From positions 211 through 64,210 of the forward strand of contig JBIOUX010000104.1 in the NCBI GenBank assembly GCA_044867425.1: a stretch of DNA of 64,000 bases, in the 5' to 3' direction. The position numbers were made by a program, and so were the translations under genes. Each line of letters starts with the position of its first letter. The first letter of the stretch is position 1. This DNA comes from Acidimicrobiia bacterium. Its GTDB lineage: Bacteria; Actinomycetota; Acidimicrobiia; IMCC26256; BP-133. This document shows, piece after piece, positions 1 to 64,000 of this stretch. The notes below the pieces were generated by a model. The model was not told the DNA's origin. It searched no databases and worked only from the letters and a program-made list of their open reading frames with translations.

Positions 1-292
1 GCCGGAGGGCCACCACGAGCCCGGCCACGAGCTCGATGACGCCGACGGCGTACATGAGCTGGTGGGTCGTCCAGGGCAGCACGTCGGCGAACTCGGGGGC
101 GAGGTAGCGGTCCCAGTTCACAAGGACGTGGGCGAACTTGTCCAGCCCGAAGAGGATGGGGGCGGCGGTGAATCCGAGTCGGAGCAGCCAGAACGCCTGG
201 ACGGTGGGGTTGTCCAGCCCGGCCTTCCCGCCCCTCGCCGTCACGGCGCCTTCCGTCGTGCCGGTGACGGGAGCTGCTGTCGTGGTTGCCAT
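1..292 (-). CDS. DoxX-like integral membrane protein; only the 5-prime part is in the window (gene runs off the left edge)
   Basis: ATG at 292-290 (minus), 8 nt after AGGAGG. My translation is MATTTAAPVTG...FWLLRLGFTAAPILFGLDKFAHVLVNW...YAVGVIELVAGLVVAL, which is hydrophobic and DoxX-like. It is missing from the ORF track because no stop codon lies inside the window. Confidence 0.55.
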   Translation of the reverse strand, partial: MATTTAAPVTGTTEGAVTARGGKAGLDNPTVQAFWLLRLGFTAAPILFGLDKFAHVLVNWDRYLAPEFADVLPWTTHQLMYAVGVIELVAGLVVALR

Positions 293-330
293 CAGTCTTG
301 CCTCCTGGTCTCTAATATCAGGTAGGCTTG

Positions 331-359
331 ACTTTAGAAGCTCTCCTGGATTTCGTCAA
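331..359 (-). promoter_or_regulatory. Sigma70-like promoter for the DoxX-like gene
   Basis: Read on the minus strand: TTGACG (359-354), 17-nt spacer, TAAAGT (336-331). It sits inside an AT-rich island (about 300-390) upstream of the AGGAGG/ATG at 292. Confidence 0.4.
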
Positions 360-448
360 TAGCAATTTTTTTAGAATCAACTCCCGCGCCGCCCGGCGTC
401 TACGGCCAGGGCATGGCGGAGGCGGCGGATCCTGGACTCTCATCGGAA

Positions 449-468
449 ATGAGTGGCGAAACACTCAT
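449..468. promoter_or_regulatory. Palindrome copy 1: ATGAGTG-GCGAAA-CACTCAT (putative operator)
   Basis: Perfect 7-bp inverted arms with a 6-nt spacer, upstream of the ParB-like regulator gene. The same arms recur at 17048-17067 and 33991-34010. Confidence 0.5.
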
Positions 469-584
469 GCGCTTCCCCCTCGTTGTGCGCCAGACTCGAT
501 CGTCGAGAGCCAGCCACACACGGACGCGGTGACGACCCCGCGTCTCTTCGGCGCGATGAACCGCAAGGGGAGGCCGACTTCGAT

Positions 585-1544
585 GTGTCGACCGACGGAC
601 CTCTCATGACTCCCATGGCAGGGCAGCCAGAGCCCCAGGAAATCCACTCTGTAGCGATCGACACGCTCAGGGAGGCCTTCACTCCCCGGCTCGGCCCTGG
701 CGATGTCGATCACATTCGCGCTCTGGCAGAGTGTTACGGCGATCTCCCACCCGTCGTTGTCCACCGCTCCACCATGACGGTGATCGACGGCGTGCATCGC
801 ATCTCCGCAGCCCGGTCACTCGGCCATTCGACCATCAAGGTGCGCTTCTTCGACGGGTCCGAAGCCGATGCGTATGTCGAAGCGGTGCGGGCCAACATCG
901 CCCACGGCAAGCCACTGGCCCTCTCGGAGCGACGCGAGGCAGCCAGGAACGTCCTTCGGCTGCATCCCGAATGGTCCGACCGGAGAGTGGCGGAGACGTG
1001 CGGACTCTCGCACAAGACGGTTGGTGCGGTACGGAAGCGATCGGCTGGAGAACTTCCCCACTTGAGCGTGCGTGTCGGTCGTGACGCCAGGACCCGGCCC
1101 ACCGACCCGGCCGCCCTCCGGCTTCAGGTCGCCGAGATGGCGCGGGCGACACCGACCGCGTCGCTGCGACGGCTGGCGGACCAGGGCGGCACATCGCAGT
1201 CGACCGTGCTCGACGTCCGCCGGCGGATGGAGCGCGGCGAGAGTCCCGTGCCGCCGCGGCTCTCGGGACCTGACGTTCGTGCCACGTCTTCCAACCGGCG
1301 TCACCGTTCGGAGCCAACCGCCCTGATGGCGGACAGCGCCTGCACCGCCACCCCGGGCAGCAGGGCTTTCGCCGAATGGTTCGAAACCCATCGGATCTCG
1401 GAAAAAGAGGCCCTCCGGCACCTGGACGACGTGCCGCTCAGCCGGGTGTACCTCGTCGCCGATGAGGCCCGTGGGCAGGCCGCCTTATGGGAGCGCGTGG
1501 CCACCGGCTTGGAAGCACGGGCGGCTGCGGCAAAACGACGATGA
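585..1544 (+). CDS. ParB/Srx-type N-domain plus HTH regulator (StrR-like architecture)
   Basis: Track ORF 453..1544. ParB-like segment: VAIDTLREAFTPRL...PPVVVHRSTMTVIDGVHRISAARSLG. HTH-like segment: RRVAETCGLSHKTVGAVRKR. The GTG at 453 lies inside the palindrome, so the start was moved to GTG 585 (GGGGAGG upstream). ATG 606 is an alternative start. Confidence 0.7.
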   Translation: MSTDGPLMTPMAGQPEPQEIHSVAIDTLREAFTPRLGPGDVDHIRALAECYGDLPPVVVHRSTMTVIDGVHRISAARSLGHSTIKVRFFDGSEADAYVEAVRANIAHGKPLALSERREAARNVLRLHPEWSDRRVAETCGLSHKTVGAVRKRSAGELPHLSVRVGRDARTRPTDPAALRLQVAEMARATPTASLRRLADQGGTSQSTVLDVRRRMERGESPVPPRLSGPDVRATSSNRRHRSEPTALMADSACTATPGSRAFAEWFETHRISEKEALRHLDDVPLSRVYLVADEARGQAALWERVATGLEARAAAAKRR

Positions 1545-1611
1545 CATGGATGGAGCCGTGGCCTCATCCGCCATTGAACCACCAGGATTGACCGTCCCAC
1601 CGATCTGAACT

Positions 1612-1701
1612 ATGAGTAGATTGAGCCGCCGGGCGATGCCTGCAAAGAGTGGGTTCCCATCCTCGACGGCTTGTGGGATTTTCTCACCGCTAGTTCCGTA
1701 A
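1612..1701 (+). CDS. smORF-1, 29 aa: MSRLSRRAMPAKSGFPSSTACGIFSPLVP (speculative)
   Basis: My translation of the 385-bp gap. ATG..TAA. No Shine-Dalgarno. Third-position G+C is 17/29, lower than host genes. Ser/Thr/Cys-containing C-terminal half. Confidence 0.2.
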   Translation: MSRLSRRAMPAKSGFPSSTACGIFSPLVP

Positions 1702-1722
1702 ATACTTCCTGGAGGTATTTCC

Positions 1723-1821
1723 GTGCCCTACGACAAGATCGGCATCCGAGCGAAGGTTGTCCGCCGGAGCCGCAAGCAAGGACAGGACAGCAAGAGCAAA
1801 GAGAAAAAGCCGTCGAAGTAG
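1723..1821 (+). CDS. smORF-2, 32 aa basic peptide: MPYDKIGIRAKVVRRSRKQGQDSKSKEKKPSK (candidate precursor or leader peptide)
   Basis: GTG 1723 lies 7 nt after GGAGG (1711-1715). Third-position G+C is 25/31, which is host-like. TAG at 1819-1821. A GC-rich hairpin follows. Too short for the supplied track. Confidence 0.45.
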   Translation: MPYDKIGIRAKVVRRSRKQGQDSKSKEKKPSK

Positions 1822-1842
1822 CCGGCTGGAACACGATGTGAG

Positions 1843-1879
1843 CAGCGCCGCCGTCGGACAGCATCCGGCGGCTGCGCTG
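1843..1879 (+). terminator. GC-rich stem-loop after smORF-2 (attenuator or leaky terminator candidate)
   Basis: CAGCGCCGCCG (1843-1853) pairs with CGGCGG(CTG bulge)CGCTG (1866-1879), giving an 11-bp stem. There is no U-tract. Confidence 0.35.
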
Positions 1880-1929
1880 ACCACCCCAAAGGCACAGGCC
1901 ACTGAGGAGACTCTCGATCGGCGCCGAGG

Positions 1930-3129
1930 ATGAGACGGAACACCTGGGTCGAGCGGGAACTGGCAAACGGGGTGCGGCTCGCCATTGAAACCGATGGCGA
2001 CGGCTGTCCGAGTTATTGCGTTCGGTACGAGGTAGGGAGTAGCCACGAAGCTCCTCATGAGCACGGGCTCGCGCATCTGGTGGAACATCTTGCCTTCTGT
2101 ACTGGACGCGGGTCATTCGATGATCTCGCGGCTGAGGCCGGCGGCTTCTGCAACGCCGTGACCGACTTTGATTCCACGTCCTACTTCGGGACTGTTCCAT
2201 GTGGCGACCTGGCGGGGCTGCTCGTCCTGGAAGCGGCTCGCATGCGAGATCTCTTGGCCAGCCACGACGAATGGGCGCGGGAGGTCGAGGTGATCGCGGA
2301 CGAAGCCGAGATGTTGAGGAACGATCCCGAGCACCTCTGGATCGAGGATCTGGCCCGGATTCTGTTCGCCAAGAGTGATCCCTACCATCACGGAATTCTC
2401 GGACCGGTGGGCGAACTGCCCGACCTCGCCGAGGCACGTCATTTCCATCGCCGCCACTACACCCCCCTTCGGTGCGCGGTGGCCGTAGCCGGGGCGACCG
2501 AAGTGGAACCACTGCTCTGCTCGCTGGAAACGGGCTTGGGCCGTCTGCCCATGAGCGGCAGAGCAGCGGCGGTACGGCGGCCGACCTTGAGGAAAGCGCC
2601 GAGAACAGCTGACCTCGATGCGGTAGACGGAAGCGCTCGGGTCTATTTCGTTTGGCCCGCGCCGCCGTGGGGCACCCCGGGTTCCTGGGCCTTGACGATG
2701 TGGGGAAATCTTCTTGTCGTGGGCGCCGACGCCCACCTGGCCTCGGTCAGGGTCAGCGGCGCACCGCTCTCCGACTACGGATATCAGATCCTGCGCTGGC
2801 GGCGTGCGCCGCTCCTGATCGTCTGGGGTGAAGCTGACGATGAAGATGTGCTGCGGCTCGAGGATGCGCTCCACCGGGCGTTGCTCGAAGCCCCTTCACC
2901 CAGCGGCACTGACATCGAGCGCGCCCGGCATCTCGAAGCCATCGGCGGGGCTCGGGCCGTGGAGGACTCATGCGACCGGGCCGGCCTCAAGGCCGACGCC
3001 CTCGCCTACCAGTTGGCTGAGGGAGATGGTGTTCTTCTGATCGAGCGCGTCACCGATGAAATGGTCAGGGAGGCGGCGAGGGTCACCCGGGGACCCGTGT
3101 CCGCGGTTTTGCGGTACCACGGCCGGTGA
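1930..3129 (+). CDS. M16 family zinc peptidase, catalytic subunit
   Basis: Inverted zincin motif HxxEH in GLAHLVEHLAF. 399 aa. Confidence 0.85.
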   Translation: MRRNTWVERELANGVRLAIETDGDGCPSYCVRYEVGSSHEAPHEHGLAHLVEHLAFCTGRGSFDDLAAEAGGFCNAVTDFDSTSYFGTVPCGDLAGLLVLEAARMRDLLASHDEWAREVEVIADEAEMLRNDPEHLWIEDLARILFAKSDPYHHGILGPVGELPDLAEARHFHRRHYTPLRCAVAVAGATEVEPLLCSLETGLGRLPMSGRAAAVRRPTLRKAPRTADLDAVDGSARVYFVWPAPPWGTPGSWALTMWGNLLVVGADAHLASVRVSGAPLSDYGYQILRWRRAPLLIVWGEADDEDVLRLEDALHRALLEAPSPSGTDIERARHLEAIGGARAVEDSCDRAGLKADALAYQLAEGDGVLLIERVTDEMVREAARVTRGPVSAVLRYHGR

Positions 3130-4265
3130 CGCTTGGATTCCCCCTGGTGTCCACCCGGCACCATCGCCTCGGCGTGGTGTCGGGCCGCGCCCTGTACGAC
3201 GCCGGCGTCTGGCGGGAGGAGGTTCCCGGGGCCGCGCTGTTGCTGCTGTGCTGGCTTCGGGCCGCCTGCCGGGGCAGCCCGGCGCACGCTGCCACCGCCC
3301 CGCTGGCGGCGCTCGGCGTTCCCCACTTCTGGCACGCCAGCTGGGAGTTTCTCGAGTTGGAGTTCGAGTGCCTTGACGAGGACGTCCAGGCGGTCGTGGA
3401 ACGCTTACCGGTGGGAACGCGGTTCGGTTCCCAGTCTGATCCCACCTCGCTCCGGGACGCTGTCGACCGCGCCTTCAGGATGCACCACACCCAGATGAGA
3501 AGCGCCCTCGCCAGCGGGGCCAGCCACGCCGCGCAGGCCCTGGGCCGAGCATGCCTGGATCGCTACGGTCTCGTCGGAGCCGCGCCACCGGCCGGTGCCG
3601 ACGGCTCCGTGATCGTCGGGATGTGGGAACGCCTGGGGCCGCCCAAAGCCATCGTCCTGGCCGGCGACACGGATGTGGCCGAGGCACGGCCGGTTTGGCC
3701 TTCAGCCGCCGCACCGATTCCTCGCCCGCCCAGGCCTGTCGCCGCCCCCGTCTGCCGGGATGAGCGGGTATGCGTGACGGTGGCATTGGAGGCGGTCGAC
3801 TGGCCGATCGCGGCTACCACGGCCATGGTGCTCGAACGTGAGTTGGTGGGCCGGTTCCGCCAGCAGGACGGGCTTGCCTACGAGATCTCGTCGGAACCTC
3901 TCGGTCACTGCGTCCTCGGCCAGATGGTGGGGGGACGGAAACGGCGGGACGCTCTCGTCGTCCAGGCTCGTGCCGTCCTTCGTCATCTCCGCGAATTGTC
4001 ATCGCCGCTCTGGCAACAGGGCGCGCGCATGGCTTTGGCCCAAGCGCTCGCCGTCCGGCAGCGATCCGAAGTCGTTGTCGACCGGATGGTGGAGATCATG
4101 GCGTCCCAAAACTCGTTCCCCGGCCAGGAGATGGAGAGGGAGATCGACCGGTTGAGGTGGATGGCCGAGAACCCGGCGGATCTGTGGCGGCCCGCTCCTG
4201 CGCCTGGCGTTCTCGTCCTCACGCAGCCAGGCCGACCGGCGCAGCAGCACCTCGCCCGTGCTTGA
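3126..4265 (+). CDS. M16-like peptidase partner subunit (no HxxEH)
   Basis: GTGA overlap with the upstream M16 gene and a similar size. It lacks the zinc motif, which fits a non-catalytic partner of an M16B-type pair. The call rests on context and weak family resemblance. Confidence 0.6.
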   Translation: MTLGFPLVSTRHHRLGVVSGRALYDAGVWREEVPGAALLLLCWLRAACRGSPAHAATAPLAALGVPHFWHASWEFLELEFECLDEDVQAVVERLPVGTRFGSQSDPTSLRDAVDRAFRMHHTQMRSALASGASHAAQALGRACLDRYGLVGAAPPAGADGSVIVGMWERLGPPKAIVLAGDTDVAEARPVWPSAAAPIPRPPRPVAAPVCRDERVCVTVALEAVDWPIAATTAMVLERELVGRFRQQDGLAYEISSEPLGHCVLGQMVGGRKRRDALVVQARAVLRHLRELSSPLWQQGARMALAQALAVRQRSEVVVDRMVEIMASQNSFPGQEMEREIDRLRWMAENPADLWRPAPAPGVLVLTQPGRPAQQHLARA

Positions 4266-5523
4266 CGCCGGCCGGGCCCGCAGGTCTGGACCAGGCCTGT
4301 GGGCGGACCCCGACTTCCTCAAGTTCTGGACCGCCCAAACCGTGTCGAGAGTCGGCACCCAGGTCACGTTTCTCGCCCTGCCGCTCACTGCCGTCGTGCT
4401 CCTGGACGCGAGTCCTGCCCAGGTCGGTTGGCTGGCCACCGTGGAGTATCTCCCGTACTTCTTCAGCCTGTGGGCGGGTGTCATAGTGGATCGCCTGCGT
4501 CGGCGCCGTCTGGTGGTGGGCGCGGACATCGGCCTCAGTCTCGTCATGGGCGTCGTCCCCGTAGCGGCGGCTACCCACCACCTCACCTATCCGGCCTTGC
4601 TCGGGGTCGCCTTCGCGGTGGGGTGCCTCACCATGCTCATCGAGATCGCCCAGACGAGCTATCTCCCCACCGTGGTCCGTCGGGTGCACCTGCTCGAGGC
4701 GAACACCAAACTGGAGGTCGGCCGGGTCGCCGCCCAGGTGTCCGGATCGGGACTGGGCGGGCTGCTGATCCAGGCGCTGTCGGCGCCCATCGCCATCGCC
4801 GCCGACAGCGCGTCCTACCTGGTGGCCGGATGCCTCATGGCTCGGATTGCCAAGCCTGAGGCACCGCCACCACGGCAGAGGACCCGCGTCCTGGCGGAAG
4901 TGCAGGAAGGCCTGAGGATGGCCCTGGCCCTGCCGCTGCGGCCCCTGCTCTTCCTGGCCGCGCTGGACAACCTCGTCCTTTCGGCGCAGGGCGCGGTGTT
5001 CGTTCTCTACATGGCTCGGGATCTGAGTTTTCCGCCCGCGTGGATCGGCTTCGTCACGGCCGCGAGCAGTATCGGCGGCGCCCTTCTCGGTCTCGCTGGG
5101 CGGCGCTCCCGTCTCGGCCAGGACCTTCACCGTCGCGTGTCGGGCGCGCAGTCCATGCTCGTCGCCAGCATCGCGATCATGCCCATCGCCACGCTCGTCT
5201 CACCGGTGACTTCGCTCGCACTGATGATCGCCTCCGGTTTCCTCTACGGTGCCGCCACCGTCGTCCTCTTCGTCACCATCGTGACCGCACGACAAGCGCT
5301 GACTCCCGACGCGCTCCTCGGCCGGGTCAGTGCCGCGTGGCGCTTCCTGGCGGTGACGGCGACGCCCGCCGGTGCCTTTCTGGGCGGGACCCTGGGACAG
5401 GCACTGGGACTCCCGACGACGTTCTTCCTGTGCGCCACCGGCTTGTGCGTTCCCCTCGTCCTCATCGCCCGCGCTGAGAGCCGGGCCGGGCTTGCGCTAG
5501 CGGCGGGCCAGAAACACGGATGA
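4258..5523 (+). CDS. MFS transporter (EntS/MFS_3-like exporter)
   Basis: Multi-TM hydrophobic profile. N-terminus WADPDFLKFWTAQTVSRVGTQ and loop DRLRRRRL. Overlaps the upstream stop codon. Confidence 0.85.
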   Translation: MLDAGRARRSGPGLWADPDFLKFWTAQTVSRVGTQVTFLALPLTAVVLLDASPAQVGWLATVEYLPYFFSLWAGVIVDRLRRRRLVVGADIGLSLVMGVVPVAAATHHLTYPALLGVAFAVGCLTMLIEIAQTSYLPTVVRRVHLLEANTKLEVGRVAAQVSGSGLGGLLIQALSAPIAIAADSASYLVAGCLMARIAKPEAPPPRQRTRVLAEVQEGLRMALALPLRPLLFLAALDNLVLSAQGAVFVLYMARDLSFPPAWIGFVTAASSIGGALLGLAGRRSRLGQDLHRRVSGAQSMLVASIAIMPIATLVSPVTSLALMIASGFLYGAATVVLFVTIVTARQALTPDALLGRVSAAWRFLAVTATPAGAFLGGTLGQALGLPTTFFLCATGLCVPLVLIARAESRAGLALAAGQKHG

Positions 5524-6288
5524 CCGCTTGCTGGCCAGGAACGGGCCGTCGAAGTGGGGCAGTCGGGAGGCCAGCTCCGCGCCATCCATTCTCCTGGCCA
5601 GGTGGTCCCGCACCGCCGCCCAGTCGGCAAAGGTGACCTGTCCGTTGGCGTCGAGCCGGTCCACCTCCCGGAAATGGCGCTTCAGCCGGCGCCGGCCGTT
5701 CTCGCGGCTGAAGGCGATGATGATGGCGGGTGTCCCGAACAGCAGCTCCCACAGTTCACTGAGGTTGCGCTCACTGAGTGTCGCGGCGACAAGCAAGCCC
5801 CCGGGTCGCAGGACCCGAGCGGCCTCACGGATCCCGGCCGCGACGTTCTCGAGATAGTGCAACACCCAATTCGCAATAAGACAGTCGACGGTTCCTGAGG
5901 CGAAAGGCAACCGGTTGAGGTCGGCAATTACGGTCCCGAGACCCCGATCGGCTGCCATCTTTGCCATGCGCGGTGAGAGGTCCGCGGCCAGGACTTTTCC
6001 CTTGATTGCGGTTTGCAGCCGAGCGGCGAAGACCGCCGTACCGCAGCCGACGTCCACGATCGTGCCCGGATGAAACTGAGCGACTCTTTCGAACGCAAGC
6101 TCCAAGGCGTCAGTACCCGTTCCCGTGTCGTACAACGCCGACTGCGCCTCGTAGTCGCTCTCCTGTGCGAACGCCTCGAGCACACGTTGGCGATGGCTAA
6201 CAGTCTTCGCGGAATGATCACGGCGACGATCGCAACCTGATTGACCTATCACCGCACAACTATTAACGTCGCTTTCAGCGTACTTCAA
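5497..6288 (-). CDS. Class I SAM-dependent methyltransferase
   Basis: SAM motif I IVDVGCGTAVFAARL. Converges on the MFS gene with a 27-nt overlap. Start codon uncertain. Confidence 0.8.
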   Translation of the reverse strand: MKYAESDVNSCAVIGQSGCDRRRDHSAKTVSHRQRVLEAFAQESDYEAQSALYDTGTGTDALELAFERVAQFHPGTIVDVGCGTAVFAARLQTAIKGKVLAADLSPRMAKMAADRGLGTVIADLNRLPFASGTVDCLIANWVLHYLENVAAGIREAARVLRPGGLLVAATLSERNLSELWELLFGTPAIIIAFSRENGRRRLKRHFREVDRLDANGQVTFADWAAVRDHLARRMDGAELASRLPHFDGPFLASKRSSVFLARR

Positions 6289-6342
6289 GCCTGGCTGTCC
6301 AGAATTTCATCGCGCCGGGAGAGGCGCCGCGGAGGAGAGCCT

Positions 6343-7512
6343 ATGCCGGACAGCACGGAAGCTTTCGTCCCCTATGAGCATGAGCGTGTCGAGCGGGAAT
6401 CGACCAACTGGTGGGATCTGCTCCCCATCTCGATCAACGACACCTACGGCGACCCGTTCATCCCCGAACAGGTCGAGAATACGGTCATGAAGATCACCCG
6501 GCTCATGGACCATCGATTTCCCCTGGCAATCTTCACCAAGGCTGGGTATGACCGTGCCGTCCTACAAAAATTGCGGGCGATTGCTGCCAATGACCGTGTG
6601 GTGGTCTTCTACAGCCTCACCGGCTTGAACGAGGGCGGTATTTCTTTCGGAGAACGCTTGGCGATGATCGATGGGCTCCGTGACATCTGGGACAACGTCG
6701 TCGTCTTCACCCGTCCAATCATCCGGAACCGGAACGACGATCCTGCACTCCTTCAACGCCTCGTGGATGTTGCCGCCGCCGGAACCAAACTCCTCGTGAT
6801 GGGCGGCCTGCACGACCGCTACAAGAACAAGTTGTTGGAATTTGCTATCGAAGACCTGCTCACGGAAATGTGCGACCAACAAGGCGTGAAGTGCTTCCAC
6901 AAGACCGCCTGTTGCGCCGCTTATCTCCATCGCCGGTCCTGCTGGGTACACGACATGACTGGCCCTCACAACCTTGAGGTGGCGCGCCAGCTCGGCTATC
7001 GGTTCGCGATCATCGAGAATCGCGTGGTCCTGGACCGGGCCAGCACGGGTGACCTGAACTTCCTGCGCATGCTGGTACGGGCCGGCGTGTACGCCGCCCG
7101 TCTCATCAGCAACTACAACCTGCTTACGATCCCGAGCGGCGAGCAGAAATACGAAGCCACTTCGAGTTGGTACGCCTGGTCGGAGAACATCGATACCTGC
7201 CTCGATTGTGACTATTGCATCATCAAGCAGATTGAATATCTGAAGAGGATGCGGGTGAAGATCGGCACGCATCCGTCAGAAATGGTCGAGATCGTCCGCG
7301 CCCTGAATCCGGGAGTCGACTTTTCGACGTTCCAGATGACCAAGCTGCGCGAGGAACGGTCGGAGGCGCATACTTACGACGACGTCCGGGTGGTGAAACC
7401 GTGCTTCGTGAGGCGTTATCCACCCCCACCTCTTGCTGCCATCTCGGGGACGGCCCCGGACCGCGTGGTCGCGCCACTTCGGATCGCATGTACTCCGAGC
7501 TCCGCACGCTGA
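6343..7512 (+). CDS. Cys-rich protein with a radical-SAM/SplB-like barrel signature but no N-terminal CxxxCxxC; C-terminal CLDCDYC
   Basis: ATG 6343 follows GGAGGAG. ISINDTYGDPFIPEQ...LAIFTKAGYDRAVL...FTRPIIRNRNDDP resembles the post-cluster part of COG1533-type radical SAM barrels. Cys-rich tail: CDQQGVKCFHKTACCAAYLHRRSC and CLDCDYC. G+C is visibly lower than in neighbouring genes. Confidence 0.6.
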   Translation: MPDSTEAFVPYEHERVERESTNWWDLLPISINDTYGDPFIPEQVENTVMKITRLMDHRFPLAIFTKAGYDRAVLQKLRAIAANDRVVVFYSLTGLNEGGISFGERLAMIDGLRDIWDNVVVFTRPIIRNRNDDPALLQRLVDVAAAGTKLLVMGGLHDRYKNKLLEFAIEDLLTEMCDQQGVKCFHKTACCAAYLHRRSCWVHDMTGPHNLEVARQLGYRFAIIENRVVLDRASTGDLNFLRMLVRAGVYAARLISNYNLLTIPSGEQKYEATSSWYAWSENIDTCLDCDYCIIKQIEYLKRMRVKIGTHPSEMVEIVRALNPGVDFSTFQMTKLREERSEAHTYDDVRVVKPCFVRRYPPPPLAAISGTAPDRVVAPLRIACTPSSAR

Positions 7513-8231
7513 GCGCCGGCACGGCGTCCTTCTACTGCATGGTGGAACGGCCACGAAAGGGAGCGGCGGCTCCCGATGGGGTCTTCCTTCTGCACGGCCT
7601 GGGCGAGGACCGTAGCGGCCACAACTACCTGTGGTCGCAGATGGCCCGGCGTCTGGTGTCGGACGGTTCCACCGTCTACCGGTGCGACCTGGCCGGCATG
7701 GGGGACTCCCTACTGCCTCTCGACCTCGATCTCTGGGCCAGGCAGCTCGACGCCTTGGGAGGTCTTGGACAAGACCATGATCGCATCCACGTCGTGGCCC
7801 GGGGGGCGGCCCGCTGCATCGTGCCCGACAACTGGCGACGGGGGACTGTGGTGGCCCTGCGGCCGTGCGGCCCCCGGGATGTCGACACGGGGCTCGGAAG
7901 CGCACTGGGGCGGGCCGTCTGTGGCCAGGTGAGGCCCGTCCCGGGCGATGTCGGACCGGAGGAGAGCCGGTTCTGGACTGCGCTGGGAACCGAGGTGCGC
8001 GCCATCGGAGGCGCCAGTGTCAGTGCCTTTTTCCTCACTCAGGTCGCCTCCCGCACGACCCCGTGTCCTTCTTGCTGGACGGTCCTCGCCGCCGTTCACG
8101 ATGCCGATCGTGTCCCGGAGGAGGCCATCCTGCTCGACACCCCGAGCTCGCTGTTCCTGCTCGAGGCGGACCGCGGACAGGTCCTGGAGCTGGTCACCCG
8201 AGCGCTGGCCGGGACTGGTCACCGGCGTTGA
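7488..8231 (+). CDS. Alpha/beta-hydrolase-fold protein with a degenerate nucleophile elbow
   Basis: Track ORF 7401..8231. GVFLLHGLGEDRSGH and CDLAGMGDS are alpha/beta-fold-like. The elbow reads VVARGAA instead of GxSxG. Start is uncertain (ATG 7488 or 7539). Confidence 0.5.
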   Translation: MYSELRTLSAGTASFYCMVERPRKGAAAPDGVFLLHGLGEDRSGHNYLWSQMARRLVSDGSTVYRCDLAGMGDSLLPLDLDLWARQLDALGGLGQDHDRIHVVARGAARCIVPDNWRRGTVVALRPCGPRDVDTGLGSALGRAVCGQVRPVPGDVGPEESRFWTALGTEVRAIGGASVSAFFLTQVASRTTPCPSCWTVLAAVHDADRVPEEAILLDTPSSLFLLEADRGQVLELVTRALAGTGHRR

Positions 8232-8866
8232 GTTCGAGGGCGCTGTTCGTCGCCGTGGAAGGCATCGACGGCTCAGGGAAGTCGACGATGGCCGCGGCCC
8301 TCGCCCGGACCCTGGAGACCCGAGGGCGCGCCGTCAGCGTGCTCCGTCCGCTGGCCCCCGAGGGGCGTGTGGTCGACGATGTGCGCTTCGTCCACCAGGC
8401 CCTGGGCGGTCGGAACTCGGAATTGGACCGTCTCAAGGACCGATTCCTCTCCACCTACTTCAGCTATCGACTGGCATTGTCGGCCGTGCGGGAGATCGTT
8501 CCCCGGCTGGAGGCCGGGGTCTCGGTCGTTGCCGACCGGTATCTCGGATCCCATGTGGTGAACCAGGCGGTGTTCGGCGAAGACCTCCAACCCGTCCGGG
8601 GCCTGCTGGAACGCCTCCCTCCTCCGGACGTGACCTTGTTCCTCCAGGTCCCGGTTCCCGTCGCCCTGGAGCGGCTGCAACCTCGACCTCGGCGGGGCGT
8701 GGGCGATCATCGCCGCTTCCTTGAAGCCGCCGACGCCGGCTTCCAGGACCAGGCCATCCTTCATGGTTGGGTCGTGCTGGACGGGACGCGAGCCCCCGAA
8801 GTGGTCGCCGTCGACGCCGCCGACCAGATGGAACGCGCCTTGGGAGCCGCGGAGATGCGGCGGTGA
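8228..8866 (+). CDS. Thymidylate kinase-like P-loop kinase
   Basis: FVAVEGIDGSGKST P-loop and ADRYLGSHVVNQ (DRY..S..YQ-like). A TTG start forms a TTGA overlap with the upstream stop. In frame with track ORF 7865..8866. Confidence 0.7.
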   Translation: MSSRALFVAVEGIDGSGKSTMAAALARTLETRGRAVSVLRPLAPEGRVVDDVRFVHQALGGRNSELDRLKDRFLSTYFSYRLALSAVREIVPRLEAGVSVVADRYLGSHVVNQAVFGEDLQPVRGLLERLPPPDVTLFLQVPVPVALERLQPRPRRGVGDHRRFLEAADAGFQDQAILHGWVVLDGTRAPEVVAVDAADQMERALGAAEMRR

Positions 8867-10566
8867 TCAGTTTCGACGGCCCCAGTGGCGTCGGCAAGAC
8901 AGGCGTGGCGGCCGCGGTGGCATGCCGCCTCGGTCTCCCCTTCGTCAGTGTCGGCGACGTCTACCGCACCCTGGCCATCGCGGTGGCCGATGGGATGGCA
9001 CTCACGGCCGCGACCGAGCGGCTGGTCGTCCGACCGGCCGCACCCGGGCGGCCGCCGGTGGTCACCCTCGACGGCCGGGCCCTGGGCGCGCGGCTGTTGG
9101 TCGACGATGCCATCGAAGGTGCGGCGGCACGTCTCGCCCGACAGCCGGGCGTCTGGGAAGCAGTCAGCCGGATCGTCCGCTCCGCTACCGACGGACAGCA
9201 GGCCGTCGTCGAGGGAAGAACCTCGTACGAGCTGGCTGACGGCAACGGACTCCGGTTCTTCCTGTGGGCCGACCCAGCCGAGAGGGCGCGCCGGCTCCAT
9301 GCCGAGAAGGCACGACACGGTTGGCAGGGCAGCCTCGATGAGATCGGGCGAGGAACCAGGTGGCGTGACGGCGAGGACGCGCGCCGGGTCGACCACCCGT
9401 TGCGCCTGCGGTCCGGCATGATCTTCTGGGATTCGAGCGGGAGCCCGTCCCAAGAGGAGACCGTCGACGGTGTCTGCCGGCTGATCAGGCACCACCAGGG
9501 AACGTCACCGCTCGGGGCGTCGGTCGTCATTCCCGCCGGCCGGCGCCGACACCATGCCGTCCTGGCGCTCGAAGCCCTGTCCAGGCAAGATCTCGACCCC
9601 TCCCGGTACGAGGTCCTGGTGGTCCGGGATAGCGGGGCGGACAACCACATCTGCCTGCCGCCGGGGCTGAACGGGCATGTGCTCGAGACCCGCCGGCGGG
9701 GCGCGGCGGCGGCCCGGAACCTCGGCCTCGCACAGGTGCAGGGCGACGTCGTGATCTTCCTGGATGGCGACATGCTGGTCGGGCCTGACTTCCTGCGCCG
9801 CCACCTCGAGCTGCACGGCCGGCGTCATGACCTGGTGCTGTCCGGCGCCCGCCGCCACCTCCCGCCGGGACCCGAGGTACCCACCTCCGGCTCCCGCCGC
9901 GATTCGCGCGAGGCGATTCTCGACCGGTACTCGTACAACCTCGGCTGCCTGGCCAAGCCCTGGAGCCTCGCCTACAGCTGCAACCTCAGCCTGTGGACGA
10001 GACGCGCCCGGGACGCGGGTGGCTTCGACGAGCACTTCGTGACCTGGGGTCTCGAGGACCTCGAATTCGCCTACCGCTGTCATCAACAGGGAGCCCGCTT
10101 CGGGTACAGCCGGAGGGCGGGGGGGCACCATCTCTGGCACGACCGGTCGCTCACCCCGGAGCGATACAACGATTGGTCCACCAGCCTGCGGTGGTTCGTC
10201 GAACGCCATCCGACGGCCGACGTGAACGACCTCGGCCTGCTGGCGCCGGCATTCGACCCCGCCCGCCGGGGAGATTTTTTTGCCGCCTATGAACGCTTCA
10301 ATGGCGTCCGGCGAAGCCGTGGCCCTCAGCGCGTCATCGAGACCGGCGCGTTCGACGACGCGCTGGAGGTGGCTCAGCGGGCGGTGGCGGAGGACGACGG
10401 CGGGGACGTCATCGTCGTGGACGGCCTCGACGACGAAGAGACCTGCCTCCTCATGGAAGCGGCGACGCCGGGACGACACGTCCAGGCCTACCAACGCTCG
10501 GACTGGGAGCGGCTGACGGCCACGGAGCAGGCCCCCCCGGTGCTCCTCGAGGGCGCCCCCCGGTGA
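8863..10566 (+). CDS. Fusion protein: cytidylate kinase-like N-domain plus family-2 glycosyltransferase
   Basis: N-terminus ISFDGPSGVGKTGVAAAVACRLGLPFVSVGDVYR is Cmk-like. Middle part VVIPAGRRRHH...VLVVRDSGAD...NLGLAQVQGDVVIFLDGDMLV is GT2 with a DxD-type motif. GTGA overlap at 8863. Confidence 0.75.
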   Translation: MISFDGPSGVGKTGVAAAVACRLGLPFVSVGDVYRTLAIAVADGMALTAATERLVVRPAAPGRPPVVTLDGRALGARLLVDDAIEGAAARLARQPGVWEAVSRIVRSATDGQQAVVEGRTSYELADGNGLRFFLWADPAERARRLHAEKARHGWQGSLDEIGRGTRWRDGEDARRVDHPLRLRSGMIFWDSSGSPSQEETVDGVCRLIRHHQGTSPLGASVVIPAGRRRHHAVLALEALSRQDLDPSRYEVLVVRDSGADNHICLPPGLNGHVLETRRRGAAAARNLGLAQVQGDVVIFLDGDMLVGPDFLRRHLELHGRRHDLVLSGARRHLPPGPEVPTSGSRRDSREAILDRYSYNLGCLAKPWSLAYSCNLSLWTRRARDAGGFDEHFVTWGLEDLEFAYRCHQQGARFGYSRRAGGHHLWHDRSLTPERYNDWSTSLRWFVERHPTADVNDLGLLAPAFDPARRGDFFAAYERFNGVRRSRGPQRVIETGAFDDALEVAQRAVAEDDGGDVIVVDGLDDEETCLLMEAATPGRHVQAYQRSDWERLTATEQAPPVLLEGAPR

Positions 10567-11336
10567 CCACTCCGACGCCGGCGAACGATCCGGGGCGTCC
10601 TGTACGCCGCGAGGAACTCGTCGCCGTGGGCGACGGTCACGTCCTCACGGTGACCGACTTTCCCGCCCGTGAGCCAGCCGGCACCGTCGTCCTGTGTCAT
10701 GGCCTCACCGGAGATCGAGTTGGCCCCCAGCGGCTGCTCACCGTACTGGCGGAGGAGATCGCTTTGGGCGGCTTCCTCTGTCTGCGCTTCGATTTTCGCG
10801 GCTCGGGAGACTCCAGCGGGGACTTCTCGGGCTCGACCTTCACGTCGATGCGTGAGGATGTGGAGCTCGTCACCAGCTGGGGACGGGAGCGGTACGGGCG
10901 GCACCCCCTGGGGCTGGTCGGACTGTCGATCGGTGGGGTTCCGCTGGCGGTGGCCGCCCGCCGGTTCGACCACGTGGGCGCCGTCGTCCTGCTCTCGAGC
11001 GACGTGATCGAGGACGTCTACTTCCCCGATATCGGCCCCATGGTCGCCATCCGGGGCGGCGAGTTCCAGCTGCCGGCGAGCTTCTGGCGGGAACGGGAGC
11101 TTCTGCACCCGTTCAGCGACCTGCTGGCGACGGGTAGCCCGGTCAAGCTCTTCTACGGCGCCCAGGACGAGAAGCTGGCTCGAGAAGCACGCCGGTTCAG
11201 AGCGGCCGGATTCTCAGTCGAGCAGATCAGGGGCGTGGGGCACCTCTTCGAAAACATCGAGACCCGACACTATCTCGGCCGTCGTGTCGTCAGGTTCCTG
11301 CGCCGGCACCTGGTGCACCCGGCTCGGCGGCCATGA
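10563..11336 (+). CDS. Alpha/beta hydrolase
   Basis: VVLCHGLTGD, DFRGSGDS, and nucleophile elbow GLSIGG. GTGA overlap at 10563. Confidence 0.75.
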   Translation: MTTPTPANDPGRPVRREELVAVGDGHVLTVTDFPAREPAGTVVLCHGLTGDRVGPQRLLTVLAEEIALGGFLCLRFDFRGSGDSSGDFSGSTFTSMREDVELVTSWGRERYGRHPLGLVGLSIGGVPLAVAARRFDHVGAVVLLSSDVIEDVYFPDIGPMVAIRGGEFQLPASFWRERELLHPFSDLLATGSPVKLFYGAQDEKLAREARRFRAAGFSVEQIRGVGHLFENIETRHYLGRRVVRFLRRHLVHPARRP

Positions 11337-12502
11337 AGCGGACGAGCACCGAGTTCACACTCTGCCTGATCGCCAAGGACGAGGCCGAATACATCGACGA
11401 CTGCCTGCGCAGCCTGGCCGACGAGGCGTCGGCGATCGTCGTCGTCGACACAGGGTCCAGCGACGGAACCGTCGAGATCGCACGTCGGTACACCTCGCAC
11501 GTGTTCCTGCAACCGTTCGACGGCGACTTCAGCCGCGCTCGCAACCTCGCTCTCGGCTTCGTGCGCACGCCCTGGGTGGTCTTTCTCGATGCCGACGAGC
11601 GGTTCGACGGCAGGCAGGCAGCCAAGCTGCATCACCAGCTCATGGCGGTCCCCCCCGAGGTCATCGCCCTGCGGGTCATGCGCTACAACTTCTTCGCCAC
11701 GGGCGGCTGGTATTCAGGCAAGGAGATCAAGGTTTTCCGAAATCATCCCGCCCTCCGGTACCGGTGGGCCATCAACGAGAGCGTCCGTGACTCGGTGGAG
11801 GAGCTCGGAGGCGGTATCGGGGAGCTCCCGGTCGTGCTCAACCATTTCGGCCACTGTCGCCCGCGGCCGGTCCGTGACGCCAAAGCCCATCGGTACATGG
11901 CGTTGATCAGCGCCCGGCTCAAGGCCAATCCCGGTCACGGTCTCCTCGTCGGCTATCTGGCACTGATCCTGCGGACCCTGGGTCGGTTCGACGAGGCCAT
12001 GGTCCACGCCCGGCGAGCGATCTCGCTCGCCCCTGACGTCGCCCGGGTGCACCAGTTCCACGGGCACGTTCTGCGGTCGGTGGGAGCCGACCAGGAGGCG
12101 CGCGATGCCTACGCCCGCGCCGTCGACCTCGATCCCGACGACGCCGCCAACTGGAACATGCTGGGGGTGATGGATCTGACGCTCGGCCGCCGGTCCGACG
12201 CGGGCCACGACTTTGTCAATGCGCGGCGCGTCGACCCCATCGCCCTGCACGTCCTCGTCAATCAGGGTCTCTGCGAACAGGCGGCGGGACGATACGCAGC
12301 GGCGGCTCAGCTGTTCGAGGAGGTCGCCCGGGTCAACCCCGGCTTCCTGCACGATGAATGGCGGGGACGGGTGGAATGTGATCCGTTCCGCGAGTTCTAC
12401 TACGAGACCATCATGCAGTACGCCGGGCTCGGGTACCACCTCGGCTACTGCCGCTACCTGGCCGCCACGGCCACCGGGCCGAGCGTGGCCCTGAGGGCAT
12501 GA
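11333..12502 (+). CDS. GT2 glycosyltransferase with C-terminal TPR-like domain (SunS-type architecture)
   Basis: FTLCLIAKDEAEYIDDCL...VVVDTGSSDGTVEIA...DFSRARN...FLDADE, followed by helical repeats (LRTLGRFDEAMVHARRAISLAPD...). ATGA overlap at 11333. Confidence 0.75.
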   Translation: MKRTSTEFTLCLIAKDEAEYIDDCLRSLADEASAIVVVDTGSSDGTVEIARRYTSHVFLQPFDGDFSRARNLALGFVRTPWVVFLDADERFDGRQAAKLHHQLMAVPPEVIALRVMRYNFFATGGWYSGKEIKVFRNHPALRYRWAINESVRDSVEELGGGIGELPVVLNHFGHCRPRPVRDAKAHRYMALISARLKANPGHGLLVGYLALILRTLGRFDEAMVHARRAISLAPDVARVHQFHGHVLRSVGADQEARDAYARAVDLDPDDAANWNMLGVMDLTLGRRSDAGHDFVNARRVDPIALHVLVNQGLCEQAAGRYAAAAQLFEEVARVNPGFLHDEWRGRVECDPFREFYYETIMQYAGLGYHLGYCRYLAATATGPSVALRA

Positions 12503-13791
12503 GTCCCGATCGAGCGCGGGCCACGACCCTCGCCGCCGCATGGCGACGCCCGGGTCTCCTCTGCGACCTCATCGCCGATCTCGACCACTGGCCGCCGCCA
12601 CCTCGACCGCGGGCACCTCTGCCGGAATTCGACGACGCCGACTCGGAGAAGATCGCCCCCCACGTTCTGAGCCTCTCGAACGGGACGGCACGCGATCCGC
12701 GGCTCGATCGGCAGTGGGCGGCGATCACCAGGAAGCGCAAGGTGCTGGCCGGCGAGGCACTGGCCATTGCCGAAGCGGCCCGAGCTACGGCCAGCCGGAT
12801 CTTGTTCCTCCGAGGCTTCGCGATGGATCCGTACTACCCGGACGGGTACCTGCGACAGTTCAACGATCTCGACGTCGTAGCTGCCACCGAAGCAGACGGC
12901 GATCGGCTGCTGCGGCAGCTGCACCGGCGTGGCTACTTCCACTCCCGGCCCGCCGTCGCCATCCGTAGTCCCGGAGACCGCCGTCAGCCGCTCTGGATGC
13001 TGTTCTCCCTCAAGGCCCTTCACCCTGACCTTCCCGAACCCGTCTTCGTCGACCTGGTTCTCGGCGGGCCCGCCGCCACCTCAGTCTCCAGACTTCCGCT
13101 GCCGATCTCCCTCTTCGAGCATCCCGGCTGGGTCGCGGTCGACGGCGGTCGTCTGCCGGTACCCGACGCCCTGCACTGCCTGCTCGTCCTCATCACCGAG
13201 ATGTACGAACGCCGGCAGGTCACCGTCCGGGACCTTCTCGATTTCGATCGCGTCCTGGGCCGCATCAAGGCGCCGGAACAAGCCGCGACGGAGGTGGCCC
13301 GGCACCGGTTCGAGGCTCAGGTCGAACGGCTGGCGCAGGCAGCGACCCAGTTGGGAGCGCCGGAGTTGGCCCGGCGCCTGCGGCTGCTGGCACCACGTCA
13401 CAGCGGCGGTGCGCCGACCCGGTGGTTCGGCCCCCTCCTCCCCCACGCCATGAGGCACGCTTGGGCGGATTCACCTTCCACCGCCCTGCTGCGCCTTGCC
13501 GTGGCCACCGCCGGGCCCCTGCTGGACCGGGTCGAGGACCGGGTTCCGGGCGCCGCGCTCAACTTCTGGCGACATGTGCCACCCCGTCACGGTTATCGCC
13601 TCGGCCTTCCCATCTACCTCTTTCCACTCCTGACGACCGTGGAGCCCGCCGCCCCGGGAGAGGAACGGTTCCCAGACACGTACCGGCGGGAACGATTCAG
13701 CGCCTGCGGGCGCATGTTCCTCGCCCGGTGCCGGCCGGTGGTGGACGAGACCGAGCTCGGGCTGCTCGAGCCCGCCTTTGATGCGGGTTAG
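12499..13791 (+). CDS. Uncharacterised nucleotidyltransferase family protein (NTP_transf_5-like)
   Basis: LFLRGFAMDPYYPDGYLRQFNDLDVVAATEADGDRLLRQL matches the KG..Y....R...D.D.LV signature of this family. ATGA overlap at 12499. Confidence 0.6.
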   Translation: MSPDRARATTLAAAWRRPGLLCDLIADLDHWPPPPRPRAPLPEFDDADSEKIAPHVLSLSNGTARDPRLDRQWAAITRKRKVLAGEALAIAEAARATASRILFLRGFAMDPYYPDGYLRQFNDLDVVAATEADGDRLLRQLHRRGYFHSRPAVAIRSPGDRRQPLWMLFSLKALHPDLPEPVFVDLVLGGPAATSVSRLPLPISLFEHPGWVAVDGGRLPVPDALHCLLVLITEMYERRQVTVRDLLDFDRVLGRIKAPEQAATEVARHRFEAQVERLAQAATQLGAPELARRLRLLAPRHSGGAPTRWFGPLLPHAMRHAWADSPSTALLRLAVATAGPLLDRVEDRVPGAALNFWRHVPPRHGYRLGLPIYLFPLLTTVEPAAPGEERFPDTYRRERFSACGRMFLARCRPVVDETELGLLEPAFDAG

Positions 13792-14764
13792 GCCGCTCCA
13801 GCCGGGCGACGAGGGCGCCGTCGTCGAGATGGCCCTCGGGCAGCGCCTGGACAGGGTTCACCCACGTGAACAAGACCTGGCGGACGCCGCCTTCGTCCGG
13901 CGCCGCCTCCGCCGCCGGTTCGCTCCCGACGCGATCGGCAACGTCCAGAGCCTCGGCTGCTTCTCCGGCGGCCGCCTAGCGGCGTTCGTCGTCGAGGCAG
14001 ATGGGATTCATCCCCTGACCAGGGAGCGCGAACGGCACCTGGTGGACGCCGGTTGCGGGCCTGGCGATGCGGACGCCCTGGGTGAGCTCGTCGGGCGGGT
14101 CGTGTCAGCCGCCCGAACGGACGGGGTCGACGTCGTGCGGGCCGATGTGGGCGTCGGAGGCAAGCACGCTCACGACATGCTCCGGACGTTCACCAACAAG
14201 GGGTTCGTGGAGGAGTTGATGGTGGTGCGCAGGGCCGTCGGAACGGCGGGATCGACCGGAGGCGAGGTCATGCTCACACCGCCCGAACATCGACGCTACG
14301 CGCTCGACTGCCTCCACCTCGCGATCGCCAACGCACTGAAAGCGGCCGGGCGCCAGGTCGACGACCGGCTCATCAGGCGCTACGTGGGCCGCCGGTTCGG
14401 GAAGCTCACCACCGCCACCCAGTGGTCGTTCCTGGCCCTGGAAAGCGGCCACCCCCGGGCTCACGCGCTCGTGCAGTCGATGCGAGCCGACCTGCGACGC
14501 GCCCATGAGGCGTTCGTCGTCGACATCTTCGTGCCCCGCGTCTGGAGCGGCCGGGGCTGGTCGGCTCGGCTGCTCGGGCACATCGATCACTTCCTCCAGC
14601 AGAGAGGCATCGATCGGATGCAAGGTACTGTCTTGCAGATCAACGATGCTCACAGTGCCGACTTGCTGCGAACCCTGTCGGGCTCGGGATGGTGGGCCGA
14701 GATGCAGTCACTCGTCCTCACGCTGAGCGGACCGGGCCGTGACGGCCAGGGACGCCACAGGTGA
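13781..14764 (+). CDS. Tandem GNAT-like acetyltransferase
   Basis: Two acyl-CoA N-acyltransferase-like halves. The second carries VPRVWSGRGWSARLLGHIDHFL. Start is ATG 13781 or TTG 13778. Confidence 0.45.
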   Translation: MRVRPLQPGDEGAVVEMALGQRLDRVHPREQDLADAAFVRRRLRRRFAPDAIGNVQSLGCFSGGRLAAFVVEADGIHPLTRERERHLVDAGCGPGDADALGELVGRVVSAARTDGVDVVRADVGVGGKHAHDMLRTFTNKGFVEELMVVRRAVGTAGSTGGEVMLTPPEHRRYALDCLHLAIANALKAAGRQVDDRLIRRYVGRRFGKLTTATQWSFLALESGHPRAHALVQSMRADLRRAHEAFVVDIFVPRVWSGRGWSARLLGHIDHFLQQRGIDRMQGTVLQINDAHSADLLRTLSGSGWWAEMQSLVLTLSGPGRDGQGRHR

Positions 14765-15378
14765 CGAGACAACCTGGCCTCGAGGTCTACGAGGAGCACG
14801 GGGACTACCCGCCACTCGTGCGCGCCGCCGTCCGGTTGACGCGAGACCGCGGCTGCTCACAGGCCTGCCTCCCCGAGGTCGGCCGTCTGCTGCAGCTCAT
14901 GGCCGCCACCGTGACGACCGGGAACATCGCCGAGCTCGGCACCGCCTTCGGGGTGGGCACCGCCTGGTTGGCGAGCGGAATGAGCCCGAGCGTCCGGCTG
15001 GTCACGGTCGAGATCGAACCCGACCGGGCTGAGGCCGCGGCGGGGCTCTTCGCGCCGCTCGAGAACGTCGAGGTCCTCTGCGGTGACTGGACCCAGAGCC
15101 ACAAGGCGGCGCCGTACGCGCTGGTCTTCTCCGACGGCGGGCCGAAGAGGGAACCGGACGCCCCCGACCTGGTCGCACCTCTCCTCCAGCCGGGAGGCCT
15201 TGTCGTACTCGACGACTTCACCCCAGAGAGCGCCTGGACGGACGAGGAGCGTCAGCAGTGGTACCAGGACCCGACGCGGCTCATCTGGTCGGAGCATCCC
15301 GGCTATCTGTGCACCGAGGTGCAGCTCAGCCCCCGGTCCTCGGTACTGCTGGCCGTCCGCCGGCCCCGGTCGGGGTGA
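14761..15378 (+). CDS. Class I SAM-dependent O-methyltransferase (family 3-like)
   Basis: IAELGTAFGVGTAWLA is SAM motif I and GGLVVLDDF follows. GTGA overlap at 14761. Confidence 0.75.
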   Translation: MTRQPGLEVYEEHGDYPPLVRAAVRLTRDRGCSQACLPEVGRLLQLMAATVTTGNIAELGTAFGVGTAWLASGMSPSVRLVTVEIEPDRAEAAAGLFAPLENVEVLCGDWTQSHKAAPYALVFSDGGPKREPDAPDLVAPLLQPGGLVVLDDFTPESAWTDEERQQWYQDPTRLIWSEHPGYLCTEVQLSPRSSVLLAVRRPRSG

Positions 15379-16441
15379 CGACTGCGGAGGAAGGGTCTTC
15401 GCCGACGGCCTGGCGCAGCTGGGCCACCAGCTCCCCGGCCCGCTCCGCCTCACCAAGGTGGGGGAAACCGCCCAGGATGAAGAAGTCGACTCCGGCGTCC
15501 CGGTACTCCATGAGCCGCTCGACGACCTGTCCGGGGTGGCCGACGAGCGAGACGGCGACGCCGAATCGCACCGTTCCCACGCCGGCCCACAGGTTGGGGC
15601 CCACGGTGAGATCGGCCCGGCTGGTGGGCTGATGGTGGGCCAGGCGGCTGGGGGAGGACGACCGGCTCCGCTCCGCCACCAGCCGCACGATCTCGGGGTC
15701 GGACCTCGAGATGAGGGCGTCTGCGGCCGTCCACGCCTGCTCCTCGGTGTCCCGCACGATCACGTTCACCCGGAGGCCGATCTCGAGTCGCCTGCCTTCG
15801 GGTACGAGACGGCGCATGTGCTCGATCTCCTGGCGCACATCCTGGAGGGGGCCGCCGAAGACGAGGTAGGCGTCGGCATGGTCGGCCGCGATCTGTCGCG
15901 CCGGCTGGGAGCCACCGGAGAAGAACACGGGAATCCGGCTCTCGAGCTCGGGGTACAGCTCCGTCCCGGTGATGCGGTAGATGGAGCCGTCGTAGCTGGA
16001 CGGGATGTCCCCGTACCAGAGGTCCTCGACGATCGCCAACCACTCTCTCACCCGCTGGAACCGGGTCTCCGGATCGTCGAAGTTGCCGATCCAGGCGTCT
16101 TCGTCCCACCGGCCCGAGGTGACGTTGAGCTCGACCCGCCCGGGGAAAAGGCAGCTCAGGGTATGGGCCATCTTGGCCGCCTGCGCAGGGTGGTACTGAC
16201 TGGGCCGCACGGCGATGAGGGCATGGATCCGCTCGGTCCGGGCCAGCATGGCTGTCGCCGCCAGCCACGCCTCCAGCGAGTACTGGTAAAAGGCCGGCAC
16301 CAGGAGCCCGTCGAAGCCCGAGGCCTCCGCCGCTCGGCCGACCCGGGCCAGGTAGTCCGCGGTGGGCCAGACCCCTTCGGGCTCCGCCAACCCGAGGTAG
16401 GTCTCGTCGACACTGACCGGCAGCAACCAGTACAGCCTCAT
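15326..16441 (-). CDS. Luciferase-like (LLM) flavin-dependent monooxygenase
   Basis: Track ORF 15326..16525. The start was trimmed to MRLYWLLPVSVDETY (ATG 16441), which forms an ATGA overlap with the DUF402 stop. LLM-like ASGFDGLLVPAFY and LNVTSGRW. Confidence 0.75.
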   Translation of the reverse strand: MRLYWLLPVSVDETYLGLAEPEGVWPTADYLARVGRAAEASGFDGLLVPAFYQYSLEAWLAATAMLARTERIHALIAVRPSQYHPAQAAKMAHTLSCLFPGRVELNVTSGRWDEDAWIGNFDDPETRFQRVREWLAIVEDLWYGDIPSSYDGSIYRITGTELYPELESRIPVFFSGGSQPARQIAADHADAYLVFGGPLQDVRQEIEHMRRLVPEGRRLEIGLRVNVIVRDTEEQAWTAADALISRSDPEIVRLVAERSRSSSPSRLAHHQPTSRADLTVGPNLWAGVGTVRFGVAVSLVGHPGQVVERLMEYRDAGVDFFILGGFPHLGEAERAGELVAQLRQAVGEDPSSAVVTPTGAGGRPAVPRTGG

Positions 16442-16980
16442 CGGGTGGCCAGGACCTGTCCGTCCCCGACCTTCGGATAGCGGTGATCGGCAGAGAAGAA
16501 GGGGCAGATTTGCGGCGGGGGCCACGGCCCGTTGCGGTGGAGATAGGTGTCGACGAACGTCTCCGCCCGAGTCAGGACGTCACCTGCTTCTTCGATGGAG
16601 AATGCTCCGGACGACAGCCGCCGGGCGACATCATCCAGGTCGAGCATTCGGTACGTCGGCCCCATGCCTTCGACGATGACGTCAAGGGCCATGTCGCGCA
16701 CGTGGAGCAGGCCGGGCCGTCGCTCGGTGATCGTCACGACGTCGACGACCCATTCGTCTCGCCACTCGAAGGGTTCGAACACGAGCTGGATTCCGAGATC
16801 GACCAGCCAGAAGAAGCGACGTAACCCGTCCGGCCCCAGCCGGACGTCGTGCTCGTCACGGAACAGCACCGTCCCGCTGCGCCAAGCTGAACAGGGACGG
16901 AAGTCGCGATCACGCCACTGAACTCGGCACCGCTCCAGGGGGATCGTCGGCGAAGCCGCACCCCTCACCATCGGGTCCAT
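16438..16980 (-). CDS. DUF402 (FomD-like nucleotide-hydrolase fold) protein
   Basis: FFWLVDLGIQLVFEPFEWRDEWVVDVVTI...ALDVIVEGMGPTYRMLDLDD resembles DUF402. Translationally coupled to the downstream LLM gene. Confidence 0.55.
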   Translation of the reverse strand: MDPMVRGAASPTIPLERCRVQWRDRDFRPCSAWRSGTVLFRDEHDVRLGPDGLRRFFWLVDLGIQLVFEPFEWRDEWVVDVVTITERRPGLLHVRDMALDVIVEGMGPTYRMLDLDDVARRLSSGAFSIEEAGDVLTRAETFVDTYLHRNGPWPPPQICPFFSADHRYPKVGDGQVLATR

Positions 16981-17047
16981 ACCGCCCTCGCATGCGTCTC
17001 ACGGCGGGGTTTCGCCGACCAGTGTGGGGATCGAGCCAGTCCTCGTC

Positions 17048-17067
17048 ATGAGTGGTCGACCACTCAT
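17048..17067. promoter_or_regulatory. Palindrome copy 2: ATGAGTGGTCGACCACTCAT (perfect 20-bp palindrome)
   Basis: Lies 68 nt upstream of the DUF402 start (minus strand) and just downstream of the F420-LLM stop. Confidence 0.5.
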
Positions 17068-17101
17068 TTCGTGTCACGGGCCGGCTTACGTGGTGGTTCC
17101 C

Positions 17102-18064
17102 CTAGGCGAAGGCCTTGGCCAGCGCCTCACCGGCCTGACGGACATGGTCGAGGTCGGCGTAACCAGGCAGGTTGAAGATGAGCCCGTCGAGGCCGGCGTC
17201 GCGGTGGGCGGCGACCTGTTCTCCGATGGCGTCGGCGTCACCGATGATGGCCGAGGCGAGGAAGGCGGCCGACATCTCGCCCCGCGCCGCGCTGGCCGCC
17301 TCCGCCCGGGCCCGGGCCTCCTCGGCCGTGCGTCCGACGACGAGGGAGGCGAGCTTCGTCTTGGTGATCTCGGCCGGGTCCCGGCCGACGTCGGCGCAGT
17401 GCCCTTCGAGCACGTCGAGCTTGTGCCGGACGGTGTCGAGGTCCCCGAAGATGTTGCAGGCGTCGGCGTACTTGGCCACCAGGCGCAGCGTGCGCCGCTC
17501 CCCCGACCCGCCGATGAGGATGGGGATGCGACCCCGGATGGGCTTGGGGTTGTTGAGGGCGCCGGCGATGGAGTGGCGCCGGCCCGAGTAGGTGGGGGCC
17601 GGCTCGGCCGAGAACATGGCCCGGCAGATCCGGAGGGCGTCCTCCAGCCGCTCGAAGCGCTCCGGCACCGGCGGGAAGTCGTAGCCGTAGGCGCGGTGCT
17701 CGCCCTCGTTCCAGGCGGCTCCGATGCCGAGGATGGCGCGGCCGGCGGACACGACGTCGAGCGTGGTCACGACCTTGGCCAGCAGGGCGGGGTTGCGGTA
17801 GGTGACGCCGGTCACCATCGTGCCGAGGCCGACCCGCTGCGTGCGGGCGGCCAGCCCAGCGAGCAGCGTGTAGCCCTCGAGCATGGGGTCGGTCTCGGGG
17901 CCGACCACCCAGATCTGGTGCAGGTGGTCCATGACCCACACGGAGTCGAAGCCGGACTCCTCGGCGGCGACGACGGTGGCGGCGATGCGTTCGAAGAGCT
18001 GGTCGTCCGGGACGTCGGGAAAGACGAAGCTCGGGATCTGCAGTCCGATGCGGGTGACAGTCAT
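17102..18064 (-). CDS. LLM class F420-dependent oxidoreductase
   Basis: Track ORF 17102..18481, trimmed to MTVTRIGLQIPSF (ATG 18064). Motifs ESGFDSVWVMDHL and GIGAAWNEGEHRAYG. Confidence 0.8.
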   Translation of the reverse strand: MTVTRIGLQIPSFVFPDVPDDQLFERIAATVVAAEESGFDSVWVMDHLHQIWVVGPETDPMLEGYTLLAGLAARTQRVGLGTMVTGVTYRNPALLAKVVTTLDVVSAGRAILGIGAAWNEGEHRAYGYDFPPVPERFERLEDALRICRAMFSAEPAPTYSGRRHSIAGALNNPKPIRGRIPILIGGSGERRTLRLVAKYADACNIFGDLDTVRHKLDVLEGHCADVGRDPAEITKTKLASLVVGRTAEEARARAEAASAARGEMSAAFLASAIIGDADAIGEQVAAHRDAGLDGLIFNLPGYADLDHVRQAGEALAKAFA

Positions 18065-18138
18065 GCGCCCTGCATAGCAGGCGCTCCTGCTCGCCCACGA
18101 CAACCACTTCAGGGGGACCGGCCGCCTTAACATATTCC

Positions 18139-18152
18139 CATATCGACATATG
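18139..18152. promoter_or_regulatory. Inverted repeat CATAT-CGAC-ATATG upstream of the ArsR gene
   Basis: 5-bp arms in an AT-rich stretch, 9 nt before ATG 18161. Plausible autoregulatory operator. Confidence 0.3.
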
Positions 18153-18160
18153 ATGGGTCC

Positions 18161-18502
18161 ATGGCCCGCACCCCGACGACGACCGATGCGTTCAATGCCG
18201 TCGCCGAAGCGAGCCGGCGCCGTCTCCTCGATGCCTTGGGCACCGGAGAGGCAACCGTCGGCGAGCTCGTCGACCGGCTCGGCCTCAGCCAGCCGCAGGT
18301 GTCCAAGCACCTCGGTGTCCTGCGGGCCGTCGGCCTCGTGCTCGTGCGCGTGGACGGACGGCGTCGCTGGTACCGCGTCAACGGGCCGGCGCTCCGGCCC
18401 GTCCACGACTGGGTCCGCACGTTCGAGCGCACCTGGAACGCCCGGCTCGACCGACTCGACGACGTGCTCGCCGAGCTCCAAACCAAGGAGAAAGCAACGT
18501 GA
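18161..18502 (+). CDS. ArsR/SmtB family transcriptional regulator
   Basis: RRRLLDALGTGEATVGELVDRLGLSQPQVSKHLGVLRAVGLV is a winged HTH. Confidence 0.85.
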   Translation: MARTPTTTDAFNAVAEASRRRLLDALGTGEATVGELVDRLGLSQPQVSKHLGVLRAVGLVLVRVDGRRRWYRVNGPALRPVHDWVRTFERTWNARLDRLDDVLAELQTKEKAT

Positions 18503-19008
18503 ACAGCAACCAGACCGTCGGCAACCGCCACGGTTCCGCCGTCATCACCCTGCCGTCGGACACCGGGATCCTCATCACCCGCATCTTCGACGCCCCGGCC
18601 GAGCTGGTCTTCAAGGCCATGACGACGCCGGAGCTGGTCAAGCGCTGGTGGGGCTTCGAGACGTCGGAGTGGCTCGTGTGCGACATCGACCTGCGCGTGG
18701 GCGGCCAGTGGCGCTTCGTCGCCCGCGACGGCGGCATGGAGGTCGGCTTCCACGGCGAGTACCGGGAGATCGCCCGCCCGCATCGCCTGGTGTCGACCGA
18801 GGTATACGAGGGCGCCCCCGACCCCTATCCCAACGACGCGGCGCTCAACACGACGACGCTCGACGAGGCTGGCGGCGTCACGACGATGACGCTCCTCGTC
18901 CAGGTCCCGAGCCAGGAGATCCGGGACGCCATCCTGGCCTCGGGCATGGAGAGCGGCCTGCAGGTCTCCTACAACCGTCTTGAGGACCTGGTCCGGCCGG
19001 CGGCGTAG
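18499..19008 (+). CDS. SRPBCC/AHSA1-domain protein
   Basis: ITRIFDAPAELVFKAMTTPELVKRWWG. GTGA overlap with the ArsR gene. Confidence 0.8.
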   Translation: MNSNQTVGNRHGSAVITLPSDTGILITRIFDAPAELVFKAMTTPELVKRWWGFETSEWLVCDIDLRVGGQWRFVARDGGMEVGFHGEYREIARPHRLVSTEVYEGAPDPYPNDAALNTTTLDEAGGVTTMTLLVQVPSQEIRDAILASGMESGLQVSYNRLEDLVRPAA

Positions 19009-19078
19009 CGATGAACTCGAGGGCGATGCCATCGGGGTCCGACCTACGATCTTTGGGCGACGGTCCGGAGGGACACGG

Positions 19079-19612
19079 ATGAAACAACCGACAGCTCGCC
19101 GGCCCCACATGCCCGGTTATGGAATCGTGGGTCCCCAAGAGGGGTCGGGATTGTTGCCATGGTCCTGGGCGGAAGAGCGCCTCATCGCCTCCCATGACTA
19201 CTGGGTGGCCACGGTGTGGCCCGACCGCCGGCCTCATGTCATGCCGGTGTGGGGGGTCTGGCACGACGCCTACGTGTGGTTCAGCAGCAGCGTCAGCTGT
19301 CGGAAGGCTCTGAACCTGGCGGAGAATCCACACTGCACGGTGACAACCGACAACGCTCTCCAGCCCGTCGTCGTCAACGGAGTCACCGAGCGAGTGACCA
19401 GCGCCGACCACCTCGAGCGCTTCGTCGAGCGCATCAACGACAAGTACGGGACGGACTACACCGTCGACCTCATGGACACCGCGGTCAACGCGTGCTTCCG
19501 TCTCTCCCCAAGCTGGGTGTTCGCCTTGGACGAGTCCGATTTCACCGGCTCACCGACGCGCTGGTCGTTCGAGCCGGAGCAACGCAGAGAACGATCGGAG
19601 CAGGGGCTGTGA
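19079..19612 (+). CDS. Pyridoxamine 5-prime-phosphate oxidase family (likely F420/FMN-binding) protein
   Basis: Track ORF 18980..19612, trimmed to ATG 19079 after GGAGGG. Motif YWVATVWPDRRPHVMPVWGVW. Confidence 0.7.
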   Translation: MKQPTARRPHMPGYGIVGPQEGSGLLPWSWAEERLIASHDYWVATVWPDRRPHVMPVWGVWHDAYVWFSSSVSCRKALNLAENPHCTVTTDNALQPVVVNGVTERVTSADHLERFVERINDKYGTDYTVDLMDTAVNACFRLSPSWVFALDESDFTGSPTRWSFEPEQRRERSEQGL

Positions 19613-19977
19613 TACGAGTCTTCGTCATCGACGACACACCCCAGATGCGCACGATGCTCGAGCAGATGCTGACGCTCGACGACTTCGAGGTGGTCGGCTC
19701 AACGGCCAACGGTGCCGCGGCGCTGAAGGAGATGGACGAAGCCGATCCGGACGTCGTGGTCATCGACTACAAGATGCCGGGGTTGGACGGGCTCACCACC
19801 GCTCGTCTGATCCGGGAGGAACGTCCCGACCAGGCCATCATCCTCTACACCGCCTATCTCGATGACATCCTCGAACGGAAGGCGTCCAAGGCCGGCATCG
19901 CCCTCTGCGTGGGGAAGGTCGAGGGGATCCTGACGCTCGAGCGCGACATCCGGCGCCTCGCCGGAGAAGTCACCTAG
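19609..19977 (+). CDS. Single-domain response regulator (CheY-like receiver)
   Basis: VIRVFVIDDTPQMR...DVVVIDYKMPGLDGLT...ILYTAY. The GTG start forms a GTGA overlap at 19609. In frame with track ORF 19216..19977. Confidence 0.85.
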   Translation: MIRVFVIDDTPQMRTMLEQMLTLDDFEVVGSTANGAAALKEMDEADPDVVVIDYKMPGLDGLTTARLIREERPDQAIILYTAYLDDILERKASKAGIALCVGKVEGILTLERDIRRLAGEVT

Positions 19978-21310
19978 ACCAGGCGAGCACCTGGCGCAGG
20001 GCGCCGACGACATCGATCGTGGTGTGCCGGCCGTCGGCCACGACGACGCGACCGCTGATGACGACGTGGCGGATGTCGGCTGCGGTGGCGGCGAAGATGG
20101 CCACGGCGGCGGCATTGTCGGTCCTGGTGCCAGTCGTGCGCACGGAATCGAGCCCGATGGTCGTCAGGTCTGCGTAGCAGCCGGTGCGGATCCGCCCGGC
20201 GTCCGGGTAGCCGAGGCTGGCGTGGCCGTGCTCGGTCGCCATGCGCAGCAGGGCGACGGCGTCGTGGCTGCCGCGGACCCCTCGAGCGAGCCGCTCGTCC
20301 AGCTCGAGGGCGCGCGCTTCCTCCAGCAGGTCGATCACGGCATGGGAGTCGCTGCCCAGCGTCAGCCGGGATCCGGCGTGGCGCAGCGCCCGCGACGGGC
20401 CGATGCCATCGGCCAGGTCCCGTTCGGTGGTCGGGCAGAAGCAGCACCAGCACGAGGCGGCACCGAGACGGCTCACGTCCTCGTCGGTCAGGTGGGTGGC
20501 GTGCACCGCGGTGAAGCCGCCGGTGAGCACGCCGCAATCGGCCAGCAGCTCGGTGGGCGAGCGCCCGTAGGCGGCGCCGCACTGTTCGTTCTCGGCCGGC
20601 TGCTCGGAGACGTGGGCGTGGAGGGGGACGCCCCGGTCGGCGGCCCACGAGGCGACGATGTCCATGGCCGCCGGATCGACGGCGCGCACGGAGTGGATCG
20701 CCGCCCCGATCCGGACGCCCGCCGGGTCGGCCGGCGAATCGGCCAGGGCCGAGGCCCGGGCGGCCCAGGCCAGCGGATCGGGGTCGGCGAAGCGGCGCTG
20801 GGTGTCGTCCAGTCCGACGCCGATCCCACCGTGGAGGTAGCACGTGTCGAGCAGGGTGATCCGGATCCCGGCGTCGGCGGCGGCGGCGATGAGCGCCGCC
20901 CCCATAGCGTTGGGATCGTCGTAGGGGACCCCACCCGACCCGTGGTGGAGGTAGTGGAACTCCCCCACCGCGCTGATTCCGGCCAGCGCCATCTCGGCGA
21001 ACGTGGCTCGGGCCAGCTGCCGGTAGGAGTCGGGGTCGAGCGACCCGGCCAGCGCGTACATCTGTTCCCGCCACGTCCAGAACGAGCCGGGCCCGGTGTG
21101 GGTGCGGCCCCGCAGAGCCCGGTGGAAGGCGTGGCTGTGGGCGTTGGCCAGGCCGGGGATCGTCAGGCCGGGCAGCCGGATTGCCCCCTCCGGTGGTGGG
21201 CTGACCCCGGGCTCGACGGCCGTGATGCGCTCGCCGTCCACCACGACGAGGACGTCCCGCTCGGCCTCCCCGCCCCCGAGCCAGGCGAATTCGCAGTGGA
21301 AGGCCGTCAT
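19970..21310 (-). CDS. Amidohydrolase, formimidoylglutamate deiminase-like
   Basis: LPGLTIPGLANAHSHAFHRALRGRTH is the metal-binding HxH motif with HutF-like N-terminal context. Confidence 0.7.
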   Translation of the reverse strand: MTAFHCEFAWLGGGEAERDVLVVVDGERITAVEPGVSPPPEGAIRLPGLTIPGLANAHSHAFHRALRGRTHTGPGSFWTWREQMYALAGSLDPDSYRQLARATFAEMALAGISAVGEFHYLHHGSGGVPYDDPNAMGAALIAAAADAGIRITLLDTCYLHGGIGVGLDDTQRRFADPDPLAWAARASALADSPADPAGVRIGAAIHSVRAVDPAAMDIVASWAADRGVPLHAHVSEQPAENEQCGAAYGRSPTELLADCGVLTGGFTAVHATHLTDEDVSRLGAASCWCCFCPTTERDLADGIGPSRALRHAGSRLTLGSDSHAVIDLLEEARALELDERLARGVRGSHDAVALLRMATEHGHASLGYPDAGRIRTGCYADLTTIGLDSVRTTGTRTDNAAAVAIFAATAADIRHVVISGRVVVADGRHTTIDVVGALRQVLAWSR

Positions 21311-21314
21311 GGCG

Positions 21315-21890
21315 CTACGAGCCGACGCGCCGGACGAATTCGGTGATGCGGGCGACGAACTCGTCCCGGTGGTGGCGCTCGAACTGCTCCCAGGTCGTCA
21401 AGGTGGTCGTGTCGACGACGCGGTCGAGGAACAGCCGGCCGTCGAGGTGGTCACATTCGTGCTGGAAGGTGCCGGCGGTGAGCCCCCGCTTGATCTCGTC
21501 GTGCTCCTTCCCGTCCCGGTCGAGCCAGCGCGCCCGGATGTTGACGTGGCGCATGACGTTGCCCCGCAGGTTCGGGACCGACAGGCAACCCTCGCTGATC
21601 TCCACCAGTTCGTCGTCGAGCGGTTCGATCACCGGGTTCACCAGGACGGTCAGGGGGATCGGCGGCTTGTAGGGGTACCGCGGGTTGTGGTCGACCTCGA
21701 CCACCGCCACCCGGACCGGCTCGTGGACCTGGTTGGCGGCGATCCCGGCGCCGTGGGCGTCGCGCATCGTGTCGATCAGGTCGTCGATCAGGCGCGGCAG
21801 CTCGGGCGAGGCCAGCTCGGCGGGCGTGACCTCGCGCGCCCGCTGGCGCAGCACGGGATGACCGACGGTGGCGATCTTGCGGATCGTCAT
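21315..21890 (-). CDS. def: Peptide deformylase
   Basis: All three motifs are present: GAGIAANQV, EGCLSVP and HECDHLDG. The start was trimmed to MTIRKIATVGHPVL. Confidence 0.95.
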   Translation of the reverse strand: MTIRKIATVGHPVLRQRAREVTPAELASPELPRLIDDLIDTMRDAHGAGIAANQVHEPVRVAVVEVDHNPRYPYKPPIPLTVLVNPVIEPLDDELVEISEGCLSVPNLRGNVMRHVNIRARWLDRDGKEHDEIKRGLTAGTFQHECDHLDGRLFLDRVVDTTTLTTWEQFERHHRDEFVARITEFVRRVGS

Positions 21891-21946
21891 CGCTTCCTCA
21901 CCGGCCCGATGATGCCAGATGCCATCGAGCACCTGGAGGTAGGGCC

Positions 21947-22384
21947 ATGATGGAACCCGTGGACGAAGAGACCGGTCCGGTTTACCGGGCGACGACCAGA
22001 AACCGCTCTGTCGCCTCGGTGGTGCTCGTCGCCGCCCTCGGAGCCATGGTGTGGGTGATCACAGGCGGAGGGTCCCCGCTCAAGGTGGTCCTGTTGACCG
22101 GCGGCGCCGCACTCGTCGGCTTCCTGGCGTTCGCCGCCATGCGCTTCCAGGTGCGGGCCGAACCGAGCCACCTCGTCGTCTGCGGCGGTGTGCGCGTCCA
22201 GCGGATTCCGTGGTCGCAGATCAAGAGCTTCAACGTCGGCGGCCCCAAGGGACGCGACGTCTACATCGTGCTGGCCGACAAACGGAAGAAGCGCCTGCCC
22301 CTCGTCGAAGTCACCAACCAGCAGACCTCCCCCGACGAGGTCCGCGACGCGCTGCAGCGCTACTGGCGGGCCCATCGCCGCTGA
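21947..22384 (+). CDS. Membrane protein with bacterial PH-like domain
   Basis: Two N-terminal TM segments, then RIPWSQIKSFNVGGPKGRDVYIVLADKRKKRLPL. Confidence 0.45.
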   Translation: MMEPVDEETGPVYRATTRNRSVASVVLVAALGAMVWVITGGGSPLKVVLLTGGAALVGFLAFAAMRFQVRAEPSHLVVCGGVRVQRIPWSQIKSFNVGGPKGRDVYIVLADKRKKRLPLVEVTNQQTSPDEVRDALQRYWRAHRR

Positions 22385-22576
22385 CCACCGGCGGAGAGGC
22401 GGAAGGTAGGTCAGCGGACGATTCGGACGGATGCTCAGGACAGGAAATCCTCAGTAATTTTGCTGAAATAGTACCGGGCACTGCCTGCTATTGTCCGCCG
22501 CCATCGACCACTGGTAAAGGGTCGCTCCCACCCGGGTTGCCGAGGTCTGGGAGCTTGGCATGAAGGGAGCTCGCCC

Positions 22577-23743
22577 ATGTGGAAACGGCTTGCCGTGCTT
22601 GCCGCCGCCGTGATGCTGCTCACGGCAGCGTGCGGGAATGACGACGACGAGTCCGGCGCGACGGACACGACACAACAATCTGGAAATATCGCTCAAACGT
22701 ACAACTTGAAGGTCGATAACCGGACGGATCAGTTCAACGGCGCGTTCCTGGCCTATTTCCCGAACGAGCTCACCGTACATCCCGGTGACACCCTCGATTT
22801 CGGTTCTATCTTTTCCGGTGAGCCGCACAGCGTCACCTTCGGAACTCTGGTGGATACCGGGCTGGCCGCCGCCGAGGCCGCCGGCCCCGACGCCCAGGAG
22901 GAGCCGGCGGACCTGGCCAAGATCCCGCTGATGATCCCCGAGGGTCCGGGCGACGCCAACCAGACCGCGGCCCAGCCGTGCTTCCTGGCTTCCGGCGACC
23001 CGCCGCCCGAGGGCCCCTGCGCCAAGGTGCCCCAGCCCGACTTCGACGGGCGCCACGCGCTCTACAGCAGCGGATTCCTGGCCGAGGGCGACCACTTCAC
23101 GTTCGACCTGGCCGGCGACCTCGCCCCCGGCACCTACCGGTGGTTCTGCGACCTGCACCGGGCGGGCATGACGGGCACGCTCAAGGTGGTGGCCGCCGGC
23201 GAGACGGCCGACACCCCGGCGGCGGTGACGAAGCGGGGCGAGGACCAGCTCGCCGGGATGGTCAGCGCGCTGGCGCCGGTGGCCGCGCAGATGCAGGCGA
23301 TCAGCGATCCCGCCAAGGCGCAGGCCGGTGGCGCCCTGCCCGACAGCCCCGGCCTCGTCGACGAGTTCGGCCCCAAGGAGATCTCCATCCCGGTGGGCGG
23401 CTCGGTGACCTGGGACGTCCAGGGCCCGCACACCATCACCTTCAACGTGCCCGAGGACGCCCGGACGATCATCAGCAAGGCGCCCGACGGCTCGGTGCAC
23501 CTGAACCCGAAGTCGTTCGGTCCCGCCGGCGGCCCGGGGATGCCCGAGGGCCCGCCGTCGGAAGGGCCGGTGGCGATCGACGCCGGCGCCTGGAACGGCA
23601 CCGGCTTCCACAACTCGGGCCTGCTGCCCGGGTTCGGTCCCCCGGGGTCGCTCGGCTACAAGCTGAAGTTCACCAAGGCCGGCACCTACCAGTACGCCTG
23701 CCTCGTCCACCCCGACATGGAGGGGACGGTCAAGGTCGGGTGA
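22577..23743 (+). CDS. Lipoprotein with two cupredoxin (type-1 copper) domains
   Basis: Signal peptide and lipobox MLLTAAC. Two Cys-His-Met ligand sets: WFCDLHRAGMTGTLKV and YACLVHPDMEGTVKV. Confidence 0.8.
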   Translation: MWKRLAVLAAAVMLLTAACGNDDDESGATDTTQQSGNIAQTYNLKVDNRTDQFNGAFLAYFPNELTVHPGDTLDFGSIFSGEPHSVTFGTLVDTGLAAAEAAGPDAQEEPADLAKIPLMIPEGPGDANQTAAQPCFLASGDPPPEGPCAKVPQPDFDGRHALYSSGFLAEGDHFTFDLAGDLAPGTYRWFCDLHRAGMTGTLKVVAAGETADTPAAVTKRGEDQLAGMVSALAPVAAQMQAISDPAKAQAGGALPDSPGLVDEFGPKEISIPVGGSVTWDVQGPHTITFNVPEDARTIISKAPDGSVHLNPKSFGPAGGPGMPEGPPSEGPVAIDAGAWNGTGFHNSGLLPGFGPPGSLGYKLKFTKAGTYQYACLVHPDMEGTVKVG

Positions 23744-23747
23744 CACG

Positions 23748-26700
23748 GTGATCCGTCGAGGAGGAGCGCTCCTCACCGGAGCGCTTCTCCTCTCGCCGGT
23801 GCTGCCCGCGGCGCCGGTGCCCAACCCCGGGCCGACGGCGGCGGCCGCTCCGGCCCCGGCCGCGTTCCCCCCGTCGGGCGGACGGACCGGCCACGACGTC
23901 TCGGGGCACGAGAACGCCGAAGGCCTCAAGCTGGTGGCCGCCACCGGTGAATCGGTGGTGGCCGGATCGGCCTGTGCCCGGACGGCACCCGTGCGCGGCT
24001 ACGACGTGGCCGCCGTCGCCGTCGACATCACCCTCAACCGCTTCGGCGACCACGACCCGGCCGGGCGGATGTACGTGCTCGAGTCGGCGCTGGCGGCGGT
24101 GCGGGACGAGGAGCGGGCCAACGCCGCTGCCCGGGGCGACGCCAGGGGCGGCGAACCGGCGGTCAGCGCCGGCCTCCAGGGGGACGCCATCCAGCCCCTC
24201 ACGCTGCGCACCCGTCCCGGTGAGTGCCTGCGCATCCGCCTCCGCAACGGCCTGGCCGAGGAACCGGTGTCCCTCCACGTCCACGGCAGCGCCCTGCGGG
24301 TGGCGGGCGGCGCCCCGGCGGTGGACGGCAACCCGGCGGCCATGGCGGGGCCGGGCGCCTCGGTGACCTACGAGTGGCAGGTCCCGGCCGACGAAGCCGA
24401 GGCCACGCACTACTTCCACTCCTCGGGGCCGGCCGAGCGGTCCCTGGCCGCCCACGGGCTGTTCGGGGCCGTGGTGGTGGAGCCTCCCGGGGCCCTCTGG
24501 CTCGACCCCCGGGATCCGGCCCGCCCGGCCAGCGGCTGGGACGCCATCGTGGTGGACCCCGGCGGCCCCACCTTCCGGGAGTACGCCCTCTACTACCACG
24601 AGGTCGGCGACGAGACCTACCAGGTGCAGGACCGCACCGGCGCCTTCGTGCCCCTCGTCGACCCCGTCACCCACGCCTACCGTCCCGACGGGCGGGCGCT
24701 CAACTACCGCAGCGAGCCCTTCCTCAACCGGCTCCAGCTCGGACTGGCCGTGACCGGGCGGGCCGACGAGTCCCTGGAGTACAGCTCCTACGCCTTCGGC
24801 GACCCGCCCACCCCGATCCTGCGGGCCTACCTGGGCGATCCCGTCAAGCAGCGGGTCGTCCACGCCGGCCCGGAGGTGTTCCACGTCCACCACGTCCACG
24901 GCGGCAGCGTGCGGTGGCGGCGCCAGCCCGGGGTCGAGCCTTCCGGGGACACCCCGAACCCCGGGCCCAGTGCCCTCGACTCCGGCCTCGACAAGGCGCC
25001 GCCGCTCGTCCCGGCCCACTCGGAGCGGACCGACTCCCAGACCATCGGGCCCTCCGAGACCTTCGACATCACCGACGAGTGCGGCGCCGGCGGCTGCCAG
25101 GCCAGCGTGGGGGACTTCCTGTATCACTGCCATGTGGCCCACCACTACTTCGCCGGCATGTGGGGGCTGTGGCGGGTCTACAACACCCTCCAGGGCGGCG
25201 CCGCCGCCACCGACACCATGCCCGCCCTGGCCGAGCTGCCCGACCGGGCGGGGCGGACCCGGGCGGCGGTGACGTCGGCGGAGCTGGTGCCACCGGCGGG
25301 TACCGACCTGGCTGCCCTGGTCGAGACCCAGCTGCCGCCTCCCGGGCCCCGGTCCCCCACCGACGCCGCCACCTTCGACTGGGTCCGCGACGGCGCCGTG
25401 TACCGCAACGAGCCCGAGACGGCCGCCGTGTGGCCCAACTACCGCTCGCCCGCGCCGGGCGTGCGGCCGCCCCTTCTCTTCGAACCGGTGACGGGCCGCC
25501 TCGCCTACCCCTTCCTCCGACCCCACCTGGCCACCCGGCCGCCGTTCGCCCCCGGCCACGGCCCCGCCCCCTACCTCGACCCCGTCCGCTCGGGCCACGA
25601 CCCACCCCCGCCCGGAGCCAACGGCGACGGATCCCTGTGCCCGTCGGGCACCACGCCGGTGCCCCTGCCTGTCAACGCCATCAGCCAGCCGGTGCCGCTC
25701 AACACCGCCGGCAACATCGTCGATCGCGACGGGCAGCTCTTCGTCCGGCGCGAGCAGGAGGAGGCCGCCCGGACCGACCCGGCCCTGCAGGTGCCCCTGG
25801 TGGTGCGGGCCCGGGCCGGCCAGGACTGCGTCGACGTGCTGTTGCGCAGCGAGCTGTCCGACACCGGCGACGTCCCCTACTCCAAGGTGGGCCTGCACGT
25901 GCACTTCGTGCAGTTCGACGTGCAGGGCAGCGACGGGGTCGACACCGGGTTCAACTACGAACAGACGGTGCGGCCTTTCCGGGCCGAGGGGACCGAGCTG
26001 GTGGCGGCCGCGCCCGCCGGCGCCACCCGCCTGCGGGTGGCCGACGCCGGGCGCTACCGGCCCGGGGTCCTGGTCGGCGTCGGCCTCGACCGGGACCGCG
26101 AGTTCGAGACCGCCGAGGTGGCGGGCACGGACGGCGACGCCATGGTCTTCACCGCGCCGCTGCGCTTCCCCCACCAGCCGGGCGAGGTGGTGGGCACCGA
26201 GTTCGTCCGCTACCGGTGGTTCCCCGACGCCCAGTTCGGCACCTCGTACTTCCACGACCACGTGAACGCCCTGTCGACGTGGCGCCACGGGCTCTTCGGC
26301 GCCCTGGTGGCCGAGCCCCCGGACTCCACGTGGACCGACCCCCACACCGGCGAGCCCCTGGCCAGCGGGGCCATCGCCGACGTCCACGCCAAAGGCCCGG
26401 TGGGCGTGGACGTGGCGGGCAGCTTCCGGGAGCTGGTGCTCCTCACCCAGGACGACCAGCCCCTCACCCACGTCGGGCGGGCCACGGGTTCGTCCTACAA
26501 CCTGCGGGCCGAGCCCCTCGCCGCCCGGGACGGGCCGCCGGCGCGGCGCTTCTCCAGCACCGACCACGGGGACCCCGCCACCCCGCTCCTGGAGGCCAAC
26601 CTCGGCGACCCCCTGGTGGTGCGCAGCCTGGTGGGGGCGGCCAACGAGATCCACACCACCCACATCGAGGGCCACTGGTTCCGGACCGAGCCGTGGAGCG

Positions 26701-28013
26701 AGACGTCGCCGCCGGTGTCGACCGTGCGGGTGGGGATCTCGGAGCGCTTCGACCTCGTCGTCCCCGCCGCCGGCGGGCCCCAGCGGATGCCCGGCGACTA
26801 CCTCTACGCCAACGGCCGACCCTCCAAGCTGGCCGAGGGCAGCTGGGGGCTCGTGCGCGTCTACGGGCCGGGCGAAGGGGGGCTCCGGCCGCTGCCCGGC
26901 CACGAGCGGGTTCCGTCCCCGGCGCCGGCGGTCTGCCCGGCGGGAGCGCCGGAGCGGCGCTTCGACGTGGCCGTCGTCGACGCCCCCCTCCCCATGCTCG
27001 AGCGCGGCACCGGGAAGCTGTACGTCCTCGAGCGCGACCTCGCCGCCGTGCGGTCGGGGGACCGGGCCCCCGAGCCCCTCGTCCTCCACATCTCGGTGGG
27101 CGACTGCCTGGTGGTGAAGCTCCGCAACGCCACCGCCGACGGGGCGGTGAGCTACACCTGCGACCTGCTCGCCTCCGATCCCGCCGCCAACGGCGGCCCG
27201 GGGGCGGGGCGCATGCCCGACCAGGCGACCCCCCCGGGTGCCAGTCGCACCTATCGCTTCTACGCCAGCCCCGAGGTGGGCGAGACGGTGGCCGTCACCC
27301 GGGACTGGGGCGACGTCCTGCGCAACCCGGCCCTCGGCCTCTACGGCGCCGTGGTGGTCGGGCCCCGGGGCGCCCGCTACCGCGACCCCGTGACCGGCGA
27401 GGACCTGTCGGCGGCGGCGTCGTGGCGGGCCGACGTGGTGCCCCCCGAGGGGCCCCCGTGGCGGGACTTCACGCTGCTGTTCCACGACTCCGACGACAGC
27501 ATCGGCACCCACCGGATGCCCTACACCAACCACGTCCGGGGCACGACGGGCGTGAACTACCGGCTGGCTCCCGACATCCCAGTGCTCGATGCCGAGGCCG
27601 GGGACCCCGTGCGCCTCCACCTGGTGGCGCCCTTCAGCGAGCAGGCCCAGGTCTTCAGCCTCGACGGCCACCGCTGGCCCGCCGAGCCCGGCCTTCCGGG
27701 CACGCCGCTGCGGTCGTCGCAGGCCATCGCCGGAGGCGAGGCCCTGACGCTGCGGCTCGACGGCGGTGCGGGCGGTCCCGAGCGGCTGGCCGGCACCTAC
27801 CGGTGGGAGGACCATCGCCTGCCCTACGCCGAGGCGGGCCTGTGGGGTCAGCTGCGCGTGCGCCCCGCCGGCGGGGAAGCGGGCCTGCCCGGGCTGCGGC
27901 CGCTGGCGGCGACCCGCTCCCGGCCGCCGGCGGCCATGGCTGTCGCCCTCGCCGTCCTCGTCGCCGCCATCCTCGCCGGGCTCCGGATGGTGATCACCCG
28001 CCGGCGGGCCTGA
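23748..28013 (+). CDS. Giant multicopper-oxidase-like protein (1421 aa) with RR signal and C-terminal TM anchor
   Basis: MCO motifs LHVHGS, FHVHHVHGG, YHCHVAHHYFAGMWGLW, LHVHFVQF and YFHDHV. N-terminus MIRRGGALLTGALLL. C-terminus AVALAVLVAAILAGL. Starts 4 nt after the cupredoxin stop. Confidence 0.8.
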   Translation: MIRRGGALLTGALLLSPVLPAAPVPNPGPTAAAAPAPAAFPPSGGRTGHDVSGHENAEGLKLVAATGESVVAGSACARTAPVRGYDVAAVAVDITLNRFGDHDPAGRMYVLESALAAVRDEERANAAARGDARGGEPAVSAGLQGDAIQPLTLRTRPGECLRIRLRNGLAEEPVSLHVHGSALRVAGGAPAVDGNPAAMAGPGASVTYEWQVPADEAEATHYFHSSGPAERSLAAHGLFGAVVVEPPGALWLDPRDPARPASGWDAIVVDPGGPTFREYALYYHEVGDETYQVQDRTGAFVPLVDPVTHAYRPDGRALNYRSEPFLNRLQLGLAVTGRADESLEYSSYAFGDPPTPILRAYLGDPVKQRVVHAGPEVFHVHHVHGGSVRWRRQPGVEPSGDTPNPGPSALDSGLDKAPPLVPAHSERTDSQTIGPSETFDITDECGAGGCQASVGDFLYHCHVAHHYFAGMWGLWRVYNTLQGGAAATDTMPALAELPDRAGRTRAAVTSAELVPPAGTDLAALVETQLPPPGPRSPTDAATFDWVRDGAVYRNEPETAAVWPNYRSPAPGVRPPLLFEPVTGRLAYPFLRPHLATRPPFAPGHGPAPYLDPVRSGHDPPPPGANGDGSLCPSGTTPVPLPVNAISQPVPLNTAGNIVDRDGQLFVRREQEEAARTDPALQVPLVVRARAGQDCVDVLLRSELSDTGDVPYSKVGLHVHFVQFDVQGSDGVDTGFNYEQTVRPFRAEGTELVAAAPAGATRLRVADAGRYRPGVLVGVGLDRDREFETAEVAGTDGDAMVFTAPLRFPHQPGEVVGTEFVRYRWFPDAQFGTSYFHDHVNALSTWRHGLFGALVAEPPDSTWTDPHTGEPLASGAIADVHAKGPVGVDVAGSFRELVLLTQDDQPLTHVGRATGSSYNLRAEPLAARDGPPARRFSSTDHGDPATPLLEANLGDPLVVRSLVGAANEIHTTHIEGHWFRTEPWSETSPPVSTVRVGISERFDLVVPAAGGPQRMPGDYLYANGRPSKLAEGSWGLVRVYGPGEGGLRPLPGHERVPSPAPAVCPAGAPERRFDVAVVDAPLPMLERGTGKLYVLERDLAAVRSGDRAPEPLVLHISVGDCLVVKLRNATADGAVSYTCDLLASDPAANGGPGAGRMPDQATPPGASRTYRFYASPEVGETVAVTRDWGDVLRNPALGLYGAVVVGPRGARYRDPVTGEDLSAAASWRADVVPPEGPPWRDFTLLFHDSDDSIGTHRMPYTNHVRGTTGVNYRLAPDIPVLDAEAGDPVRLHLVAPFSEQAQVFSLDGHRWPAEPGLPGTPLRSSQAIAGGEALTLRLDGGAGGPERLAGTYRWEDHRLPYAEAGLWGQLRVRPAGGEAGLPGLRPLAATRSRPPAAMAVALAVLVAAILAGLRMVITRRRA

Positions 28014-28032
28014 CCTGGCACGTCGACCCGAT

Positions 28033-29022
28033 TTACGTGAAGGGCTGACCACCGCGAGGCACGGGCAGCGCGCCCGGCAACTCCAGCACGTGCGCCGGAC
28101 TCCGGGGAAGCGCTTGGGCCAGGCTGGGGAGCAACTCTCCGGTCAGATGCCTGAGGAACATGGCCACGGCCACGTCCGGAGCGCCGTCGCCACGGCCCCG
28201 GACATACCCTGCGAAGGCAAGTGCGCCCGGAAGATCGCCGGCCTTTCCTCCGAATCGCCCGTCCGCTGCGCCGCCGGCCCCGCTCCCGTTCTCCAGCACC
28301 TTCAGCACCACCTCATGGGCGTCGACAGGAAGGTCGCCGCCCCGGGCCAGCCGCGACATCATGTCGCACCACTCCCTCGGGGTGCCTCGGCAGCCCACCT
28401 CGGCGCAGCGCCGCTGGGTCGGATCGTCGACCGGCACGTCGTCCCGGGGCGCCCGTTCACCGTGGGCCAAACGCCAGGCCTCGGCGGCGCGCTCGCCGGG
28501 GCTCATGGCCAGCCAGCGATCGGGCGAGCGATGCCACGCTCTGAACTCCCCCAACACGGGCAATATCGGATCCTGCGCACGCAAGCCCACGCGCCGGGCG
28601 AACGAATGGGCGAGCTCGGGTCCCACCCGGTCCAACAGGTAGTCGGCGGAAGCGTTGTCAGAGAAGCTGATCATCGCCTGCGCCACAGCTTGCAAGGGCA
28701 CGACGTCCTCCGCCGCGCGGCGCTGAAGTTGCCCGGTCGATCCCCACCACTCCCGCGCCCGGTCATGCGCTCCACCGTCCGTTCCGGGCCAGTGCCACCG
28801 TGTGATCTGTCGGGCGGGGACCCCTTCCCGAGGGTCAAGTCCTCCTGACGCCACCGCCAAGGCGTAGCCCCCGAGGGTGACGACCTTTCGCACTGAGGCC
28901 AGCGGGTAGAGCCCATCGGCGTCCACCGCGACACGTTCCACTCCCGCTTCGCAGACCCGCGCCCCGAGTTGCGCCCCACTGACGACGGCGCGTTCAAGCA
29001 GGTCGCTGAGGGAATTCGTCAC
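28033..29022 (-). CDS. Serine hydrolase, class A beta-lactamase-like
   Basis: This is the C-terminal third of the chimeric track ORF 28033..30306. GTG 29022 lies 5 nt after AGGAGG. SxxK motif (ASVRK) and SDN motif (FSDNASADY). Confidence 0.6.
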   Translation of the reverse strand: MTNSLSDLLERAVVSGAQLGARVCEAGVERVAVDADGLYPLASVRKVVTLGGYALAVASGGLDPREGVPARQITRWHWPGTDGGAHDRAREWWGSTGQLQRRAAEDVVPLQAVAQAMISFSDNASADYLLDRVGPELAHSFARRVGLRAQDPILPVLGEFRAWHRSPDRWLAMSPGERAAEAWRLAHGERAPRDDVPVDDPTQRRCAEVGCRGTPREWCDMMSRLARGGDLPVDAHEVVLKVLENGSGAGGAADGRFGGKAGDLPGALAFAGYVRGRGDGAPDVAVAMFLRHLTGELLPSLAQALPRSPAHVLELPGALPVPRGGQPFT

Positions 29023-29151
29023 CCGCACCTCCTGGTGCCGCCGGCACCGACAGCGACGGTACCGGAACAGAAGACGCCCGGGCTCCCGTCCCTCGGCGGG
29101 CGGCACTCGACCAAGGTGGTGCGGGACGTCAACGGGAGGCATTCTGGGCAC

Positions 29152-30519
29152 ATGCGGCACGGGCCGAATCCCCCGCATGAGCACGCCGCGGCAAGTCGCT
29201 TCGCACTGGCCCGGACGCTGGTCGAGTCGCGCCGTGACCCGATCGGCACGCTGTCCAGGTTCGCGACGATGCGGGCTGACGTGGTGGCACCTCGGTTCCC
29301 GCTCCCACTGCGCGTCGTGCTCGATGCCGACTTGGCCCGTGAGGTACTGGTGGCGGACGCGGGCAGCTACACCCGCCCGTGGCTGGTGACCTCGACGATG
29401 CGCGACGGCCTGGGCCCCACGCTCTTCACCTCGACCGGCGACGAGGCCATGGCCAGGCGCAGGCTCTATGCCCCGGTGTTCGCCCACGCCCACTCCGACC
29501 ATCTGGCTGGGGTCATGAGCTCGACGATCATCGACGAACTCGCCGGCTGGAAGGCAGGCCCGGTCCCCGACCTGCAGGCTCCGCTCACCGATCTCACGTT
29601 GCGCGTGGCGGCTCGTGCCCTGCTCGGGGTCGACGTCGTGGCGGATGACCTGGGACACGACCTCCGCTCGAACTTCAACACCGTCATCGCCTGGATCAAC
29701 CGCAGGTTCAATCACCTGATTGCGCCCCCAGCCGTCGTACCCACTCCGAAGAACCGCGCCATGCTTCGGGCACGCTCCAACCTGCAGACGATCCTCCGCG
29801 GCGTGATCTCCGAGCGACGCGTCGCCGGGACGCCTTCGATGGACGTGTTGCAGCTCCTCCTGGACCACCAGGCCACCCACGGGAGCCCGTCCGACGACCA
29901 GATTGTCAGCGAGTGCGTTGGGTTCCTCTTCGCCGGCCACGAGACGACGGCCTCGACGCTGGCGTGGGCGCTGTACTCCATGGCGGTTGCACCGGAGATC
30001 CAGGAGCGCGTGGCCGCCGAGGGCGACGGACTCGCCGAGGGTCGACCGTCGATCCCCGACGTCGACGCGCTGCACGACACCGGACTGGTGGTCGAGGAGA
30101 CCCTCCGCCTCTACCCGGCCGGCGTCGGCATCGCCCGCGTGTGCCGGCGCCCGACCACGCTGGCGGGACAGCGGGTCCGCCGTGGCACGGTCGTCGTCAT
30201 CCCCGTCTACTCGATTCAGCGCGATCCACGGCGGTGGTCCGCTCCCGACACGTTCGACCCGGATCGATTCCGGGCCACAACCGCTGAGCCGGGACGTCAT
30301 GGGCATCTCCCCTTCGGCTGGGGACCACGTGCCTGTCTCGGCGCCCGCTTCGCGACGATGGAAGCTCGCCTGGCGTTGGCCATGATCACGTCCCGATGGA
30401 CCGTCACCTACCGCGGCAAGGAGCCACCCACGCCAGGCATCTCACCTGCGCTCCGCATCGCCAGCGGCCTTCCAGTCCAGCTCGAGGTTCGCCGCCGCAC
30501 GGCAGACACCCGGGCCTGA
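29152..30519 (+). CDS. Cytochrome P450
   Basis: FLFAGHETTAS, ETLRLYP, and heme-binding loop FGWGPRACLGARFA. The start was trimmed to ATG 29152. Confidence 0.9.
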   Translation: MRHGPNPPHEHAAASRFALARTLVESRRDPIGTLSRFATMRADVVAPRFPLPLRVVLDADLAREVLVADAGSYTRPWLVTSTMRDGLGPTLFTSTGDEAMARRRLYAPVFAHAHSDHLAGVMSSTIIDELAGWKAGPVPDLQAPLTDLTLRVAARALLGVDVVADDLGHDLRSNFNTVIAWINRRFNHLIAPPAVVPTPKNRAMLRARSNLQTILRGVISERRVAGTPSMDVLQLLLDHQATHGSPSDDQIVSECVGFLFAGHETTASTLAWALYSMAVAPEIQERVAAEGDGLAEGRPSIPDVDALHDTGLVVEETLRLYPAGVGIARVCRRPTTLAGQRVRRGTVVVIPVYSIQRDPRRWSAPDTFDPDRFRATTAEPGRHGHLPFGWGPRACLGARFATMEARLALAMITSRWTVTYRGKEPPTPGISPALRIASGLPVQLEVRRRTADTRA

Positions 30520-30583
30520 CAACGTGGCCGTCGAGGGGACGAGGCCGGCGGTGGCAAGGTGGCCTGCCGGGTAATAAGGCGGT

Positions 30584-31318
30584 ATGGCCACGACCACCAG
30601 GCGCCGGTCCGACCCGGCGACCCATCGCCCAACCGGCAAGCTCGCGGCATACCAGGCCAAGCGCGATTTCCGCCGCACCCCGGAGCCGTCGGGCCGCAGC
30701 CGGAGCCGGGCCCCGAAGGGCGGCCGCCGCTTCGTGGTGCAGCGCCACCGGGCCCGCCGCCTCCATTACGACCTGCGCCTGGAGATCGGCGGCGTGCTGG
30801 TGAGCTGGGCCATCCCCAAGGGGCCGACGCTGGATCCCCGGGCCCGCCGGTTGGCGGTGCACGTCGAGGACCATCCCCTGGACTACTTCGACTTCGAGGG
30901 GATCATCCCCGAGGGCTACGGCAAAGGCGACGTCATCGTGTGGGACTGGGGGACGTGGAAACCGGCGGACGGCCAGGATCCGGAGGAGGCGCTCAAGGCC
31001 GGGGAGCTCCACTTCGATCTGCACGGCCAGAAGCTGCGGGGTCGGTTCGTGCTCGTCCGGACCAAGACGGGCGGCGACAAGGAGCAGTGGTTGCTCCTGC
31101 ACAAGAACGACGACGCCGCCGTGCCGGGCTGGGATCCGGAGGAACAGCCGGAGTCGGTGAAGACGGGGCGCACCAACGACGACGTGGCCGCGGCGACGGC
31201 GAAGGGAAAAGCGAAGAGCGGCCCTCGCCGGAAGACGGCCCGGCGCCGGCGGCAGGCACCGAACCGGTGGGAGCCGCCCACCGAACTCATCCCGCCGGGA
31301 CGAAACGGCAGGGTGTGA
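30584..31318 (+). CDS. Stand-alone LigD-type 3-prime-phosphoesterase domain protein
   Basis: YQAKRDFRRTPEP...FVVQRHRARRLHYDLRLE...WAIPKGP...HPLDYFDFEG...GDVIVWD. Confidence 0.85.
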   Translation: MATTTRRRSDPATHRPTGKLAAYQAKRDFRRTPEPSGRSRSRAPKGGRRFVVQRHRARRLHYDLRLEIGGVLVSWAIPKGPTLDPRARRLAVHVEDHPLDYFDFEGIIPEGYGKGDVIVWDWGTWKPADGQDPEEALKAGELHFDLHGQKLRGRFVLVRTKTGGDKEQWLLLHKNDDAAVPGWDPEEQPESVKTGRTNDDVAAATAKGKAKSGPRRKTARRRRQAPNRWEPPTELIPPGRNGRV

Positions 31319-31328
31319 GTCTCACGCG

Positions 31329-32021
31329 TCAGAAGTCGACGTAAGAGTCGAACGGCCGCCTGTCGGGCACCGACCCGGTGCGGAGGACGGCCCACTGGTG
31401 CAGCGCGTCCGGTGCCGACACCTCCTCGAGCGCCCAGCCGAGGTTCTTCACGAAGAACGACGCGGCCCGCCCGACGGCGGGCAGCTGGTAGTCGTCGAGG
31501 AACACGATCCCTCCGGCACGCAGCAGGCGACCGAGGTAGACGAGATCGAGGAAGACGCCGTCGAAGCGGTGGTTGCCGTCGACGTACGCCAGGTCGAAGC
31601 TCCGACCTTCGATGACGAACCTCGGCAGTGCGAGCTGCGACTCCTCGGCGTGGTACTCGACCAGCTCAGTGAGTCCGGCCTCCTCGAGGAACTGCAGACC
31701 GCAGTTGGCAAACCTCGTTGCCTGATGCGGGTCCACGACGACGTGGCGCGCCGCGGGATCGCCGTTGGTAAGCAGACCTTCGCACATGAACAGCGCGGAG
31801 ATGCCATAGCCCAGACCGATCTCGATCGTCTGGACGGCGTCTTCTCGCGTCACCCAGTCCCCCACCGTCTCTCCCTCGGCGGCGCCCACGGCGACCGGGA
31901 ACAGGGTGTGGGTGCTCCCGTCAGAACGCGCCACGGCCGAACCGTCTCGGACCAGCCGCTCGATCACCTGGCGTACCCGTCGGGGCGTTGGCCGTCGACC
32001 GGGAGCGTGGGGGGCCTCCAA
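31329..32021 (-). CDS. Class I SAM-dependent methyltransferase
   Basis: IEIGLGYGISALFM is motif I-like, and GGIVFLDDY follows. Confidence 0.7.
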   Translation of the reverse strand: MEAPHAPGRRPTPRRVRQVIERLVRDGSAVARSDGSTHTLFPVAVGAAEGETVGDWVTREDAVQTIEIGLGYGISALFMCEGLLTNGDPAARHVVVDPHQATRFANCGLQFLEEAGLTELVEYHAEESQLALPRFVIEGRSFDLAYVDGNHRFDGVFLDLVYLGRLLRAGGIVFLDDYQLPAVGRAASFFVKNLGWALEEVSAPDALHQWAVLRTGSVPDRRPFDSYVDF

Positions 32022-32024
32022 TGC

Positions 32025-33935
32025 TCAGTGTCTCGAGTTGAGGGGCGCGATGGTCCGGCTGAGCAGGTCGGGCTGGCCGGGATCGCGCCGGAGGTGCGGA
32101 TACCGCTCGCCGCCGTGGTAATCGAGGGCGTGGTTGCGCAGGGTGCCCTCATCGTTGACGAGGAGCTGAATCGGCCCCGGGCGGGTCTTCGCCCCGCTCA
32201 GGGAGTCATGCAGCGCGTCGAGCGAGAACGCCTTGCCGTCGACGGAGACGACGGTGGCGCCGGGCCCGAGTCCGGCGTCCGCCGCCGGCGTCCCGGGAAT
32301 GACGTCGGTGACGACACCGTCGGTGCCCAGCCGCAGACCGAGGGAGTAGCCCATCTCGATCTGCTCGCGGGCCGACTGCAGGTCAGCGAGGCGCTGTCCC
32401 GGCTCGTCGTCGTAGGCGAGCCGCCAGCCGGATCGTTCGATCCCGCCGAGGGGGGCGTGGAAGTCGGTCGACCAGAGGCGCTGGTCGAAGAACGTGCGCC
32501 AGTCGTAGGACACAACCTCGTCGAGGGTCGACACGACGTCCTCAAAGGTATACGTCTCGAGCGACGGCGGGCCCGTCTGCCCTCCATGGAAGCGGCGGCA
32601 GAAGTCGTCGAGGGCACGTTCTCCGGACGTGAGCTGACGGATGAGCGTGTCCACTTCGAGCCAGATGAGCCAGCCCTCGTTGTAGAAATCGGTTCCCCGC
32701 CGCTCGGCGCTCCACTCCGGCGGGGCCCGGTAGAGGATCTGGGCGGCGACGGCCGTGTCGATCAACGGACGCCAGCCGCGACCGGGGATGTGGTCGAGCC
32801 TGGCCGCGGCTGAGGCCAGGGCATCGGCATACTGCTCTTGCGTCCACAGCCCGCTGCGGGCCGCCAGCACGTTGCCGTAGTACTGCGTCAGCCCCTCGTA
32901 GACCCACAGCAGCTCGCCCTGCATCGGAGACTGGAAGTCGGACGTGGCCAGCCCGGCGGGGCGGCGGTACTTGCCGTTCCAGGAGTGGACGTACTCGTGC
33001 GGCAGCAGACCGAGGGCCAGGCGCCCCTGCGTCTCGTCCACCAGCGCCCGCTCCGCCACACGGTTGTCGCTCGACTGGTGGTGTTCGAGCCCCCCGGGCG
33101 CCACCCCGTCGCTCAGCGTCAGGAGGAAGGTGTAGTGCTCGAAGTGCTCGGCGTCGAAGAGCGCCCTGGCCTCGTCGACGAGGTTGCGCATGTCCTCGGC
33201 GAAAGCGGGACTCGCTTCCAGGGCGGCGGGGCTGTCGGCGGCCATGGCGATCCTCACCGCCGGCTTCGCCGTCGAGAGCGGGACGGACCGGAAGTACTCC
33301 CCGGCCAGCACCGGTGAATCCACCAGGGTCGTCAAGCTGGCCGGTTGGAAGTCCACCTCGCCCTCCGACTCCCGCTCCACCGCCAGCCCCGTACCGAATT
33401 TCCAGCCCGGCGGCAGCCGCAGGGAGGCGTCGAACACGAGGTCGTCGGTGTGTCCCACCGCCGGGTAGAGGAGTACCCGGTTCCAGACCAGGAGGGCCAG
33501 GTGCGACGTCGTCGACGCGCCGGCGGCGAACGGACCCTCCGAGGTCGGGGCCAGGAACTCGAGGTCCACCTCCACCGCGGTCGCCCCCGGCGGCACGTCC
33601 AGGTGGAAGGCGTACATGTCGATGGGATCACGCCGCCACCGGAGCGTTTCCCCGCCGGCCCGGAACTTCAGTCCCGCCAAGTTGACGATCGGCCCCGTCG
33701 GGCCGTGCTCACCGGGAATCCACTTCGGGTAGTAGAGCGTGAGGGGGCCGGGACCGGCCGGTATCACCTCGTGGGCGCGGACGAGCCGGCGCGGCGCCTC
33801 GGTGGCGTCGACCGTGAGCGTGACCGTCGCCGCCGCGTGGGCGACGCCCGTCCGGCTGAGTCCTCCGGCGCCGGGTCCCGGCAGCGAGACGAGGATCCAG
33901 AGCGCGGACAACAGCAGGGCAGCTCTTCGCTTCAT
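32025..33935 (-). CDS. Secreted M61 glycyl-aminopeptidase-like metalloprotease with PDZ domain
   Basis: HEYVHSW (HExxH). PDZ-like GLRLGTDGVVTDVIPGTPAADAGLGPGATVVSVDG. The start was trimmed to MKRRAALLLSALWIL (ATG 33935, GGAGG upstream). Confidence 0.85.
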   Translation of the reverse strand: MKRRAALLLSALWILVSLPGPGAGGLSRTGVAHAAATVTLTVDATEAPRRLVRAHEVIPAGPGPLTLYYPKWIPGEHGPTGPIVNLAGLKFRAGGETLRWRRDPIDMYAFHLDVPPGATAVEVDLEFLAPTSEGPFAAGASTTSHLALLVWNRVLLYPAVGHTDDLVFDASLRLPPGWKFGTGLAVERESEGEVDFQPASLTTLVDSPVLAGEYFRSVPLSTAKPAVRIAMAADSPAALEASPAFAEDMRNLVDEARALFDAEHFEHYTFLLTLSDGVAPGGLEHHQSSDNRVAERALVDETQGRLALGLLPHEYVHSWNGKYRRPAGLATSDFQSPMQGELLWVYEGLTQYYGNVLAARSGLWTQEQYADALASAAARLDHIPGRGWRPLIDTAVAAQILYRAPPEWSAERRGTDFYNEGWLIWLEVDTLIRQLTSGERALDDFCRRFHGGQTGPPSLETYTFEDVVSTLDEVVSYDWRTFFDQRLWSTDFHAPLGGIERSGWRLAYDDEPGQRLADLQSAREQIEMGYSLGLRLGTDGVVTDVIPGTPAADAGLGPGATVVSVDGKAFSLDALHDSLSGAKTRPGPIQLLVNDEGTLRNHALDYHGGERYPHLRRDPGQPDLLSRTIAPLNSRH

Positions 33936-33990
33936 GGCACCTCCGGGTCCCGCCTTTGACCCGAGGGTCGCGCCTCGTTGACCGCCGGTC

Positions 33991-34010
33991 ATGAGTGGTC
34001 CGGCACTCAT
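33991..34010. promoter_or_regulatory. Palindrome copy 3: ATGAGTG-GTCCGG-CACTCAT
   Basis: Sits in the 94-bp divergent region between the M61 peptidase (minus) and the nucleoside hydrolase pseudogene (plus). The flanks GTC...TTT match copy 2. Confidence 0.5.
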
Positions 34011-34029
34011 TTGCGGGGTGTGATAGGAG

Positions 34030-34845
34030 GTGGGCATGGCCCCGCTGGCCGTGCTCATGGATCACGACGGCGGGGTCGACGACTACCTCGCCACGGTCCT
34101 GCTCATGACCATGGAGCACGTCGATCCGCTGGCTGTGGTCGTCACCCCGGCGGACTGCTACCCGAGGGCTGCGGTCAGCGCCACCCGCAAGATCCTGGAT
34201 CTGATGGAGCGCTGGACGGTCCCGGTGGGCGAGAGCACGGTCCGCGGCGTCAACCCCTTTCCCCGCCTCTTTCGCCGCGACTCGTTCACGGTCGACGCGC
34301 TGCCGATCCTGAACGACCGGGAGACGGTCCGGGCCCCCGTGGTACCGGAGCCTGGTCAGGAGTTCATGGCTCGTCTGGATGGGCGGCGCGCTGGAAGTCG
34401 CCGGCAACATCGACCCCATCCTCGAGGGCGGACAGGACATGACCGCCGAGTGGAACGCCTACTGGGATCCGTTCGCGGTGGCTCGCGTGTGGAGGACGAG
34501 CATCCCGGTCACCATCTGCCCGTTGGATCTGACCAACCAGGTGCCGGTGACGCCTGAGTTTCTCCGGCGCCTGAGCCGGGGACGTCAGTACCCTCTCTAC
34601 GATTTCGCCGGCCAGTGTTACGCCCTGGTCACCCACCAGTCGTACTTCTTCTGGGACGTGCTCACGACCGCCTACCTGGGTCGCCCCGACCTCTTCGAAC
34701 GGCGATCCCGGGAAACGTGGTCATCACGGAGGGCGCCAGCCAGGGACGCATCAAGATCGAGGCCGGGGGACGGACGATCCACGCCCTGAACCAGGTGGAC
34801 ACCGAGCAGTTCTACGAGTACGTCCTGCAACAATGGGCACGGTGA
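34030..34845 (+). pseudogene. Inosine-uridine-type nucleoside hydrolase, disrupted (internal deletion plus frameshift)
   Basis: Homology is split over three track ORFs: 34030 (VLMDHDGGVDDYLA, the DxDxxxDD motif), 34379 (MGGALEVAGN...AEWNAYWDPFA...CPLDLTN) and 34615 (VVITEGASQGRIKIE...). The junction near 34375 lacks the expected GPLTN segment. The second frame shift lies near 34695. Confidence 0.7.
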
Positions 34846-36272
34846 GCGAGAGCGCGGTTGCCCCCGACGACAACCGGTTCCGGGGGCCGTACGCGGATGG
34901 ACCGCCACCCGAGGCCCTGGCGGTGGATGCGCCGCCCCTGCGGGTTTTCGGCGTGGCCGAGGTGCGGAGGGCGCTCACCGTCGTGGCCGTCGTGGTGGCC
35001 CGAGTCGCCCGGGCGCTGGCGCGCTGGGCCGTCCACCGCCGGCGCCAGTCGTGGCCGGCGGCGGCATCCGCCGGGGTCGTCGACGCCTGCTGCGCCCTCG
35101 GGCCCATGTTCGTCAAGCTCGGCCAGCTCATGGCCTCGTCCCCCAGCGTCTTCCCCGCCCCGCTGGCCGACGCCGCCCTGCGCTGCATCCGGGAGGTGGG
35201 ACCCCTCGACCCGGCCACGGTCCGGGCCGTGGTCGAGCGCGATCTCGGCTCCCCGGTGAGCCAGATCTTCGCCCGCTTCGATGACCGACCGCTCTCGGCC
35301 GCCTCCGTCGCCCAGGTCCACGGGTGCGTGCTGCCCGACGGACGGCAGGCGGTGGTCAAGGTGCAGCGGCCGGAGATCCGCGCCACCGTGGCCTCCGACC
35401 TGCGCCTCCAGTGGAGGCTGGCGAGGCTCCTGCAACGGTGGTCGGGCTTCGCCCGGGACGCCAACCTGACCGGCGCCATCGAGGAGCTGCACACCGTCAC
35501 CTTCAACGAGTTGAACTTCACCCTCGAAGCCCACCGCCAGAGCCGCTTCCGCGACGCCATCGGCCACTTCGGCGACAACCTCAGCGTCACCGCCCCCGAG
35601 GTCTACTGGGAGTTCTGCGGCCCCAACGTGATCTGCATGGAGCGTCTCTTCGGCGTGCCGCTCGACGATTTCGCCGCCGTGCGGGCCCGCCACGGCGACG
35701 GCGAGCTCCAGATGCGCCGGGGCGTGAAGGTGTGGGTCGAAGCGTGCCTGGTGCACGGGCCGTTCCACGGCGACGTGCACGCCGGCAACATCTGGGTCCT
35801 CGACGACGGGCGGGTCGCCTTCCTCGACTTCGGGATCATGGGGGAGCTGAGCGACGACTGGAAGCAGGTCATGCGGGACCTCTTCGAGACCTCTGCCATC
35901 GACAACGACTTCACCCGCGTGGCCCGGGCCTACAAGCGGGTGGGGGCCTTCCCCGAGGACGCCGGCTCCGACGACGAGATCGGCGTCCGCCTCCAGATGC
36001 TCTTCGCGCCCATGTTCGACGCCGGCCTCGGTGAGGTGCCCATGGGCGCCCTGCTGGCGTCGATCATCCGCACCATGGGTTCCTACTCCGGCGGAGCGGG
36101 GACTCCGAAAGAGCTCCAGCTGATCGTCAAGCAGCTCCTCTACTTCGAGCGGTACTCGAAGGAGCTGGCTCCCGCCTGGCCGATGTTCCGGGATCTCTAC
36201 CTCGTCCGCAACGTCTTCCCCGACGCCGTCGCCGCCCGTGCCGCCCATCTCCAGATGGAACTCCCCGACTGA
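34833..36272 (+). CDS. ABC1/UbiB-family atypical kinase
   Basis: LGPMFVKLGQLMASSP, SAASVAQVH, AVVKVQRP, and FHGDVHAGNIWVLDDGRVAFLDFG. Confidence 0.9.
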   Translation: MGTVSESAVAPDDNRFRGPYADGPPPEALAVDAPPLRVFGVAEVRRALTVVAVVVARVARALARWAVHRRRQSWPAAASAGVVDACCALGPMFVKLGQLMASSPSVFPAPLADAALRCIREVGPLDPATVRAVVERDLGSPVSQIFARFDDRPLSAASVAQVHGCVLPDGRQAVVKVQRPEIRATVASDLRLQWRLARLLQRWSGFARDANLTGAIEELHTVTFNELNFTLEAHRQSRFRDAIGHFGDNLSVTAPEVYWEFCGPNVICMERLFGVPLDDFAAVRARHGDGELQMRRGVKVWVEACLVHGPFHGDVHAGNIWVLDDGRVAFLDFGIMGELSDDWKQVMRDLFETSAIDNDFTRVARAYKRVGAFPEDAGSDDEIGVRLQMLFAPMFDAGLGEVPMGALLASIIRTMGSYSGGAGTPKELQLIVKQLLYFERYSKELAPAWPMFRDLYLVRNVFPDAVAARAAHLQMELPD

Positions 36273-37303
36273 CGGTCAGAGGAGGGGCTGGACGGCGGGC
36301 TGCTTCCGGGCGTGGGGTCCGAGCCAGGGCACGAAGTCGCCGGGGTCAGTCGGTGACTCGGCGTGGATCGGGGAGCGGACCGTGGCCACCCACGTCGAAC
36401 ACATCTTGGCCAAACTCGATGCCCGGTCCCGTTCCCTGGCGGCCTCCCGGGCACCGGGCCCAGTCGCCCCGTCAGGACATGCCACGCCATCATCCGTTCG
36501 ATGGCGAGGCGCCGTCCACAGAGCCGCTCGTAGGCGCTCAAGACCTCCAGCGCCAGCTTCGTCGTTCGAGCGCTGCCCGGGAGGTAACGCAGGTCAAAGT
36601 GAGGGTCGGCGATCCCGCTCTCCTCGAAATCGACGACAGCCAGCAGCGTAAACGACGCCTGATCCCACACCTGGTTGTCACCGTGCAGGTCACCATGCAC
36701 GACGACCGAGGGGAGCCCAACCGGCCCACAGAGAACCTCATCGACCCACTCACACCACCGCAGCACCAAGGCGCGTCGACGTTCGTCCACAAGTCGGGGG
36801 AAGCGCTCCCGGAGGCGTTCGGTGTCTGCTTGAGGCGTAGGGAGGACCACCGGCAGATCACCGACCAGGTCGGCGGCTGGGATGTTGTGCAATCGCACCA
36901 GGAAGGCTGCGAGGCGTTGCCCGACCTGATCGATCCCGGAACGAGTCAGGCTGCTGGCCCACTCCCAGCTGAGCGGTGCTCCAGCCACCAACCGGGTCAC
37001 GACGAGTGCTGGCTCTGCGCTCACCGCGACGAGTTCGGGGATCGCCAGCGAGGGATCATGCGTACACAGCCGTTGCAGCAGCACGCCCTCCCGCCACAGG
37101 CGCATCGCCCGTAGCCGCGACCATGCGTACTTCACGACGAAGCATTCATCGATCACCGCGCTGGCCGACCACCACAGCTGGTTTGAGGACGGGTGCCGGG
37201 GTTTGATTCTGAGCGGCCGGGCGGCAAGTTCGGGAACAACGAGTGCCAGCGCCGACCGAAGCGACTCCTCACTCCCATCCCGAAGCCACCCGACGGACGG
37301 CAT
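36197..37303 (-). CDS. Aminoglycoside/choline-kinase-type phosphotransferase (APH family) with an aberrant C-terminal tail
   Basis: Brenner and activation motifs VVHGDLHGDNQVW and VVDFEESGIADPHFDL. The start was trimmed to MPSVGW (ATG 37303). The last 87 codons or so (36197-36460) are Pro/Ser/Arg-rich, overlap the LuxR fragment and the ABC1 3-prime end, and look non-homologous. Confidence 0.7.
   Translation of the reverse strand: MPSVGWLRDGSEESLRSALALVVPELAARPLRIKPRHPSSNQLWWSASAVIDECFVVKYAWSRLRAMRLWREGVLLQRLCTHDPSLAIPELVAVSAEPALVVTRLVAGAPLSWEWASSLTRSGIDQVGQRLAAFLVRLHNIPAADLVGDLPVVLPTPQADTERLRERFPRLVDERRRALVLRWCEWVDEVLCGPVGLPSVVVHGDLHGDNQVWDQASFTLLAVVDFEESGIADPHFDLRYLPGSARTTKLALEVLSAYERLCGRRLAIERMMAWHVLTGRLGPVPGRPPGNGTGHRVWPRCVRRGWPRSAPRSTPSHRLTPATSCPGSDPTPGSSPPSSPSSDRQSGSSIWRWAARAATASGKTLRTR
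36352..36444 (+). pseudogene. Orphan fragment of a LuxR-type HTH (C-terminal about 25 aa only)
   Basis: In the frame of track ORF 36238, GERTVATHVEHILAKLDARSRSLAA matches the recognition helix and C-terminus of LuxR/FixJ HTH domains. No receiver or upstream part is present. Confidence 0.4.
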
Positions 37304-37334
37304 CCGTCCAGCTTCGCGTTTCCGTGCAGGTCCG

Positions 37335-37562
37335 CTAGCCGGGAGGGGCGCCGAGCTCGCCCCGGACGCCCCGCAGGGTTCCGTAGGGCACTGTGGCCGC
37401 CGGTGGCTCCTTGCCGTCATCTCGTTCGACGACGCCTGACAGCACCGTGACGGTGGTCGTCGTCGGAGACCTGGTCCCGGACCCGGTTCGCTCGTCAACG
37501 TTGGCGGTGTCGCAGCCGGCGACGAGCAGACCGGCGAGGACCATCGTTGCTAGGAAGCGCAT
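37335..37562 (-). CDS. Small putative lipoprotein (75 aa)
   Basis: MRFLATMVLAGLLVAGC is a signal peptide plus lipobox. No clear Shine-Dalgarno. Confidence 0.4.
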   Translation of the reverse strand: MRFLATMVLAGLLVAGCDTANVDERTGSGTRSPTTTTVTVLSGVVERDDGKEPPAATVPYGTLRGVRGELGAPPG

Positions 37563-37649
37563 CGGGCCAAGACTCGTTCACCATCCTGAAGATCCAGCTA
37601 TGGCCCCCTGAAGATCCACCCAAGCTGCCGGCTCGGACCGTCCGCCGAT

Positions 37650-38429
37650 TTACGCGGTCCGCTTGCGGGCGAGGAAGGCGTAGCCGTACACGTCGAAGGC
37701 GCGGGCCTTGTCCTCGCCTTTGGCGCCTCCGAAGGTGTCGACGGGTGGTCCGATCTCCACGTCACCGAAGCCGGAGTCCTCGAGCATCTTCTGCCAGCCC
37801 GCACGGGGCAGCCCACCGGCGATTCAGCCGGTCCACAGGTCGATGTCGCGCAGCGCCTCGGGCGGGACGGGGCGGCCGTTGGCGATGTCGGCGAACTGCA
37901 GCACCCCGCCGGGACGCAGCACCCGGCGGATCTCGGCGAACACGGCCTGCTTGTCGGCGCAGAGGTTGATGACCCCGTTGGAGATCACCGCGTCGGCCCA
38001 CCCGTCCTCGACCGGGATCGCCTCGGCGAGGCCGTCGCGGAAGCTGACGTGCGCGAACCCGAGCTCCTCGGCGGTCCGGCGGGACTTGGTGAGCATCTCG
38101 GCGGTCATGTCGATGCCGACGACCTCGCCGGTGACGCCGACCTGGCCGGCGGCGATGAAGGAGTCGAAGCCGGCGCCGGAACCCACGTCGACCACCCGCT
38201 CGCCGGGCGCCAAGCGCCGCAGCGAGAAGGGATTGCCGACCCCGGCGAACGACTCGACGGCCTGGTCGGGGAAGGCGTCGACGACGGTCTGGTCGTAGCC
38301 GAGACGGCGGGCGAGGGGTCGGCCGGTGTGGAAGTGGTGCTCGGCGTGGGGAGCCAGCGCGACGTCGCGGTACTTGTCCCGCACCTGCTCGCGCAGCGTC
38401 AGGGGATCGACCAGCAGGTCCTCGGCCAT
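37650..38429 (-). CDS. ArsM-like SAM-dependent methyltransferase with an in-frame TGA at codon 202 (candidate selenocysteine), 259 aa if read through
   Basis: The track ends this frame at TGA 37826-37824 (...RDIDLWTG*). Reading on in the same frame gives IAGGLPRAGWQKMLEDSGFGDVEIGPPVDTFGGAKGEDKARAFDVYGYAFLARKRTA, ending at TAA 37652-37650, with third-position G+C of 50/57. The TGA falls where ArsM/AS3MT-type enzymes have the conserved Cys of (Y/W)xGC(I/V)xGA. SAM motif VVDVGSGAGFDS. Start ATG 38429. Confidence 0.7.
37793..37812 (-). promoter_or_regulatory. SECIS-like hairpin downstream of the in-frame UGA
   Basis: mRNA numbered from the U of UGA as +1. G18-C21 pairs with G27-C30, and C16-G32 and G15-C34 also pair. 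U17 is unpaired. The apical loop is C22-G23-U24-G25-C26. Confidence 0.5.
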
Positions 38430-38433
38430 CGGT

Positions 38434-39114
38434 TCAGCCTCCGTCCCCGGCTGCGACAGGCAGACCGGCTCGTTTCCATTCGGGGAACCCGTCCTCGAGG
38501 CGCCGGGCGCGGTAGCCGCGGCGGCGCAGCAACCGCACGGCGTCGTCGGCGTACACGCAGTAGGGGCCGCGGCAGTAGGCGACCACCTCGGCGTCCTTGG
38601 GCAGGGCCCGAAGGTGGCGGCGCAGCTCCCCGACAGGCACGGAGCGGGCTCCGGGGATGTGCCCGGCGAAGAACTCGGGTGTCGGCCGCACGTCGAGCAC
38701 CACCACGTCACCCGCCTCGAGGCGGGCGGCCAGCTCCCGGCGCCCGACGGCCTCCAACCGGGACCGGTCACCGAGATAGTCCTCGGCCAACCGCTCGATC
38801 CCTGCCACATGCTCGGCGGCCACGCCCCGCAACGCCGCCCACAGCTCGGCCACCCGATCGCTGGCCAGCATGTAGACGATCCGGGTTCCCTCCCGTCGGG
38901 TACGCAACACACCAGCGCGGGCCATGGCCCGCAAGTGGTGTGAGGTGTTGGCCACGCTCTGGTCGATCTCGCCGGCGATCTCGTCGACCGAGCGCTCCCC
39001 CTGGACGAGGAGGTCGACGATCTCGGCCCGCCGTCCGCTGGCCAGGGCCTTGGCCACCTCGGCGAAGGCGTCGAACAATGCGTCCTTGGCCGCCCGGTCA
39101 CCCATGGTGGCCAT
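38434..39114 (-). CDS. ArsR-family HTH regulator fused to a rhodanese domain
   Basis: HTH: ERSVDEIAGEIDQSVANTSHHLRAMARAGVL. Rhodanese: VVLDVRPTPEFFAGHIPGARSVP...AYCRGPYC. The start was trimmed to MATMGDR (ATG 39114). The stop lies 4 nt before the methyltransferase start. Confidence 0.8.
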   Translation of the reverse strand: MATMGDRAAKDALFDAFAEVAKALASGRRAEIVDLLVQGERSVDEIAGEIDQSVANTSHHLRAMARAGVLRTRREGTRIVYMLASDRVAELWAALRGVAAEHVAGIERLAEDYLGDRSRLEAVGRRELAARLEAGDVVVLDVRPTPEFFAGHIPGARSVPVGELRRHLRALPKDAEVVAYCRGPYCVYADDAVRLLRRRGYRARRLEDGFPEWKRAGLPVAAGDGG

Positions 39115-39127
39115 GGTCCGGCCCGAG

Positions 39128-39202
39128 CTTGACTTTGTCAAGTGTTCAAATGATCTCTTGACAAGAAGCGACCCAGAGATACTATTCAAGTCATTACTTG
39201 AA
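39128..39202. promoter_or_regulatory. Three related palindromes in the divergent intergenic region (putative ArsR-type operators)
   Basis: CTTGAC-TTT-GTCAAG (39128-39142), CTTG-A-CAAG (39157-39165) and TTCAAGT-CATT-ACTTGAA (39185-39202). All are built from CTTGA/TCAAG half-sites and lie in an AT-rich 104-bp gap. Confidence 0.5.
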
Positions 39203-39218
39203 GATCACGGGAGCAACG

Positions 39219-40574
39219 ATGGCCAGCCCGGCGGTGGTGGCGCTCGTCGACGAGGGTCTCGGCAACGCATCGTACCTGGTCGACCTGGGCGACGGGCGCG
39301 CCTTGGTGGTCGACCCGCCTCGCGACCCGACCCGTCACCTCGCTCTCGCCGCGAAGTGGGGGGTCACGATCAGCCACACCTTCGAGACGCACTTGCACGC
39401 CGACTTCGTGACCGGAAGTCGCGAGCTGGCCTCCTTCGGCGCCACCGTCCTCGCGCCCGCCTCGGCGGGGATCGAGTGGCCTCACCGGGGGCTCGGCGAC
39501 GGCGACGAGATCGACCTGGGCGGGCTGCGTCTACGGGCCCTCGCCACTCCCGGCCACACCCCCGAGCATCTCGCCTACCTGCTCTGCGACGGCGAACAAC
39601 CCGCCGCCCTGTTCTCAGGGGGGTCGCTGCTGGTCGGCGCGGTGGCCCGCACCGACCTCATCGCCCCCGATCAGACCGAGACCCTGGCCCGCGCCCTGTG
39701 GCGCTCCATCGTCGAACGGCTCCTCACGCTGCCCGACGACCTGGCCGTCTACCCCACTCACGGCGCCGGGTCGTTCTGCTCCGCACCGGCGGGCGGCGAA
39801 CGCACCACCACCATCGGACGGGAACGGGCCGCCAACCCGCTGTTGGCTGCGCCCGACGAGGGCACCTTCGTCACCGGCCTCCTCGCCGGCCTGGGGACCT
39901 ACCCGCCGTATTTCGCCGAGCTCCGGGAGGTGAACCGCCGCGGCCCCCGCGTCTACGGCACCTTCCCCACCCTCGCTCGCCTCGACGTCGCCACCACCCG
40001 GCGGTTCGCCGCCAACGGCGCCGTCCTTGTCGACGTCCGTCCCGTCGAGCGTTTCGCCGCCGGCCACATCCCTGGCTCACTGGCGATCCCGCTGCGACCG
40101 CAGTTCGCCTCGTGGCTGGGCTGGCTCGTGAGACGGGACCAACCGATCGTGTTCGTCGTTGACGACGACCAGGACCGGGTTGACCTCGTCCGCCAATGCC
40201 TCACCATCGGCTACGAGCACCTCGCCGGCGAGCTGGCGGACGGCGTCGCCGCCTGGACCGCCGAATGCCAACCCGCGGGCGTGATCCCTCTTGTCAGCCC
40301 GGCGGCGCTGGATCGCCGGCGGGTGCTCGACGTCCGCCAGACCGCCGAATACACCGCCGGCCACGTGCCCGGCGCCGTCCACCTCGAACTCGGCTCGCTC
40401 CGCGCCCGGCTCGCCGCCGTACCCGCCGGTCCGATCACCCTGATGTGCGGCCACGGGGAGCGGGCCATGACCGGCGCCAGCATCCTCGCCGCCGCCGGCC
40501 GCGACGACGTGTCCGTGATGGTCGGTGGTCCCGACGACTGGGCCCGCGTGACCGCAGCACCGCTCGCCTCATGA
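39219..40574 (+). CDS. MBL-fold persulfide-dioxygenase-like domain fused to two rhodanese domains (CstB/PDO-Rhod type)
   Basis: THLHADFVTGS (HxHxDH-type). C-terminal rhodanese repeats: VLVDVRPVERFAAGHIPGS and VLDVRQTAEYTAGHVPGAVH...MCGHGERA. ATG 39219 after GGGAG. Confidence 0.85.
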   Translation: MASPAVVALVDEGLGNASYLVDLGDGRALVVDPPRDPTRHLALAAKWGVTISHTFETHLHADFVTGSRELASFGATVLAPASAGIEWPHRGLGDGDEIDLGGLRLRALATPGHTPEHLAYLLCDGEQPAALFSGGSLLVGAVARTDLIAPDQTETLARALWRSIVERLLTLPDDLAVYPTHGAGSFCSAPAGGERTTTIGRERAANPLLAAPDEGTFVTGLLAGLGTYPPYFAELREVNRRGPRVYGTFPTLARLDVATTRRFAANGAVLVDVRPVERFAAGHIPGSLAIPLRPQFASWLGWLVRRDQPIVFVVDDDQDRVDLVRQCLTIGYEHLAGELADGVAAWTAECQPAGVIPLVSPAALDRRRVLDVRQTAEYTAGHVPGAVHLELGSLRARLAAVPAGPITLMCGHGERAMTGASILAAAGRDDVSVMVGGPDDWARVTAAPLAS

Positions 40575-41851
40575 CCACCACCAGCGAGCCGGTGACGGCG
40601 AAGACCGCACCCCGGTTGGGGCTCCGTCAGAACCTCGCCCAGTTCAGCCTCCTGGTGGGCATCAACGCCCTCGTCGGCGGCATGATCGGCCAGGAACGCA
40701 CCGTCCTGCCCCTGCTGGCCACCCGCACCTTCGGGCTGGCCGCCTTCACCGCCACGACGACGTTCATCGTCGCCTTCGGGGCCACCAAGGCGCTCACCAA
40801 CCTGGCCACCGGCGCCCTCACCGACCGCGTCGGCCGCAAACCCGTCCTCGTCGCCGGCTGGCTCATCGGCCTCCCCGTCCCCTTCCTCCTGATCTGGGCG
40901 CCGAGCTGGGGGTGGGTGATCGCCGCCAACGTCCTGCTGGGCGTCAACCAGGGCATGACCTGGTCCACCACCGTCATCATGAAGATCGACCTGGTCGGCC
41001 CCGCCCGCCGCGGCTTCGCCCTCGGCCTCAACGAAGCGTCCGGCTACGGCGCCGTGGCGCTCACCGCCCTGGCCACCGGCGCCATCGCCGCCCGCCACGG
41101 GCTGCGCCCCGAACCCTTCTACCTCGGCATCGCCTTCGCCGGGCTCGGCCTCGGCCTCTCCACCCTGTTCGTGCGCGAGACCCAAGGCCATGCCCGCCAC
41201 GAAGCCACCACCACCAGATCCCAAACCGACGCCGACGACCGGTTCGGGGTGGTGTTCGCCCGCGCCACCTGGCGAGACCCGACCCTCAGCGCCGTCAGCC
41301 AGGCCGGGCTCGTCAACAACGCCGTCGACGGCCTGGCCTGGGGCATCCTCCCGCTGCTGTTCGCCGCCGGTGGGCAGTCGGTGCAGGCCATCGGGGTGCT
41401 CGCCGCCCTCTATCCCGGGGTGTGGTGCGTCGGTCAGCTGTTCACCGGTGCGTGGTCGGATCGGGTGGGCCGCAAGCCGCTCATCACCGCCGGCATGATC
41501 CTCCAAGGCGTCGCCCTCGCCCTCATGGCCACCACCACCGGCTTCGGGCCGTGGGCGGCAGGCGCCGTGCTCATCGGCGTCGGTACCGCCCTCGTCTACC
41601 CGACCCTGATCGCCGCCGTCGGCGACCGGGCCCACCCCAGCTGGCGGGCCACCGCCGTCGGTGTCTACCGGCTGTGGCGCGACACCGGCTACGTCGCCGG
41701 CGCCCTCCTCGGCGGCATCGTCGCCGACGCCTTCGACCTGCGGGCCGCCGTCTGGGTCGTCGCCGCCCTCAGCATCGCCTCGGGACTCGTCGTCGCCACC
41801 CGCATGACCGAAACCCACACGACCAGCGCGTCAGCCATGCTTCCGGCATGA
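40571..41851 (+). CDS. MFS transporter
   Basis: Track ORF 40196..41851, trimmed to MTTTSEP (ATGA overlap at 40571). TDRVGRKPVL and SDRVGRKPLI are MFS loop motifs. 12-TM profile. Confidence 0.85.
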   Translation: MTTTSEPVTAKTAPRLGLRQNLAQFSLLVGINALVGGMIGQERTVLPLLATRTFGLAAFTATTTFIVAFGATKALTNLATGALTDRVGRKPVLVAGWLIGLPVPFLLIWAPSWGWVIAANVLLGVNQGMTWSTTVIMKIDLVGPARRGFALGLNEASGYGAVALTALATGAIAARHGLRPEPFYLGIAFAGLGLGLSTLFVRETQGHARHEATTTRSQTDADDRFGVVFARATWRDPTLSAVSQAGLVNNAVDGLAWGILPLLFAAGGQSVQAIGVLAALYPGVWCVGQLFTGAWSDRVGRKPLITAGMILQGVALALMATTTGFGPWAAGAVLIGVGTALVYPTLIAAVGDRAHPSWRATAVGVYRLWRDTGYVAGALLGGIVADAFDLRAAVWVVAALSIASGLVVATRMTETHTTSASAMLPA

Positions 41852-42222
41852 CCACCTTCGGCCTTGTCCTCGACTGCGCAGATCCCGAGACCCTCGCTGA
41901 CTTCTGGGCCGCCGCCCTCGGTTACGTGACCCTCGGCGCCGCGGGCAGGTACATGCTCCTCGTCGCCGGCGACGGCAACCAACCCAAGCTGTTGTTACAA
42001 CGGGTGCCCGAGCCCAAGGCGGTCAAGAACCGGATGCACCTCGACATCGTGACCCCCGACATCCACGGCGAAGCCGCCCGCCTCGAAGCCCTCGGTGCCC
42101 GACGGGTGGCGTCCGAAGCGATGAGCGAGCACGGCAGCACGTGGGTGCTCATGGAAGACCCGGAAGGCAACGAGTTCTGCGTCTGCGACGGGGGTGCCGG
42201 CGGGCACAAGACCTCGGCCTGA
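41848..42222 (+). CDS. VOC/glyoxalase-like domain protein
   Basis: MTTFGLVLDCADPETLADFWAAALGY...RMHLDI...DPEGNEFCV. ATGA overlap at 41848. Confidence 0.75.
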   Translation: MTTFGLVLDCADPETLADFWAAALGYVTLGAAGRYMLLVAGDGNQPKLLLQRVPEPKAVKNRMHLDIVTPDIHGEAARLEALGARRVASEAMSEHGSTWVLMEDPEGNEFCVCDGGAGGHKTSA

Positions 42223-42259
42223 CGACGGAAATAAGCCTCGAGGCTGGCCCGGGCGCCCG

Positions 42260-44188
42260 TCAGCCCGCCAGGCGCTTCTGGAAGAACTGGAGGAGGTGGC
42301 CCCGCTCGAGCACCCGGTTGTCGCGCTTCTGCGAGCCGTGGCCCTCGTCCGGAAAGACGATGAGGAGCGAGCCGATCTTCTTGGCGGCGAGCGCCTCGTG
42401 GATCTGGGTCGCCTCGCTCACCGGCACGCGGGGGTCGTTCGCCCCCTGGACGACGAGCAGCGGAGCCTTGACCCGGTCGACGTAGGTGATGGGCGACAGC
42501 TTCACCAGGGCGTCGCGGTCCTTCTCAGGGTCGCCGTACTCCGTGATCCGCAGCGGCCGGCGGTAGGGCGCGGTGTTCTCCAGGAAGGTGAGGAGGTTGG
42601 CGATCCCGACGTTGGAGGCGCCGGCGTCGTAGGCCCCGGCGAACATCGTCATCCCGATGAGGGCCGAGTAGCCGCCGTAGCTGCCGCCGGAGATGCCGAT
42701 CCTGGGCGGCCGGCCGCCGTCCCCCCAGTGGGCGCGGATGAACCGGGCGCAGTCCTCGATGTCGGTGATGACATCGAGCCGCTTCGGCCCGTCGTCGGCG
42801 TGCAGCCACGCCTTCCCGTAGCCGTCGCTGCCCCGCACGTTCGGCTCGACGTAGACGAAGCCGGCGTCGACGAAGAGCTGGGCGCCGGAGTGGAATCCGG
42901 GGTATGCCTGGCCTTCGGGACCCCCGTGGAAGTTGACGACCACCGGGCAGGGCTTGGTGGGACACGACTCCGGACGCCGCACGAACATGGGGATGCGGGT
43001 CCCGTCCCGGGCCGGGTACGACTCCAGGCTGGCCACGGCAAAGCGGCTCGTGTCCAGCTCCGGGGCGCTCGGGGTGTGCCACTGCGTCAGCCCGCCGGTC
43101 GTCCAGTCCATCACGTAGCTGCTCACCGGCGCCCGGCCGGTGTCGACCGACAGTGTCGTGTAGCGACCGTCGGAGGTGGTGGCCCCGAAGCGGACGTGGT
43201 CGGCCGCCGGCAGCGCCGGGAGGGGAAGCTCGGTGAAGGTGCGGGCGTCCATGGCCCTTAGGCGGCTGTAGCCGCCGTCGTTGACGATGTAGAGGATCCG
43301 CCGTCTCGGCTCGTCGATGGAGAAGGCCGAGACGTCGTGGGGCATCTCGGGTGTGACGGGAACGAGCTTGCCCTGGCGGAAACGGTAGAGCCGGCGGAAG
43401 TCACCGATCTTGGGGGTGAGCACGAGCAGCTCGCCGCTCTCCGCTCCGAAGGCGGCCTGGTAATCCTCGGCCTCGCCCTGCCCGAGGACGGGAGTGAGGG
43501 CCTTGGTGGCCAGGTCGAACTCGTAGAACTCGCGGGACGCGCTCCCGGTCTCCTTCACCAGCAGCAGCCCCCCGTCGGGCCGGTGGTCGGCCACGTCCCA
43601 GAGCCCGTCCTGATCGAAAACGAGCTCCGAGCCCTTGGTGGCGACGTCGTAGCGGTAGATGGCGTAGGCGTCGGCCTTGCGGTCGTTGGCCCGGTAGTAG
43701 ATCGACTTGCCGTCGTTGGGGATGAAGGACAGGAAGGCCCGCACCTGGTCCTTGTGGGCGATGACCTCAAGCGACCCTCCCCCGGCCGGCTGGAGGTACA
43801 GCCCGGGGTTCTCCGCTCCGCCGCGGTCCCTCGACACCACCACGTGGCGGCCGTCGGGCATGACGCCGGCCACGGCGGTGACGTCCTCGCCCCCGGTGAG
43901 CTGGACGGGGAAGCGCTGGGGCCCGTCCAGGCGCCACACCTGGGACGTACCGGTCACCGACCAGGTGAAGAACATGGTCCGGCCGTCGAGGCTGACCTCG
44001 CCGGCGTCGGGCGAGCGGACGTCGAGCATGGACTGGACACGCGCCCGCACCTCGGGCGGGACGGGCGGCGGGGCGTACTGGGCCAGGACGTCCGGTCCGC
44101 TCGCCGTCGCCTTCGTCTCCTGACGGGCGGAGGTGTTGCAGGCGCCGGCAACCACGGCAACGACCAGGACGAGGGGCCATCGAGTCAC
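42260..44188 (-). CDS. S9 family serine peptidase (prolyl oligopeptidase/acylaminoacyl peptidase type), lipoprotein signal
   Basis: Nucleophile elbow GISGGSYGGY. N-terminal beta-propeller-like half. Signal and lipobox VVAGAC. Confidence 0.85.
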   Translation of the reverse strand: MTRWPLVLVVAVVAGACNTSARQETKATASGPDVLAQYAPPPVPPEVRARVQSMLDVRSPDAGEVSLDGRTMFFTWSVTGTSQVWRLDGPQRFPVQLTGGEDVTAVAGVMPDGRHVVVSRDRGGAENPGLYLQPAGGGSLEVIAHKDQVRAFLSFIPNDGKSIYYRANDRKADAYAIYRYDVATKGSELVFDQDGLWDVADHRPDGGLLLVKETGSASREFYEFDLATKALTPVLGQGEAEDYQAAFGAESGELLVLTPKIGDFRRLYRFRQGKLVPVTPEMPHDVSAFSIDEPRRRILYIVNDGGYSRLRAMDARTFTELPLPALPAADHVRFGATTSDGRYTTLSVDTGRAPVSSYVMDWTTGGLTQWHTPSAPELDTSRFAVASLESYPARDGTRIPMFVRRPESCPTKPCPVVVNFHGGPEGQAYPGFHSGAQLFVDAGFVYVEPNVRGSDGYGKAWLHADDGPKRLDVITDIEDCARFIRAHWGDGGRPPRIGISGGSYGGYSALIGMTMFAGAYDAGASNVGIANLLTFLENTAPYRRPLRITEYGDPEKDRDALVKLSPITYVDRVKAPLLVVQGANDPRVPVSEATQIHEALAAKKIGSLLIVFPDEGHGSQKRDNRVLERGHLLQFFQKRLAG

Positions 44189-44230
44189 GGCGGTGGACTG
44201 TACCGGCGGCGGCGGAACCGCCCCCGCGAA

Positions 44231-44884
44231 TTATTTCGAGGGGTGGACGGGAAGCCAGACGGGTACGGGAGTCACTTCGCGGACCGCGAGGGCGAGGTAG
44301 CGGTCCGGGCCGTCGTCGAACGACTCAGCCCGCCACCCGGTGGCGGTCAGTACTGGAGAGAGCACCGCGGGGTCGAGCGGATCGTCCGGGTCGACCTCAC
44401 GGCCGTGGCGGGCAGCCAGCGCGGCGCGGCTGACGGGGTGGAAGACGGCGAGGCGACCGTTCCCCCTCGTGACGCGGGCGAGCTCGAGCAGCCCAGCGCC
44501 CGCGTCGGGGATGTGGGGGAGGTAGCCGGCGGCGAAGACGGCGTCGACCGAGGCGGCGGGCAGCGGGAGGTGCAGGGCATCGCCCAGCACCAGCCCGGCG
44601 ACGCGGTCACGGCCTTTGGCCCGGGCGGCATCAAGCATCTCCGGGGTGACGTCGACGGCGAGCACCCGGCCGGCCGAGCCGACGGCGGAGCGAAGGAGGG
44701 GCAGCGAACGCCCGGTCCCGCAGGCGACGTCGAGCACCGTGCCCCCCGCCGGCGGACGCAGGTCGGCGACGGCAGCCCGGTACACTGGGCCGTCGTCGGG
44801 GAACCGCTCATCCCACCCCGCCGCCCGAGCCGCGAAGAAGGAGCGGGTGGCACCCAGGTCCTGGTCGCCAGGTCGGCCCGCCAC
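44231..44884 (-). CDS. Class I SAM-dependent methyltransferase
   Basis: VLDVACGTGRS is motif I, and VDAVFAAGYLPH follows. This is the C-terminal part of chimeric track ORF 44231..45898. The GTG 44884 start is uncertain. Confidence 0.7.
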   Translation of the reverse strand: MAGRPGDQDLGATRSFFAARAAGWDERFPDDGPVYRAAVADLRPPAGGTVLDVACGTGRSLPLLRSAVGSAGRVLAVDVTPEMLDAARAKGRDRVAGLVLGDALHLPLPAASVDAVFAAGYLPHIPDAGAGLLELARVTRGNGRLAVFHPVSRAALAARHGREVDPDDPLDPAVLSPVLTATGWRAESFDDGPDRYLALAVREVTPVPVWLPVHPSK

Positions 44885-45001
44885 GAGCGCAAACCTATCG
44901 ATCCTTCCCGCTCGACGGCTCCTTCGCGGTCCCCCGCAGGCATGCTCTGGTGGCTGAACCGTCGCGGTGGAGCGACGCTGTCGAGCCCCTCTTGCGTGCC
45001 C

Positions 45002-45832
45002 ATGCCGCAGATTCCACCGATCCAGGCGCTGGAACGCGATTCTTGGGGCATGCGGAGCCGGAGTGGGTTCTTCGACGGGGAGACGGGCGGGCCCGTGCAG
45101 GTGGTGCTCGAGCTGCAGGAGGGCGGGGACTTCAAGCTGCCCTGCCGGATCGGCTACCGGGACCCGAAGCACGGGCCGCCGTTCCTCGTCCCGAAGGACC
45201 CCGAGAAGTTCCGCACCGATCTGACGTCGGTGCCGTGGCCCTTCGCCTGGCTCGTGCCCAGCCTGGGAACTCACCTGCTGGCCGCCCTCCTCCACGACGG
45301 CCTCGTCGTCCCCGAGGGCGCCGAGCCCACCCATGAGGGCGACCCGGTGTCGCGGGAGGAAGCCGACCGTATCTTCCGCGACGCCATGGCCGGCCTGGGC
45401 GTACCCCGGCTGCGGCGCTGGCTGATCTGGACGGCGGTCATGCTGGCCACCGCTTGGCAGGCGCTCGCTCCCCGGTGGTGGTGGCGGACACTGGTCGTGG
45501 TGACCTTCGGGGGCATCGGGGTGCTCGGGACCCTGGCCACCCTCGACCTGTTGGATCTCTGGGACGTGCTGCCGTGGATGGGCGACCAGCCATGGTGGGC
45601 CGAGCTCCTCTGGGGAGCAGCGTTCGCCCTGGTGATCCCGCTCGGGCTGTCGCTGCTGTGGGGGCGCCGGTGTCCGGTGGCGGCGGTGGGCGGAGTGGCG
45701 GCCGCCTTCCTGTTCCACGTGACGGTGGCCGTGGTGATCGTGTTCTCCATCTACTGGTTGGCCGAGCAGCTCGTGTCGCGGCCGGAGGGGACCGGCCCCA
45801 GCATCGAGCGGAACCTCACCCGTCGACGGTGA
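45002..45832 (+). CDS. DUF1353-like domain protein with C-terminal TM segments
   Basis: This is the last part of chimeric track ORF 43337..45832. TDLTSVPWPFAWL...LLHDGL, then four hydrophobic helices. Start is ATG 45002 or 45050. Confidence 0.5.
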   Translation: MPQIPPIQALERDSWGMRSRSGFFDGETGGPVQVVLELQEGGDFKLPCRIGYRDPKHGPPFLVPKDPEKFRTDLTSVPWPFAWLVPSLGTHLLAALLHDGLVVPEGAEPTHEGDPVSREEADRIFRDAMAGLGVPRLRRWLIWTAVMLATAWQALAPRWWWRTLVVVTFGGIGVLGTLATLDLLDLWDVLPWMGDQPWWAELLWGAAFALVIPLGLSLLWGRRCPVAAVGGVAAAFLFHVTVAVVIVFSIYWLAEQLVSRPEGTGPSIERNLTRRR

Positions 45833-45901
45833 ATAAGGAACCCCTCGCCCTTCGGGTTCATGAGCGTGCGTCCACGCCATGCCGGCCGACCCTTGCACGC
45901 T

Positions 45902-48802
45902 TTACCCGGCGGCGTCCCCGGACAGCCAGGCCAGGGCGCTCAGGGCGGCGTCATCCAGCGTGAGAGCAGCACCGGCGTCGAGACAGCGCCGGGCCTCGTC
46001 AGGGCCGAGCGCCTCGAACGCCCCCCGGCGGACGGCGGCCAGGCGGGCGGCATCCTCGCCGAAGGTGGGGGCCACCGTGTCGTTCCCCACCGCCCCCAGC
46101 AGTTCCGTGGCCTGGCGGACCGACCCGATGCGGGCGAGCAGCACCACGAGGTTGCGCAACGTCGTCAGCTGGTGCATCCGGGCGCCCTCACGGCGCCAGT
46201 GGTCGATGACGGCGGCGAAGGCGCCGATCGCCTCGCCGGGGTCGCCCACCCGGGCCCGCAGGGAACAGGCGGAAACCCGGGCCACGCCACCCAGGTACCG
46301 GTTGCCGACGGAGTCGGCCAGGGCCACGGCCCGATCCAGGAGGGGCAGGGCGCGACCGGGGTCACGGTCGAGCACGACTTCGCCTTCGACATACGCCAGC
46401 CAGCCCTCATCGGAGGGCGCCAGCGGCGCCGCCCATGACCGGCGCAGCGCCCCTTCCGCCTCCTCGAACCGCCCGGCATAGGCCGCGGCGGCCGCGATGT
46501 TGGCGATGGCGGCCACGACGAGGTGGCTGTCTTCGCCCTCGTCCGCCGCCGCCAGCATCCGCCGCCCCACCTCGCTCGAGTCGTCCAGCCGCCCGGCGAA
46601 GACGTGCACATCGGCCAGAACCTCGAGGGCGTGGAGGGCTTCGCCGGCGGACTCGGCGACGGATGCGCCCCGCTCGGCCAGCGCCCGAGCTCGGGGAAGA
46701 TCGCCGGCGATAACCGACCGCTGCGCGGCGGAGGCCAGCACCACGCTGCTCCCCGGCTCGCCGCCGAGATCGTCCACCAGGGCGACGGCCCAGGCCAGCG
46801 GCTCGTCCCGCAGCCGGGACTGGGCGAAGAGGTGGAGCGCCGCCGACAGACCGACGGCGAGCGGCAGGTCCGCGGACCGGGCCCAGCGGTGGGCGGCGCG
46901 CAGCTCGTCGGTCAGCCCGTCGAGGCGGGCGGCGGCGTCCGCTTCGGCGGTGGTGCGCAGGCCCCGGTCGGCGGCGGTGGCGGCCATGACGACGTGCTCG
47001 GCGTGGCGACGGGCCAGCACCTCGGCCCGACCCGAGGCGGCCAGGCGCCGGAGGGCGTGGTCGCGGATGGTGGCCAGCATCCCGAAGCGGGCCCGCGCTC
47101 CCGAGGTGTCGGCCACCAGCAGCGACCGGTCCGCCAGCCGGCACAAGGCATCCAGAGGCGACGCCCGTCCGGTCACCGCCGCCACGTCGGCTTCGTCGAC
47201 GGCGCCGGCGAAGACCGAGAGTTCGGCGAGCAGGTCCCGGTCGTCGTGGTCGAGCAGTGCCTCCGACCACTCCACCACCCCCGCCAGGGTCCGGTGACGG
47301 GCCTCCCCGCCCCGGCGGGGGGACGCCAACCGATCGAGGTCGTCGAGGCGCTCGGCCAGCTCGGGCAGCGGGAGGGTGGCGGCGGGGGCCGCCGCCATCT
47401 CGATGGCGAGTGGCAGCCCGTCCAGGCGGCGGACGATCCGGTCGACCACCGCCAGGTTCGCCTCGCCGGCGTCGAGGCCGGGGCGGACGGCCCGGGCCCG
47501 CTCGAGGAACAGGCGCCGGGCGGCGGGGTCCTCCCCGGCCAGGGCCAGGGGCGCCACCGTCCAGACGTGCTCGCCGCCGATCCCGAGGCGTTCCCGGCTG
47601 GTGGCCAGGACGCGGGCCCGGCCACCGCCGGTCAGGATGGCCTCCGCCAGCCGGGCGGCCTCGGCGATGAGGTGCTCGCAGTTGTCCAGCACCACCAGCA
47701 GGTCGAGGGCCCCCACCTGGGCCAGAGCCGCCTCGGGCGACCCGCCTTCGACCGACAGGCCCAGGGCATCGACGACCGCCCCGGGCACGGCCGCCGGATC
47801 CTCCACGGAGGCCAGGGGCAGGAGACGGGCTCCCCAGCGGTGGCGGCCGGCGATCCGGTCGGCCACCGCCAGGGCGAGCCGGGTCTTGCCCACGCCGCCG
47901 GGCCCGCACAGGGTCACCAGCCGGGCGGTGCCGAGCATCCGCTCCAGCGTTTCGAGGTCGGCGTCCCGGCCGACGAGCGACGAGGCGGGAACGGGGAAGG
48001 GTCGGGGAGCCAGCACCGGCGGGGCCGGGCCGGCCAGGGCGGCCATCTCGGCCTGGCGGAGGCGCGCCGAGGGCACCAGCCCGGCGTCGGCCAGCGCCGC
48101 CGCGGCCCGCTGGTAGGCCCGAAGCGCCTCGGGGGCGCGGTCGGCGGCCGCTAGCGACTCCACCAGGACGGCCCACGCCCCCTCCCGCAGGGGGTGGGAG
48201 GAGACGAGCGCCTCGGCGGCCGCCGCCGCCCGCGCCGCCTGACCGTCGCGCAGGAGGGCGCCGGCGTGATCCTCCTCGGCGGACAGGCGGAGCTCCTCCA
48301 GGCGCCGGGCGACGCCCCGCAGCGGCTCGACGTCGGCGAGGTCCCCGAAGGCGGTTCCCCGCCAGAGGGCGAGCGCCTCCTCCAGGAGGGCCACGGCCAC
48401 CTCGGGACGAGCGGCGCCCGCCTCGCCCACCAGAGCCTCGAAACGGCCGGCGTCAACCTCGACCGGGGAGAGAGCCAGGGCGTAGCCGCCGGGACGGATG
48501 GCCACGGCCTCGCCGAGAACGCCCCGCAACCGGGACACGTAGGTGCGCAGCGTCTGGGCCGCCGTGCGGGGCGGCGAGTCACCCCACAGGGCGTCGACGA
48601 GCACATCGGCGCTGACGGTCTCACCGACACGGGCGGCGAGCACGGCCAGGACGAGCCGCTGGCTGCGGCTGCCGAGCACCGGCGCGGCGGCCTCCGGGCT
48701 CTCGGCGCCGCCGGGGCCGACCGCCACCGGACCGAGGACCCGCAGCCGCACGAGCTGATAGTAGGAACTCAACGTTGCCGCCGTCCGTCCGGGCTGCGAC
48801 AC
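45902..48802 (-). CDS. SARP/AfsR-type regulator: OmpR-like winged helix, BTAD, P-loop NTPase, then TPR
   Basis: LRVLGPVAV...RLVLAVLAARVGETVSADVLVDALWG is the DNA-binding part. ALWRGTAFGDL is BTAD. LCGPGGVGKTRLA is the Walker A motif. Long helical C-terminus. Confidence 0.85.
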   Translation of the reverse strand: MSQPGRTAATLSSYYQLVRLRVLGPVAVGPGGAESPEAAAPVLGSRSQRLVLAVLAARVGETVSADVLVDALWGDSPPRTAAQTLRTYVSRLRGVLGEAVAIRPGGYALALSPVEVDAGRFEALVGEAGAARPEVAVALLEEALALWRGTAFGDLADVEPLRGVARRLEELRLSAEEDHAGALLRDGQAARAAAAAEALVSSHPLREGAWAVLVESLAAADRAPEALRAYQRAAAALADAGLVPSARLRQAEMAALAGPAPPVLAPRPFPVPASSLVGRDADLETLERMLGTARLVTLCGPGGVGKTRLALAVADRIAGRHRWGARLLPLASVEDPAAVPGAVVDALGLSVEGGSPEAALAQVGALDLLVVLDNCEHLIAEAARLAEAILTGGGRARVLATSRERLGIGGEHVWTVAPLALAGEDPAARRLFLERARAVRPGLDAGEANLAVVDRIVRRLDGLPLAIEMAAAPAATLPLPELAERLDDLDRLASPRRGGEARHRTLAGVVEWSEALLDHDDRDLLAELSVFAGAVDEADVAAVTGRASPLDALCRLADRSLLVADTSGARARFGMLATIRDHALRRLAASGRAEVLARRHAEHVVMAATAADRGLRTTAEADAAARLDGLTDELRAAHRWARSADLPLAVGLSAALHLFAQSRLRDEPLAWAVALVDDLGGEPGSSVVLASAAQRSVIAGDLPRARALAERGASVAESAGEALHALEVLADVHVFAGRLDDSSEVGRRMLAAADEGEDSHLVVAAIANIAAAAAYAGRFEEAEGALRRSWAAPLAPSDEGWLAYVEGEVVLDRDPGRALPLLDRAVALADSVGNRYLGGVARVSACSLRARVGDPGEAIGAFAAVIDHWRREGARMHQLTTLRNLVVLLARIGSVRQATELLGAVGNDTVAPTFGEDAARLAAVRRGAFEALGPDEARRCLDAGAALTLDDAALSALAWLSGDAAG

Positions 48803-48843
48803 GGCTGCAACGGCGGGTCGACAGCCGTCCCGAGACTGTGGCC

Positions 48844-49701
48844 ATGACCTCCACCACTGACACCGGTCCGCTCCTCACCACCGGCTGGGAATCCGACGCC
48901 CCCGTCGACGACTCCCTCCTCCGCCGCTTCCTGTCCTGCTGGGCGTCCGCCTGTGAGACCTTCGCCGGCGCCGGCGGCGGCCGGGCCCTGCGCACCCCCG
49001 ACTTCGCCGCCGCCGACTACGGCCGTCCCAGCGGCTGGTTCAACTCGGCCACCCTGCTGGCGCCACCCGACCCGGCTCGCTTCGACGCCGTCCTCGACGA
49101 CATCGAGGCGTTCTTCGGGTCCGGCACCGGTGAGGCGGTGCTGTTGAGCGCCTGGCCCCTCCCCGACCTGCGGGCCCGGGGCTGGCGCCTGGAGGGCCAC
49201 CCGCCGCTCCTGGCCCGACCGCCCGCCGGCCTCGTCCCTCCTCCCGCCTGCCCACCGGTGGACATCGTCGATGTCACCGACGCCGCCGAGCTGGCGGAAT
49301 GGGAGCGGGTGGCGGCCGAGGGCTACCCACTGCCCGAGCTGCTGCCCGTCCGGCCGGGTGCGATCGCCGACCCCAGCCTCCTCGACGACCCCCGCCTGCG
49401 GTTCACGCTGGGCCGGGAGGCCGGCGAGGCGGTGAGCCTCGGAGCCCTCTTCGTCGAGGCCGGCATCGGCTGCTTCACCCTCGGCGTGACCCAGCCGCCG
49501 GCCCGGGGCCGGGGCCACTGGCGGGCCCACGCCATCCGCCGTCTCCTCGCCGCCCCCGACCTGTGGATGACCGGCATCTTCAGCGACTCCAGCCGCCCGC
49601 CGGCCGAGCGGCTCGGCTTCCTCCCCCTGTTCCGCTTCACCCTCTGGGTCCGGCCCCGTCCCGGTGCCGAGCCCGTCCAGACCAAAAGGAGCCCACGATG
49701 A
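48844..49701 (+). CDS. GNAT-family acetyltransferase-like protein
   Basis: The start was trimmed to MTSTTDTG (ATG 48844). C-terminal half FTLGVTQPPARGRGHWRAHAIRRLL is a (Q/R)xxGxG/A-like motif. Confidence 0.5.
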   Translation: MTSTTDTGPLLTTGWESDAPVDDSLLRRFLSCWASACETFAGAGGGRALRTPDFAAADYGRPSGWFNSATLLAPPDPARFDAVLDDIEAFFGSGTGEAVLLSAWPLPDLRARGWRLEGHPPLLARPPAGLVPPPACPPVDIVDVTDAAELAEWERVAAEGYPLPELLPVRPGAIADPSLLDDPRLRFTLGREAGEAVSLGALFVEAGIGCFTLGVTQPPARGRGHWRAHAIRRLLAAPDLWMTGIFSDSSRPPAERLGFLPLFRFTLWVRPRPGAEPVQTKRSPR

Positions 49702-51131
49702 TCACCACTCCCTTCACCATTGCCGACAACCTTCCCGTGACCGGCGCCAGTTCCCAAGCGCAGGAGCGCTACGACATCGCCGTGGAAGCGCAGTTGCGCC
49801 TCGCCGACGACGTCGCCGAAGCCTGGGAGGCCACCGTCGAAGACGACCCCGGCTTCGTCCTCGGTCAGATCGGGCGGGCGTACCTGCGCTGCCTGTCGAC
49901 GGAGGCGCCCGACGCCGCCGACGCCCGCCGGATCCTCGACGACCTGGGCGAGCCGGGAGGGCTCAATGACCGCGAGCGTCGCCACCTGGCCGCCGCCCGG
50001 GCCTACGCCCACCGCGACCTGCACGGCGCCAGCGAGCGGTTGGCTTCGCTGTCGGTCGCCTACCCCCGCGACGTCCTCGCCCTGGCCATCGGCCACCAGC
50101 TGGACTTCTTCTGCGGCGACTCCGTCACCCTGCGGGACCGCGTCGGCCGGGCTCTCATGTCCTGGCGTCCGGCGGAGCCGAACTTCGGCTTCCTCCTGGG
50201 GATGCACGCCTTCGGCCTCGAAGAGTGCGGGCTCTACCCCCAGGCGGAGGCCACGGGGATGCGGGCGCTGGCACACGACGCCCGCGACGTGTGGGCCCTC
50301 CACGCCGTTGTCCACACCCACGAGATGCAAGGCCGCACCCGCGATGGCCTGCGGACCCTGGAGGAGCGGCGGGCGGACTGGACGGAGGGCAACTTCCTGG
50401 CCGTGCACAACAGCTGGCACGAAGCGCTCCTCCTGCTCGACGCCGGTCACACCGAACGTGCCCTGGGGATCTATGACACGGCGGTGCGCCACCCCGAGTC
50501 GGCCGACGTGGCCTTCACCCTGGTCGACGCCGCCGCCTTGCTGTGGCGGCTCCACCTCGACGGCGCCGACGTGGGGGGTCGCTGGTCCGCCCTGGCCGAG
50601 GCGTGGCACGGCCTGCTCGACGAACCCTGGTACGTCTTCAACGACATGCACGCCGCCATGTCCTTCGTGGGAGCAGGCCGGCTGGAGGACGCCCGGGCCC
50701 TCGTCGCCCGCCTCGAGGCCCATGTGGCCTCCGGTCCCCGCCCGTCGGTTTCCAACGTGGCGATGACCGCCGAGGTGGGCCTCCCGGTGTGCTCCGCCAT
50801 CCTGGCCTTCGGCGAGGGGCGCTACGGCGAGGTCGTGGACCTGCTCCACCCGATCCGCAAGATCGTGTACCGCTTCGGCGGCAGCCACGCCCAGCGGGAC
50901 GCCGTCGCCCGGACCCTCTTCGAAGCCGCCATCCGGGCCGGCGACACCGATCTGGCCCAGGCGCTGGCCTCCGAGCGACTCGCCGTCAAGGAGGCCAACC
51001 CCTACACCTGGCGCCAGCTCGCCCGGATCCGGGCGGCCACCGGCGACCATGTCGCGGCCACGATGGCCACTGCTCCCCGCAGCCCGATCAGGTCAGCGGT
51101 GACGCCGGCGATGAGCGCTTCGAGGGCGTAG
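49698..51131 (+). CDS. TTC38-family tetratricopeptide repeat protein
   Basis: ATGA overlap at 49698. DPGFVLGQIGRAYL...HRDLHGASERL...YPRDVLAL...WALHAVVHTHEMQG is typical of this family. Confidence 0.6.
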   Translation: MITTPFTIADNLPVTGASSQAQERYDIAVEAQLRLADDVAEAWEATVEDDPGFVLGQIGRAYLRCLSTEAPDAADARRILDDLGEPGGLNDRERRHLAAARAYAHRDLHGASERLASLSVAYPRDVLALAIGHQLDFFCGDSVTLRDRVGRALMSWRPAEPNFGFLLGMHAFGLEECGLYPQAEATGMRALAHDARDVWALHAVVHTHEMQGRTRDGLRTLEERRADWTEGNFLAVHNSWHEALLLLDAGHTERALGIYDTAVRHPESADVAFTLVDAAALLWRLHLDGADVGGRWSALAEAWHGLLDEPWYVFNDMHAAMSFVGAGRLEDARALVARLEAHVASGPRPSVSNVAMTAEVGLPVCSAILAFGEGRYGEVVDLLHPIRKIVYRFGGSHAQRDAVARTLFEAAIRAGDTDLAQALASERLAVKEANPYTWRQLARIRAATGDHVAATMATAPRSPIRSAVTPAMSASRA

Positions 51132-51265
51132 CCGCCCGACCGAGCGGCGTGAGCCGACCGTCACGGTGCACTGAGCCCCCCTGGTTCGAGCGTGGTTCCG
51201 AGACAGCTCCACACTCGCCCCGGGGGGCTCACTCAGTCACGAACCGAAATCAACAAGGTCCGTGG

Positions 51266-53887
51266 TCAGTACAGATAAGCGGCGGCTCCGACTGCCACCG
51301 GTGCCGCCGTGGCGGTGATGCCCGTGCGGAGGATCTCCTCGAGCACGTCGGCATCCACGGGGCGGGCCAGGTAGTAGCCCTGGGCCAAGTCGCACCCCAG
51401 CTGGCCGAGCACGTCCACCTGGGTGCCGGTCTCGACGCCTTCCGCCACCGCCTGCAGTTGCAGGGTCCGGGCCAGGGACACAATCGCTCCGACGAGAGAC
51501 GAATTGCTGTCGTCGGAGTCAATCCCTGCGATGAACGTCCGGTCGATCTTGAGGATGTCGATGGGAAAGCGCTGCAGGTAGCTGAGCGACGAGTACCCCG
51601 TTCCGAAGTCGTCGACGGCGAGTTTCACACCCAGCGCCTTGAGCGCTTCGAGCTTGGCGATGATGTTCTCGGTGTCGTGCATCATGGCGCCCTCGGTGAT
51701 CTCGAGCACGAGCGTCGACGGGGCCAGTCCCGAGAGCTCCAGGGCTTCGGCGATGTGCGAGATGAGCTCGTCGCCTTGCAACTGCCGGGGGGAGAGGTTG
51801 ACGCTGACCGTCAGCGGCGGCTCGTCGGGATGCTGGAGCTGCCAGCAACGGGTCCGGGTGCAGGCCTCGACCAGCACCTGCCGGCCCAGCTCGCAGATGA
51901 GGCCCGTCTCTTCGGCGATCGGGATGAAGGCGTTGGGCGGAAGCAGCCCTCGCTCGGGGTGGGACCAGCGGACGAGCGCTTCCACGCCGGAAATCCGCCC
52001 GGTGTCCAGGGTGACGATGGGCTGGTACTGGAGCGTGAGCTCGCCCCGGTCGAGGGCCCGCCGGAGGTCGGCCCGGATCTCGAGCCGTTCCATCGCCGCC
52101 GCGTGCATCTGCGGCTCGAAGATCTCGTAGCGTCGTTTGCCCCCACGCTTGGCCGTGTACATGGCGATGTCGGCGTTGCGGAGCAGCTGGCCGGTGGTGC
52201 TGTCGGGGTCGTGGAAGGCGATCCCGATGCTCGCTCCGACGACGATCTCCCTGCCGGCGACGGTGAAGGGCTGGTGCAGCACGTCGATCAGCCGGTCGGC
52301 CAAGCCGGTGGCGTCACTGTCGGACCCAAGGTCCTCGACGAGCAGGGCAAACTCGTCGCCGCCCAGCCGGGCAGCCGTGTCGGTGGCCCGCAGGGAGCCC
52401 CGGAGACGTTCCGCCACCGCGACCAGCAGCGCATCGCCGGCGGTGTGGCCCAAGCTGTCGTTGACCGTCTTGAAGTCGTCCAGGTCGACGAAGAGCACAG
52501 CCAGCTGGCGCTGGCGTCGGGCCGCCCGGCTCAGGGCGTGGGTCACCCGGTCCCGGAAGAGCGCCTGATTGGCGAGGCCGGTGAGCGAGTCATGGAACGC
52601 CTGGTGGGCCAGTTCCTGCTCCAGCCGCGTCCGCTCGGTGATGTCCCGGAAGCTCCACACCCGGCCCACGGGGAACCCATCCACCCGCTGCGGCTGCGAG
52701 TAGCGCTCGACGGTGCGCCCGTCGCGGAACTCGATCAGGTCGTGGCTGTTGGCCTCAGGCTGGGCGTAGAGCTCGCGGACCTTGGCCAGGAACGCCTCGG
52801 GGTCCTGGACCTGGGACAGCACGAAGGCGAGAGCCTCGTCGTCATCGCCGGTGCTGAGCAGCGACTCGGGAAGGCCCCACATCTCGACGAACTTGTGGTT
52901 GAAGCTCCGGATGCGGCCGTCTCGGTCGACGACGAGGATTCCGTCGGCGGTGGAGTCGAGCGTGGCGTTGAGGAGGGACAGCGTCTCGTGGATCTCCGCC
53001 TCGGCCCGTTTCCGCTCGGTGATGTCCTGAACGGTGCCCGATACGACCGCCGGTGCCCCACCCACCCGGGCGGTCACCGCGCCCCGGCCGTGGAGCCAGC
53101 GCACGGTCCCGTCGGGAAGGAGGATGCGGAAGTCAAGGGCATGGTCGGCCCCGGACTCGACGGCCTGGCGCAGTCCGGCCAGCGCGTCCTGGTCATCGGG
53201 GTGGACCCGGGAAAGGAGGGTCCTGGGCGAGGGGTTGACCTCGCCGGCGTCGACCCCGAACAGCCGGTACAGCTCGTCCGACCACACCAGGCGGCCGCTG
53301 ACGAGATCCAGTTCCCAGCTTCCGAGCCGGGCCACCGCCTGGGCTTCGGCGAGCCGTTCCTGCCGGTCGGCGGTGGCTCGCAGCAGCGTCTCGTTGAGTC
53401 GCCAGGAGACGAGGCCCGTGGCGCTCATCCCCAGGATGAAAGCGCCGTGCACTCCTGCCCACTGCCAGGGGTGGTTGATGGCGGGCTGGTGGTTGTAAAC
53501 GGTCGTCGGGTCGATGGCGCCGGCCATCCCGTGCTGGAGCACGACGTAAGCGATGGCGATGAGGAACGGCCGCCAGTCCTGGTAGAGGGTGACGACTCCG
53601 ACCATCACGAAATAGTGGAAGTGCATCTCGATGACGCCGCCAGAGAGGTGGACGAGCACCGCCGAGCTGGTGAGCAGGCCGAGGGAGGCCACAACGGTGC
53701 TCGGTCGCCGTCCGGACCGCAGGGCCGTCGCCACGGCGGCGAAGTTCGCCACCACGCCGGCCTCGAACAGGCTGTGCCCGACGCCTTGACCTTGGGCCAG
53801 GGCGTAGAGGAACAACCCCGGGACGTGCAGCCAGAGGACGACGAGAATCCCGCGATGCCGCTGGGCCCAGACGTTGTCGGGGAGCAT
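51266..53887 (-). CDS. Membrane sensor, two PAS domains, GGDEF and EAL (c-di-GMP turnover protein)
   Basis: RLGGDEFALL, GVEALVRW and DDFGTGYSSL. Two PAS-like segments. N-terminal multi-TM domain. Start is ATG 53887 (MLPDNVW) or the upstream ATG 54079. Confidence 0.9.
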   Translation of the reverse strand: MLPDNVWAQRHRGILVVLWLHVPGLFLYALAQGQGVGHSLFEAGVVANFAAVATALRSGRRPSTVVASLGLLTSSAVLVHLSGGVIEMHFHYFVMVGVVTLYQDWRPFLIAIAYVVLQHGMAGAIDPTTVYNHQPAINHPWQWAGVHGAFILGMSATGLVSWRLNETLLRATADRQERLAEAQAVARLGSWELDLVSGRLVWSDELYRLFGVDAGEVNPSPRTLLSRVHPDDQDALAGLRQAVESGADHALDFRILLPDGTVRWLHGRGAVTARVGGAPAVVSGTVQDITERKRAEAEIHETLSLLNATLDSTADGILVVDRDGRIRSFNHKFVEMWGLPESLLSTGDDDEALAFVLSQVQDPEAFLAKVRELYAQPEANSHDLIEFRDGRTVERYSQPQRVDGFPVGRVWSFRDITERTRLEQELAHQAFHDSLTGLANQALFRDRVTHALSRAARRQRQLAVLFVDLDDFKTVNDSLGHTAGDALLVAVAERLRGSLRATDTAARLGGDEFALLVEDLGSDSDATGLADRLIDVLHQPFTVAGREIVVGASIGIAFHDPDSTTGQLLRNADIAMYTAKRGGKRRYEIFEPQMHAAAMERLEIRADLRRALDRGELTLQYQPIVTLDTGRISGVEALVRWSHPERGLLPPNAFIPIAEETGLICELGRQVLVEACTRTRCWQLQHPDEPPLTVSVNLSPRQLQGDELISHIAEALELSGLAPSTLVLEITEGAMMHDTENIIAKLEALKALGVKLAVDDFGTGYSSLSYLQRFPIDILKIDRTFIAGIDSDDSNSSLVGAIVSLARTLQLQAVAEGVETGTQVDVLGQLGCDLAQGYYLARPVDADVLEEILRTGITATAAPVAVGAAAYLY

Positions 53888-54279
53888 GCTCCCCTTCGGC
53901 AGCCAGTTCCGGAGCCGACTGAGCCCTCGAGCGCCTGCCGGGCCGTGGTCGGGCGTGCTGCCGGCGTCCGTCAGGCCGTCCGGCGGGATGTGGATCGGTC
54001 GGGTCACGTTGCGCACTTCTCCACTTCGGTAGCCCGGCTGGCCCGGAGGGCCCCGTGGCTTTGCGTCCCCGCCTCGCAACGGGTTTGCCCTTTTCTTGTC
54101 ATCGGGGTATCGGTTCGCAACAAAAATTCCTTGACTGGTAATTGCTGGGCTGGTCGCGATGCTCAGAAGTCGCTCACCTGCGACATCGCCCGTCCACTGA
54201 TCGCCAGCTCGTGTGGCCTGTCACATGACCGCCGCCGACATGTCGCACCGGCTAGAACCGCGATGAGCCGGAGGAAGGG

Positions 54280-57200
54280 GTGGGAGTGGAGGTAGGGCAG
54301 CCGGGCGCGGCTCCGGAGCGGGCGGAGGGTCGACCGGCCAAGCTGCGCATCCGCGTCCTCGGTGGTCTCGATGTCGACGGGGTCGCCGAGCGGGATCTCG
54401 GGAGTCGCAAGGCCCGGACACTGGTGAAGCTGCTGGCCCTGGCCCGCGGGGTGCCGGTCGCCACCGACCGGATCGCCAACGTGCTCTGGGGGGAGAGGCT
54501 GCCGGCTCAACCGGCCGATCAGGTGGGGGTCCTCGTGTCGCGCCTGCGGGGCGTGCTCGGGCCCGAGCGGATCCCCCGCTCGGGCGCGGGGTACGCCCTG
54601 GTGGCCGACTGGCTGGACACCGATGAGCTCGGGATGCGGGCGGAGGAGTCGGCCGCCCGCCTCGCGGCCGGCCAGTTCGCCGCCGCCCGGGCGGCCGCCG
54701 AAGCGGCCCTGACGTTGGCCCGGGGGCCGCTGCTCCCCGACGAGGACGGGGAGTGGGTGCAAGCCGACAGGGCAGCCGTGGCTCGGGCCGTGGCGGGCGT
54801 CCGCCGGACGCTGGCGGAGGCGGCCGCGGCCCTCGGAGACCACGGGACGGCGGCGGCGGCCGCCGAGGCCACCCTCGACCACGATCCCTACGACGAGGCG
54901 GCTCTCGGCCTCCTCATGCGGGCCCACGTGGCCGCCGGGCGGCCGGCTTCGGCGCTCGCCGCCTACGCCCGGCTCCGGGAACGGCTCGCCGAGGACCTCG
55001 GTGTCTCCCCCACCCCGGCCACCGAGGCGCTGCACACCTCGATCCTGCGGGGGGAGGAAGTTGTTCCCCGCCGCCCCGCCCGGCCGGCCACGGTCGCGCC
55101 GGAGCTGGTTGGGCGGAAGCCCGAGATGAGCAGGCTCGAGGACCTGCTGGCCCGGGCGGCATCCGGAGCCGCGGTGAGCGTCGTGGTCGAAGGTGAGGCC
55201 GGCATCGGCAAATCGGCCCTGGTCGGTGCTTTCGCCGCCCGGGCCGCGGCCGGCGGGTCCGTCGTTCTCACCGGTCGCTGCGACGAGCTCGGGCGGGAGC
55301 TGCCCCTCCAGCCCGTCCTCGACGCCCTCGACGCCTATTTGGCTCCCCTCGGCGACGCCGCCGCAGGTGTGCTCGGCGATGAGACCACGGTGCTACGGCC
55401 CTTGCTGGCCGGTCACCTCCCGGGCGTGGCCGGCCCCACCCTGATGGGCGACGCCACCTCCGGGCAGGCCACGCTGTTCGCCGCCCTGCGCAGCGTCCTC
55501 AACCGCCTGGCGGAAGGCGGGCCCGGTCCGGTGGTCCTCGCCGTGGAGGATGTGCACCTGGCGTCCGCCACCACACTGGAATGGCTGGCCGCCGCCGCCC
55601 GCCGGGGGCGCCGCCTACTGGTGATCGCCACCCGCCGGCCCGAGGGACCGACGTTGCCCGACGCCGAGGTCGTCACCCTGGGGCCGCTGGATCTCGACGC
55701 CGCCGCCACCCTCGTCGGCCCCGACCGGGCGCCCGCCCTCCATGCCCGCAGCGGCGGCCATCCGCTGTTCCTCGTCGAGCTGGCCCACGCCGCCGCCGGC
55801 GAGCTGCCCCACAGCATCCGCCAGGCGGTGGCCGAACGGGCCGACCGGCTGGGGCCGGCGGGGGCGACCCTGCGGGCGGCGGCCGCCCTCGGGCCCGAAC
55901 TGGACCTCGACCTGCTCGGCTCCGTGCTCGGCCTGGCCCTGGGGGACCTGCTGTCCCAGCTCGAGACCGGTCTCACCGCCCGGCTGCTGGCCGAGCGCGG
56001 CGGGTCTCTGGCCTTCTCCCACGAGCTGGTGCGCGAAGCCCTGGCCGGAGCCACCACCGCACCGCGCCGGGCCTGGCTGCACCGGGAGGCCGCCGCCGTG
56101 CTCGCCGCCCGTCCCCGTTCCGACCCCCTGGCCGTCGCCTGGCACGCCCGCCAGGGGGGCGACGCGCCGGCGGCGGCCGCCGCTCTCGGGGCCGGCGCCC
56201 GGATCGCCGGAGCACGCTTCGAGCTGGGCGAGGCCGAGCGCCTCCTCGACGACGGCATCCGGCTCGAGGACACCATCCCCCTCCGCCTGGCCCGGGCCCG
56301 GGTGCGTCTCGCCCGCTTCGATCTGGTGGGCGCCCGGGCCGACGCCGAGGCCGCCCTGGCCGCCGGCGCCGGGGTGGAGGCCCTGGAGGTGGCGGGGTGG
56401 GTCGCCTACTACGGGCGGGACCACGACGCCGCCCGCCGCTATGCCGACGAGGGTGTGGCCCGAGCTGACGACCCGGCTCTGCGCGCCAGCTGCCTGGCCC
56501 TCGCCGGTCGCCACCGGCACTCCCGAGGAGAGCTGGCCGACGCCGAGTCGTGTCTGGTGGAGGCCACCGCCGCCCCCACGCCGGTGCGGGCCGTGGCCCA
56601 GATCTGGCTGGGGGCGCTGCGCGCCCACCAGGGCCGGCCCGACGAAGCCGCCGACCTGGTGGGACGGGGACTCGTCGACCCCGGCGCCATCGGCCATCCC
56701 TTCGCCCCGTTGCACGCGCTGTTCGTCCGCTGCCACGCCGCCGGGATCGCCGGACGCCTCGACCTGGCCTTCCGCTCGGCGTCCGACCTCGCCGCCGAGG
56801 TGGCCCGCCAGGGCCAGCAAGCGGCCCGTTTCCGGCCCGTCCTCCAGAACCTGCGGGCCTGGCTGCTGCGGGCCACCGGCCAGTGGCCGGCCGCCGACGA
56901 CGCCAGCGCCGAGGCCCTTGAGCTGGGGGCGGCGGTCGGCTTCGGCGAGCCGGGAGCGCACGCCGTCCTCGACCTGGCCGACGGTCGCCTGCGAGCAGGC
57001 GATGACGACGGCACCGCCCGGTGGCTCGCTCAGGCGAGCGACATGACCGCCGACGACGGGGCCACGATGGCGTGGCACCAGCGCCAGCGCCTCGCCTGGC
57101 TGCGCGGCCGGTTGGCCCTGGCCACCGGCGATCCGGCCGCCGCCGCCGCCGAGGCCGCGGCGTTGGTGGCCGACGCCCGCACCCGAGGCACCCGGCGCTA

Positions 57201-57480
57201 CCAGCTGCTGGGCCGGGCGCTGGCCGCCCTGGCCGGCGACGGGACCGACCACGAGGCGATCGAGGCGCTGCTGGGCGAGCTGGACCGGGTGGCGGCTCCC
57301 GAGGCCTGGTGGGTGACGGCCGAGCTGGCCGCCGCCCAGGATATCGACCGGTGGCGCTCGGCGGCGGAACGCCGGGCGGCGGTCCTGGTGGCGGCGGCGA
57401 CGGGGATTCCCGGGGTCGACGCCGACACCGTCGGCCGGGCCTTGCGGGCCGAGCTCGACCGGGCCGTCCGCCCTCGCTGA
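54280..57480 (+). CDS. SARP/AfsR-type regulator with BTAD, AAA ATPase and TPR (paralogue type of 45902-48802)
   Basis: LRIRVLGGLDV...RTLVKLLALARGVPVATDRIANVLWG. BTAD: DPYDEAALGLLMRAHVAAGRPASALAAYARLRERLAEDLGVSP. Walker A: VEGEAGIGKSALV. Confidence 0.85.
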   Translation: MGVEVGQPGAAPERAEGRPAKLRIRVLGGLDVDGVAERDLGSRKARTLVKLLALARGVPVATDRIANVLWGERLPAQPADQVGVLVSRLRGVLGPERIPRSGAGYALVADWLDTDELGMRAEESAARLAAGQFAAARAAAEAALTLARGPLLPDEDGEWVQADRAAVARAVAGVRRTLAEAAAALGDHGTAAAAAEATLDHDPYDEAALGLLMRAHVAAGRPASALAAYARLRERLAEDLGVSPTPATEALHTSILRGEEVVPRRPARPATVAPELVGRKPEMSRLEDLLARAASGAAVSVVVEGEAGIGKSALVGAFAARAAAGGSVVLTGRCDELGRELPLQPVLDALDAYLAPLGDAAAGVLGDETTVLRPLLAGHLPGVAGPTLMGDATSGQATLFAALRSVLNRLAEGGPGPVVLAVEDVHLASATTLEWLAAAARRGRRLLVIATRRPEGPTLPDAEVVTLGPLDLDAAATLVGPDRAPALHARSGGHPLFLVELAHAAAGELPHSIRQAVAERADRLGPAGATLRAAAALGPELDLDLLGSVLGLALGDLLSQLETGLTARLLAERGGSLAFSHELVREALAGATTAPRRAWLHREAAAVLAARPRSDPLAVAWHARQGGDAPAAAAALGAGARIAGARFELGEAERLLDDGIRLEDTIPLRLARARVRLARFDLVGARADAEAALAAGAGVEALEVAGWVAYYGRDHDAARRYADEGVARADDPALRASCLALAGRHRHSRGELADAESCLVEATAAPTPVRAVAQIWLGALRAHQGRPDEAADLVGRGLVDPGAIGHPFAPLHALFVRCHAAGIAGRLDLAFRSASDLAAEVARQGQQAARFRPVLQNLRAWLLRATGQWPAADDASAEALELGAAVGFGEPGAHAVLDLADGRLRAGDDDGTARWLAQASDMTADDGATMAWHQRQRLAWLRGRLALATGDPAAAAAEAAALVADARTRGTRRYQLLGRALAALAGDGTDHEAIEALLGELDRVAAPEAWWVTAELAAAQDIDRWRSAAERRAAVLVAAATGIPGVDADTVGRALRAELDRAVRPR

Positions 57481-57493
57481 GGGCCCCACCCCG

Positions 57494-57880
57494 TCAGCCC
57501 GCCGGCACCGCCGCTCCCATCTCCGCCAGCAGGGCGGCGCTCCAGCGCCCGCCGCACCAGACGCGGTCGCGGGCGATGGTGCCGTCGGGGGCCAGGGACA
57601 GCAGGTGGCAGTGGTGGGCGGCGTAGGGGACGCCGTCCTCTTCCCACACCAGGAAGTAGCTCACCGCCTCGCCTCCCGCCGTGGGCCGGCGGTCGAGCTC
57701 CTCGAAGCGGGCGGGGTGGCGGAACCAGCCGTCGTACACGGCGACGATGGCCGCCGCCCCCGACGCCCCGAAGCGCCAGTTGGGAACGGTGGCGTCGAGC
57801 GTGGCGCCCTCGGCGTAGCAGGCGGGAGGGATCCCGGTGCCGGCCTCGACGGCGTGGAGGAACGTATCGATCGCAGCCAT
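57494..57880 (-). CDS. Small NTF2/SnoaL-like fold protein
   Basis: 128 aa with host-like codon bias. N-terminus MAAIDTFLHAVEAG and overall pattern resemble SnoaL-like proteins. Weak call. Confidence 0.4.
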   Translation of the reverse strand: MAAIDTFLHAVEAGTGIPPACYAEGATLDATVPNWRFGASGAAAIVAVYDGWFRHPARFEELDRRPTAGGEAVSYFLVWEEDGVPYAAHHCHLLSLAPDGTIARDRVWCGGRWSAALLAEMGAAVPAG

Positions 57881-57990
57881 GCCGGGAGCGTCGCGCCGGG
57901 GCCCTGCAGCAACCCTGCAACGGCGGTGCAGGCTCCGTGCAGGGCACGGAGCGGATGGTGGGCGACACCACCGATCACAGGAGGAGCACG

Positions 57991-58267
57991 ATGACCACCA
58001 CGACCGTCGACCCGTCCGCCATCGAGGCTTTCGTCCACCGCTTCGCCGCCGACCGGGCCGCCGTCGCCCATGCCGCCACCGTCGTCATCGGCGTCCACGC
58101 TGGTGTGCACTCCCGCATCCCGGGCCGAGGGCGGACCGACGGCGGCGTGCCTGGGTGCCCAGGCCGGAGAGGCCCGCCTGGCCGAGGTGTGCCGGAACGC
58201 CGGCTTCACCCGCTTCCGCCGGGCCACGGAGACCCCGTTCAACATCGTCCTCGAAGCCCGGCCGTGA
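57991..58267 (+). pseudogene. Internally deleted methyltransferase remnant (N-terminal about 35 aa joined out of frame to the C-terminal about 60 aa)
   Basis: ATG 57991 after AGGAGGAG gives MTTTTVDPSAIEAFVHRFAADRAAVAHAATVVIG. A different frame (track ORF 58070..58267) ends STLVCTPASRAEGGP...LGAQAGEARLAEVCRNAGFTRFRRATETPFNIVLEARP, which is a typical C-terminus of a class I methyltransferase family. The SAM-binding core is absent. Confidence 0.5.
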
Positions 58268-58310
58268 GCACCTGACGTTGCTCGGGGCAGGCGAGGGCGC
58301 AGCCGACGCC

Positions 58311-58338
58311 GAAGGCCGGTTCCGCGGAGCCGGCCTTC
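58311..58338. terminator. Near-perfect 28-nt palindromic hairpin (bidirectional terminator candidate)
   Basis: GAAGGCCGG (58311-58319) pairs with CCGGCCTTC (58330-58338). The inner TCCGCGGA is itself self-complementary. It lies between the methyltransferase remnant and the tRNA-like fragment. Confidence 0.5.
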
Positions 58339-58348
58339 GCTGATTCGA

Positions 58349-58423
58349 TGGTGGCGGGGGCGGGAGTTGAACCCGCGACCTTCGGGTTCTGAGCCCCAAG
58401 TTCCTCGTGTGCTCTTGACCGCC
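58349..58423 (-). pseudogene. tRNA-derived fragment: intact 3-prime half (anticodon arm, T-arm, acceptor 3-prime strand, ACCA) with a degenerate 5-prime half
   Basis: The reverse complement ends ...TGGGG-CTCAGAA-CCCGA-AGGTC-GCGGG-TTCAACT-CCCGC-CCCCGCC-A-CCA. The T-arm is perfect. The anticodon stem has one G-G mismatch. The expected 5-prime acceptor GGCGGGG reads GGCGGTC, and no D-arm can be folded. Confidence 0.5.
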
Positions 58424-58437
58424 GTCGTTCACGCGGC

Positions 58438-58448
58438 TGGTGGCGGGG
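58438..58448. repeat. 11-nt direct repeat of the tRNA 3-prime end (TGGTGGCGGGG; first copy at 58349-58359)
   Basis: Exact 11-nt match, 89 nt apart, in the same orientation. Confidence 0.6.
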
Positions 58449-58620
58449 TCCACGCGGGCGTTCTGCGAAGAGCATCTTGCCCCTCGCGGCGTGGTCACAT
58501 CACGCCCCGATGCGCCCAAAAGGGATAAAGGGTTTACCGGAAGGGAGGTCCGGGTCGTTCCCGGGGTAACTGTCTGGCAACGCCGCTTCCCGGCCCGAGG
58601 CCGAAGGAACAAGGAGTCGG

Positions 58621-60318
58621 ATGGCAACTCGGCGGGCAAGGAGCCAGACCGAACAAGACGGTTTCACGATCGTCGAGTCGATGGTCGCCCTGGGGCTCGT
58701 CTTCGGCGTGCTGATCAGTCTGCTCTCCGCCCTCGGCACCGGCGTGCGGGGGGTGGTGACCGGCCGGCAGCGCAGCGTCGCGACCTCCATCGCCAACGAG
58801 GTGATGGAGACCGCCAGGAGCCGGTCCTACTCCGAAGTCGGCCACGACCTCGACTCCGATCCCACCCTGGCGTCCGACCCCGCCATTCAGGGATCGGTTC
58901 CCAACCTTGTGTTCACCGGCCTCAGCCCGATACCAGGCGAGCCGCTGGCCGGCTCCATCGTCGACGCCGGGGCCGCCGCCGGGAGCACCACCAACCCGCT
59001 GTTCCCGTTCAGTCCCCACCGCTGGCAGACGGTCCGGGAGGGCACCACCTACACGGCCTCCGTCTATGTCACCCGGGTCACTCCCTCCTCGGGTGATCCC
59101 TATCGGCGGCTCACGGTGTCGGTCATCTGGCAGCGGAGCCCGGACGCCACCTCGGCCACGCTCGGCGAGGTCCGGCTGTCGTCCTATCTCTTCAACGCCA
59201 TCCAGCCTCCCGATCCGCTCTTCGCCGGTCTGGCCGAGGCTGACGCCGGAACCGTCACCGTCACCGGCACGCTCGCCGGGATCGACCTGTCCGATGCGCG
59301 CCTGTGGTTCCCCTTCGCCCATGGGGAGGTCGACTCCCGATTCATCCGCCGGGTCACGGGCTTCGCCGGCACCGCCCGCGCGCTCATGAACCTGCATTCG
59401 GGCTCGGTATCGGGCTGCACGGCGAGCAACGGCGGGCTGACCGGGGAGTGCACGGGGACGAAGGCGGAGACCGGCTCCGACAACGATGCGGCTACCGCTC
59501 CCGCCGACCACGACAGCGCCGGGCCGGCCAGCGACCCCGGGGGCGCTCTGGGCGCCGGGGGAAAGCTGACCTTCGCCCTGGGCGCCGGGAGCGCCCGTTC
59601 CCTCAGCACGGCCCGCTCGTGCTGGTCCTGTTATGGCACCGGGATCGACGACGACGACCGGCTTCCCTACCAGTGGGGGCAGGCCACCGGCCCGGACAGC
59701 CTCTCTCTGGGGTTCACGGCCGGGCCGGTGGCGGGATCGTTGCTCACCTCGGCGACGGCGTGCTCGACCTGCTCCACCGTCACCCTCGACCGGGACGACG
59801 TGAGCGGCGCCACCCGCCTGCTCAGCACCGCCGCCGTCGCCCACCCCTCCATCGACCTCGCCCCCCTCGACGGCGGGCCAGCCGGGTACGCCGGGATGGT
59901 CCGGGTCGGCGCCACCAGCGTCGGCACCACGGCCACCTCCGGGCCCGGCGCGCTGGCGCCGTCGTTCACCGCCAGCCCGGTCGGCGTGCAGATCTACGAC
60001 ACGACCATGCCGACCCCGGGATACCGGGCGCTGCTGATCACACCGGGCACGCCGTCAGAGGCGACCGGCCACGCCGAGATGCTGGTGAGCGGGGCCCAGG
60101 TGGTCATGGACACCACCGTCCGCTCAGGGCCGGCGGTGACCCTGTCGACGGTCGGCGGCGGGGCGCTCACCGAGGCCCAGGCCAGCCTGAGCAACTGGCT
60201 CTCGGTCGATGTCCACCTCGTCGTCACCGACCCCACCGGCACGCTCGCCGACCTCACGGTCTCGCTCGACTACGGCCGGGTGACCACCCGGGCCACCTAC
60301 CAGCCGGCACCGGCATGA
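58621..60318 (+). CDS. Large (565 aa) pilin-like protein with a type IV prepilin signal
   Basis: AAGGAG then ATG. N-terminus ...TEQDG/FTIVESMVALGLVFGVLISLL has G-1, F+1 and E+5. The first 170 aa or so are PilV/minor-pilin-like (YRRLTVSVIW). The rest has no motif I recognise. Confidence 0.75.
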   Translation: MATRRARSQTEQDGFTIVESMVALGLVFGVLISLLSALGTGVRGVVTGRQRSVATSIANEVMETARSRSYSEVGHDLDSDPTLASDPAIQGSVPNLVFTGLSPIPGEPLAGSIVDAGAAAGSTTNPLFPFSPHRWQTVREGTTYTASVYVTRVTPSSGDPYRRLTVSVIWQRSPDATSATLGEVRLSSYLFNAIQPPDPLFAGLAEADAGTVTVTGTLAGIDLSDARLWFPFAHGEVDSRFIRRVTGFAGTARALMNLHSGSVSGCTASNGGLTGECTGTKAETGSDNDAATAPADHDSAGPASDPGGALGAGGKLTFALGAGSARSLSTARSCWSCYGTGIDDDDRLPYQWGQATGPDSLSLGFTAGPVAGSLLTSATACSTCSTVTLDRDDVSGATRLLSTAAVAHPSIDLAPLDGGPAGYAGMVRVGATSVGTTATSGPGALAPSFTASPVGVQIYDTTMPTPGYRALLITPGTPSEATGHAEMLVSGAQVVMDTTVRSGPAVTLSTVGGGALTEAQASLSNWLSVDVHLVVTDPTGTLADLTVSLDYGRVTTRATYQPAPA

Positions 60319-60845
60319 CGGGCGGCCGACAGCAAAGGGGCGAGGCCGGAATGTCACTGGTCGAGATCCTGGTGGCCATGGCCCTCATGGCGGCCATCGT
60401 GCCGGTCTTCGCTCCGCTGCTCGTGTCGGCCACGAGGAACGCCCAGTCGCTGAGCGCCCAGTCGCAGGCCCTCGACGAGCTGCGGGCGGCGGTGGCCACC
60501 ATCGGGCGGGAGCTGCGCTCAGCCGAATGCATCCCGGAGCCAGCTCCCAACGGGCCGGCCGGGCCGACGCTGCGCTTCCTGACCAACGCCTTCCTGACCG
60601 ACGCCAGCACCACCGCCTACGAGGTCACCTATTCGGTGGCCGGCGACGAGCTCCGGCGCCAGGTCACCGGAGGCGGGACCACCATCGCGGCGAGCGGCCT
60701 GGTCGACGCCTCCAACACCTTCCAGCAGGTGGTCACCCCCCGACGCAGTGTGAAGGTCGCCCTCCGGATCCAAGCCGGGCCCGAGGAGCCGGTGCGGGAT
60801 GTCACCACCACGATCGCCGGGAGGAACGCATGGCGGGACTGCTGA
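60315..60845 (+). CDS. Pilin/pseudopilin-like protein
   Basis: ATGA overlap at 60315. MTGGRQQRGEAG/MSLVEILVAMALMAAIV has G-1 and E+5. In frame with track ORF 59304..60845. Confidence 0.7.
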   Translation: MTGGRQQRGEAGMSLVEILVAMALMAAIVPVFAPLLVSATRNAQSLSAQSQALDELRAAVATIGRELRSAECIPEPAPNGPAGPTLRFLTNAFLTDASTTAYEVTYSVAGDELRRQVTGGGTTIAASGLVDASNTFQQVVTPRRSVKVALRIQAGPEEPVRDVTTTIAGRNAWRDC

Positions 60846-62161
60846 AGCCCATCCCGCCGTGGCTGGCCGAGGAACGGGGCGTCAGCCTGATCACCGCCCT
60901 CGTCATCACCCTGGCGGTGTTCGCCCTCGGAGGGGTGTGGACCGGGCTCGCCACCCACCAGGTCGGCCAGTCGGCCCGCGAGCGGCTGCGGGACCAGGCC
61001 CGCAACACCGCCGAGGCGGGTCTCAACGTGGCCATGAGCGGGCTCTCGGCCGACGCGGGCTACACGGGCTCGGCACTGACCGCCCTTCCCGGGGGAACAG
61101 GCGAATACGAGGTGACGGTGACCCCGCTCTCCTCGGACCCCAACGACAACCGGCGTTACATCCTCTCCACCGGATACGCACCGGCCAAGACGGCCCCCCG
61201 GCGGGTGACCCGGCGCCTGGAGCAGCAGATCGACCTGATCCCCACCAGCGGTTTCCGCTACGCCCTGCTCACCTCCCCGGGCGGGATCGCCGGGGCCAAC
61301 CGTATGACGGTCAATGGCGACGTCTACTCCGACGGCGATCTGACCCTGGCCAACAACGCCGCCATCTCCGGCAGTGTCACCTCGCTGGGAAGCGTCACCA
61401 CTTCGAACAACTCCACCATCGCCGGGGACATCCGGGCGGCGGGCAACGTGACGGTCAACAACGCCAGCACGACCGTGCTCGGCGATGTCTACTCGGGCGG
61501 GAATGTCTCCCTCACCGGCCGGGTCCGGGGCAACGTCCAGGCCGCCGGCACCATCACCGGCGGCACGGTGGACGGCAGCCGGGCCCAGTTCTCTCCTCCG
61601 CGCCCGCCCCAGCCCCAGCCCCTGCCCACCTTCACCTGGAACCCGGCCAACTACCCCTCCTCCCACGAGTGGAGCTCCCCGGGCGCCTTCCAGAGCCACT
61701 GGTCGGCCAACCAGGCGGCGTTCGGCGGCCACCACCGCATCCTCTGCCCGGCCCCCTGCACGGGCAGCGTCAACCTCGACGCCAAGTGGACCATGACCGG
61801 CGACGTGACCATCGCCTCGGACGCCCCGGTGACCCTGTCCCGGGAGGTGGCCAACGGCACCGCCGGAGCCCTCACGCTCACGGTCGTCTCCTTCTCCAGC
61901 GCCTCGCCGGCCATCCTCATGTCGAACAACATCAGCCTGCCCGACAGCATCCGGATCGCCCTTTTCGCCCCCAACGGGGCGGTCAGGTTCAGCAACCTGA
62001 AGAACTTCTCGGGCGCCGTCTACGCATCTTCGATGGTCCTCGACCAGCAGTTCACCCTGACCTTCGTCCCGGTCACCGTCCCCGGGTTCAGCTGGGACCT
62101 GGTCTCGTCCACCCAGTTCGTCATCCAGGCCCGCACCTTCCGGGAAGTGCCGGCGCCCTAG
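60830..62161 (+). CDS. PilX/TadG-like pilus protein with a beta-helix (bactofilin-like) repeat region
   Basis: ERGVSLITALVITLAVFALGGVW is an N-terminal anchor. Repeats: GDVYSDGDLTLANNAAISGSVTSLGSVTTSNNSTIAGDIRAAGNVTVNNAST... The start was trimmed to ATG 60830. Confidence 0.6.
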   Translation: MAGLLKPIPPWLAEERGVSLITALVITLAVFALGGVWTGLATHQVGQSARERLRDQARNTAEAGLNVAMSGLSADAGYTGSALTALPGGTGEYEVTVTPLSSDPNDNRRYILSTGYAPAKTAPRRVTRRLEQQIDLIPTSGFRYALLTSPGGIAGANRMTVNGDVYSDGDLTLANNAAISGSVTSLGSVTTSNNSTIAGDIRAAGNVTVNNASTTVLGDVYSGGNVSLTGRVRGNVQAAGTITGGTVDGSRAQFSPPRPPQPQPLPTFTWNPANYPSSHEWSSPGAFQSHWSANQAAFGGHHRILCPAPCTGSVNLDAKWTMTGDVTIASDAPVTLSREVANGTAGALTLTVVSFSSASPAILMSNNISLPDSIRIALFAPNGAVRFSNLKNFSGAVYASSMVLDQQFTLTFVPVTVPGFSWDLVSSTQFVIQARTFREVPAP

Positions 62162-62177
62162 CCAGAGAGGAATCAAC

Positions 62178-63854
62178 GTGCCTGTCCGTCCCCCCCTCGG
62201 CGCCGTGCTGGTCGCTGAGGGACTCGTCACCCAGGACCAGCTCGACGCCGCCCTCGCCGAGCAGGCCACCATCGGCAAGCCCCTCGGTGGGGTGCTGGTG
62301 GAGCGGGGCCAGCTCTCCGAGGTCGACCTGGCCCGAGCCCTGGCTCGTCAGCATTCGCTCGAGTTCGTCGACCTGGCGGACTACCCGGTCGACCGGGCCG
62401 CCATCGGGCTCGTCTCCGAGCCGGTGGCCCGCCGCTACCGGGCCCTCCCCATCGGATGGGCCGAGGGGCGCCTGGTAGTGGCCATGGCCGACCCCACCAA
62501 CGTCTTCGCCCTCGATGACATCCACACCCTGACCGGAGCGGAGGTCCAGGCCGCCGTGGTGGCCAAGGACCAGCTCCTGGAGGCCCTCGACCGCTTCCAC
62601 CGCCTCGAGGGCGAGGCCGGCGAGGTGGCCCAGATCGCCGCCGACGAGCTGACCGCGGCGGACGAGCTGGCCCAGACCCGGGACGTGGTGGAAGACGCCC
62701 CCATCGTCCGCCTGGTCAACCTCCTCATCACGCAGGCGGTGGCGGACCGGGCCTCGGACATCCATGTCGAGCCCGCCGAGACCGACCTGCGCATCCGCTT
62801 CCGGGTCGACGGGGTGCTCCACGAGGTCATGCGCTCCCCCCGGTCCATCCAGGCCGGAGTCATCAGCCGCCTGAAGATCATGTCCGAGATCAACATCGCC
62901 GAGCGCCGGGTGCCCCAGGACGGGCGGATGTCGCTCACCGTGGGGGGCAAGACGATCGACCTGCGGGTCGCCACCCTCCCCACCGTCCATGGCGAGAAGG
63001 TGGTCATGCGGATCCTCGACAAATCGCAGGCCCGCCTCGACCTGACCGACCTCGGCTTCCGACCCGAAGCTCTCCGCCGCTACGACGCCTGCTTCCGCAA
63101 GCCCTACGGCACCATCCTCGTGACCGGCCCGACCGGCTCCGGCAAGTCGACCACCCTCTACGCCACCCTCAACGTTCTGAACGAGGCGGACCGCAACATC
63201 ATCACGGTGGAGGACCCCGTCGAGTACCGCCTGCCCGGGGTCAACCAGGTCCAGGTGAATCCCCGGGCCGGGCTCACCTTCGCGGCCGCCCTGCGCGCCA
63301 TTCTCCGGGCCGACCCCGATGTGATCCTGGTGGGCGAGATCCGCGACCGGGAGACGGCGATCATCGCCATCGAGGCGGCCCTGACCGGCCACCTGGTGCT
63401 CTCCACCCTTCACACCAACGACGCCGCCTCCACTCCCATGCGGCTCATCGAGATGGGGGTGGAGCCGTTCCTCGTCACGAGCGCCCTCGACTGCGTCCTG
63501 GCCCAGCGCCTGGCCCGCCGCCTGTGCGACCGTTGCAAGGAGTCGTACCACCCGTCACCGGCTGAACTCCTGCAGGCGGACTGGCCGGCCGCCGAATTGG
63601 GGGAGCGGCCGGTGCTCTACCGGGCCGTGGGCTGTCCAGCCTGCTCTCGCACCGGGTACCGGGGCCGCCTGGCCATCCAGGAGGTCATGGTCCTCTCCGA
63701 GGAGATCGAGCGCATGATCGTCGAGCGCTATGCGTCCGACGACGTCAAGAAGACGGCCGTCAGCCAGGGCATGGCGACCCTGCGGGAGGACGGCCTGCGC
63801 AAGGTCGCCCAGGGCCTCACCAGCTTGGAGGAGGTGTTCCGTGTCGTGGCTTGA
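62178..63854 (+). CDS. pilB: Type II/IV secretion ATPase (PilB/GspE family) with tandem MshEN-type N-terminal motifs
   Basis: Walker A GPTGSGKSTT, Asp box, Walker B ILVGEIRD, His box LSTLHTND, and tetracysteine CDRC...CPAC. N-terminus LGAVLVAEGLVTQDQLDAALAEQ and LGGVLVERGQLSEVDLARALARQ. Confidence 0.9.
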   Translation: MPVRPPLGAVLVAEGLVTQDQLDAALAEQATIGKPLGGVLVERGQLSEVDLARALARQHSLEFVDLADYPVDRAAIGLVSEPVARRYRALPIGWAEGRLVVAMADPTNVFALDDIHTLTGAEVQAAVVAKDQLLEALDRFHRLEGEAGEVAQIAADELTAADELAQTRDVVEDAPIVRLVNLLITQAVADRASDIHVEPAETDLRIRFRVDGVLHEVMRSPRSIQAGVISRLKIMSEINIAERRVPQDGRMSLTVGGKTIDLRVATLPTVHGEKVVMRILDKSQARLDLTDLGFRPEALRRYDACFRKPYGTILVTGPTGSGKSTTLYATLNVLNEADRNIITVEDPVEYRLPGVNQVQVNPRAGLTFAAALRAILRADPDVILVGEIRDRETAIIAIEAALTGHLVLSTLHTNDAASTPMRLIEMGVEPFLVTSALDCVLAQRLARRLCDRCKESYHPSPAELLQADWPAAELGERPVLYRAVGCPACSRTGYRGRLAIQEVMVLSEEIERMIVERYASDDVKKTAVSQGMATLREDGLRKVAQGLTSLEEVFRVVA

Positions 63855-63897
63855 TGCGGGGCACGATCCGCACCCACCCACGATGGGAGACCGTCCA

Positions 63898-64000
63898 TGA
63901 GCCGAACGCTGCTGAACCACTCCCGCCGCCTCGGGGACTTCCTCGTCGAACGCCACGTGCTTTCCCGCGACGCCCTGGAAGAGGCGCTGGAGGAAGAGGC
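63898..64000 (+). CDS. Second protein beginning with a T2SSE_N/MshEN-type motif (5-prime part only; runs off the right edge)
   Basis: ATG 63898 lies 7 nt after GGGAGA. My translation: MSRTLLNHSRRLGDFLVERHVLSRDALEEALEEE. Confidence 0.55.

Follow-up and report, generated by a model that had tools for sequence, protein, structure and literature searches.

In microcin C clusters, the precursor gene is very short and is accompanied by an MFS exporter, a GNAT-family protein and nucleotide chemistry. In glycocins (sublancin/thurandacin), a GT2 glycosyltransferase (GT-A, DxD) with a C-terminal helical/TPR-like region is encoded alongside an exporter and the gene for a small peptide, and the phosphorylated or glycosylated lasso peptides paeninodin and pseudomycoidin are encoded with a kinase and an "uncharacterised nucleotidyltransferase." In pseudomycoidin, the kinase and the nucleotidyltransferase PsmN, which is required, place hexoses on phospho-serine (PMC6993621). 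M16 peptidase pairs of RiPP pathways (PqqF/PqqG, AlbE/AlbF) are adjacent and translationally coupled, one subunit with HxxEH and one without, and in viperin-CMPK2 and prokaryotic viperin loci a radical-SAM-fold gene adjoins Tmk-family and Cmk-family kinases. Here, we report a 64,000-nucleotide stretch of an Acidimicrobiia bacterium (the window; contig JBIOUX010000104.1), in which one block (449-17067) shares traits with each of these systems. No curated family (NCBIfam), defence model (PADLOC) or publication matched the gene set, in agreement with the preliminary description, which had recognised no described class.

We put the chance slightly above even that the block belongs to an as yet undescribed family of RiPP-type biosynthetic clusters, one that is rare and has spread horizontally. 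Most likely, the cluster attaches sugar, phosphate or nucleotide groups to a tiny ribosomal peptide and then exports the product; our best guess at the chemistry is phospho- or nucleotide-linked glycosylation. From the RiPP reading proposed earlier, the functional block, the second small open reading frame (smORF-2) and the membership of the M16 pair were retained, while the island borders, the regulator and smORF-1 were dropped, and the label "glycopeptide-type" found no support.

Pfam and NCBIfam confirmed M16, the MFS exporter, a divergent Methyltransf_11, Thymidylate_kin, a Cytidylate_kin/Glycos_transf_2 fusion, Abhydrolase_1, Glycos_transf_2 with TPR, NTP_transf_5, Methyltransf_24 and Bac_luciferase; the radical-SAM, tandem GNAT, DUF402 and ParB assignments were weakly supported in the window itself. 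Six 4-nt start/stop overlaps (TTGA 8228, GTGA 8863, GTGA 10563, ATGA 11333, ATGA 12499 and GTGA 14761) were verified base by base, as were further couplings (GTGA at 3126; ATGA of the DUF402/luciferase-like monooxygenase [LLM] genes). As described before, the block contained no NRPS, PKS, lasso or lanthipeptide core enzyme.

We compared 30 distinct loci found in Actinobacteria, Firmicutes and Rhizobium; about 23 of them keep a co-localised core (radical-SAM-like protein, pseudo-hydrolase, Tmk-like kinase, Cmk[-GT2], alpha/beta-hydrolase and GT2-TPR). The signature gene of the family encodes a Cys-rich radical-SAM-like protein (6343..7512, +) with an NDTYGDPF motif and a C-terminal CLDCDYC; it scored 14.4 bits against PF04055 (cutoff, 29.5), and no N-terminal CxxxCxxC, the canonical radical-SAM motif, was found in it. 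The window differs from viperin systems in this respect, in having no PADLOC pVip match, in encoding glycosyltransferases, a nucleotidyltransferase, peptidases and an exporter, and in a context that is not a defence island. Next come a degenerate alpha/beta-hydrolase-like protein without GxSxG, the pseudo-hydrolase (7488..8231, +; 21/30 loci), a Tmk-like P-loop kinase of the Thymidylate_kin family (8228..8866, +; 24/30), a Cmk-like kinase fused to a GT2 glycosyltransferase (8863..10566, +; 24/30) and an alpha/beta-hydrolase with a GLSIGG nucleophile elbow (10563..11336, +; 23/30).

The GT2-TPR glycosyltransferase (11333..12502, +; 23/30 loci) has a GT domain closest to GmaR and SunS, its best solved relatives being GmaR (2e-17), SunS (8e-11) and ThuS. 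Despite this kinship with the glycocin enzymes, it reached 38.5 bits on the SunS family model, which has a 350-bit cutoff; smORF-2 has neither Cys nor a helix-loop-helix core, the window cluster encodes neither a thiol-disulfide oxidoreductase nor a C39-ABC transporter, and at least six additional conserved enzymes are unknown in glycocin clusters. The usual companions of the core are a PF14907 (NTP_transf_5) nucleotidyltransferase (12499..13791, +), the family to which PsmN presumably belongs, with some type of nucleotidyltransferase present in 20 loci, and its conserved partner, a GNAT-like protein (13778..14764, +; 17/30), in which the "tandem GNAT" of the preliminary description was reduced to a single GNAT match (E, 0.009). 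Unlike paeninodin and pseudomycoidin clusters, the window cluster lacks a lasso cyclase and a B protease, and its kinases are NMP-kinase-like, not HPr-kinase-like.

Outside the core, the window encodes an MFS exporter (MFS_3/MFS_1; 4258..5523, +), a class I SAM methyltransferase (Methyltransf_11; 5497..6288, −, its start probably at 6183; counterpart in 12/30 loci), a Methyltransf_24 methyltransferase with weak PCMT/FxLD-type matches (14761..15378, +; 9/30), an SsuD-like LLM (15326..16441, −; 15/30) and, coupled to it by ATGA, a DUF402-family protein (16438..16980, −; 12/30), which scored 17.6 bits (cutoff, 23.9) and whose orthologues in relatives match PF04167 cleanly. M16 pairs, MFS/ABC exporters, DUF402, LLM and methyltransferases recur across the loci, and Paenibacillus loci hold nearly the full window gene set. 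The block was found co-localised, not scattered, in unrelated genomes as far as its enzymes are concerned; the regulator, smORF-1 and the palindromes, which had been included in the proposed block, did not travel with it.

The relatives lie outside cell-wall and exopolysaccharide loci. Glycosylation of a secreted or surface protein or a glycopolymer, in the manner of GmaR and with no secreted small natural product, is in our view highly improbable. GmaR does glycosylate flagellin, and the GT2 domain of the Cmk-GT2 protein resembles exopolysaccharide- and teichoic-type GT2s (EpsD, TarS-like, PglI-like); however, Wzx/Wzy, a priming phosphoglycosyl transferase and flagellar and cell-wall genes are absent from the window block and from the related loci for which gene calls were read. 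Instead, the clusters encode dedicated exporters, peptidase pairs and smORFs, and their genomic contexts vary in a way that fits a mobile biosynthetic gene cluster.

Some neighbourhoods raise the idea of a scaffold-agnostic tailoring cassette, in which the core would add one moiety to whatever peptide its neighbours supply. In the window this would be the ribosomal product of a smORF; in Actinacidiphila/Streptomyces an NRPS would provide it, and in Spirillospora it would be a class I lanthipeptide. The core adjoins NRPS genes in L005/L011 and L012/L014, an adjacency kept across genera, and lanA/lanB/lanC in Spirillospora. The lanthipeptide case is single, however, the NRPS adjacency is limited to a single lineage, where it may reflect synteny inherited within a region rich in biosynthetic gene clusters, and most loci have neither neighbour; we judge the cassette improbable.

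The RiPP-type reading draws on the genes at the 5' end of the block. smORF-2 (1723..1821, +; 32 amino acids; VPYDKIGIRAKVVRRSRKQGQDSKSKEKKPSK) is a credible candidate precursor peptide, with a coding signature (GC by codon position, 0.53/0.41/0.81), a GGAGG 8 nt upstream and a homologue beside the M16 pair of the distant locus L026 (reciprocal rank 1 of ~16,000 segments; shuffle p=0.0002), the one smORF relative with solid statistics. For smORF-1, the other small ORF proposed earlier, neither a coding signature nor relatives were found. Between smORF-2 and the first M16 gene lies a GC-rich hairpin with a 15-bp stem (1843..1877, +; −39.5 kcal/mol; z, −2.6), possibly a partial terminator or attenuator. 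A short cationic smORF at the edge of the cluster is a shared trait, and Firmicute loci have smORFs analogous to smORF-2: B. cereus has two tandem 19-amino-acid ORFs, each preceded by a Shine-Dalgarno sequence, between PqqD plus a Pol-beta-type nucleotidyltransferase and a CPBP protease plus MFS, and a conserved Paenibacillus smORF is annotated as a gene in L042. An analogous smORF in L007/L032 has three internal repeats. Similarity between the actinobacterial-type and Firmicute smORFs failed HMM cross-validation and shuffle tests. Ser, Thr and Cys are all missing from the B. cereus peptide, and ordinary O- or S-glycosylation therefore cannot be the universal step.

The M16 pair comprises a peptidase with an HLVEH active-site motif (M16a; 1930..3129, +) and a partner (3126..4265, +) without HxxEH or a Pfam match, assigned from its location and from the like pairs seen in L026, L028 and L042. 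HxxEH/non-HxxEH pairs also occur within the clusters of four further lineages; the window pair belongs to the cluster and is not the housekeeping pair considered earlier. Relative to the PQQ and Alb systems, the pair is accessory (5/30 loci) and not core, the window lacks PqqA-E and AlbA, and the weak match to TIGR02110 (1e-10) lies far below the cutoff of the PqqF model (40.9 versus 320). Recurrent accessories in relatives are an M16 pair or CPBP protease, PqqD, SBP_bac_5 and MFS/ABC exporters, with SBP_bac_5 and a PCMT-type methyltransferase inside some clusters and a true rSAM-SPASM enzyme in L026; a search of the proteins encoded in the window itself found no RRE/PqqD domain.

On this gene content, smORF-2 would be the substrate, which GT2-TPR would glycosylate, and Cmk-GT2 would lengthen the glycan through its GT2 domain. 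The nucleotidyltransferase and the NMP-kinase-like enzymes may install or activate a phosphate- or nucleotide-linked group, with pseudomycoidin as precedent, and the radical-SAM-like enzyme may catalyse a further, probably class-defining step. The M16 pair would trim the peptide, MFS would export it, and DUF402 (in relatives NUDIX or His-phosphatase) would clear nucleotide by-products. Compared with microcin C, the cluster lacks an MccB/ThiF-type adenylyltransferase, the putative precursor ends in Lys, not Asn, and the enzymes encoded include two GT2s and a radical-SAM-like protein.

By eye, the Tmk-like and Cmk-like proteins keep the nucleotide-binding P-loop, DRY and RD..D..R..PL-type motifs, which favours nucleotide over peptide substrates and weighs against the RiPP reading. 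We consider it rather unlikely, though, that the block is a peptide-independent pathway to a nucleotide, nucleoside or sugar-nucleotide natural product. In such a pathway, a modified pyrimidine nucleotide would arise through the radical-SAM-like enzyme together with the two NMP kinases (viperin/CMPK2-like or fosfomycin-like CMP-conjugate logic). Tailoring would fall to the GT2s, GNAT and methyltransferases, dephosphorylation to DUF402, NUDIX or His-phosphatase, and export to MFS; smORF-2 would be present incidentally or would encode a regulatory leader peptide working with the hairpin directly 3' of it. Nucleotide hydrolases do recur (DUF402 in 12 loci, HisPhos in 8, NUDIX in 4 and Metallophos in L028), a nucleoside hydrolase gene lies downstream of the third palindrome copy (below), and actinobacterial "type B" loci (L005, L010, L012, L015 and L017-19; about one-third of loci) retain the core with no such smORF, M16 pair or MFS, which also counts against the RiPP-type reading. 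Tmk and PF14907 also flank the PEP mutase of a phosphonate family (PMC8942020). Against this pathway, the nearest kin of GT2-TPR are protein/peptide glycosyltransferases; the PqqD, M16, CPBP, SBP_bac_5 and PCMT-type genes indicate peptides; the smORF is conserved between window and L026 and tandemly duplicated in B. cereus; and the radical-SAM-like protein has neither the canonical motif nor a viperin match.

The palindrome ATGAGTG-N6-CACTCAT had been taken to bracket the block, and here the preliminary description, whose inventory and overlaps hold, needs revision. Copy 1 (ATGAGTGGCGAAACACTCAT; 449..468) is a putative operator in a divergent promoter 5' of the regulator gene, copy 2 (17048..17067) precedes the DUF402-LLM operon, 68 bp before the start codon of DUF402, and a third copy (33991..34010), 17 kb away, lies between an M61 peptidase gene (32025-33935, −) and an IU nucleoside hydrolase gene (starting at 34036, +). 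Three exact copies compare with 0.01 expected (0/100 shuffles reached three); a 3-mismatch search of the window returned no others, and the motif was found in none of the related loci. All three copies are intergenic and within promoter regions and, with the third exact copy, appear to be operators and not the borders of an island. The regulator (606..1544, +) matched no profile but HTH_23, which leaves the earlier "StrR-like ParB" assignment weakly supported; it has a DGVHR motif, seen by eye, and may be StrR-like. It is host-specific, with no orthologue in the 30 related loci, and lies outside the conserved cluster set. This regulator, or another factor, may act through the operator, which would also precede the nucleoside hydrolase/M61 peptidase pair 17 kb distant. 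GC3 was 0.80-0.89 in the island and mostly 0.9 or more elsewhere. At its edge, an ORF at 17024-18130 (+) was rejected as a gene, as the real gene there runs on the minus strand (17102-18481) and encodes an F420-type LLM.

Genes of the block at 449 to 17067 were called by GC3 scan and matched to Pfam and NCBIfam models. They encode an HTH regulator (606 to 1544, plus strand), an M16 peptidase carrying HLVEH and, next to it, a partner that lacks HxxEH (1930 to 3129 and 3126 to 4265), an MFS exporter, a divergent Methyltransf_11 protein, a Cys-rich radical-SAM-like protein (6343 to 7512), a degenerate hydrolase, a Thymidylate_kin (Tmk-like) protein, a Cytidylate_kin-GT2 (Cmk-GT2) fusion, an Abhydrolase_1 protein, a GT2-TPR protein, an NTP_transf_5 (PF14907) nucleotidyltransferase (12499 to 13791; 43.9 bits, cutoff 31.2 bits), a GNAT-like protein with a weak match (13778 to 14764), a Methyltransf_24 protein, and a convergent DUF402-LLM pair. 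The searches recovered the gene set of the preliminary description, and the 4-nt start/stop overlaps claimed for it are all present in the sequence. Island GC3 was 0.80 to 0.89, below most of the window. An ORF at 17024 (plus strand) was rejected as spurious, the actual neighbor being an F420-type LLM gene on the minus strand. In the public annotation, the Tmk-like gene starts at the equivalent of 8288, but the overlapping TTG at 8228 is the better start, because the former would remove the P-loop (VEGIDGSGKST), which begins at codon 10 of the TTG-8228 ORF. PDB sequence relatives were found for none of the regulator, GNAT-like protein, nucleotidyltransferase, and DUF402 protein. Structure prediction of the nucleotidyltransferase, aimed at a fused RRE, used three usable sequences and reached a pLDDT of 38.

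The radical-SAM-like protein has 81 relatives (37 to 73% identity) in Actinobacteria, Bacillus, Sutcliffiella, Paenibacillus, Rhizobium, and metagenomes. Their surroundings were retrieved and each window protein was scored as present or absent by tblastn; the counts are over 30 distinct loci, several on truncated contigs. Core proteins were the most frequent (Tmk-like and Cmk[-GT2], 24 loci each; alpha/beta-hydrolase and GT2-TPR, 23 each; pseudo-hydrolase, 21), followed by a nucleotidyltransferase in 20 (PF14907, divergent PF14907-like in Rhizobium, or Pol-beta-type in B. cereus), the GNAT-like partner in 17, and LLM in 15. DUF402 and Methyltransf_11 each occurred in 12 of the 30, MFS in 10, Methyltransf_24 in 9, His-phosphatase in 8, PEP-utilizers in 7, M16 pairs in 5, NUDIX in 4, SBP_bac_5 in 3, and PqqD in 1; the window’s regulator occurred in none. 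In Paenibacillus loci, nearly the whole window gene set recurs, differently ordered, and NTP_transf_5 and PEP-utilizers are not mutually exclusive, both being present in Sutcliffiella. Flanks vary by locus and include sulfate assimilation genes with an integrase, IS66, two-component systems, NRPS genes, and a lanthipeptide cluster. It had been allowed that the genes might be scattered in relatives or always embedded in cell-wall or exopolysaccharide loci; they form a conserved block, the flanks vary, and no such machinery is seen in the related loci, so these alternatives fall away. No plasmid-borne copy of the cluster was found, and a metagenome scan gave few useful extra loci.

Of the two small ORFs noted upstream of the M16 pair, one stands as a candidate precursor. 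smORF-2 (1723 to 1821, plus strand; 32 aa) has codon-position GC of 0.53/0.41/0.81, the pattern of real genes in this genome, a GGAGG site 8 nt upstream, and a 15-bp GC hairpin downstream. Among approximately 16,000 stop-to-stop segments of all foreign loci, its best match was a 31-aa ORF preceded by a Shine-Dalgarno (SD) site (MSATHDKALVRPKIVRGGTKGSSASSTNNSK), found in the related locus L026 with the M16 pair on one side and the radical-SAM-like gene on the other; the match is reciprocal (composition-preserving shuffle, p = 0.0002). With its coding signature, SD site, and L026 homologue, smORF-2 supplies the candidate precursor peptide of a RiPP cluster. smORF-1 (1612 to 1701) was rejected (codon-position GC, 0.45/0.69/0.59; no SD site; no relatives). 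An ORF 3′ of the M16 pair in another related locus, L028 (MVHDFFPIIATVVRGKKRRPRGK), resembles smORF-2 at a p of about 0.1, which is no more than suggestive; the smORF-2/L026 pair was the only significant smORF pair in shuffle tests.

Short cationic ORFs analogous to smORF-2 occur at the cluster edge in four Firmicute lineages. In B. cereus (L001, 8358 to 8593; QNGD03000014.1), two tandem 19-aa ORFs, MYKKPVLKKVQMPKA(A/G)NE(V/I), each with a perfect SD site (GGAGG), sit between PqqD with a 269-aa Pol-beta-type nucleotidyltransferase and a CPBP (Rce1-like) protease with MFS; this layout is a textbook RiPP arrangement, apparently unannotated. The Paenibacillus smORF (MKVFNDAPLPWAKPIVRKPDVKPQPESKKK) is conserved among three loci, one of which has it in its gene calls. 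A Bacillota MAG smORF, SKFDAPVITKAIILGAKGDAPVIKKAVTVGTKGDAPVVKK (L007, 5147 to 5272; L032, 6978 to 7103), holds three GDAPV(I/V)KK repeats, a hint of a multi-core peptide. In Sutcliffiella, the smORF (MSERQHVVRVTQKIKKITRR) is a candidate by position only. Homology of the Firmicute smORFs to smORF-2 was not demonstrable by HMM cross-ranking or shuffle tests, and a single smORF family for all loci was not supported: HMMs built from the actinobacterial-type smORFs placed the Firmicute smORFs at ranks of 800 to 10,000, and searches in the opposite direction behaved likewise.

Several block proteins resemble enzymes that act on peptides. The GT domain of the GT2-TPR protein is nearest GmaR (flagellin O-GlcNAc transferase) and the peptide glycosyltransferases SunS and ThuS, and its TPR region is nearest OGT-type TPRs. 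The M16 genes, likened in the preliminary description to PqqF/G or AlbE/F, are indeed a pair with one HxxEH subunit and one without; four other lineages also have such pairs within the cluster, with the same architecture in L026, L028, and L042. The alternative of a housekeeping pepR-type pair beside core genes falls away as well. Peptide-binding SBP_bac_5 and a PCMT-type methyltransferase are found inside some related clusters. No PqqD-like RRE was detected in window proteins at an E value of ≤10, and the B. cereus locus encodes a stand-alone PqqD. In the L026/L027 form of the cluster, an extra canonical radical SAM gene with a weak SPASM signal (L026, 16371 to 17420) adjoins DUF402.

On balance, we favor a RiPP-type pathway with smORF-2 as its predicted substrate. 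smORF-2 would be glycosylated by the GT2-TPR protein, and the glycan would be extended by the GT2 domain of the Cmk-GT2 fusion. The peptide would also be modified through phosphate or nucleotide chemistry in which the PF14907 nucleotidyltransferase and the kinase-like proteins take part, and the product would be trimmed by the M16 pair before export by the MFS protein. Other features cut against a peptide substrate. Some actinobacterial loci hold the core without smORF, M16 pair, and MFS, carry a His-phosphatase instead, and are adjoined by NRPS in two genera; the Tmk-like and Cmk-like sequences, read by eye, retain the nucleotide-binding motifs known from their families; the B. cereus candidate peptide lacks Ser, Thr, and Cys; and the window proteins show no RRE. 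The main rival explanation, a modified-nucleotide product formed independently of any peptide, draws on the first two of these features, with smORF-2, the M16 pairs, and the peptide-type GT domain on the other side, and we consider it less likely. A conserved NRPS adjoins the core in Actinacidiphila and two Streptomyces species. In Spirillospora sp. CA-142024 (L030, 11923 to 17943), the core directly adjoins a class I lanthipeptide set in which LanC and LanB accompany a 56-aa LanA that has an FDLD leader.

Known systems were compared with the cluster, which could not be placed among glycocin, lasso peptide, microcin C, PQQ/subtilosin, viperin, or exopolysaccharide loci. For glycocins (SunS family), the TIGR04195 score was 38.5 bits, far below the 350-bit cutoff, the PDB SunS match to the GT2-TPR protein (E value, 8e-11) covered the GT domain only, smORF-2 lacks Cys, and neither a thioredoxin-like protein nor a C39-ABC transporter was found in 1 to 19 kb. 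The block has no Asn-synthase-like lasso cyclase and no B1/B2 protease by Pfam; a nucleotidyltransferase beside a kinase, as in PsmK/PsmN-type lasso tailoring, is present, but the kinases here are Tmk- and Cmk-like rather than HPrK-like. Unlike in microcin C, there was no ThiF-family match for MccB, and smORF-2 ends in Lys, not Asn. Wzx/Wzy, an ABC polysaccharide exporter, a priming phosphoglycosyl transferase, and chain-length regulators were absent from 1 to 21 kb of the window and from 13 related loci whose gene calls were inspected. A known defense system was rejected, pVip included: no PADLOC model matched, the Tmk-like protein giving only weak generic P-loop matches. NCBIfam gave no above-threshold model for any core protein. 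PsmN, which we take to be a PF14907 member, would be the only known experimental precedent for this type of nucleotidyltransferase. In the lasso peptide pseudomycoidin, it is needed for attaching one or two hexoses to a phosphorylated serine (PMC6993621), by a mechanism still unexplained (PMC6993621, PMC11912497). Full-text literature searches found the gene set described nowhere; the nearest mention concerns one phosphonate family, in which a PEP mutase is flanked by Tmk and PF14907 (PMC8942020).

In the signature protein (6343 to 7512), NDTYGDPF takes the place of the radical SAM CxxxCxxC; this holds for each of the 32 members aligned and for distant relatives, among which no canonical CxxxCxxC was found. 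Cys 177, 190, 200, 289, and 292 are invariant, Cys 286 and 354 are near-invariant, and a C-terminal CxxCxYC is conserved, again including distant relatives. Membership of the Radical SAM superfamily was not supported by the domain model (PF04055, 14.4 bits; cutoff, 29.5) or by a motif after beta-1, which is absent. The protein’s AlphaFold model is confident (pLDDT, 85) and had no convincing PDB neighbor by Foldseek (TM score, 0.28 or less) or by profile search. The family is rare, with 189 clusters at an E value of ≤1e-3 among 1.84 billion representatives. The protein may be a radical SAM enzyme whose cluster loop has been relocated to the C terminus. Members in the smORF-less actinobacterial loci have a conserved N-terminal extension of ~45 aa (…LSGEDxPF…F..DPMQ.DAGE…) that is absent from the window protein. 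GC content in the region is lowest at this gene (0.585 at 6001 to 7000, against ~0.69), whose product shares 50 to 60% identity with homologues from Bacillus and Paenibacillus, as would fit horizontal transfer or strong constraint. Across phyla, identity is ~50 to 60% for this protein, which suggests a selectable, probably bioactive product, and 24 to 67% for the other core proteins.

The cluster was rated a probable RiPP-type biosynthetic gene cluster with a new core enzyme set. More tentatively, it could represent a new RiPP class, in which a cassette that moved between Actinobacteria, Firmicutes, and Proteobacteria joins a very short Lys/Arg-rich peptide to a phosphate- or nucleotide-linked glycan, possibly as a peptide-nucleotide “Trojan horse.” Its machinery would be a radical-SAM-like enzyme with the Fe-S motif moved to the C terminus (CxxCxYC), two NMP-kinase-like proteins, the PF14907 nucleotidyltransferase, and a GmaR/SunS-type GT2-TPR protein. 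If true, this would add a new family to the ribosomal peptide natural products, and its enzyme set would be unprecedented: proteins resembling nucleotide kinases, an orphan family of nucleotidyltransferases of which PsmN is the one studied member, a peptide-type GT2-TPR, and a radical-SAM-like protein without the canonical motif. The 15-kb operon set and 32-aa peptide offer a tractable system for the role of PF14907 enzymes and for the question of a relocated-cluster radical SAM in the NDTYGDPF/CxxCxYC family.

The palindrome ATGAGTG-N6-CACTCAT is present at 449 to 468 and 17048 to 17067, as first described, and its three exact copies in the window compare with 0.01 expected by chance. Copy 1 falls within the divergent promoter that precedes the regulator gene, copy 2 is located 68 bp ahead of the DUF402 start codon, and copy 3 (33991 to 34010) lies between genes for an M61 peptidase and an inosine-uridine nucleoside hydrolase. 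No degenerate copies were found in the window at ≤3 mismatches, and the palindrome was absent from 31 related loci, occurring elsewhere only in a second copy of the same genome region. The proposal that the palindromes bracket the island, as borders of it or of a mobile element, was therefore abandoned: with a third copy, promoter positions, and absence from the related loci, they behave like host-specific putative operators of a small regulon. The regulator, first described as StrR-like, has an HTH_23 match and a DGVHR motif read by eye; the ParB part proposed for it gave no Pfam match. Copy 3 sits 26 bp upstream of the nucleoside hydrolase gene, which is split in two frames (34036 to 34557 and 34379 to 34789) by a frameshift or assembly error; its divergent neighbor encodes a secreted M61 glycyl aminopeptidase (32025 to 33935, minus strand). 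A peptidase and a nucleoside hydrolase under the cluster’s putative operator are suggestive of peptide-nucleoside metabolism. Unrelated to the cluster, the window also encodes two large SARP/BTAD-family regulators (45902 to 48802, minus strand; 54280 to 57480, plus strand), one with AAA_16, and a PAS-GGDEF-EAL protein between them.

Follow-up and report, generated by a model that had tools for sequence, protein, structure and literature searches.

Known promoter-proximal palindromes

Class II activator sites are centred at -41.5 in the case of CRP and FNR and at -42.5 in that of LuxR, whose lux box is a 20-bp palindrome. Another described element, the HspR-associated inverted repeat (HAIR), CTTGAGT-N7-ACTCAAG, is recognized by a protein of the MerR type and mediates repression. 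Within the ParB family, KorB of plasmid RK2 acts from class I operators, each a contiguous 13-bp palindrome. The known sites of ParB, Noc, and KorB are all contiguous palindromes of 13-16 bp, and the CTP-binding motif is GERR. Both KorB and StrR affect transcription through palindromes near promoters. The Acidimicrobiia are abundant, mostly uncultured actinobacteria of soil and water, and to our knowledge almost nothing is known about how their transcription is controlled. StrR recognizes GTTCGActG-N11-CagTcGAAc, and regulators of the StrR type are encoded within biosynthetic clusters (PMC8306873).

Here, we describe a palindrome that recurs in a 64-kb stretch of acidimicrobiial DNA (hereafter, the window). 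As at class II promoters, the palindrome measures 20-24 bp, conserves its arms but not its centre, reaches a few bp into the predicted -35 element, lies in strict register with the predicted -10 element, and is bordered on the outside by AT-rich sequence (AAA...TTT). In contrast to CRP/FNR and LuxR, its half-site, AAATGAGTGG, and its spacing match no described consensus (TGAGT-N8-ACTCA, compared with TGTGA-N6-TCACA), its centre lies 1-2 bp further upstream, and activation is inferred; no gene of the CRP/FNR or LuxR type was found in the window. The core TGAGT...ACTCA is shared with the actinobacterial HAIR palindrome, but the spacing there is N7 rather than N8, the flanks differ, and no chaperone genes lie downstream of the sites described here.

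Palindrome copies in the window and in other genomes

The initial annotation of the window had reported three copies of ATGAGTG-N6-CACTCAT, and a search of the entire window bears this out: the exact pattern occurs at 449-468, 17048-17067, and 33991-34010 (sites 1, 2, and 3) and nowhere else, against a chance expectation of 0.00 copies in shuffled sequences. Also as first described, the spacers are GCGAAA, GTCGAC, and GTCCGG, respectively, copy 2 being a perfect 20-mer palindrome; all three copies are intergenic; and copies 2 and 3 share the flanks GTC before and TTT after. Copy 1 shows C...TTT if the opposite strand is read, and all three copies fit CATGAGTG-N6-CACTCATTT. A search of the window with two or three mismatches allowed yielded no degenerate copy. 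The heptamer ATGAGTG occurs six times in the window, always inside one of the three palindromes, and among the palindromes with 7-mer arms that recur in the window, this is the only one that is not GC-trivial. Shared similarity among the three copies was sought beyond about 24 bp and not found. Because the homology ends within about 24 bp, the element is not a transposon or MITE; a REP or other dispersed repeat was rejected on the same ground, and on there being no more than three copies in the 64 kb, each at a promoter.

Further sites with the same flanks are found in contigs of Acidimicrobiia or other high-GC organisms, including two in L150, one each in L169 and L183, and two in L186. In a comparison of 12 distinct sites, the arms differ at just one of their 14 positions, the outermost (A in 10, T in two), and 10 sites match at 14/14, whereas the palindrome spacer is variable. 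GAC follows the palindrome directly in 11 of the 12, and the two positions preceding it are A in 11 and 10 sites, respectively, in DNA of about 70% GC. All the sites are intergenic and lie 33-116 nt upstream of start codons. Most regulons include degenerate sites; conservation this close to perfect (10/12 at 14/14) is unusual for a regulon and counts against reading the palindrome as an operator. The 17-base pattern, searched over 596 Gb of genomes in a collection that lacks the genome of the window, gave 53 matches, about the chance level, our own estimate of the expected number being about 70 under an assumed uniform base composition.

A fixed register with promoter-like elements

Read toward the gene, the sites form a directional unit, AAATGAGTG-N6-CACTCAT-GAC, or in its fuller form AA-ATGAGTG-N6-CACTCAT-GAC(N), 17-18 nt, NANNNT. 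In other words, the last two bases of the palindrome together with GACN make up a -35-like hexamer, (A/T)TGACN, and a -10-like NANNNT lies 17-18 nt past it (21-22 nt past the palindrome). This holds in 9/9 independent sites, from the window and related Acidimicrobiia contigs, against a background of 0.04 per site (P ~3e-13, or ~2e-11 when corrected for the offsets tried); on the mirror side of the same nine palindromes, the register was sought and not found. The -10-like elements mostly lack the first T, eight of the nine beginning with C or G. The -35, -10, and transcription start site (TSS) assignments are made from sequence alone, in a class for which a promoter consensus is not established. 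Because the -10-like element sits 17-18 nt past the -35-like element, the centre of the palindrome falls near -43.5; given the inferred -10, the palindrome would span about -53 to -34 and be centred at -43.5 or -44.5. In two cases, a start codon lies exactly at the predicted +1: a GTG in one L150 locus (L150b) and, at the L191 HAD gene, the ATG encoding MRGLEALVFDLDG. Both mRNAs would be leaderless, which supports the inferred TSS. That the palindromes are directional and stand in one register with predicted sigma-70-type promoters is the new result of this analysis.

Predicted targets of the three sites

From the orientation and register of the sites, we assigned the ParB-like gene to site 1, the DUF402-LLM operon to site 2, and the M61 peptidase to site 3. 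Site 1, including its AA, occupies 447-468 on the plus strand. The -35-like hexamer of its predicted promoter, ATGCGC (467-472), the weakest in the set, takes its first 2 nt from the end of the palindrome; the -10-like CAGACT (491-496) follows after an 18-nt spacer, with a predicted TSS at about 503. The gene that it faces encodes a ParB-N/HTH protein (585-1544, plus strand) and heads a plus-strand series, with short gaps or overlaps, that reaches about 15378 and is broken by one opposite-strand ORF (5497-6288). Site 1 probably drives this gene and a long, biosynthetic-looking operon behind it.

Site 2 lies on the minus strand (17048-17069, with its distal AA at 17068-17069) and points toward the DUF402 gene. 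The predicted promoter consists of ATGACG (17044-17049), a 17-nt spacer, and CACACT (17021-17026), with a TSS at about 17014, and appears to drive an operon (15326-16980, minus strand) of DUF402 (16438-16980) and a luciferase-like monooxygenase (15326-16441). Because the DUF402-LLM operon is convergent with the plus-strand operon, sites 1 and 2 bracket a single cluster of about 16.5 kb, both facing inward.

Site 3 is likewise on the minus strand (33991-34012, distal AA at 34011-34012), with ATGACC (33987-33992) and, after 17 nt, GACCCT (33964-33969) as predicted -35- and -10-like hexamers; the predicted TSS at about 33957 leaves a 22-nt leader containing GGAGG. The initial annotation had placed this copy in a divergent gap and named the nucleoside hydrolase among its genes. 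The intergenic position stands, but the register points to the other neighbour, a secreted M61 glycyl aminopeptidase with a PDZ domain (32025-33935, minus strand), as the gene that site 3 would drive. The nucleoside hydrolase, at 173 aa compared with 309 aa in a relative, is, judging by its length, a truncated or degenerate copy.

The annotation had also proposed a comparison with orthologous intergenic regions. Upstream of M61 orthologues at 85-88% protein identity, the palindrome, GAC, and -10 are kept exactly, despite a differing upstream neighbour; at 73-75% identity the palindrome was looked for upstream and is absent, as it is upstream of a 71%-identical DUF402 orthologue. In L191, the promoters of the M61 and HAD genes match almost throughout a stretch of about 50 bp, and because they are paralogous duplicates of that length, the two copies are not independent evidence. 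Site 3 of the window resembles a hybrid of these two L191 promoters, with the intervening ~3.4 kb missing.

A probable operator built into the promoter, and its alternatives

Most likely, these palindromes are the putative operator of one dimeric regulator, through which a few unrelated genes would be controlled together in an uncultured group of Acidimicrobiia. We put at roughly 0.7 the probability of the more specific reading, that they are the predicted site of a homodimeric helix-turn-helix (HTH) regulator, probably an activator, fixed within sigma-70-type promoters of a small clade-specific regulon. Such a protein would bind each palindrome, the final AT of which, with GACN, would serve as the -35 element; bound at about -53 to -34, it would sit against sigma region 4, as class II activators do. 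In the window, its regulon would comprise the ParB-like/HTH gene with the long plus-strand operon, the DUF402-LLM operon, and the secreted M61 peptidase. The view of the first annotation that this is a dimeric transcription-factor operator at promoter positions gains support from the invariant arms and free spacer in 12 sites, the fixed register, and the retention of the site in orthologous M61 promoters. Relative to the predicted TSS, the palindrome is centred within about -41 to -45 and overlaps the -35-like element, as is found for class II activators. The candidate operator is, in sum, a solid but fairly ordinary regulatory element.

The same operator-promoter unit might instead serve a repressor, which would block access to the -35 element; this alternative is possible but rather unlikely. 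The 2-nt overlap of the palindrome with the -35 hexamer is equally compatible with it, and the identical 14 arm bases (ATGAGTGGCTGACCACTCAT) recur, with two degenerate copies, in Kitasatospora sp. MAA19 (L173), where the three copies flank a TetR gene and MFS pump pair in the manner of a TetR-style operator, one of them overlapping a TTGACG-17-TTGAAT promoter; in L157, a similar site precedes a TetR gene. However, in L173 the position relative to promoters varies, as is usual for repressor operators, and the GAC/-10 register is absent; the resemblance is probably convergence. In the Acidimicrobiia, the register is strict in 9/9, the TGAC core of the -35 is well kept, and the -10s are weak, which is an activator-type pattern. 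Activation appears more likely than repression because -10s without the first T (8/9) fit weak, activator-dependent promoters. A TetR operator in particular was rejected: no TetR gene was found in the 64-kb window, the operator of the TetR beside the L191 sites is a different one (CTATCAnCGATAG), and only the unrelated L173 shows the expected association.

As to which protein binds, the initial annotation had favoured the ParB-N/HTH protein. It would recognize the palindrome AAATGAGTGGTCGACCACTCATTT, autoregulate from site 1, and control sites 2 and 3 in a KorB-like manner from beside the -35 element, a proposal that we consider doubtful. Site 1 is oriented toward this gene, which lies directly behind it, as the first gene of the cluster bracketed by sites 1 and 2, and the protein combines a ParB/Noc/KorB-like N-terminal domain with an HTH DNA-binding domain. 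It has a profile match to ParB (E 1e-4), and its structural model (pLDDT 88) has Foldseek matches to the ParB/Noc/KorB-like fold (E 1e-6 to 1e-4), and the fold is a genuine one of this type; its closest homologue is 64% identical and syntenic. Cluster-situated activators of the ParB/Spo0J type, StrR among them, recognize palindromes (PMC8306873). On the other hand, the position of the gene shows only that it is a target. The loci of two 50%-identical homologues (L187 and L188) contain neither the motif nor any recurrent palindrome, and no ParB-like gene lies near the sites in L150, L169, L183, L186, L191, and L194, which are short contigs. The layout here, 10-N4-10, is neither the contiguous 13-16 bp of ParB/Noc/KorB (13 bp in KorB) nor the 9-N11-9 of StrR. 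A StrR-family operator was rejected because both sequence and spacing differ, and a parS-like ParB/KorB/Noc site because of the 7-N6-7 (10-N4-10) arrangement and the DGVHR that replaces GERR in the local protein, although its fold is ParB/Noc/KorB-like. Slightly more doubtful still is the full form of this proposal. In it, a chromosomal HTH protein of ParB/Srx fold, in which DGxHR forms an Srx-like nucleotide pocket in place of CTP-binding GERR, would occupy a split palindrome of 24 bp at -43.5 of sigma-70-type promoters. It would activate, from either end, the biosynthetic-type cluster that encodes it, along with unlinked genes such as the secreted M61 peptidase. If true, the ParB fold would serve transcription in a KorB-like way outside plasmids, and the operator would have a new architecture.

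It is improbable that the sites are a mobile promoter cassette that duplication or recombination has dispersed, with identity due to recent common descent rather than to selection for binding. The near-identical ~50 bp of the L191 M61 and HAD promoters and the hybrid-like site 3, with its missing ~3.4 kb, would fit such an origin. Beyond that pair, however, only the palindrome, GAC, and the A and T of the -10 are common, the 17-nt spacers and flanks are unrelated, and the palindrome spacers differ among sites. Least probable is an RNA hairpin acting as an intrinsic terminator or 5'-UTR element: the palindromes can fold at -12 to -15 kcal/mol and site 2 lies 35 nt past the upstream monooxygenase gene's stop codon, but the sites have no U-tract or terminator call (a terminator was rejected on this ground and on two of the three sites lying between divergent genes, sites 1 and 3), the stems are invariant rather than covarying while the loops are free, an Rfam covariance-model search at the three sites gave no match, and, because the predicted TSS lies downstream of the palindrome, the palindrome would be outside the regulated transcript.

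Extent of the candidate regulon

A nucleotide theme shared by the adjacent genes, as first suggested, found no support. The predicted targets in the window and its relatives are heterogeneous: the ParB-like regulator with its biosynthetic-looking operon, DUF402-LLM, the M61 peptidase, an HAD hydrolase, NHL-repeat proteins, a TPR protein, an EspR-like regulator, and an aminotransferase. The best reading is of a small regulon, apparently confined to a subclade of uncultured Acidimicrobiia. The module supplies a concrete candidate operator of 24 bp, a model of how promoters of the clade are built ((A/T)TGACN, 17-18 nt, NANNNT, leaderless starts), and a short list of putatively co-regulated genes, including a biosynthetic-looking cluster that would be driven from both ends. 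It is also a clean test case for a promoter-proximal regulatory role of cluster-encoded ParB-fold HTH proteins; should the regulator be an ordinary family member, the finding is routine regulon annotation. In L186, two sites stand back to back, one for each of two divergent genes.

A Recurrent Palindrome in the Window

The palindrome ATGAGTG-N6-CACTCAT occurs exactly three times in the window, at positions 449-468, 17048-17067, and 33991-34010 (sites 1, 2, and 3), against an expectation of 0.00 in dinucleotide-preserving shuffles, which bears out the three exact copies reported in the initial annotation. No further copy appears in the window when two or three mismatches are allowed, all six ATGAGTG heptamers lie inside the three palindromes, and no other non-trivial palindrome with 7-mer arms recurs in this DNA of approximately 70% GC. 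Read on the opposite strand, copy 1 has the same flanks as the other two copies, so that all three share the pattern CATGAGTG-N6-CACTCATTT. When the 140-bp flanks were aligned in both orientations, the copies showed no similarity past approximately 24 bp. A longer repeat, a MITE, or a transposon end is therefore ruled out.

Occurrence of the Motif in Other Genomes

The window comes from a lineage of Acidimicrobiia without cultured members. A 17-base pattern gave 53 matches in 596 Gb of species-representative genomes, versus approximately 70 expected by our own estimate, which assumes uniform base composition; these counts indicate that the motif is not widespread, and only the high-GC matches are deemed meaningful. 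Two of the 53 matches are in a single Acidimicrobiia MAG (loci L150 and L169) and have flanks like those in the window, and one of them carries the GTCGAC spacer of site 2. A degenerate 26-mer scan of metagenome contigs returned nine loci, of which two, the high-GC contigs L183 and L186, are relevant, and a rescan with mismatches added a second site in L150 and a second, back-to-back site in L186. The matches to a 14-base core (at least 120, in viral contigs) are of the chance type, and the one match of an 18-base gene-directed pattern in viral contigs, on a contig of 40% GC, is also taken as chance. A literature search for the sequence strings of the motif found nothing relevant.

In the relatives, the sites precede genes for a HAD hydrolase, NHL-repeat proteins, a TPR protein, a protein without an assigned family followed by a LAL-type regulator, an EspR-like regulator with an HExxH protein, and an aminotransferase. 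The nucleotide theme that had been proposed for the neighbouring genes is not borne out by this range of targets. In L186 (1368-1414), two operators spaced 27 bp from centre to centre together form a 47-bp palindrome. One of them, with its GAC and -10 element, faces the aminotransferase gene, and the other, likewise equipped, faces a divergent 19-codon ORF. The EspR-like gene of L183 (805-1236, minus strand) is split by a frameshift, with its HTH part in another frame, probably because the metagenome contig is misassembled there; the gene for the HExxH (ImmA-like) protein comes after it.

A Fixed Register with Promoter-like Elements

When the sites are oriented to read AAATGAGTG...CACTCATGAC, a gene starts 33-116 nt downstream of every one of them. 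At all nine independent sites, a hexamer of the form NANNNT (CAGACT, CACACT, GACCCT, CAGGCT, GAGGAT, GAGACT, TACCGT, CAGAGT, and CACCAT) starts 21 or 22 nt past the palindrome, whereas other offsets from 0 to 69 give counts of only 0-1. With a background of 0.04 per site, the probability of this register is approximately 3 × 10^-13, or 2 × 10^-11 after correction for offsets, and the mirror side of the palindrome has no such hexamer register. The fixed register leads us to read the last AT of the palindrome together with GACN as a -35 element, (A/T)TGACN, followed by a 17-18-nt spacer and a -10 element, NANNNT. GAC directly follows the palindrome at 11 of 12 distinct sites. On the distal side, the two flanking positions are A at 11/12 and 10/12 sites, and this AA is kept where promoter constraint does not apply, which suggests that the protein site is probably the 24-mer AAATGAGTGG-N4-CCACTCATTT. 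The proximal flank of the 24-mer has probably been overwritten by the -35 element, which would explain the asymmetry of the flanks first described for the copies.

On these -10-like elements, transcription is predicted to start at approximately 503 (plus strand), 17014 (minus strand), and 33957 (minus strand), and the palindrome would extend from about -53 to -34 and be centred at -43.5 or -44.5. In two cases, L150b (GTG) and the HAD gene of the related contig L191 (ATG, encoding the canonical MRGLEALVFDLDG), the start codon falls exactly on the predicted +1, and these transcripts would lack a leader, as is common for mRNAs in actinobacteria. The remaining sites have predicted leaders of at least 14 nt, each with a Shine-Dalgarno sequence. 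Scanning for the sigma-70 consensus at thresholds like those used for E. coli found none of the three promoters in the window; they emerge only when the register is compared across sites.

Because the register is strict, the TGAC is well kept, and the -10 elements are weak (eight of nine lack the initial T), we favour a class II-type activator that would contact sigma region 4. A repressor that occludes the -35 element, whose first bases are the end of the palindrome, is a less likely alternative.

Genes Around the Three Sites

Genes were placed in the window by GC3-based gene calling together with Pfam/NCBIfam scans. Site 1 lies between a minus-strand gene for a membrane-protein-like product (ATG at 292) and the plus-strand gene (585-1544) for a ParB-N/HTH product, here called the ParB-like protein. 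Site 2, on the minus strand, is 67 nt 5' of the ATG (16980) of DUF402-LLM, a two-gene operon with a luciferase-like monooxygenase (LLM), and 35 nt 3' of another LLM gene. Site 3 is flanked by the M61 peptidase gene (minus strand, ATG at 33935) on one side and by a 173-aa nucleoside-hydrolase fragment (plus strand, ATG at 34036) on the other. The predicted targets are thus the ParB-like gene with its operon, DUF402-LLM, and the M61 peptidase. Site 3 had been placed in the divergent gap between M61 and the hydrolase; the placement is correct, but the hydrolase does not stand as a target, because the site faces away from it; the hydrolase gene is also truncated.

Sites 1 and 2 face inwards and bracket one cluster of approximately 16.5 kb, which accounts for their spacing. 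After the ParB-like gene, plus-strand genes that overlap or are separated by short gaps run to approximately 15378, broken by one opposite-strand methyltransferase ORF (5497-6288); they encode two M16-like peptidases, an MFS transporter, a radical-SAM-like protein, a Tmk-like protein, a Cmk-glycosyltransferase fusion, a hydrolase, a GT-TPR protein, a nucleotidyltransferase, and a methyltransferase. With the LLM and DUF402 proteins, this regulator and series make 585-16980 a biosynthetic-looking cluster that sites 1 and 2 are predicted to drive from both ends. In a syntenic relative with 64% identity, a 41-aa ORF separates the regulator gene from that of the first peptidase, and the lower-GC gap at 1545-1929 in the window holds small ORFs, for example 1612-1701, that could encode a precursor peptide. 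The region at 310-375, unusually AT-rich for DNA of 70% GC, holds a good sigma-70-like promoter of the gene starting at 292 (TTGACG-17-TAAAGT, 359-331, minus strand; TTGACG at 359-354 and TAAAGT at 336-331), separate from the palindrome.

Conservation at Orthologous Genes

M61 orthologues with 85% (L191, L192, and L193) and 88% (L194) identity have ATGAGTG CCCGAC CACTCAT GACC, 17 nt, and GAyyCT in unchanged orientation, and the site is kept despite a varied upstream neighbour (an MDMPI-domain gene, an ABM gene, or the hydrolase fragment). L189 and the window are nearly identical. No site was found within 8-15 kb of M61 orthologues with 73-75% identity (L195 and L196) or at a DUF402 orthologue with 71% identity. 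The comparison with relatives that the initial annotation had suggested thus points to an operator-promoter element that is constrained yet confined to a narrow clade. Its reading of the palindrome as an operator holds, given the fixed promoter register and the conservation at M61.

In L191 (6491-10001), two direct operator-promoter copies of approximately 50 bp, before HAD and before M61, flank approximately 3.4 kb with genes for HAD, a 148-aa protein, MDMPI, TetR, and MDMPI, a segment that is missing from the window (33935-34036). The site 3 promoter joins a HAD-type spacer (ggcggtcaacg) to the M61 leader and looks like the deletion product of recombination between two promoter copies. The nearby nucleoside hydrolase (34030-34842, plus strand) has 173 aa, versus 309 aa in L191; the remainder aligns in frame (55% identity) only through a stop codon, and the gene is probably a decaying pseudogene. 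The 173-aa form is also found in L189.

Duplication of a promoter unit is an improbable account of the motif: the M61 and HAD units are alike over approximately 50 bp and site 3 resembles their recombinant, with approximately 3.4 kb lost, but the explanation covers only this pair. An RNA hairpin or terminator is very improbable, since the fold of -12 to -15 kcal/mol is trivial for any palindrome, a U-tract is absent, two sites sit between divergent genes, the stem sequences do not vary and show no covariation, and an Rfam scan gave no match at the sites. The palindrome is best read as part of a conserved operator-promoter module, with predicted protein binding, that defines a small clade-specific regulon.

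Candidate Regulators

The ParB-like protein is a member of a large family in actinobacteria that is commonly annotated as ParB/Spo0J. The family profile matches ParB (E 1e-4) and, weakly, SbnI and sulfiredoxin, and the AlphaFold model (pLDDT 88) resembles Noc, ParB, and KorB over the N-terminal and HTH domains, although the family has an invariant D-G-x-H-R where ParB has GERR. The protein is a genuine DNA-binding candidate. The presence of site 1 in its own promoter shows that it is a target, and no more. Two homologue loci examined, L187 and L188, adjoin NRPS/PKS genes and have neither the motif at up to three mismatches nor a recurrent palindrome. Known ParB and KorB sites differ in architecture from this motif, as do StrR sites. 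The regulon would be of greater interest if this ParB-fold protein proves to be the regulator.

A TetR regulator, prompted by loci L173 and L157, was rejected for this clade on three grounds: no TetR gene is present in the window, the three TetR proteins compared are unrelated past the family level, and the TetR encoded between the two L191 sites has a CTATCA/CGATAG operator of its own. The L173 and L157 sites have no promoter register. In L173 (3413-4101, Kitasatospora sp. MAA19), ATGAGTGGCTGACCACTCAT and two copies with two mismatches lie around a TetR gene and an MFS pump, and one palindrome overlaps a promoter, TTGACG-17-TTGAAT, whose end coincides with the TetR ATG and whose transcript would be leaderless; this appears to be a textbook TetR operator set that shares 14 arm bases by happenstance. 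Proteins encoded at related sites (EspR-like, LAL-type, and 174-aa) were also rejected, none of them having a homologue in the window. Of the remaining regulators encoded in the window, two are ArsR-type, one is a receiver-only protein, and two are AfsR/SARP-like; none shows a link to the motif.

Other Features of the Window

The two large AfsR/SARP-like regulators (Trans_reg_C + BTAD + AAA/TPR; 45902-48772, minus strand, and 54286-57480, plus strand) are less than 10 kb apart, near a type II/IV secretion ATPase gene (62205-63854) and a riboswitch-controlled PAS-GGDEF-EAL gene (51266-54016, minus strand). Directly 5' of the latter is a c-di-GMP-I-GGC riboswitch aptamer (54024-54098, minus strand; Rfam RF03167, 67.8 bits, E 7e-14), and thus a c-di-GMP-sensing leader stands on a c-di-GMP turnover enzyme. 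A 1404-aa ORF with an extreme GC3 of 0.96 (23799-28013, plus strand), whose multicopper oxidase match is limited to its N-terminal part, comes after a gene for a cupredoxin-domain protein (22706-23743).

Follow-up and report, generated by a model that had tools for sequence, protein, structure and literature searches.

A 32-residue open reading frame (the smORF), preceded by GGAGG and followed by a hairpin, stands at the head of a conserved M16 peptidase-exporter cassette, and its GGAGG, reading frame, codon contrast and hairpin are jointly beyond chance. Our favoured reading, held tentatively, is that the smORF is a genuine small gene and that the basic peptide it encodes may be processed by the M16 heterodimer and then exported. 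We take it for a gene because of its coding signature, because its ribosome-binding site, frame and codon contrast recur together in 0 of 5000 shuffled sequences, and because the hairpin is equalled by 1 shuffle in 300. The reading draws further on a 41-aa gene call at the equivalent place in a relative, on the recurrence of the overlapping M16A, partner and MFS genes, on the precedent for M16 heterodimers in RiPP pathways, and on the adjacent regulator gene. The following features of the window (the whole stretch of DNA analysed, 64,000 nucleotides) concern us here:

606 to 1544, plus strand: cluster-situated HTH_23 regulator of ParB-N/StrR-like type (Pfam HTH_23)
1700 to 1720, no strand: 21-bp palindrome AAATACTTCC-T-GGAGGTATTT with one mismatch and GGAGG inside, unique in the window
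1711 to 1715, plus strand: Shine-Dalgarno-like GGAGG, then a 7-nt spacer and GTG 1723
1723 to 1821, plus strand: smORF, 32 aa, MPYDKIGIRAKVVRRSRKQGQDSKSKEKKPSK, candidate substrate or precursor peptide
1838 to 1884, plus strand: G+C-rich stem-loop with core 1843 to 1879, perhaps acting as a leaky terminator or as a 3' structure that stabilises the transcript
1930 to 3129, plus strand: M16 zinc peptidase (M16A), the active subunit (Pfam PF00675 and PF05193)
3126 to 4265, plus strand: 379-aa partner, translationally coupled to M16A (GTGA overlap at 3126)
4258 to 5523, plus strand: MFS exporter (MFS_3), its start overlapping the end of the partner by 8 nt

The small reading frame and its flanking elements

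Checked on the sequence, the GGAGG at 1711–1715, the 7-nt spacer, the GTG at 1723 and the 32-aa frame with G+C at 25 of 31 third positions all stand where the preliminary description had placed them. The frame closes with TAG at 1819–1821, which leaves 108 nt before the M16A/partner/MFS cassette, and its G+C count by codon position is 16, 13 and 25 of 31, so that the third position (25/31) can be set against the first two together (29/62). A good Shine-Dalgarno site at usable distance precedes the smORF, and none precedes the M16A gene. The peptide, which begins MPYDKIGIRAKVV, is very basic and Lys/Arg-rich, of a Lys/Ser-rich linear type with a Ser/Lys tail; it contains neither Cys nor Thr, and the known leader motifs are absent from it. 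The 3' half of the frame is purine-rich, repetitive and of low complexity, and the rare codons CGA, GTT and AAA occur in the frame.

Combinations of GGAGG, a start codon and an ORF of 25 codons or more are frequent: about 50 cases occur in the window, which is 70.7% G+C, and 7.6% of dinucleotide shuffles of the gap between the regulator and M16A (1545–1929) contain one. When third-position G+C is further required to be at least 0.8 and to stand out from positions 1 and 2 as strongly as observed, none of 5000 dinucleotide shuffles contains the combination. The codon log-likelihood of the smORF, +7.9 bits, is the best of the six frames, the other five lying between −1.7 and −35; on the same score in-frame gene windows reach 14.7 ± 8.2 and off-frame windows −14.2 ± 14.6, with 8% of the off-frame windows at 7.9 or above. 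Because the 3' half is purine-rich and of low complexity, it may imitate codon periodicity; in the non-repetitive N-terminal half, third-position G+C is 14/16.

Within the gap the smORF is the only coding-like ORF. A second small frame (1612–1701), which the preliminary description had suspected of being the poorer of the two, scores −20 bits and indeed looks non-coding. Three further frames were considered as genes and rejected: both 1757–1933, which ends in a stop overlapping the ATG of M16A, and 1671–1841 have flat G+C by codon position, and the statistics of a Cys-rich 84-aa antisense ORF (1610–1864, minus strand) are non-coding. Nor did the other gaps of the cluster hold a better precursor candidate with both a ribosome-binding site and a coding pattern.

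To call the ribosome-binding site strong and the frame highly expressed, as had been done, was to overstate the case: GGAGG is common in the window and sits here within a palindrome able to pair it. The palindrome can be extended to 13-nt arms (1697–1709 and 1711–1723), and in RNA form it gives a weak hairpin of 8 bp in which the GGAGG is paired; it could be a protein operator or a hairpin that sequesters the Shine-Dalgarno site. Further copies, sought at other promoters within the cluster, were not found.

The G+C-rich stem at 1843–1879 is real and lies where it had been reported, and the earlier count of 11 bp falls short of a stronger structure of 6 bp (1843–1848 with 1874–1879) and 9 bp (1850–1858 with 1864–1872), separated by one 1 × 1 mismatch and closed by a 5-nt loop, with 3 further outer pairs. 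Positioned 21 nt past the smORF stop and 50 nt ahead of the ATG at 1930, it has an energy of −30.3 kcal/mol, compared with −19.3 ± 2.5 kcal/mol in shuffles, of which 1 in 300 reached it. Neither a U-tract nor a T-run follows (the tail is ACCACCCCAAAGG) and a terminator scan gave no match, so the stem-loop does not class as an intrinsic terminator; a search of positions 1–20000 against Rfam gave no match overlying 1545–1929, even at E ≤ 1.

The M16 cassette, its relatives and the downstream operon

The regulator has its longest ORF from 453 and its called start at 606, is called as 312 aa on the same-species contig L005, and matches by blastn Streptomyces genes for a “ParB N-terminal domain-containing protein.” M16A has the features of the catalytic subunit of an M16B heterodimer, namely the M16 N- and C-terminal domains and an intact HxxEH zinc motif (H49-L-V-E-H53), and its best PDB match (3amj_C, 4.8e-19) is the active subunit of the M16B heterodimer Sph2681/2682. 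The partner is probably the non-catalytic M16B subunit. It gave no match in Pfam or among PDB sequences, hhalign against M16A was negative, and its AF2 model is of low confidence (pLDDT 43.6); in a Foldseek search with that model the 17 best matches belong to the M16 family, mostly as non-catalytic subunits or inactive domains (E ~1e-4), and an R/Y-type motif, R243/R245...GLAY252, is invariant in 3 sequences. The “M16 pair” of the preliminary description calls for a correction: the first gene alone is detectable as M16 from its sequence, and the second has just two ties to the family, the fold search with a low-confidence model and the R...GLAY motif.

The cassette is very rare, with two relatives (three loci in all) among ~5.8 billion proteins; M16A, partner and MFS recur in all three. 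One relative, a JGI metagenome contig (IMG sample 3300067032), has the same order of regulator, called 41-aa gene, M16A, partner and MFS, and is the only one to cover the peptide region, since the contig of the other (L013) ends within M16A, short of it. In the JGI contig a 326-aa HTH_23 gene occupies the position of the regulator, M16A is 59% identical to that of the window, and the 41-aa gene (3433–3558), predicted independently by a gene caller, lies on the same strand 90 nt upstream of M16A. The gene after MFS is co-directional and coupled there, in place of the convergent methyltransferase, and the tailoring operon listed below does not obviously follow the cassette; L013 keeps both the convergent methyltransferase and the tailoring operon next to the protease cassette.

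The smORF peptide had no match by phmmer against 1.84 billion representatives, a search of low power with a 32-aa query, and none against Pfam, PDB sequences or plasmids (tblastn). In a word index of the 5.8-billion collection, no protein shared three 5-mers with a padded 40-aa query, and the smORF is therefore unannotated even in its own genome. The product of the JGI 41-aa gene, if present in that collection, is not closely similar to the smORF peptide. Among same-species contigs, the smORF was predicted on L006, as an edge gene, and skipped by the gene caller on the complete contig L005; L004–L006 are identical across it and offer no substitution pattern from which to read selection. A metagenome scan with P0002, carried by the JGI contig, yielded no further locus, one with an N-terminal M16A alignment yielded generic M16 loci only (L014–L016), a genome scan produced no more than distant M16 genes from Phycisphaerae and alphaproteobacteria, and scans of viral contigs were empty. 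The weaker M16A homologues P0003–P0007 were rejected as relatives: they are housekeeping M16 pairs beside ligase, RlmN or ATP synthase and are not syntenic.

Beyond the MFS gene lie a convergent methyltransferase and a nine-gene operon:

5497 to 6183, minus strand: class I SAM methyltransferase, convergent
6343 to 7512, plus strand: 389-aa protein, function unassigned, first gene of the nine-gene operon, with weak radical-SAM-fold similarity and without CxxxCxxC
7488 to 15378, plus strand: rest of the putative tailoring operon, the eight genes that follow
7488 to 8231, plus strand: alpha/beta-hydrolase-like gene
8288 to 8866, plus strand: dTMP-kinase-like gene
8863 to 10566, plus strand: CMP-kinase/GT2 fusion
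10626 to 11336, plus strand: alpha/beta hydrolase
11333 to 12502, plus strand: GT2-TPR gene
12499 to 13791, plus strand: PF14907 NTP transferase (2.8e-11)
13778 to 14764, plus strand: weakly GNAT-like gene
14761 to 15378, plus strand: methyltransferase

The 389-aa protein is 73% identical in L013 and has no PDB, plasmid or phage match; its single-sequence model is poor and can be interpreted only as a beta/alpha pattern. Pfam and NCBIfam scans of the genes in 453–21932 revealed no PqqD/RRE, LanB/C/KC/M, YcaO, ATP-grasp, lasso cyclase or canonical radical-SAM protein.

Readings of the locus

If the peptide is indeed made for the M16 heterodimer, transcription would start upstream of the GGAGG, probably through the action of the neighbouring StrR-like regulator, and the smORF would be translated from its Shine-Dalgarno site. 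The stem-loop would end or stabilise a share of the transcripts, giving more peptide message than enzyme message; the peptide would enter the chamber of the M16B-type heterodimer (the HLVEH subunit and its R...GLAY partner) and be cut there, and the cleaved product would exit the cell via the MFS pump. What the analysis shows directly is the sequence features, the coding-type statistics, the identity of M16A and a gene order shared with two rare relatives. That the smORF is translated, that its peptide is the substrate, what the hairpin does and that the product is exported are steps that we infer, and prior decoration of the Ser/Lys tail by the P-loop kinases, GT2s, PF14907 protein and methyltransferases of the second operon would be a further and weaker step. 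The likeness to a RiPP precursor locus put forward in the preliminary description holds in so far as a short coding-type ORF with a start stands beside processing genes, where a conserved cassette begins, with a 41-aa call in the only comparable locus; it does not extend to an RRE-bearing modifying enzyme or a class-defining enzyme, neither of which the cluster contains. Also counting against the favoured reading are the lack of any homologue in the searches, the frame passed over on L005, the invariance of the same-species contigs, the missing Cys, Thr and leader motifs, the palindrome around the GGAGG, the low-complexity 3' half, the hairpin without a U-tract and the housekeeping role of the majority of M16B pairs in bacteria.

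The region might instead be a non-coding 5' leader or control region of the M16 operon, its ORF an accident of a stop-poor, G+C-rich genome, its GGAGG part of a palindromic operator (e.g., for the ParB-N/HTH regulator) and its hairpin a 5'-UTR structure or processing site, an account that we regard as a whole as somewhat unlikely. It accommodates the GGAGG lying exactly within a 21-bp palindrome, the frequency of GGAGG-start-ORF combinations (the ~50 cases in the window and 7.6% of shuffles), the 8% of off-frame gene windows that match the codon score, the repetitive, purine-rich 3' half, and a peptide that has no detected homologue, no annotation in the genome's own record and no call on L005; yet it must set aside a third-position contrast found with the ribosome-binding site and ORF in none of the 5000 shuffles, an N-terminal half at 14/16 with all five other frames negative, and a small gene predicted in the equivalent place and orientation in the syntenic JGI contig; moreover, its palindrome has no second copy at the cluster's other promoters, and the region matches no Rfam family. 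We think it unlikely that the smORF is translated without being a protease substrate, as a regulatory uORF or leader peptide that tunes read-through of the hairpin or as an independent small basic protein. An ORF and then a hairpin before an operon is an attenuator layout too, positions 1751–1773 show 74% complementarity to the hairpin's 5' arm and so offer a possible alternative pairing, and Lys and Arg are plentiful in the peptide, with rare CGA, GTT and AAA codons in its frame; but this pairing is weak and to be expected by chance in G+C-rich sequence, the hairpin lacks a U-tract and, 21 nt past the stop, lies outside the footprint of a terminating ribosome and so would not be under direct translational control, and the supply of Lys, Arg or Ser has no logical tie to a protease-exporter operon.

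A decorated linear RiPP, in which the Ser/Lys tail would be phosphorylated, glycosylated, acylated or methylated by the 6343–15378 operon before M16 cleavage, strikes us as quite improbable. In its favour, the operon encodes a pair of kinase-like P-loop proteins and two GT2 enzymes, one of them carrying fused TPR repeats in an arrangement that suits the binding of a peptide, together with a PF14907 protein, a weakly GNAT-like protein and methyltransferases, and the cassette adjoins the operon start in L013; this linkage is not universal, however, the JGI contig having a coupled co-directional gene after MFS, and dTMP/CMP-kinase-like enzymes and GT2s would fit nucleotide-sugar or glycopolymer chemistry equally well. 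The PF14907 family is linked to phosphoserine hexosylation in pseudomycoidin and LPP clusters (PMC6993621, PMC13381572), which lends some plausibility to what is otherwise speculation, against which stands the absence of an HprK-type kinase, an RRE and an LPP leader motif. Most far-reaching, and in our estimate very improbable, would be a new RiPP class, very rare and found in actinomycetes, whose linear peptide, free of Cys and rich in Lys and Ser, is phosphorylated by nucleotide-kinase-like P-loop enzymes, hexosylated by PF14907 and GT2-TPR enzymes, released by a highly diverged M16B heterodimer and exported by an MFS pump without a recognisable RRE, as a convergent analogue of the LPP/paeninodin tailoring of Bacillota.

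To our knowledge, the natural substrates of the M16B heterodimer family are mostly unknown, and a peptide processed as we favour would give a bacterial member a dedicated one. Were the peptide real and processed, it would also stand for a RiPP-type pathway invisible to current genome-mining rules, because it lacks both an RRE and a class-defining enzyme and its 32-aa precursor is not annotated. The cluster is so rare (three loci, ~5.8 billion proteins) that it would stay a narrow curiosity unless its product is bioactive. If the smORF is untranslated, the region would be an ordinary promoter or leader and would matter only as a caution on small-ORF calls in G+C-rich DNA.

Comparison with known peptide systems

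With PQQ biosynthesis (PqqA with the PqqF/PqqG M16 peptidase) the locus shares a putative small peptide gene at its head and a peptidase whose best NCBIfam match is PqqF, at 1.1e-10 and far below the family cutoff, with the PqqF structure 5cio among its PDB matches; unlike PQQ loci, it has no pqqB, pqqC, pqqD or pqqE, and the peptide lacks Glu-x3-Tyr. Glycocins (SunA/SunS) likewise employ a GT2 with C-terminal helical repeats, and the GT2 core here gives a weak match to the SunS model (6e-10, far below cutoff), which is generic GT2 similarity; the peptide differs from glycocins in having neither Cys pairs nor a double-glycine leader, and the locus in having no C39 ABC transporter.

[quoted passage not shown] The NTP transferase alone of this set is present in our cluster, the other four being absent, and the smORF peptide has neither the LPP leader motif YxxPxVLxHQxIxFETxxS nor any YxxP. 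What the paeninodin, pseudomycoidin and LPP systems have in common with this locus is a linear Ser-rich peptide by kinase-like genes, a PF14907-type NTP transferase, glycosyltransferases and an exporter (PMC6993621, PMC13381572). They differ in having HprK-like kinases where ours are dTMP/CMP-kinase-like, an RRE where ours has none, an SpI or B2 peptidase in place of the M16 pair, an MsbA-type ABC exporter in place of MFS, and Bacillota rather than an actinomycete as hosts.

The closest parallels are among M16 peptidases established or proposed as RiPP leader peptidases, such as the heterodimer PttP1/P2 (PMC8960859, PMC10885120) and LxmP1/P2 and Cao15 of Streptomyces (PMC8068269). Class III lanthipeptide loci differ in their LanKC domains, absent here, and in precursors with Cys and Ser-x2-Ser-x3-Cys, both of which our peptide lacks. 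Unlike the RiPP M16B heterodimers as a group (PttP1/PttP2 and Bcn-gP1/gP2 of class III lanthipeptides, LxmP1/LxmP2 of lexapeptide in Streptomyces and AlbE/AlbF of subtilosin), the present pair is not accompanied by a lanthipeptide synthetase, a radical-SAM sactisynthase or another class-defining enzyme, and its presumed second subunit has diverged beyond detection by Pfam and hhalign. Like them, it is encoded by adjacent genes of ~380–400 aa, one with HxxEH and the other with what may be a non-catalytic R/Y-type motif (PMC8960859, PMC8068269), and its cluster likewise includes an exporter, a regulator of pathway type and a putative gene for a small peptide.

Coding signal of the small ORF

The window is actinomycete-like, with a G+C content of 70.7%, and its DNA-level matches in a plasmid collection are Streptomyces plasmid records only. 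The small ORF (smORF) lies in a 385-nt gap (1545-1929) between a regulator gene and a gene for an M16 zinc peptidase (M16A), in the following setting:

606-1544, HTH_23 regulator (Pfam), upstream of the smORF
1700-1720, A+T-rich palindrome of 21 bp, AAATACTTCC-T-GGAGGTATTT, with one mismatch and with the GGAGG of the smORF in its right arm
1723-1821 (+), smORF
1843-1848/1874-1879 (6 bp) and 1850-1858/1864-1872 (9 bp), stem-loop with a single mismatch between the two helices, a 5-nt loop and three extra outer pairs
1930-3129, M16A, with PF00675 and PF05193 and an intact H49-L-V-E-H53
3126-4265, partner gene (379 aa), its start overlapping the M16A stop
4258-5523, MFS_3 exporter, overlapping the partner by 8 nt

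Every coordinate in the preliminary description held: GGAGG at 1711-1715 is followed after 7 nt by GTG 1723, which opens a 32-codon ORF with a TAG stop at 1819-1821, the product being MPYDKIGIRAKVVRRSRKQGQDSKSKEKKPSK. The ribosome-binding site (RBS) by itself is a poor argument for the smORF: GGAGG occurs 289 times in the window on the two strands together, about 50 of these, mostly within genes, are followed by a start codon at 4-10 nt and then 25 or more open codons, and GGAGG with a start and at least 30 codons is present in 7.6% of dinucleotide shuffles of the gap.

The codon-position signal is not trivial. G+C at codon positions 1, 2 and 3 is 16/31, 13/31 and 25/31, and once a third-position G+C of at least 0.8 and the observed contrast with positions 1 and 2 are added to the RBS and ORF, 0 of 5000 shuffles match. 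With a codon log-likelihood model trained on 27 genes of the window, the smORF frame scores +7.9 bits and the five remaining frames -1.7 to -35; in-frame 31-codon pieces of true genes score 14.7 +/- 8.2 bits (18% at or below 7.9) and off-frame pieces -14.2 +/- 14.6 bits (8% attain 7.9). No further ORF within the gap has a coding-type pattern, and the second smORF (1612-1701), credited earlier with the poorer codon bias, indeed scores -20 bits. The 3' half of the smORF is purine-rich and mildly repetitive, a composition that can mimic codon periodicity; third-position G+C is already 14/16 in the first 16, non-repetitive codons.

Peptide-query searches returned no homologue, a 32-aa query having little power in such databases, and a 5-residue word search of the protein collection found no annotation of the peptide in its own genome. 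The Cys-rich stretch (SLCSCCPVLACGSGG...CRSC) of an antisense 84-aa ORF (1610-1864, -) could invite a lanthipeptide reading; the ORF was rejected on its non-coding codon statistics (-35 bits where it covers the smORF) and its lack of an RBS.

Signals flanking the small ORF

The palindrome arms extend to 13 nt (1697-1709/1711-1723), and no second copy was found in the window or at other promoters. At the RNA level it folds into a weak hairpin of 8 bp in which the GGAGG is paired. The element could be a binding site for a regulator, a protein operator, or an RNA hairpin sequestering the Shine-Dalgarno sequence. Upstream, a TTGACC-N17-TATGAG stretch (1588-1616), rejected by a consensus promoter scan, might be a promoter for the smORF.

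The stem-loop lies where it had been reported, starting 21 nt past the smORF stop and ending 50 nt ahead of ATG 1930, and is stronger than the 11-bp stem first described. Its energy of -30.3 kcal/mol was equalled in 1 of 300 shuffles (mean -19.3 +/- 2.5). It is not a canonical intrinsic terminator because no T-run follows it, and a terminator scan gave no match; it may act as a weak stop or 3'-end stabiliser. At the M16A start GAGG abuts the ATG, leaving that gene without a usefully spaced Shine-Dalgarno sequence, and such a weak initiation signal would fit, without proving, high translation of the peptide and low translation of the enzyme.

Contigs of the same species (L004-L006) are uninformative on the smORF because they are identical across it. 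The gene caller called the smORF frame on L006, which is cut off a short way upstream of it by the contig edge, and skipped it on the complete L005. In the hairpin-M16A spacer, at about 1901, same-species contigs that are otherwise identical differ by a single-base indel, an extra G (L004 and L006); L004 starts within the hairpin.

The peptidase cassette, its relatives and its neighbours

The regulator DNA is similar to Streptomyces genes annotated "ParB N-terminal domain-containing protein", a StrR-like type. The best PDB match of M16A is 3amj_C (4.8e-19), the active subunit of a Sphingomonas M16B heterodimer. One NCBI annotation of the gene (P0001, 323 aa) begins at Val77 and for that reason omits the H49LVEH53 zinc-binding motif; ATG 1930 is shown to be the true start by a gene call of 399 aa and by aligning the protein with its closest relative, P0002.

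The preliminary description spoke of an M16 pair, which stands for the first gene by Pfam and PDB matches and for the second on fold and motif signal only. The partner has no sequence match in Pfam, NCBIfam or PDB, and a profile comparison with the M16A alignment was negative. Its AlphaFold model, built on an alignment of three sequences, reaches a pLDDT of 43.6 and is poor; all 17 Foldseek matches of that model at E <= 1e-3 are M16 family proteins, including cytochrome bc1 core 2, "3gwb peptidase M16 inactive domain" and TTHA1264/1265, and an AlbEF homologue ranks further down. An R243/R245...G-L-A-Y252 block is invariant in the same three sequences, and an R/Y motif of this kind is described in the non-catalytic subunits PttP1 and Bcn-gP1 (PMC8960859). 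On the Foldseek matches and this R/Y-type block, we take the partner to be probably a non-catalytic M16B subunit that has diverged strongly.

Loci with this cassette are extremely rare. A search of about 5.8 billion proteins gave a single close relative of M16A, P0002 (59% identity), with all other hits at most 39% identical; those of the weaker hits that were examined sit in housekeeping contexts or on short contigs that lack synteny. The partner has two relatives, P0021 (55%) and P0022 (41%). P0002 and P0021 share a 7,525-bp contig (IMG sample 3300067032) with an HTH_23 regulator (326 aa), a called 41-aa gene (3433-3558), M16A (from 3649), partner and MFS gene, in the order and on the strand of the window, the small gene lying 90 nt from M16A vs 108 nt in the window. 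This 41-aa gene, compared by position and strand, is suggestive and the best single support for a real small gene. No protein of the collection, the 41-aa product included if it is among them, has three 5-residue words in common with the smORF. Small ORF and M16A are in one reading frame at both loci (start-to-start 207 nt in the window vs 216 nt), with in-frame stops between; this could reflect chance, at odds of 1 in 3, or some constraint.

A second related locus, L013 (IMG sample 3300039169), begins at M16A residue 105 and hence misses the peptide region. Identities there are 43% for M16A, 41% for the partner, 57% for the MFS exporter and 55% for the gene after the 389-aa unknown; that unknown itself (4063-5202) is 73% identical vs 41-43% for the peptidase subunits, and is thus the best-conserved gene of the locus. 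L013 also retains the convergent methyltransferase. The genes downstream of the cassette in the window are:

5497-6183 (-), convergent methyltransferase
6343-15378, putative tailoring operon of nine tightly packed genes, after the convergent methyltransferase
Gene 1 (6343-7512), 389-aa unknown with a faint radical-SAM-fold/Rv2578c-like signal, without CxxxCxxC
Gene 2, alpha/beta-hydrolase-like protein
Gene 3, dTMP-kinase-like protein
Gene 4, CMP-kinase/GT2 fusion
Gene 5, alpha/beta hydrolase
Gene 6, GT2-TPR protein
Gene 7, PF14907 "uncharacterised nucleotidyltransferase"
Gene 8, weakly GNAT-like protein
Gene 9, methyltransferase

Gene 1 has a G+C of 55-59% vs 70.7% for the window and a CLDCDYC motif near its C-terminus. 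Domain scans of the cluster genes found no RiPP recognition element (RRE)/PqqD domain and no lanthipeptide, YcaO, ATP-grasp, lasso or canonical radical-SAM enzyme.

The stretch adjoining the cluster (15326-21932) encodes an extra peptide deformylase, along with two luciferase-like monooxygenases, an AHSA1/SRPBCC protein, a PNPOx-like protein and an amidohydrolase; additional deformylase genes are in some cases markers of self-resistance. The gap between the two monooxygenase genes holds a 95-aa acidic ORF (16537-16824, +; G+C by codon position 0.79/0.38/0.72), without a Pfam match, which may be an unannotated small gene. Further on (22577-28013), a cupredoxin-domain protein precedes a multicopper-oxidase-domain protein that is unusually large at 1421 aa. 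Beyond these lie two large SARP/BTAD-type regulators (45902-48802, -, and 54280-57480, +), one with an AAA_16 domain and one with TPR repeats, a PAS-GGDEF-EAL protein sitting between them; this last region has many long overlapping shadow ORFs, as usual in very G+C-rich DNA.

Readings of the locus

The features of the locus are real, and their rare context is suggestive. By analogy with known systems, we tentatively favour a reading in which the smORF would be translated into a basic, unstructured peptide, this would be the dedicated substrate of the M16A/partner heterodimer, and the product would leave through the MFS pump. It is somewhat unlikely that the gap is a non-coding leader or operator region, to which the palindrome could belong, with the ORF standing there by chance; the codon-position signal and the 41-aa gene speak against this. 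An ORF that is translated and has a regulatory or unrelated role we consider unlikely.

The proposal that the Ser/Lys tail is decorated by the downstream kinases, glycosyltransferases and methyltransferases, offered as speculation in the preliminary description, appears improbable. It does have a true analogue: hexosylation of phosphoserine in pseudomycoidin requires an uncharacterised NTP transferase (PMC6993621), and the same enzyme type is a core gene of linear polyphosphorylated peptides (LPPs; PMC13381572). The locus, on the other hand, lacks the LPP leader motif and all but one of the five core LPP genes, its kinases are nucleotide-kinase-like rather than HprK-like, and the operon could equally produce a glycoconjugate unrelated to the peptide; moreover, the operon comes after the protease cassette in L013 and apparently does not in the P0002/P0021 contig.

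The locus fails the membership tests for PQQ, class III or V lanthipeptides, sactipeptides, glycocins and LPPs, and is a member of no defined RiPP class. Heterodimeric M16 proteins have been shown to be dedicated RiPP peptidases in the case of PttP1/PttP2 (PMC8960859, PMC10885120), and LxmP1/LxmP2 and Cao15 of Streptomyces clusters are proposed as such (PMC8068269). On the reading of the smORF as a peptidase substrate, the locus would operate like such a RiPP cassette, with a precursor, a heterodimeric M16 peptidase and an exporter.
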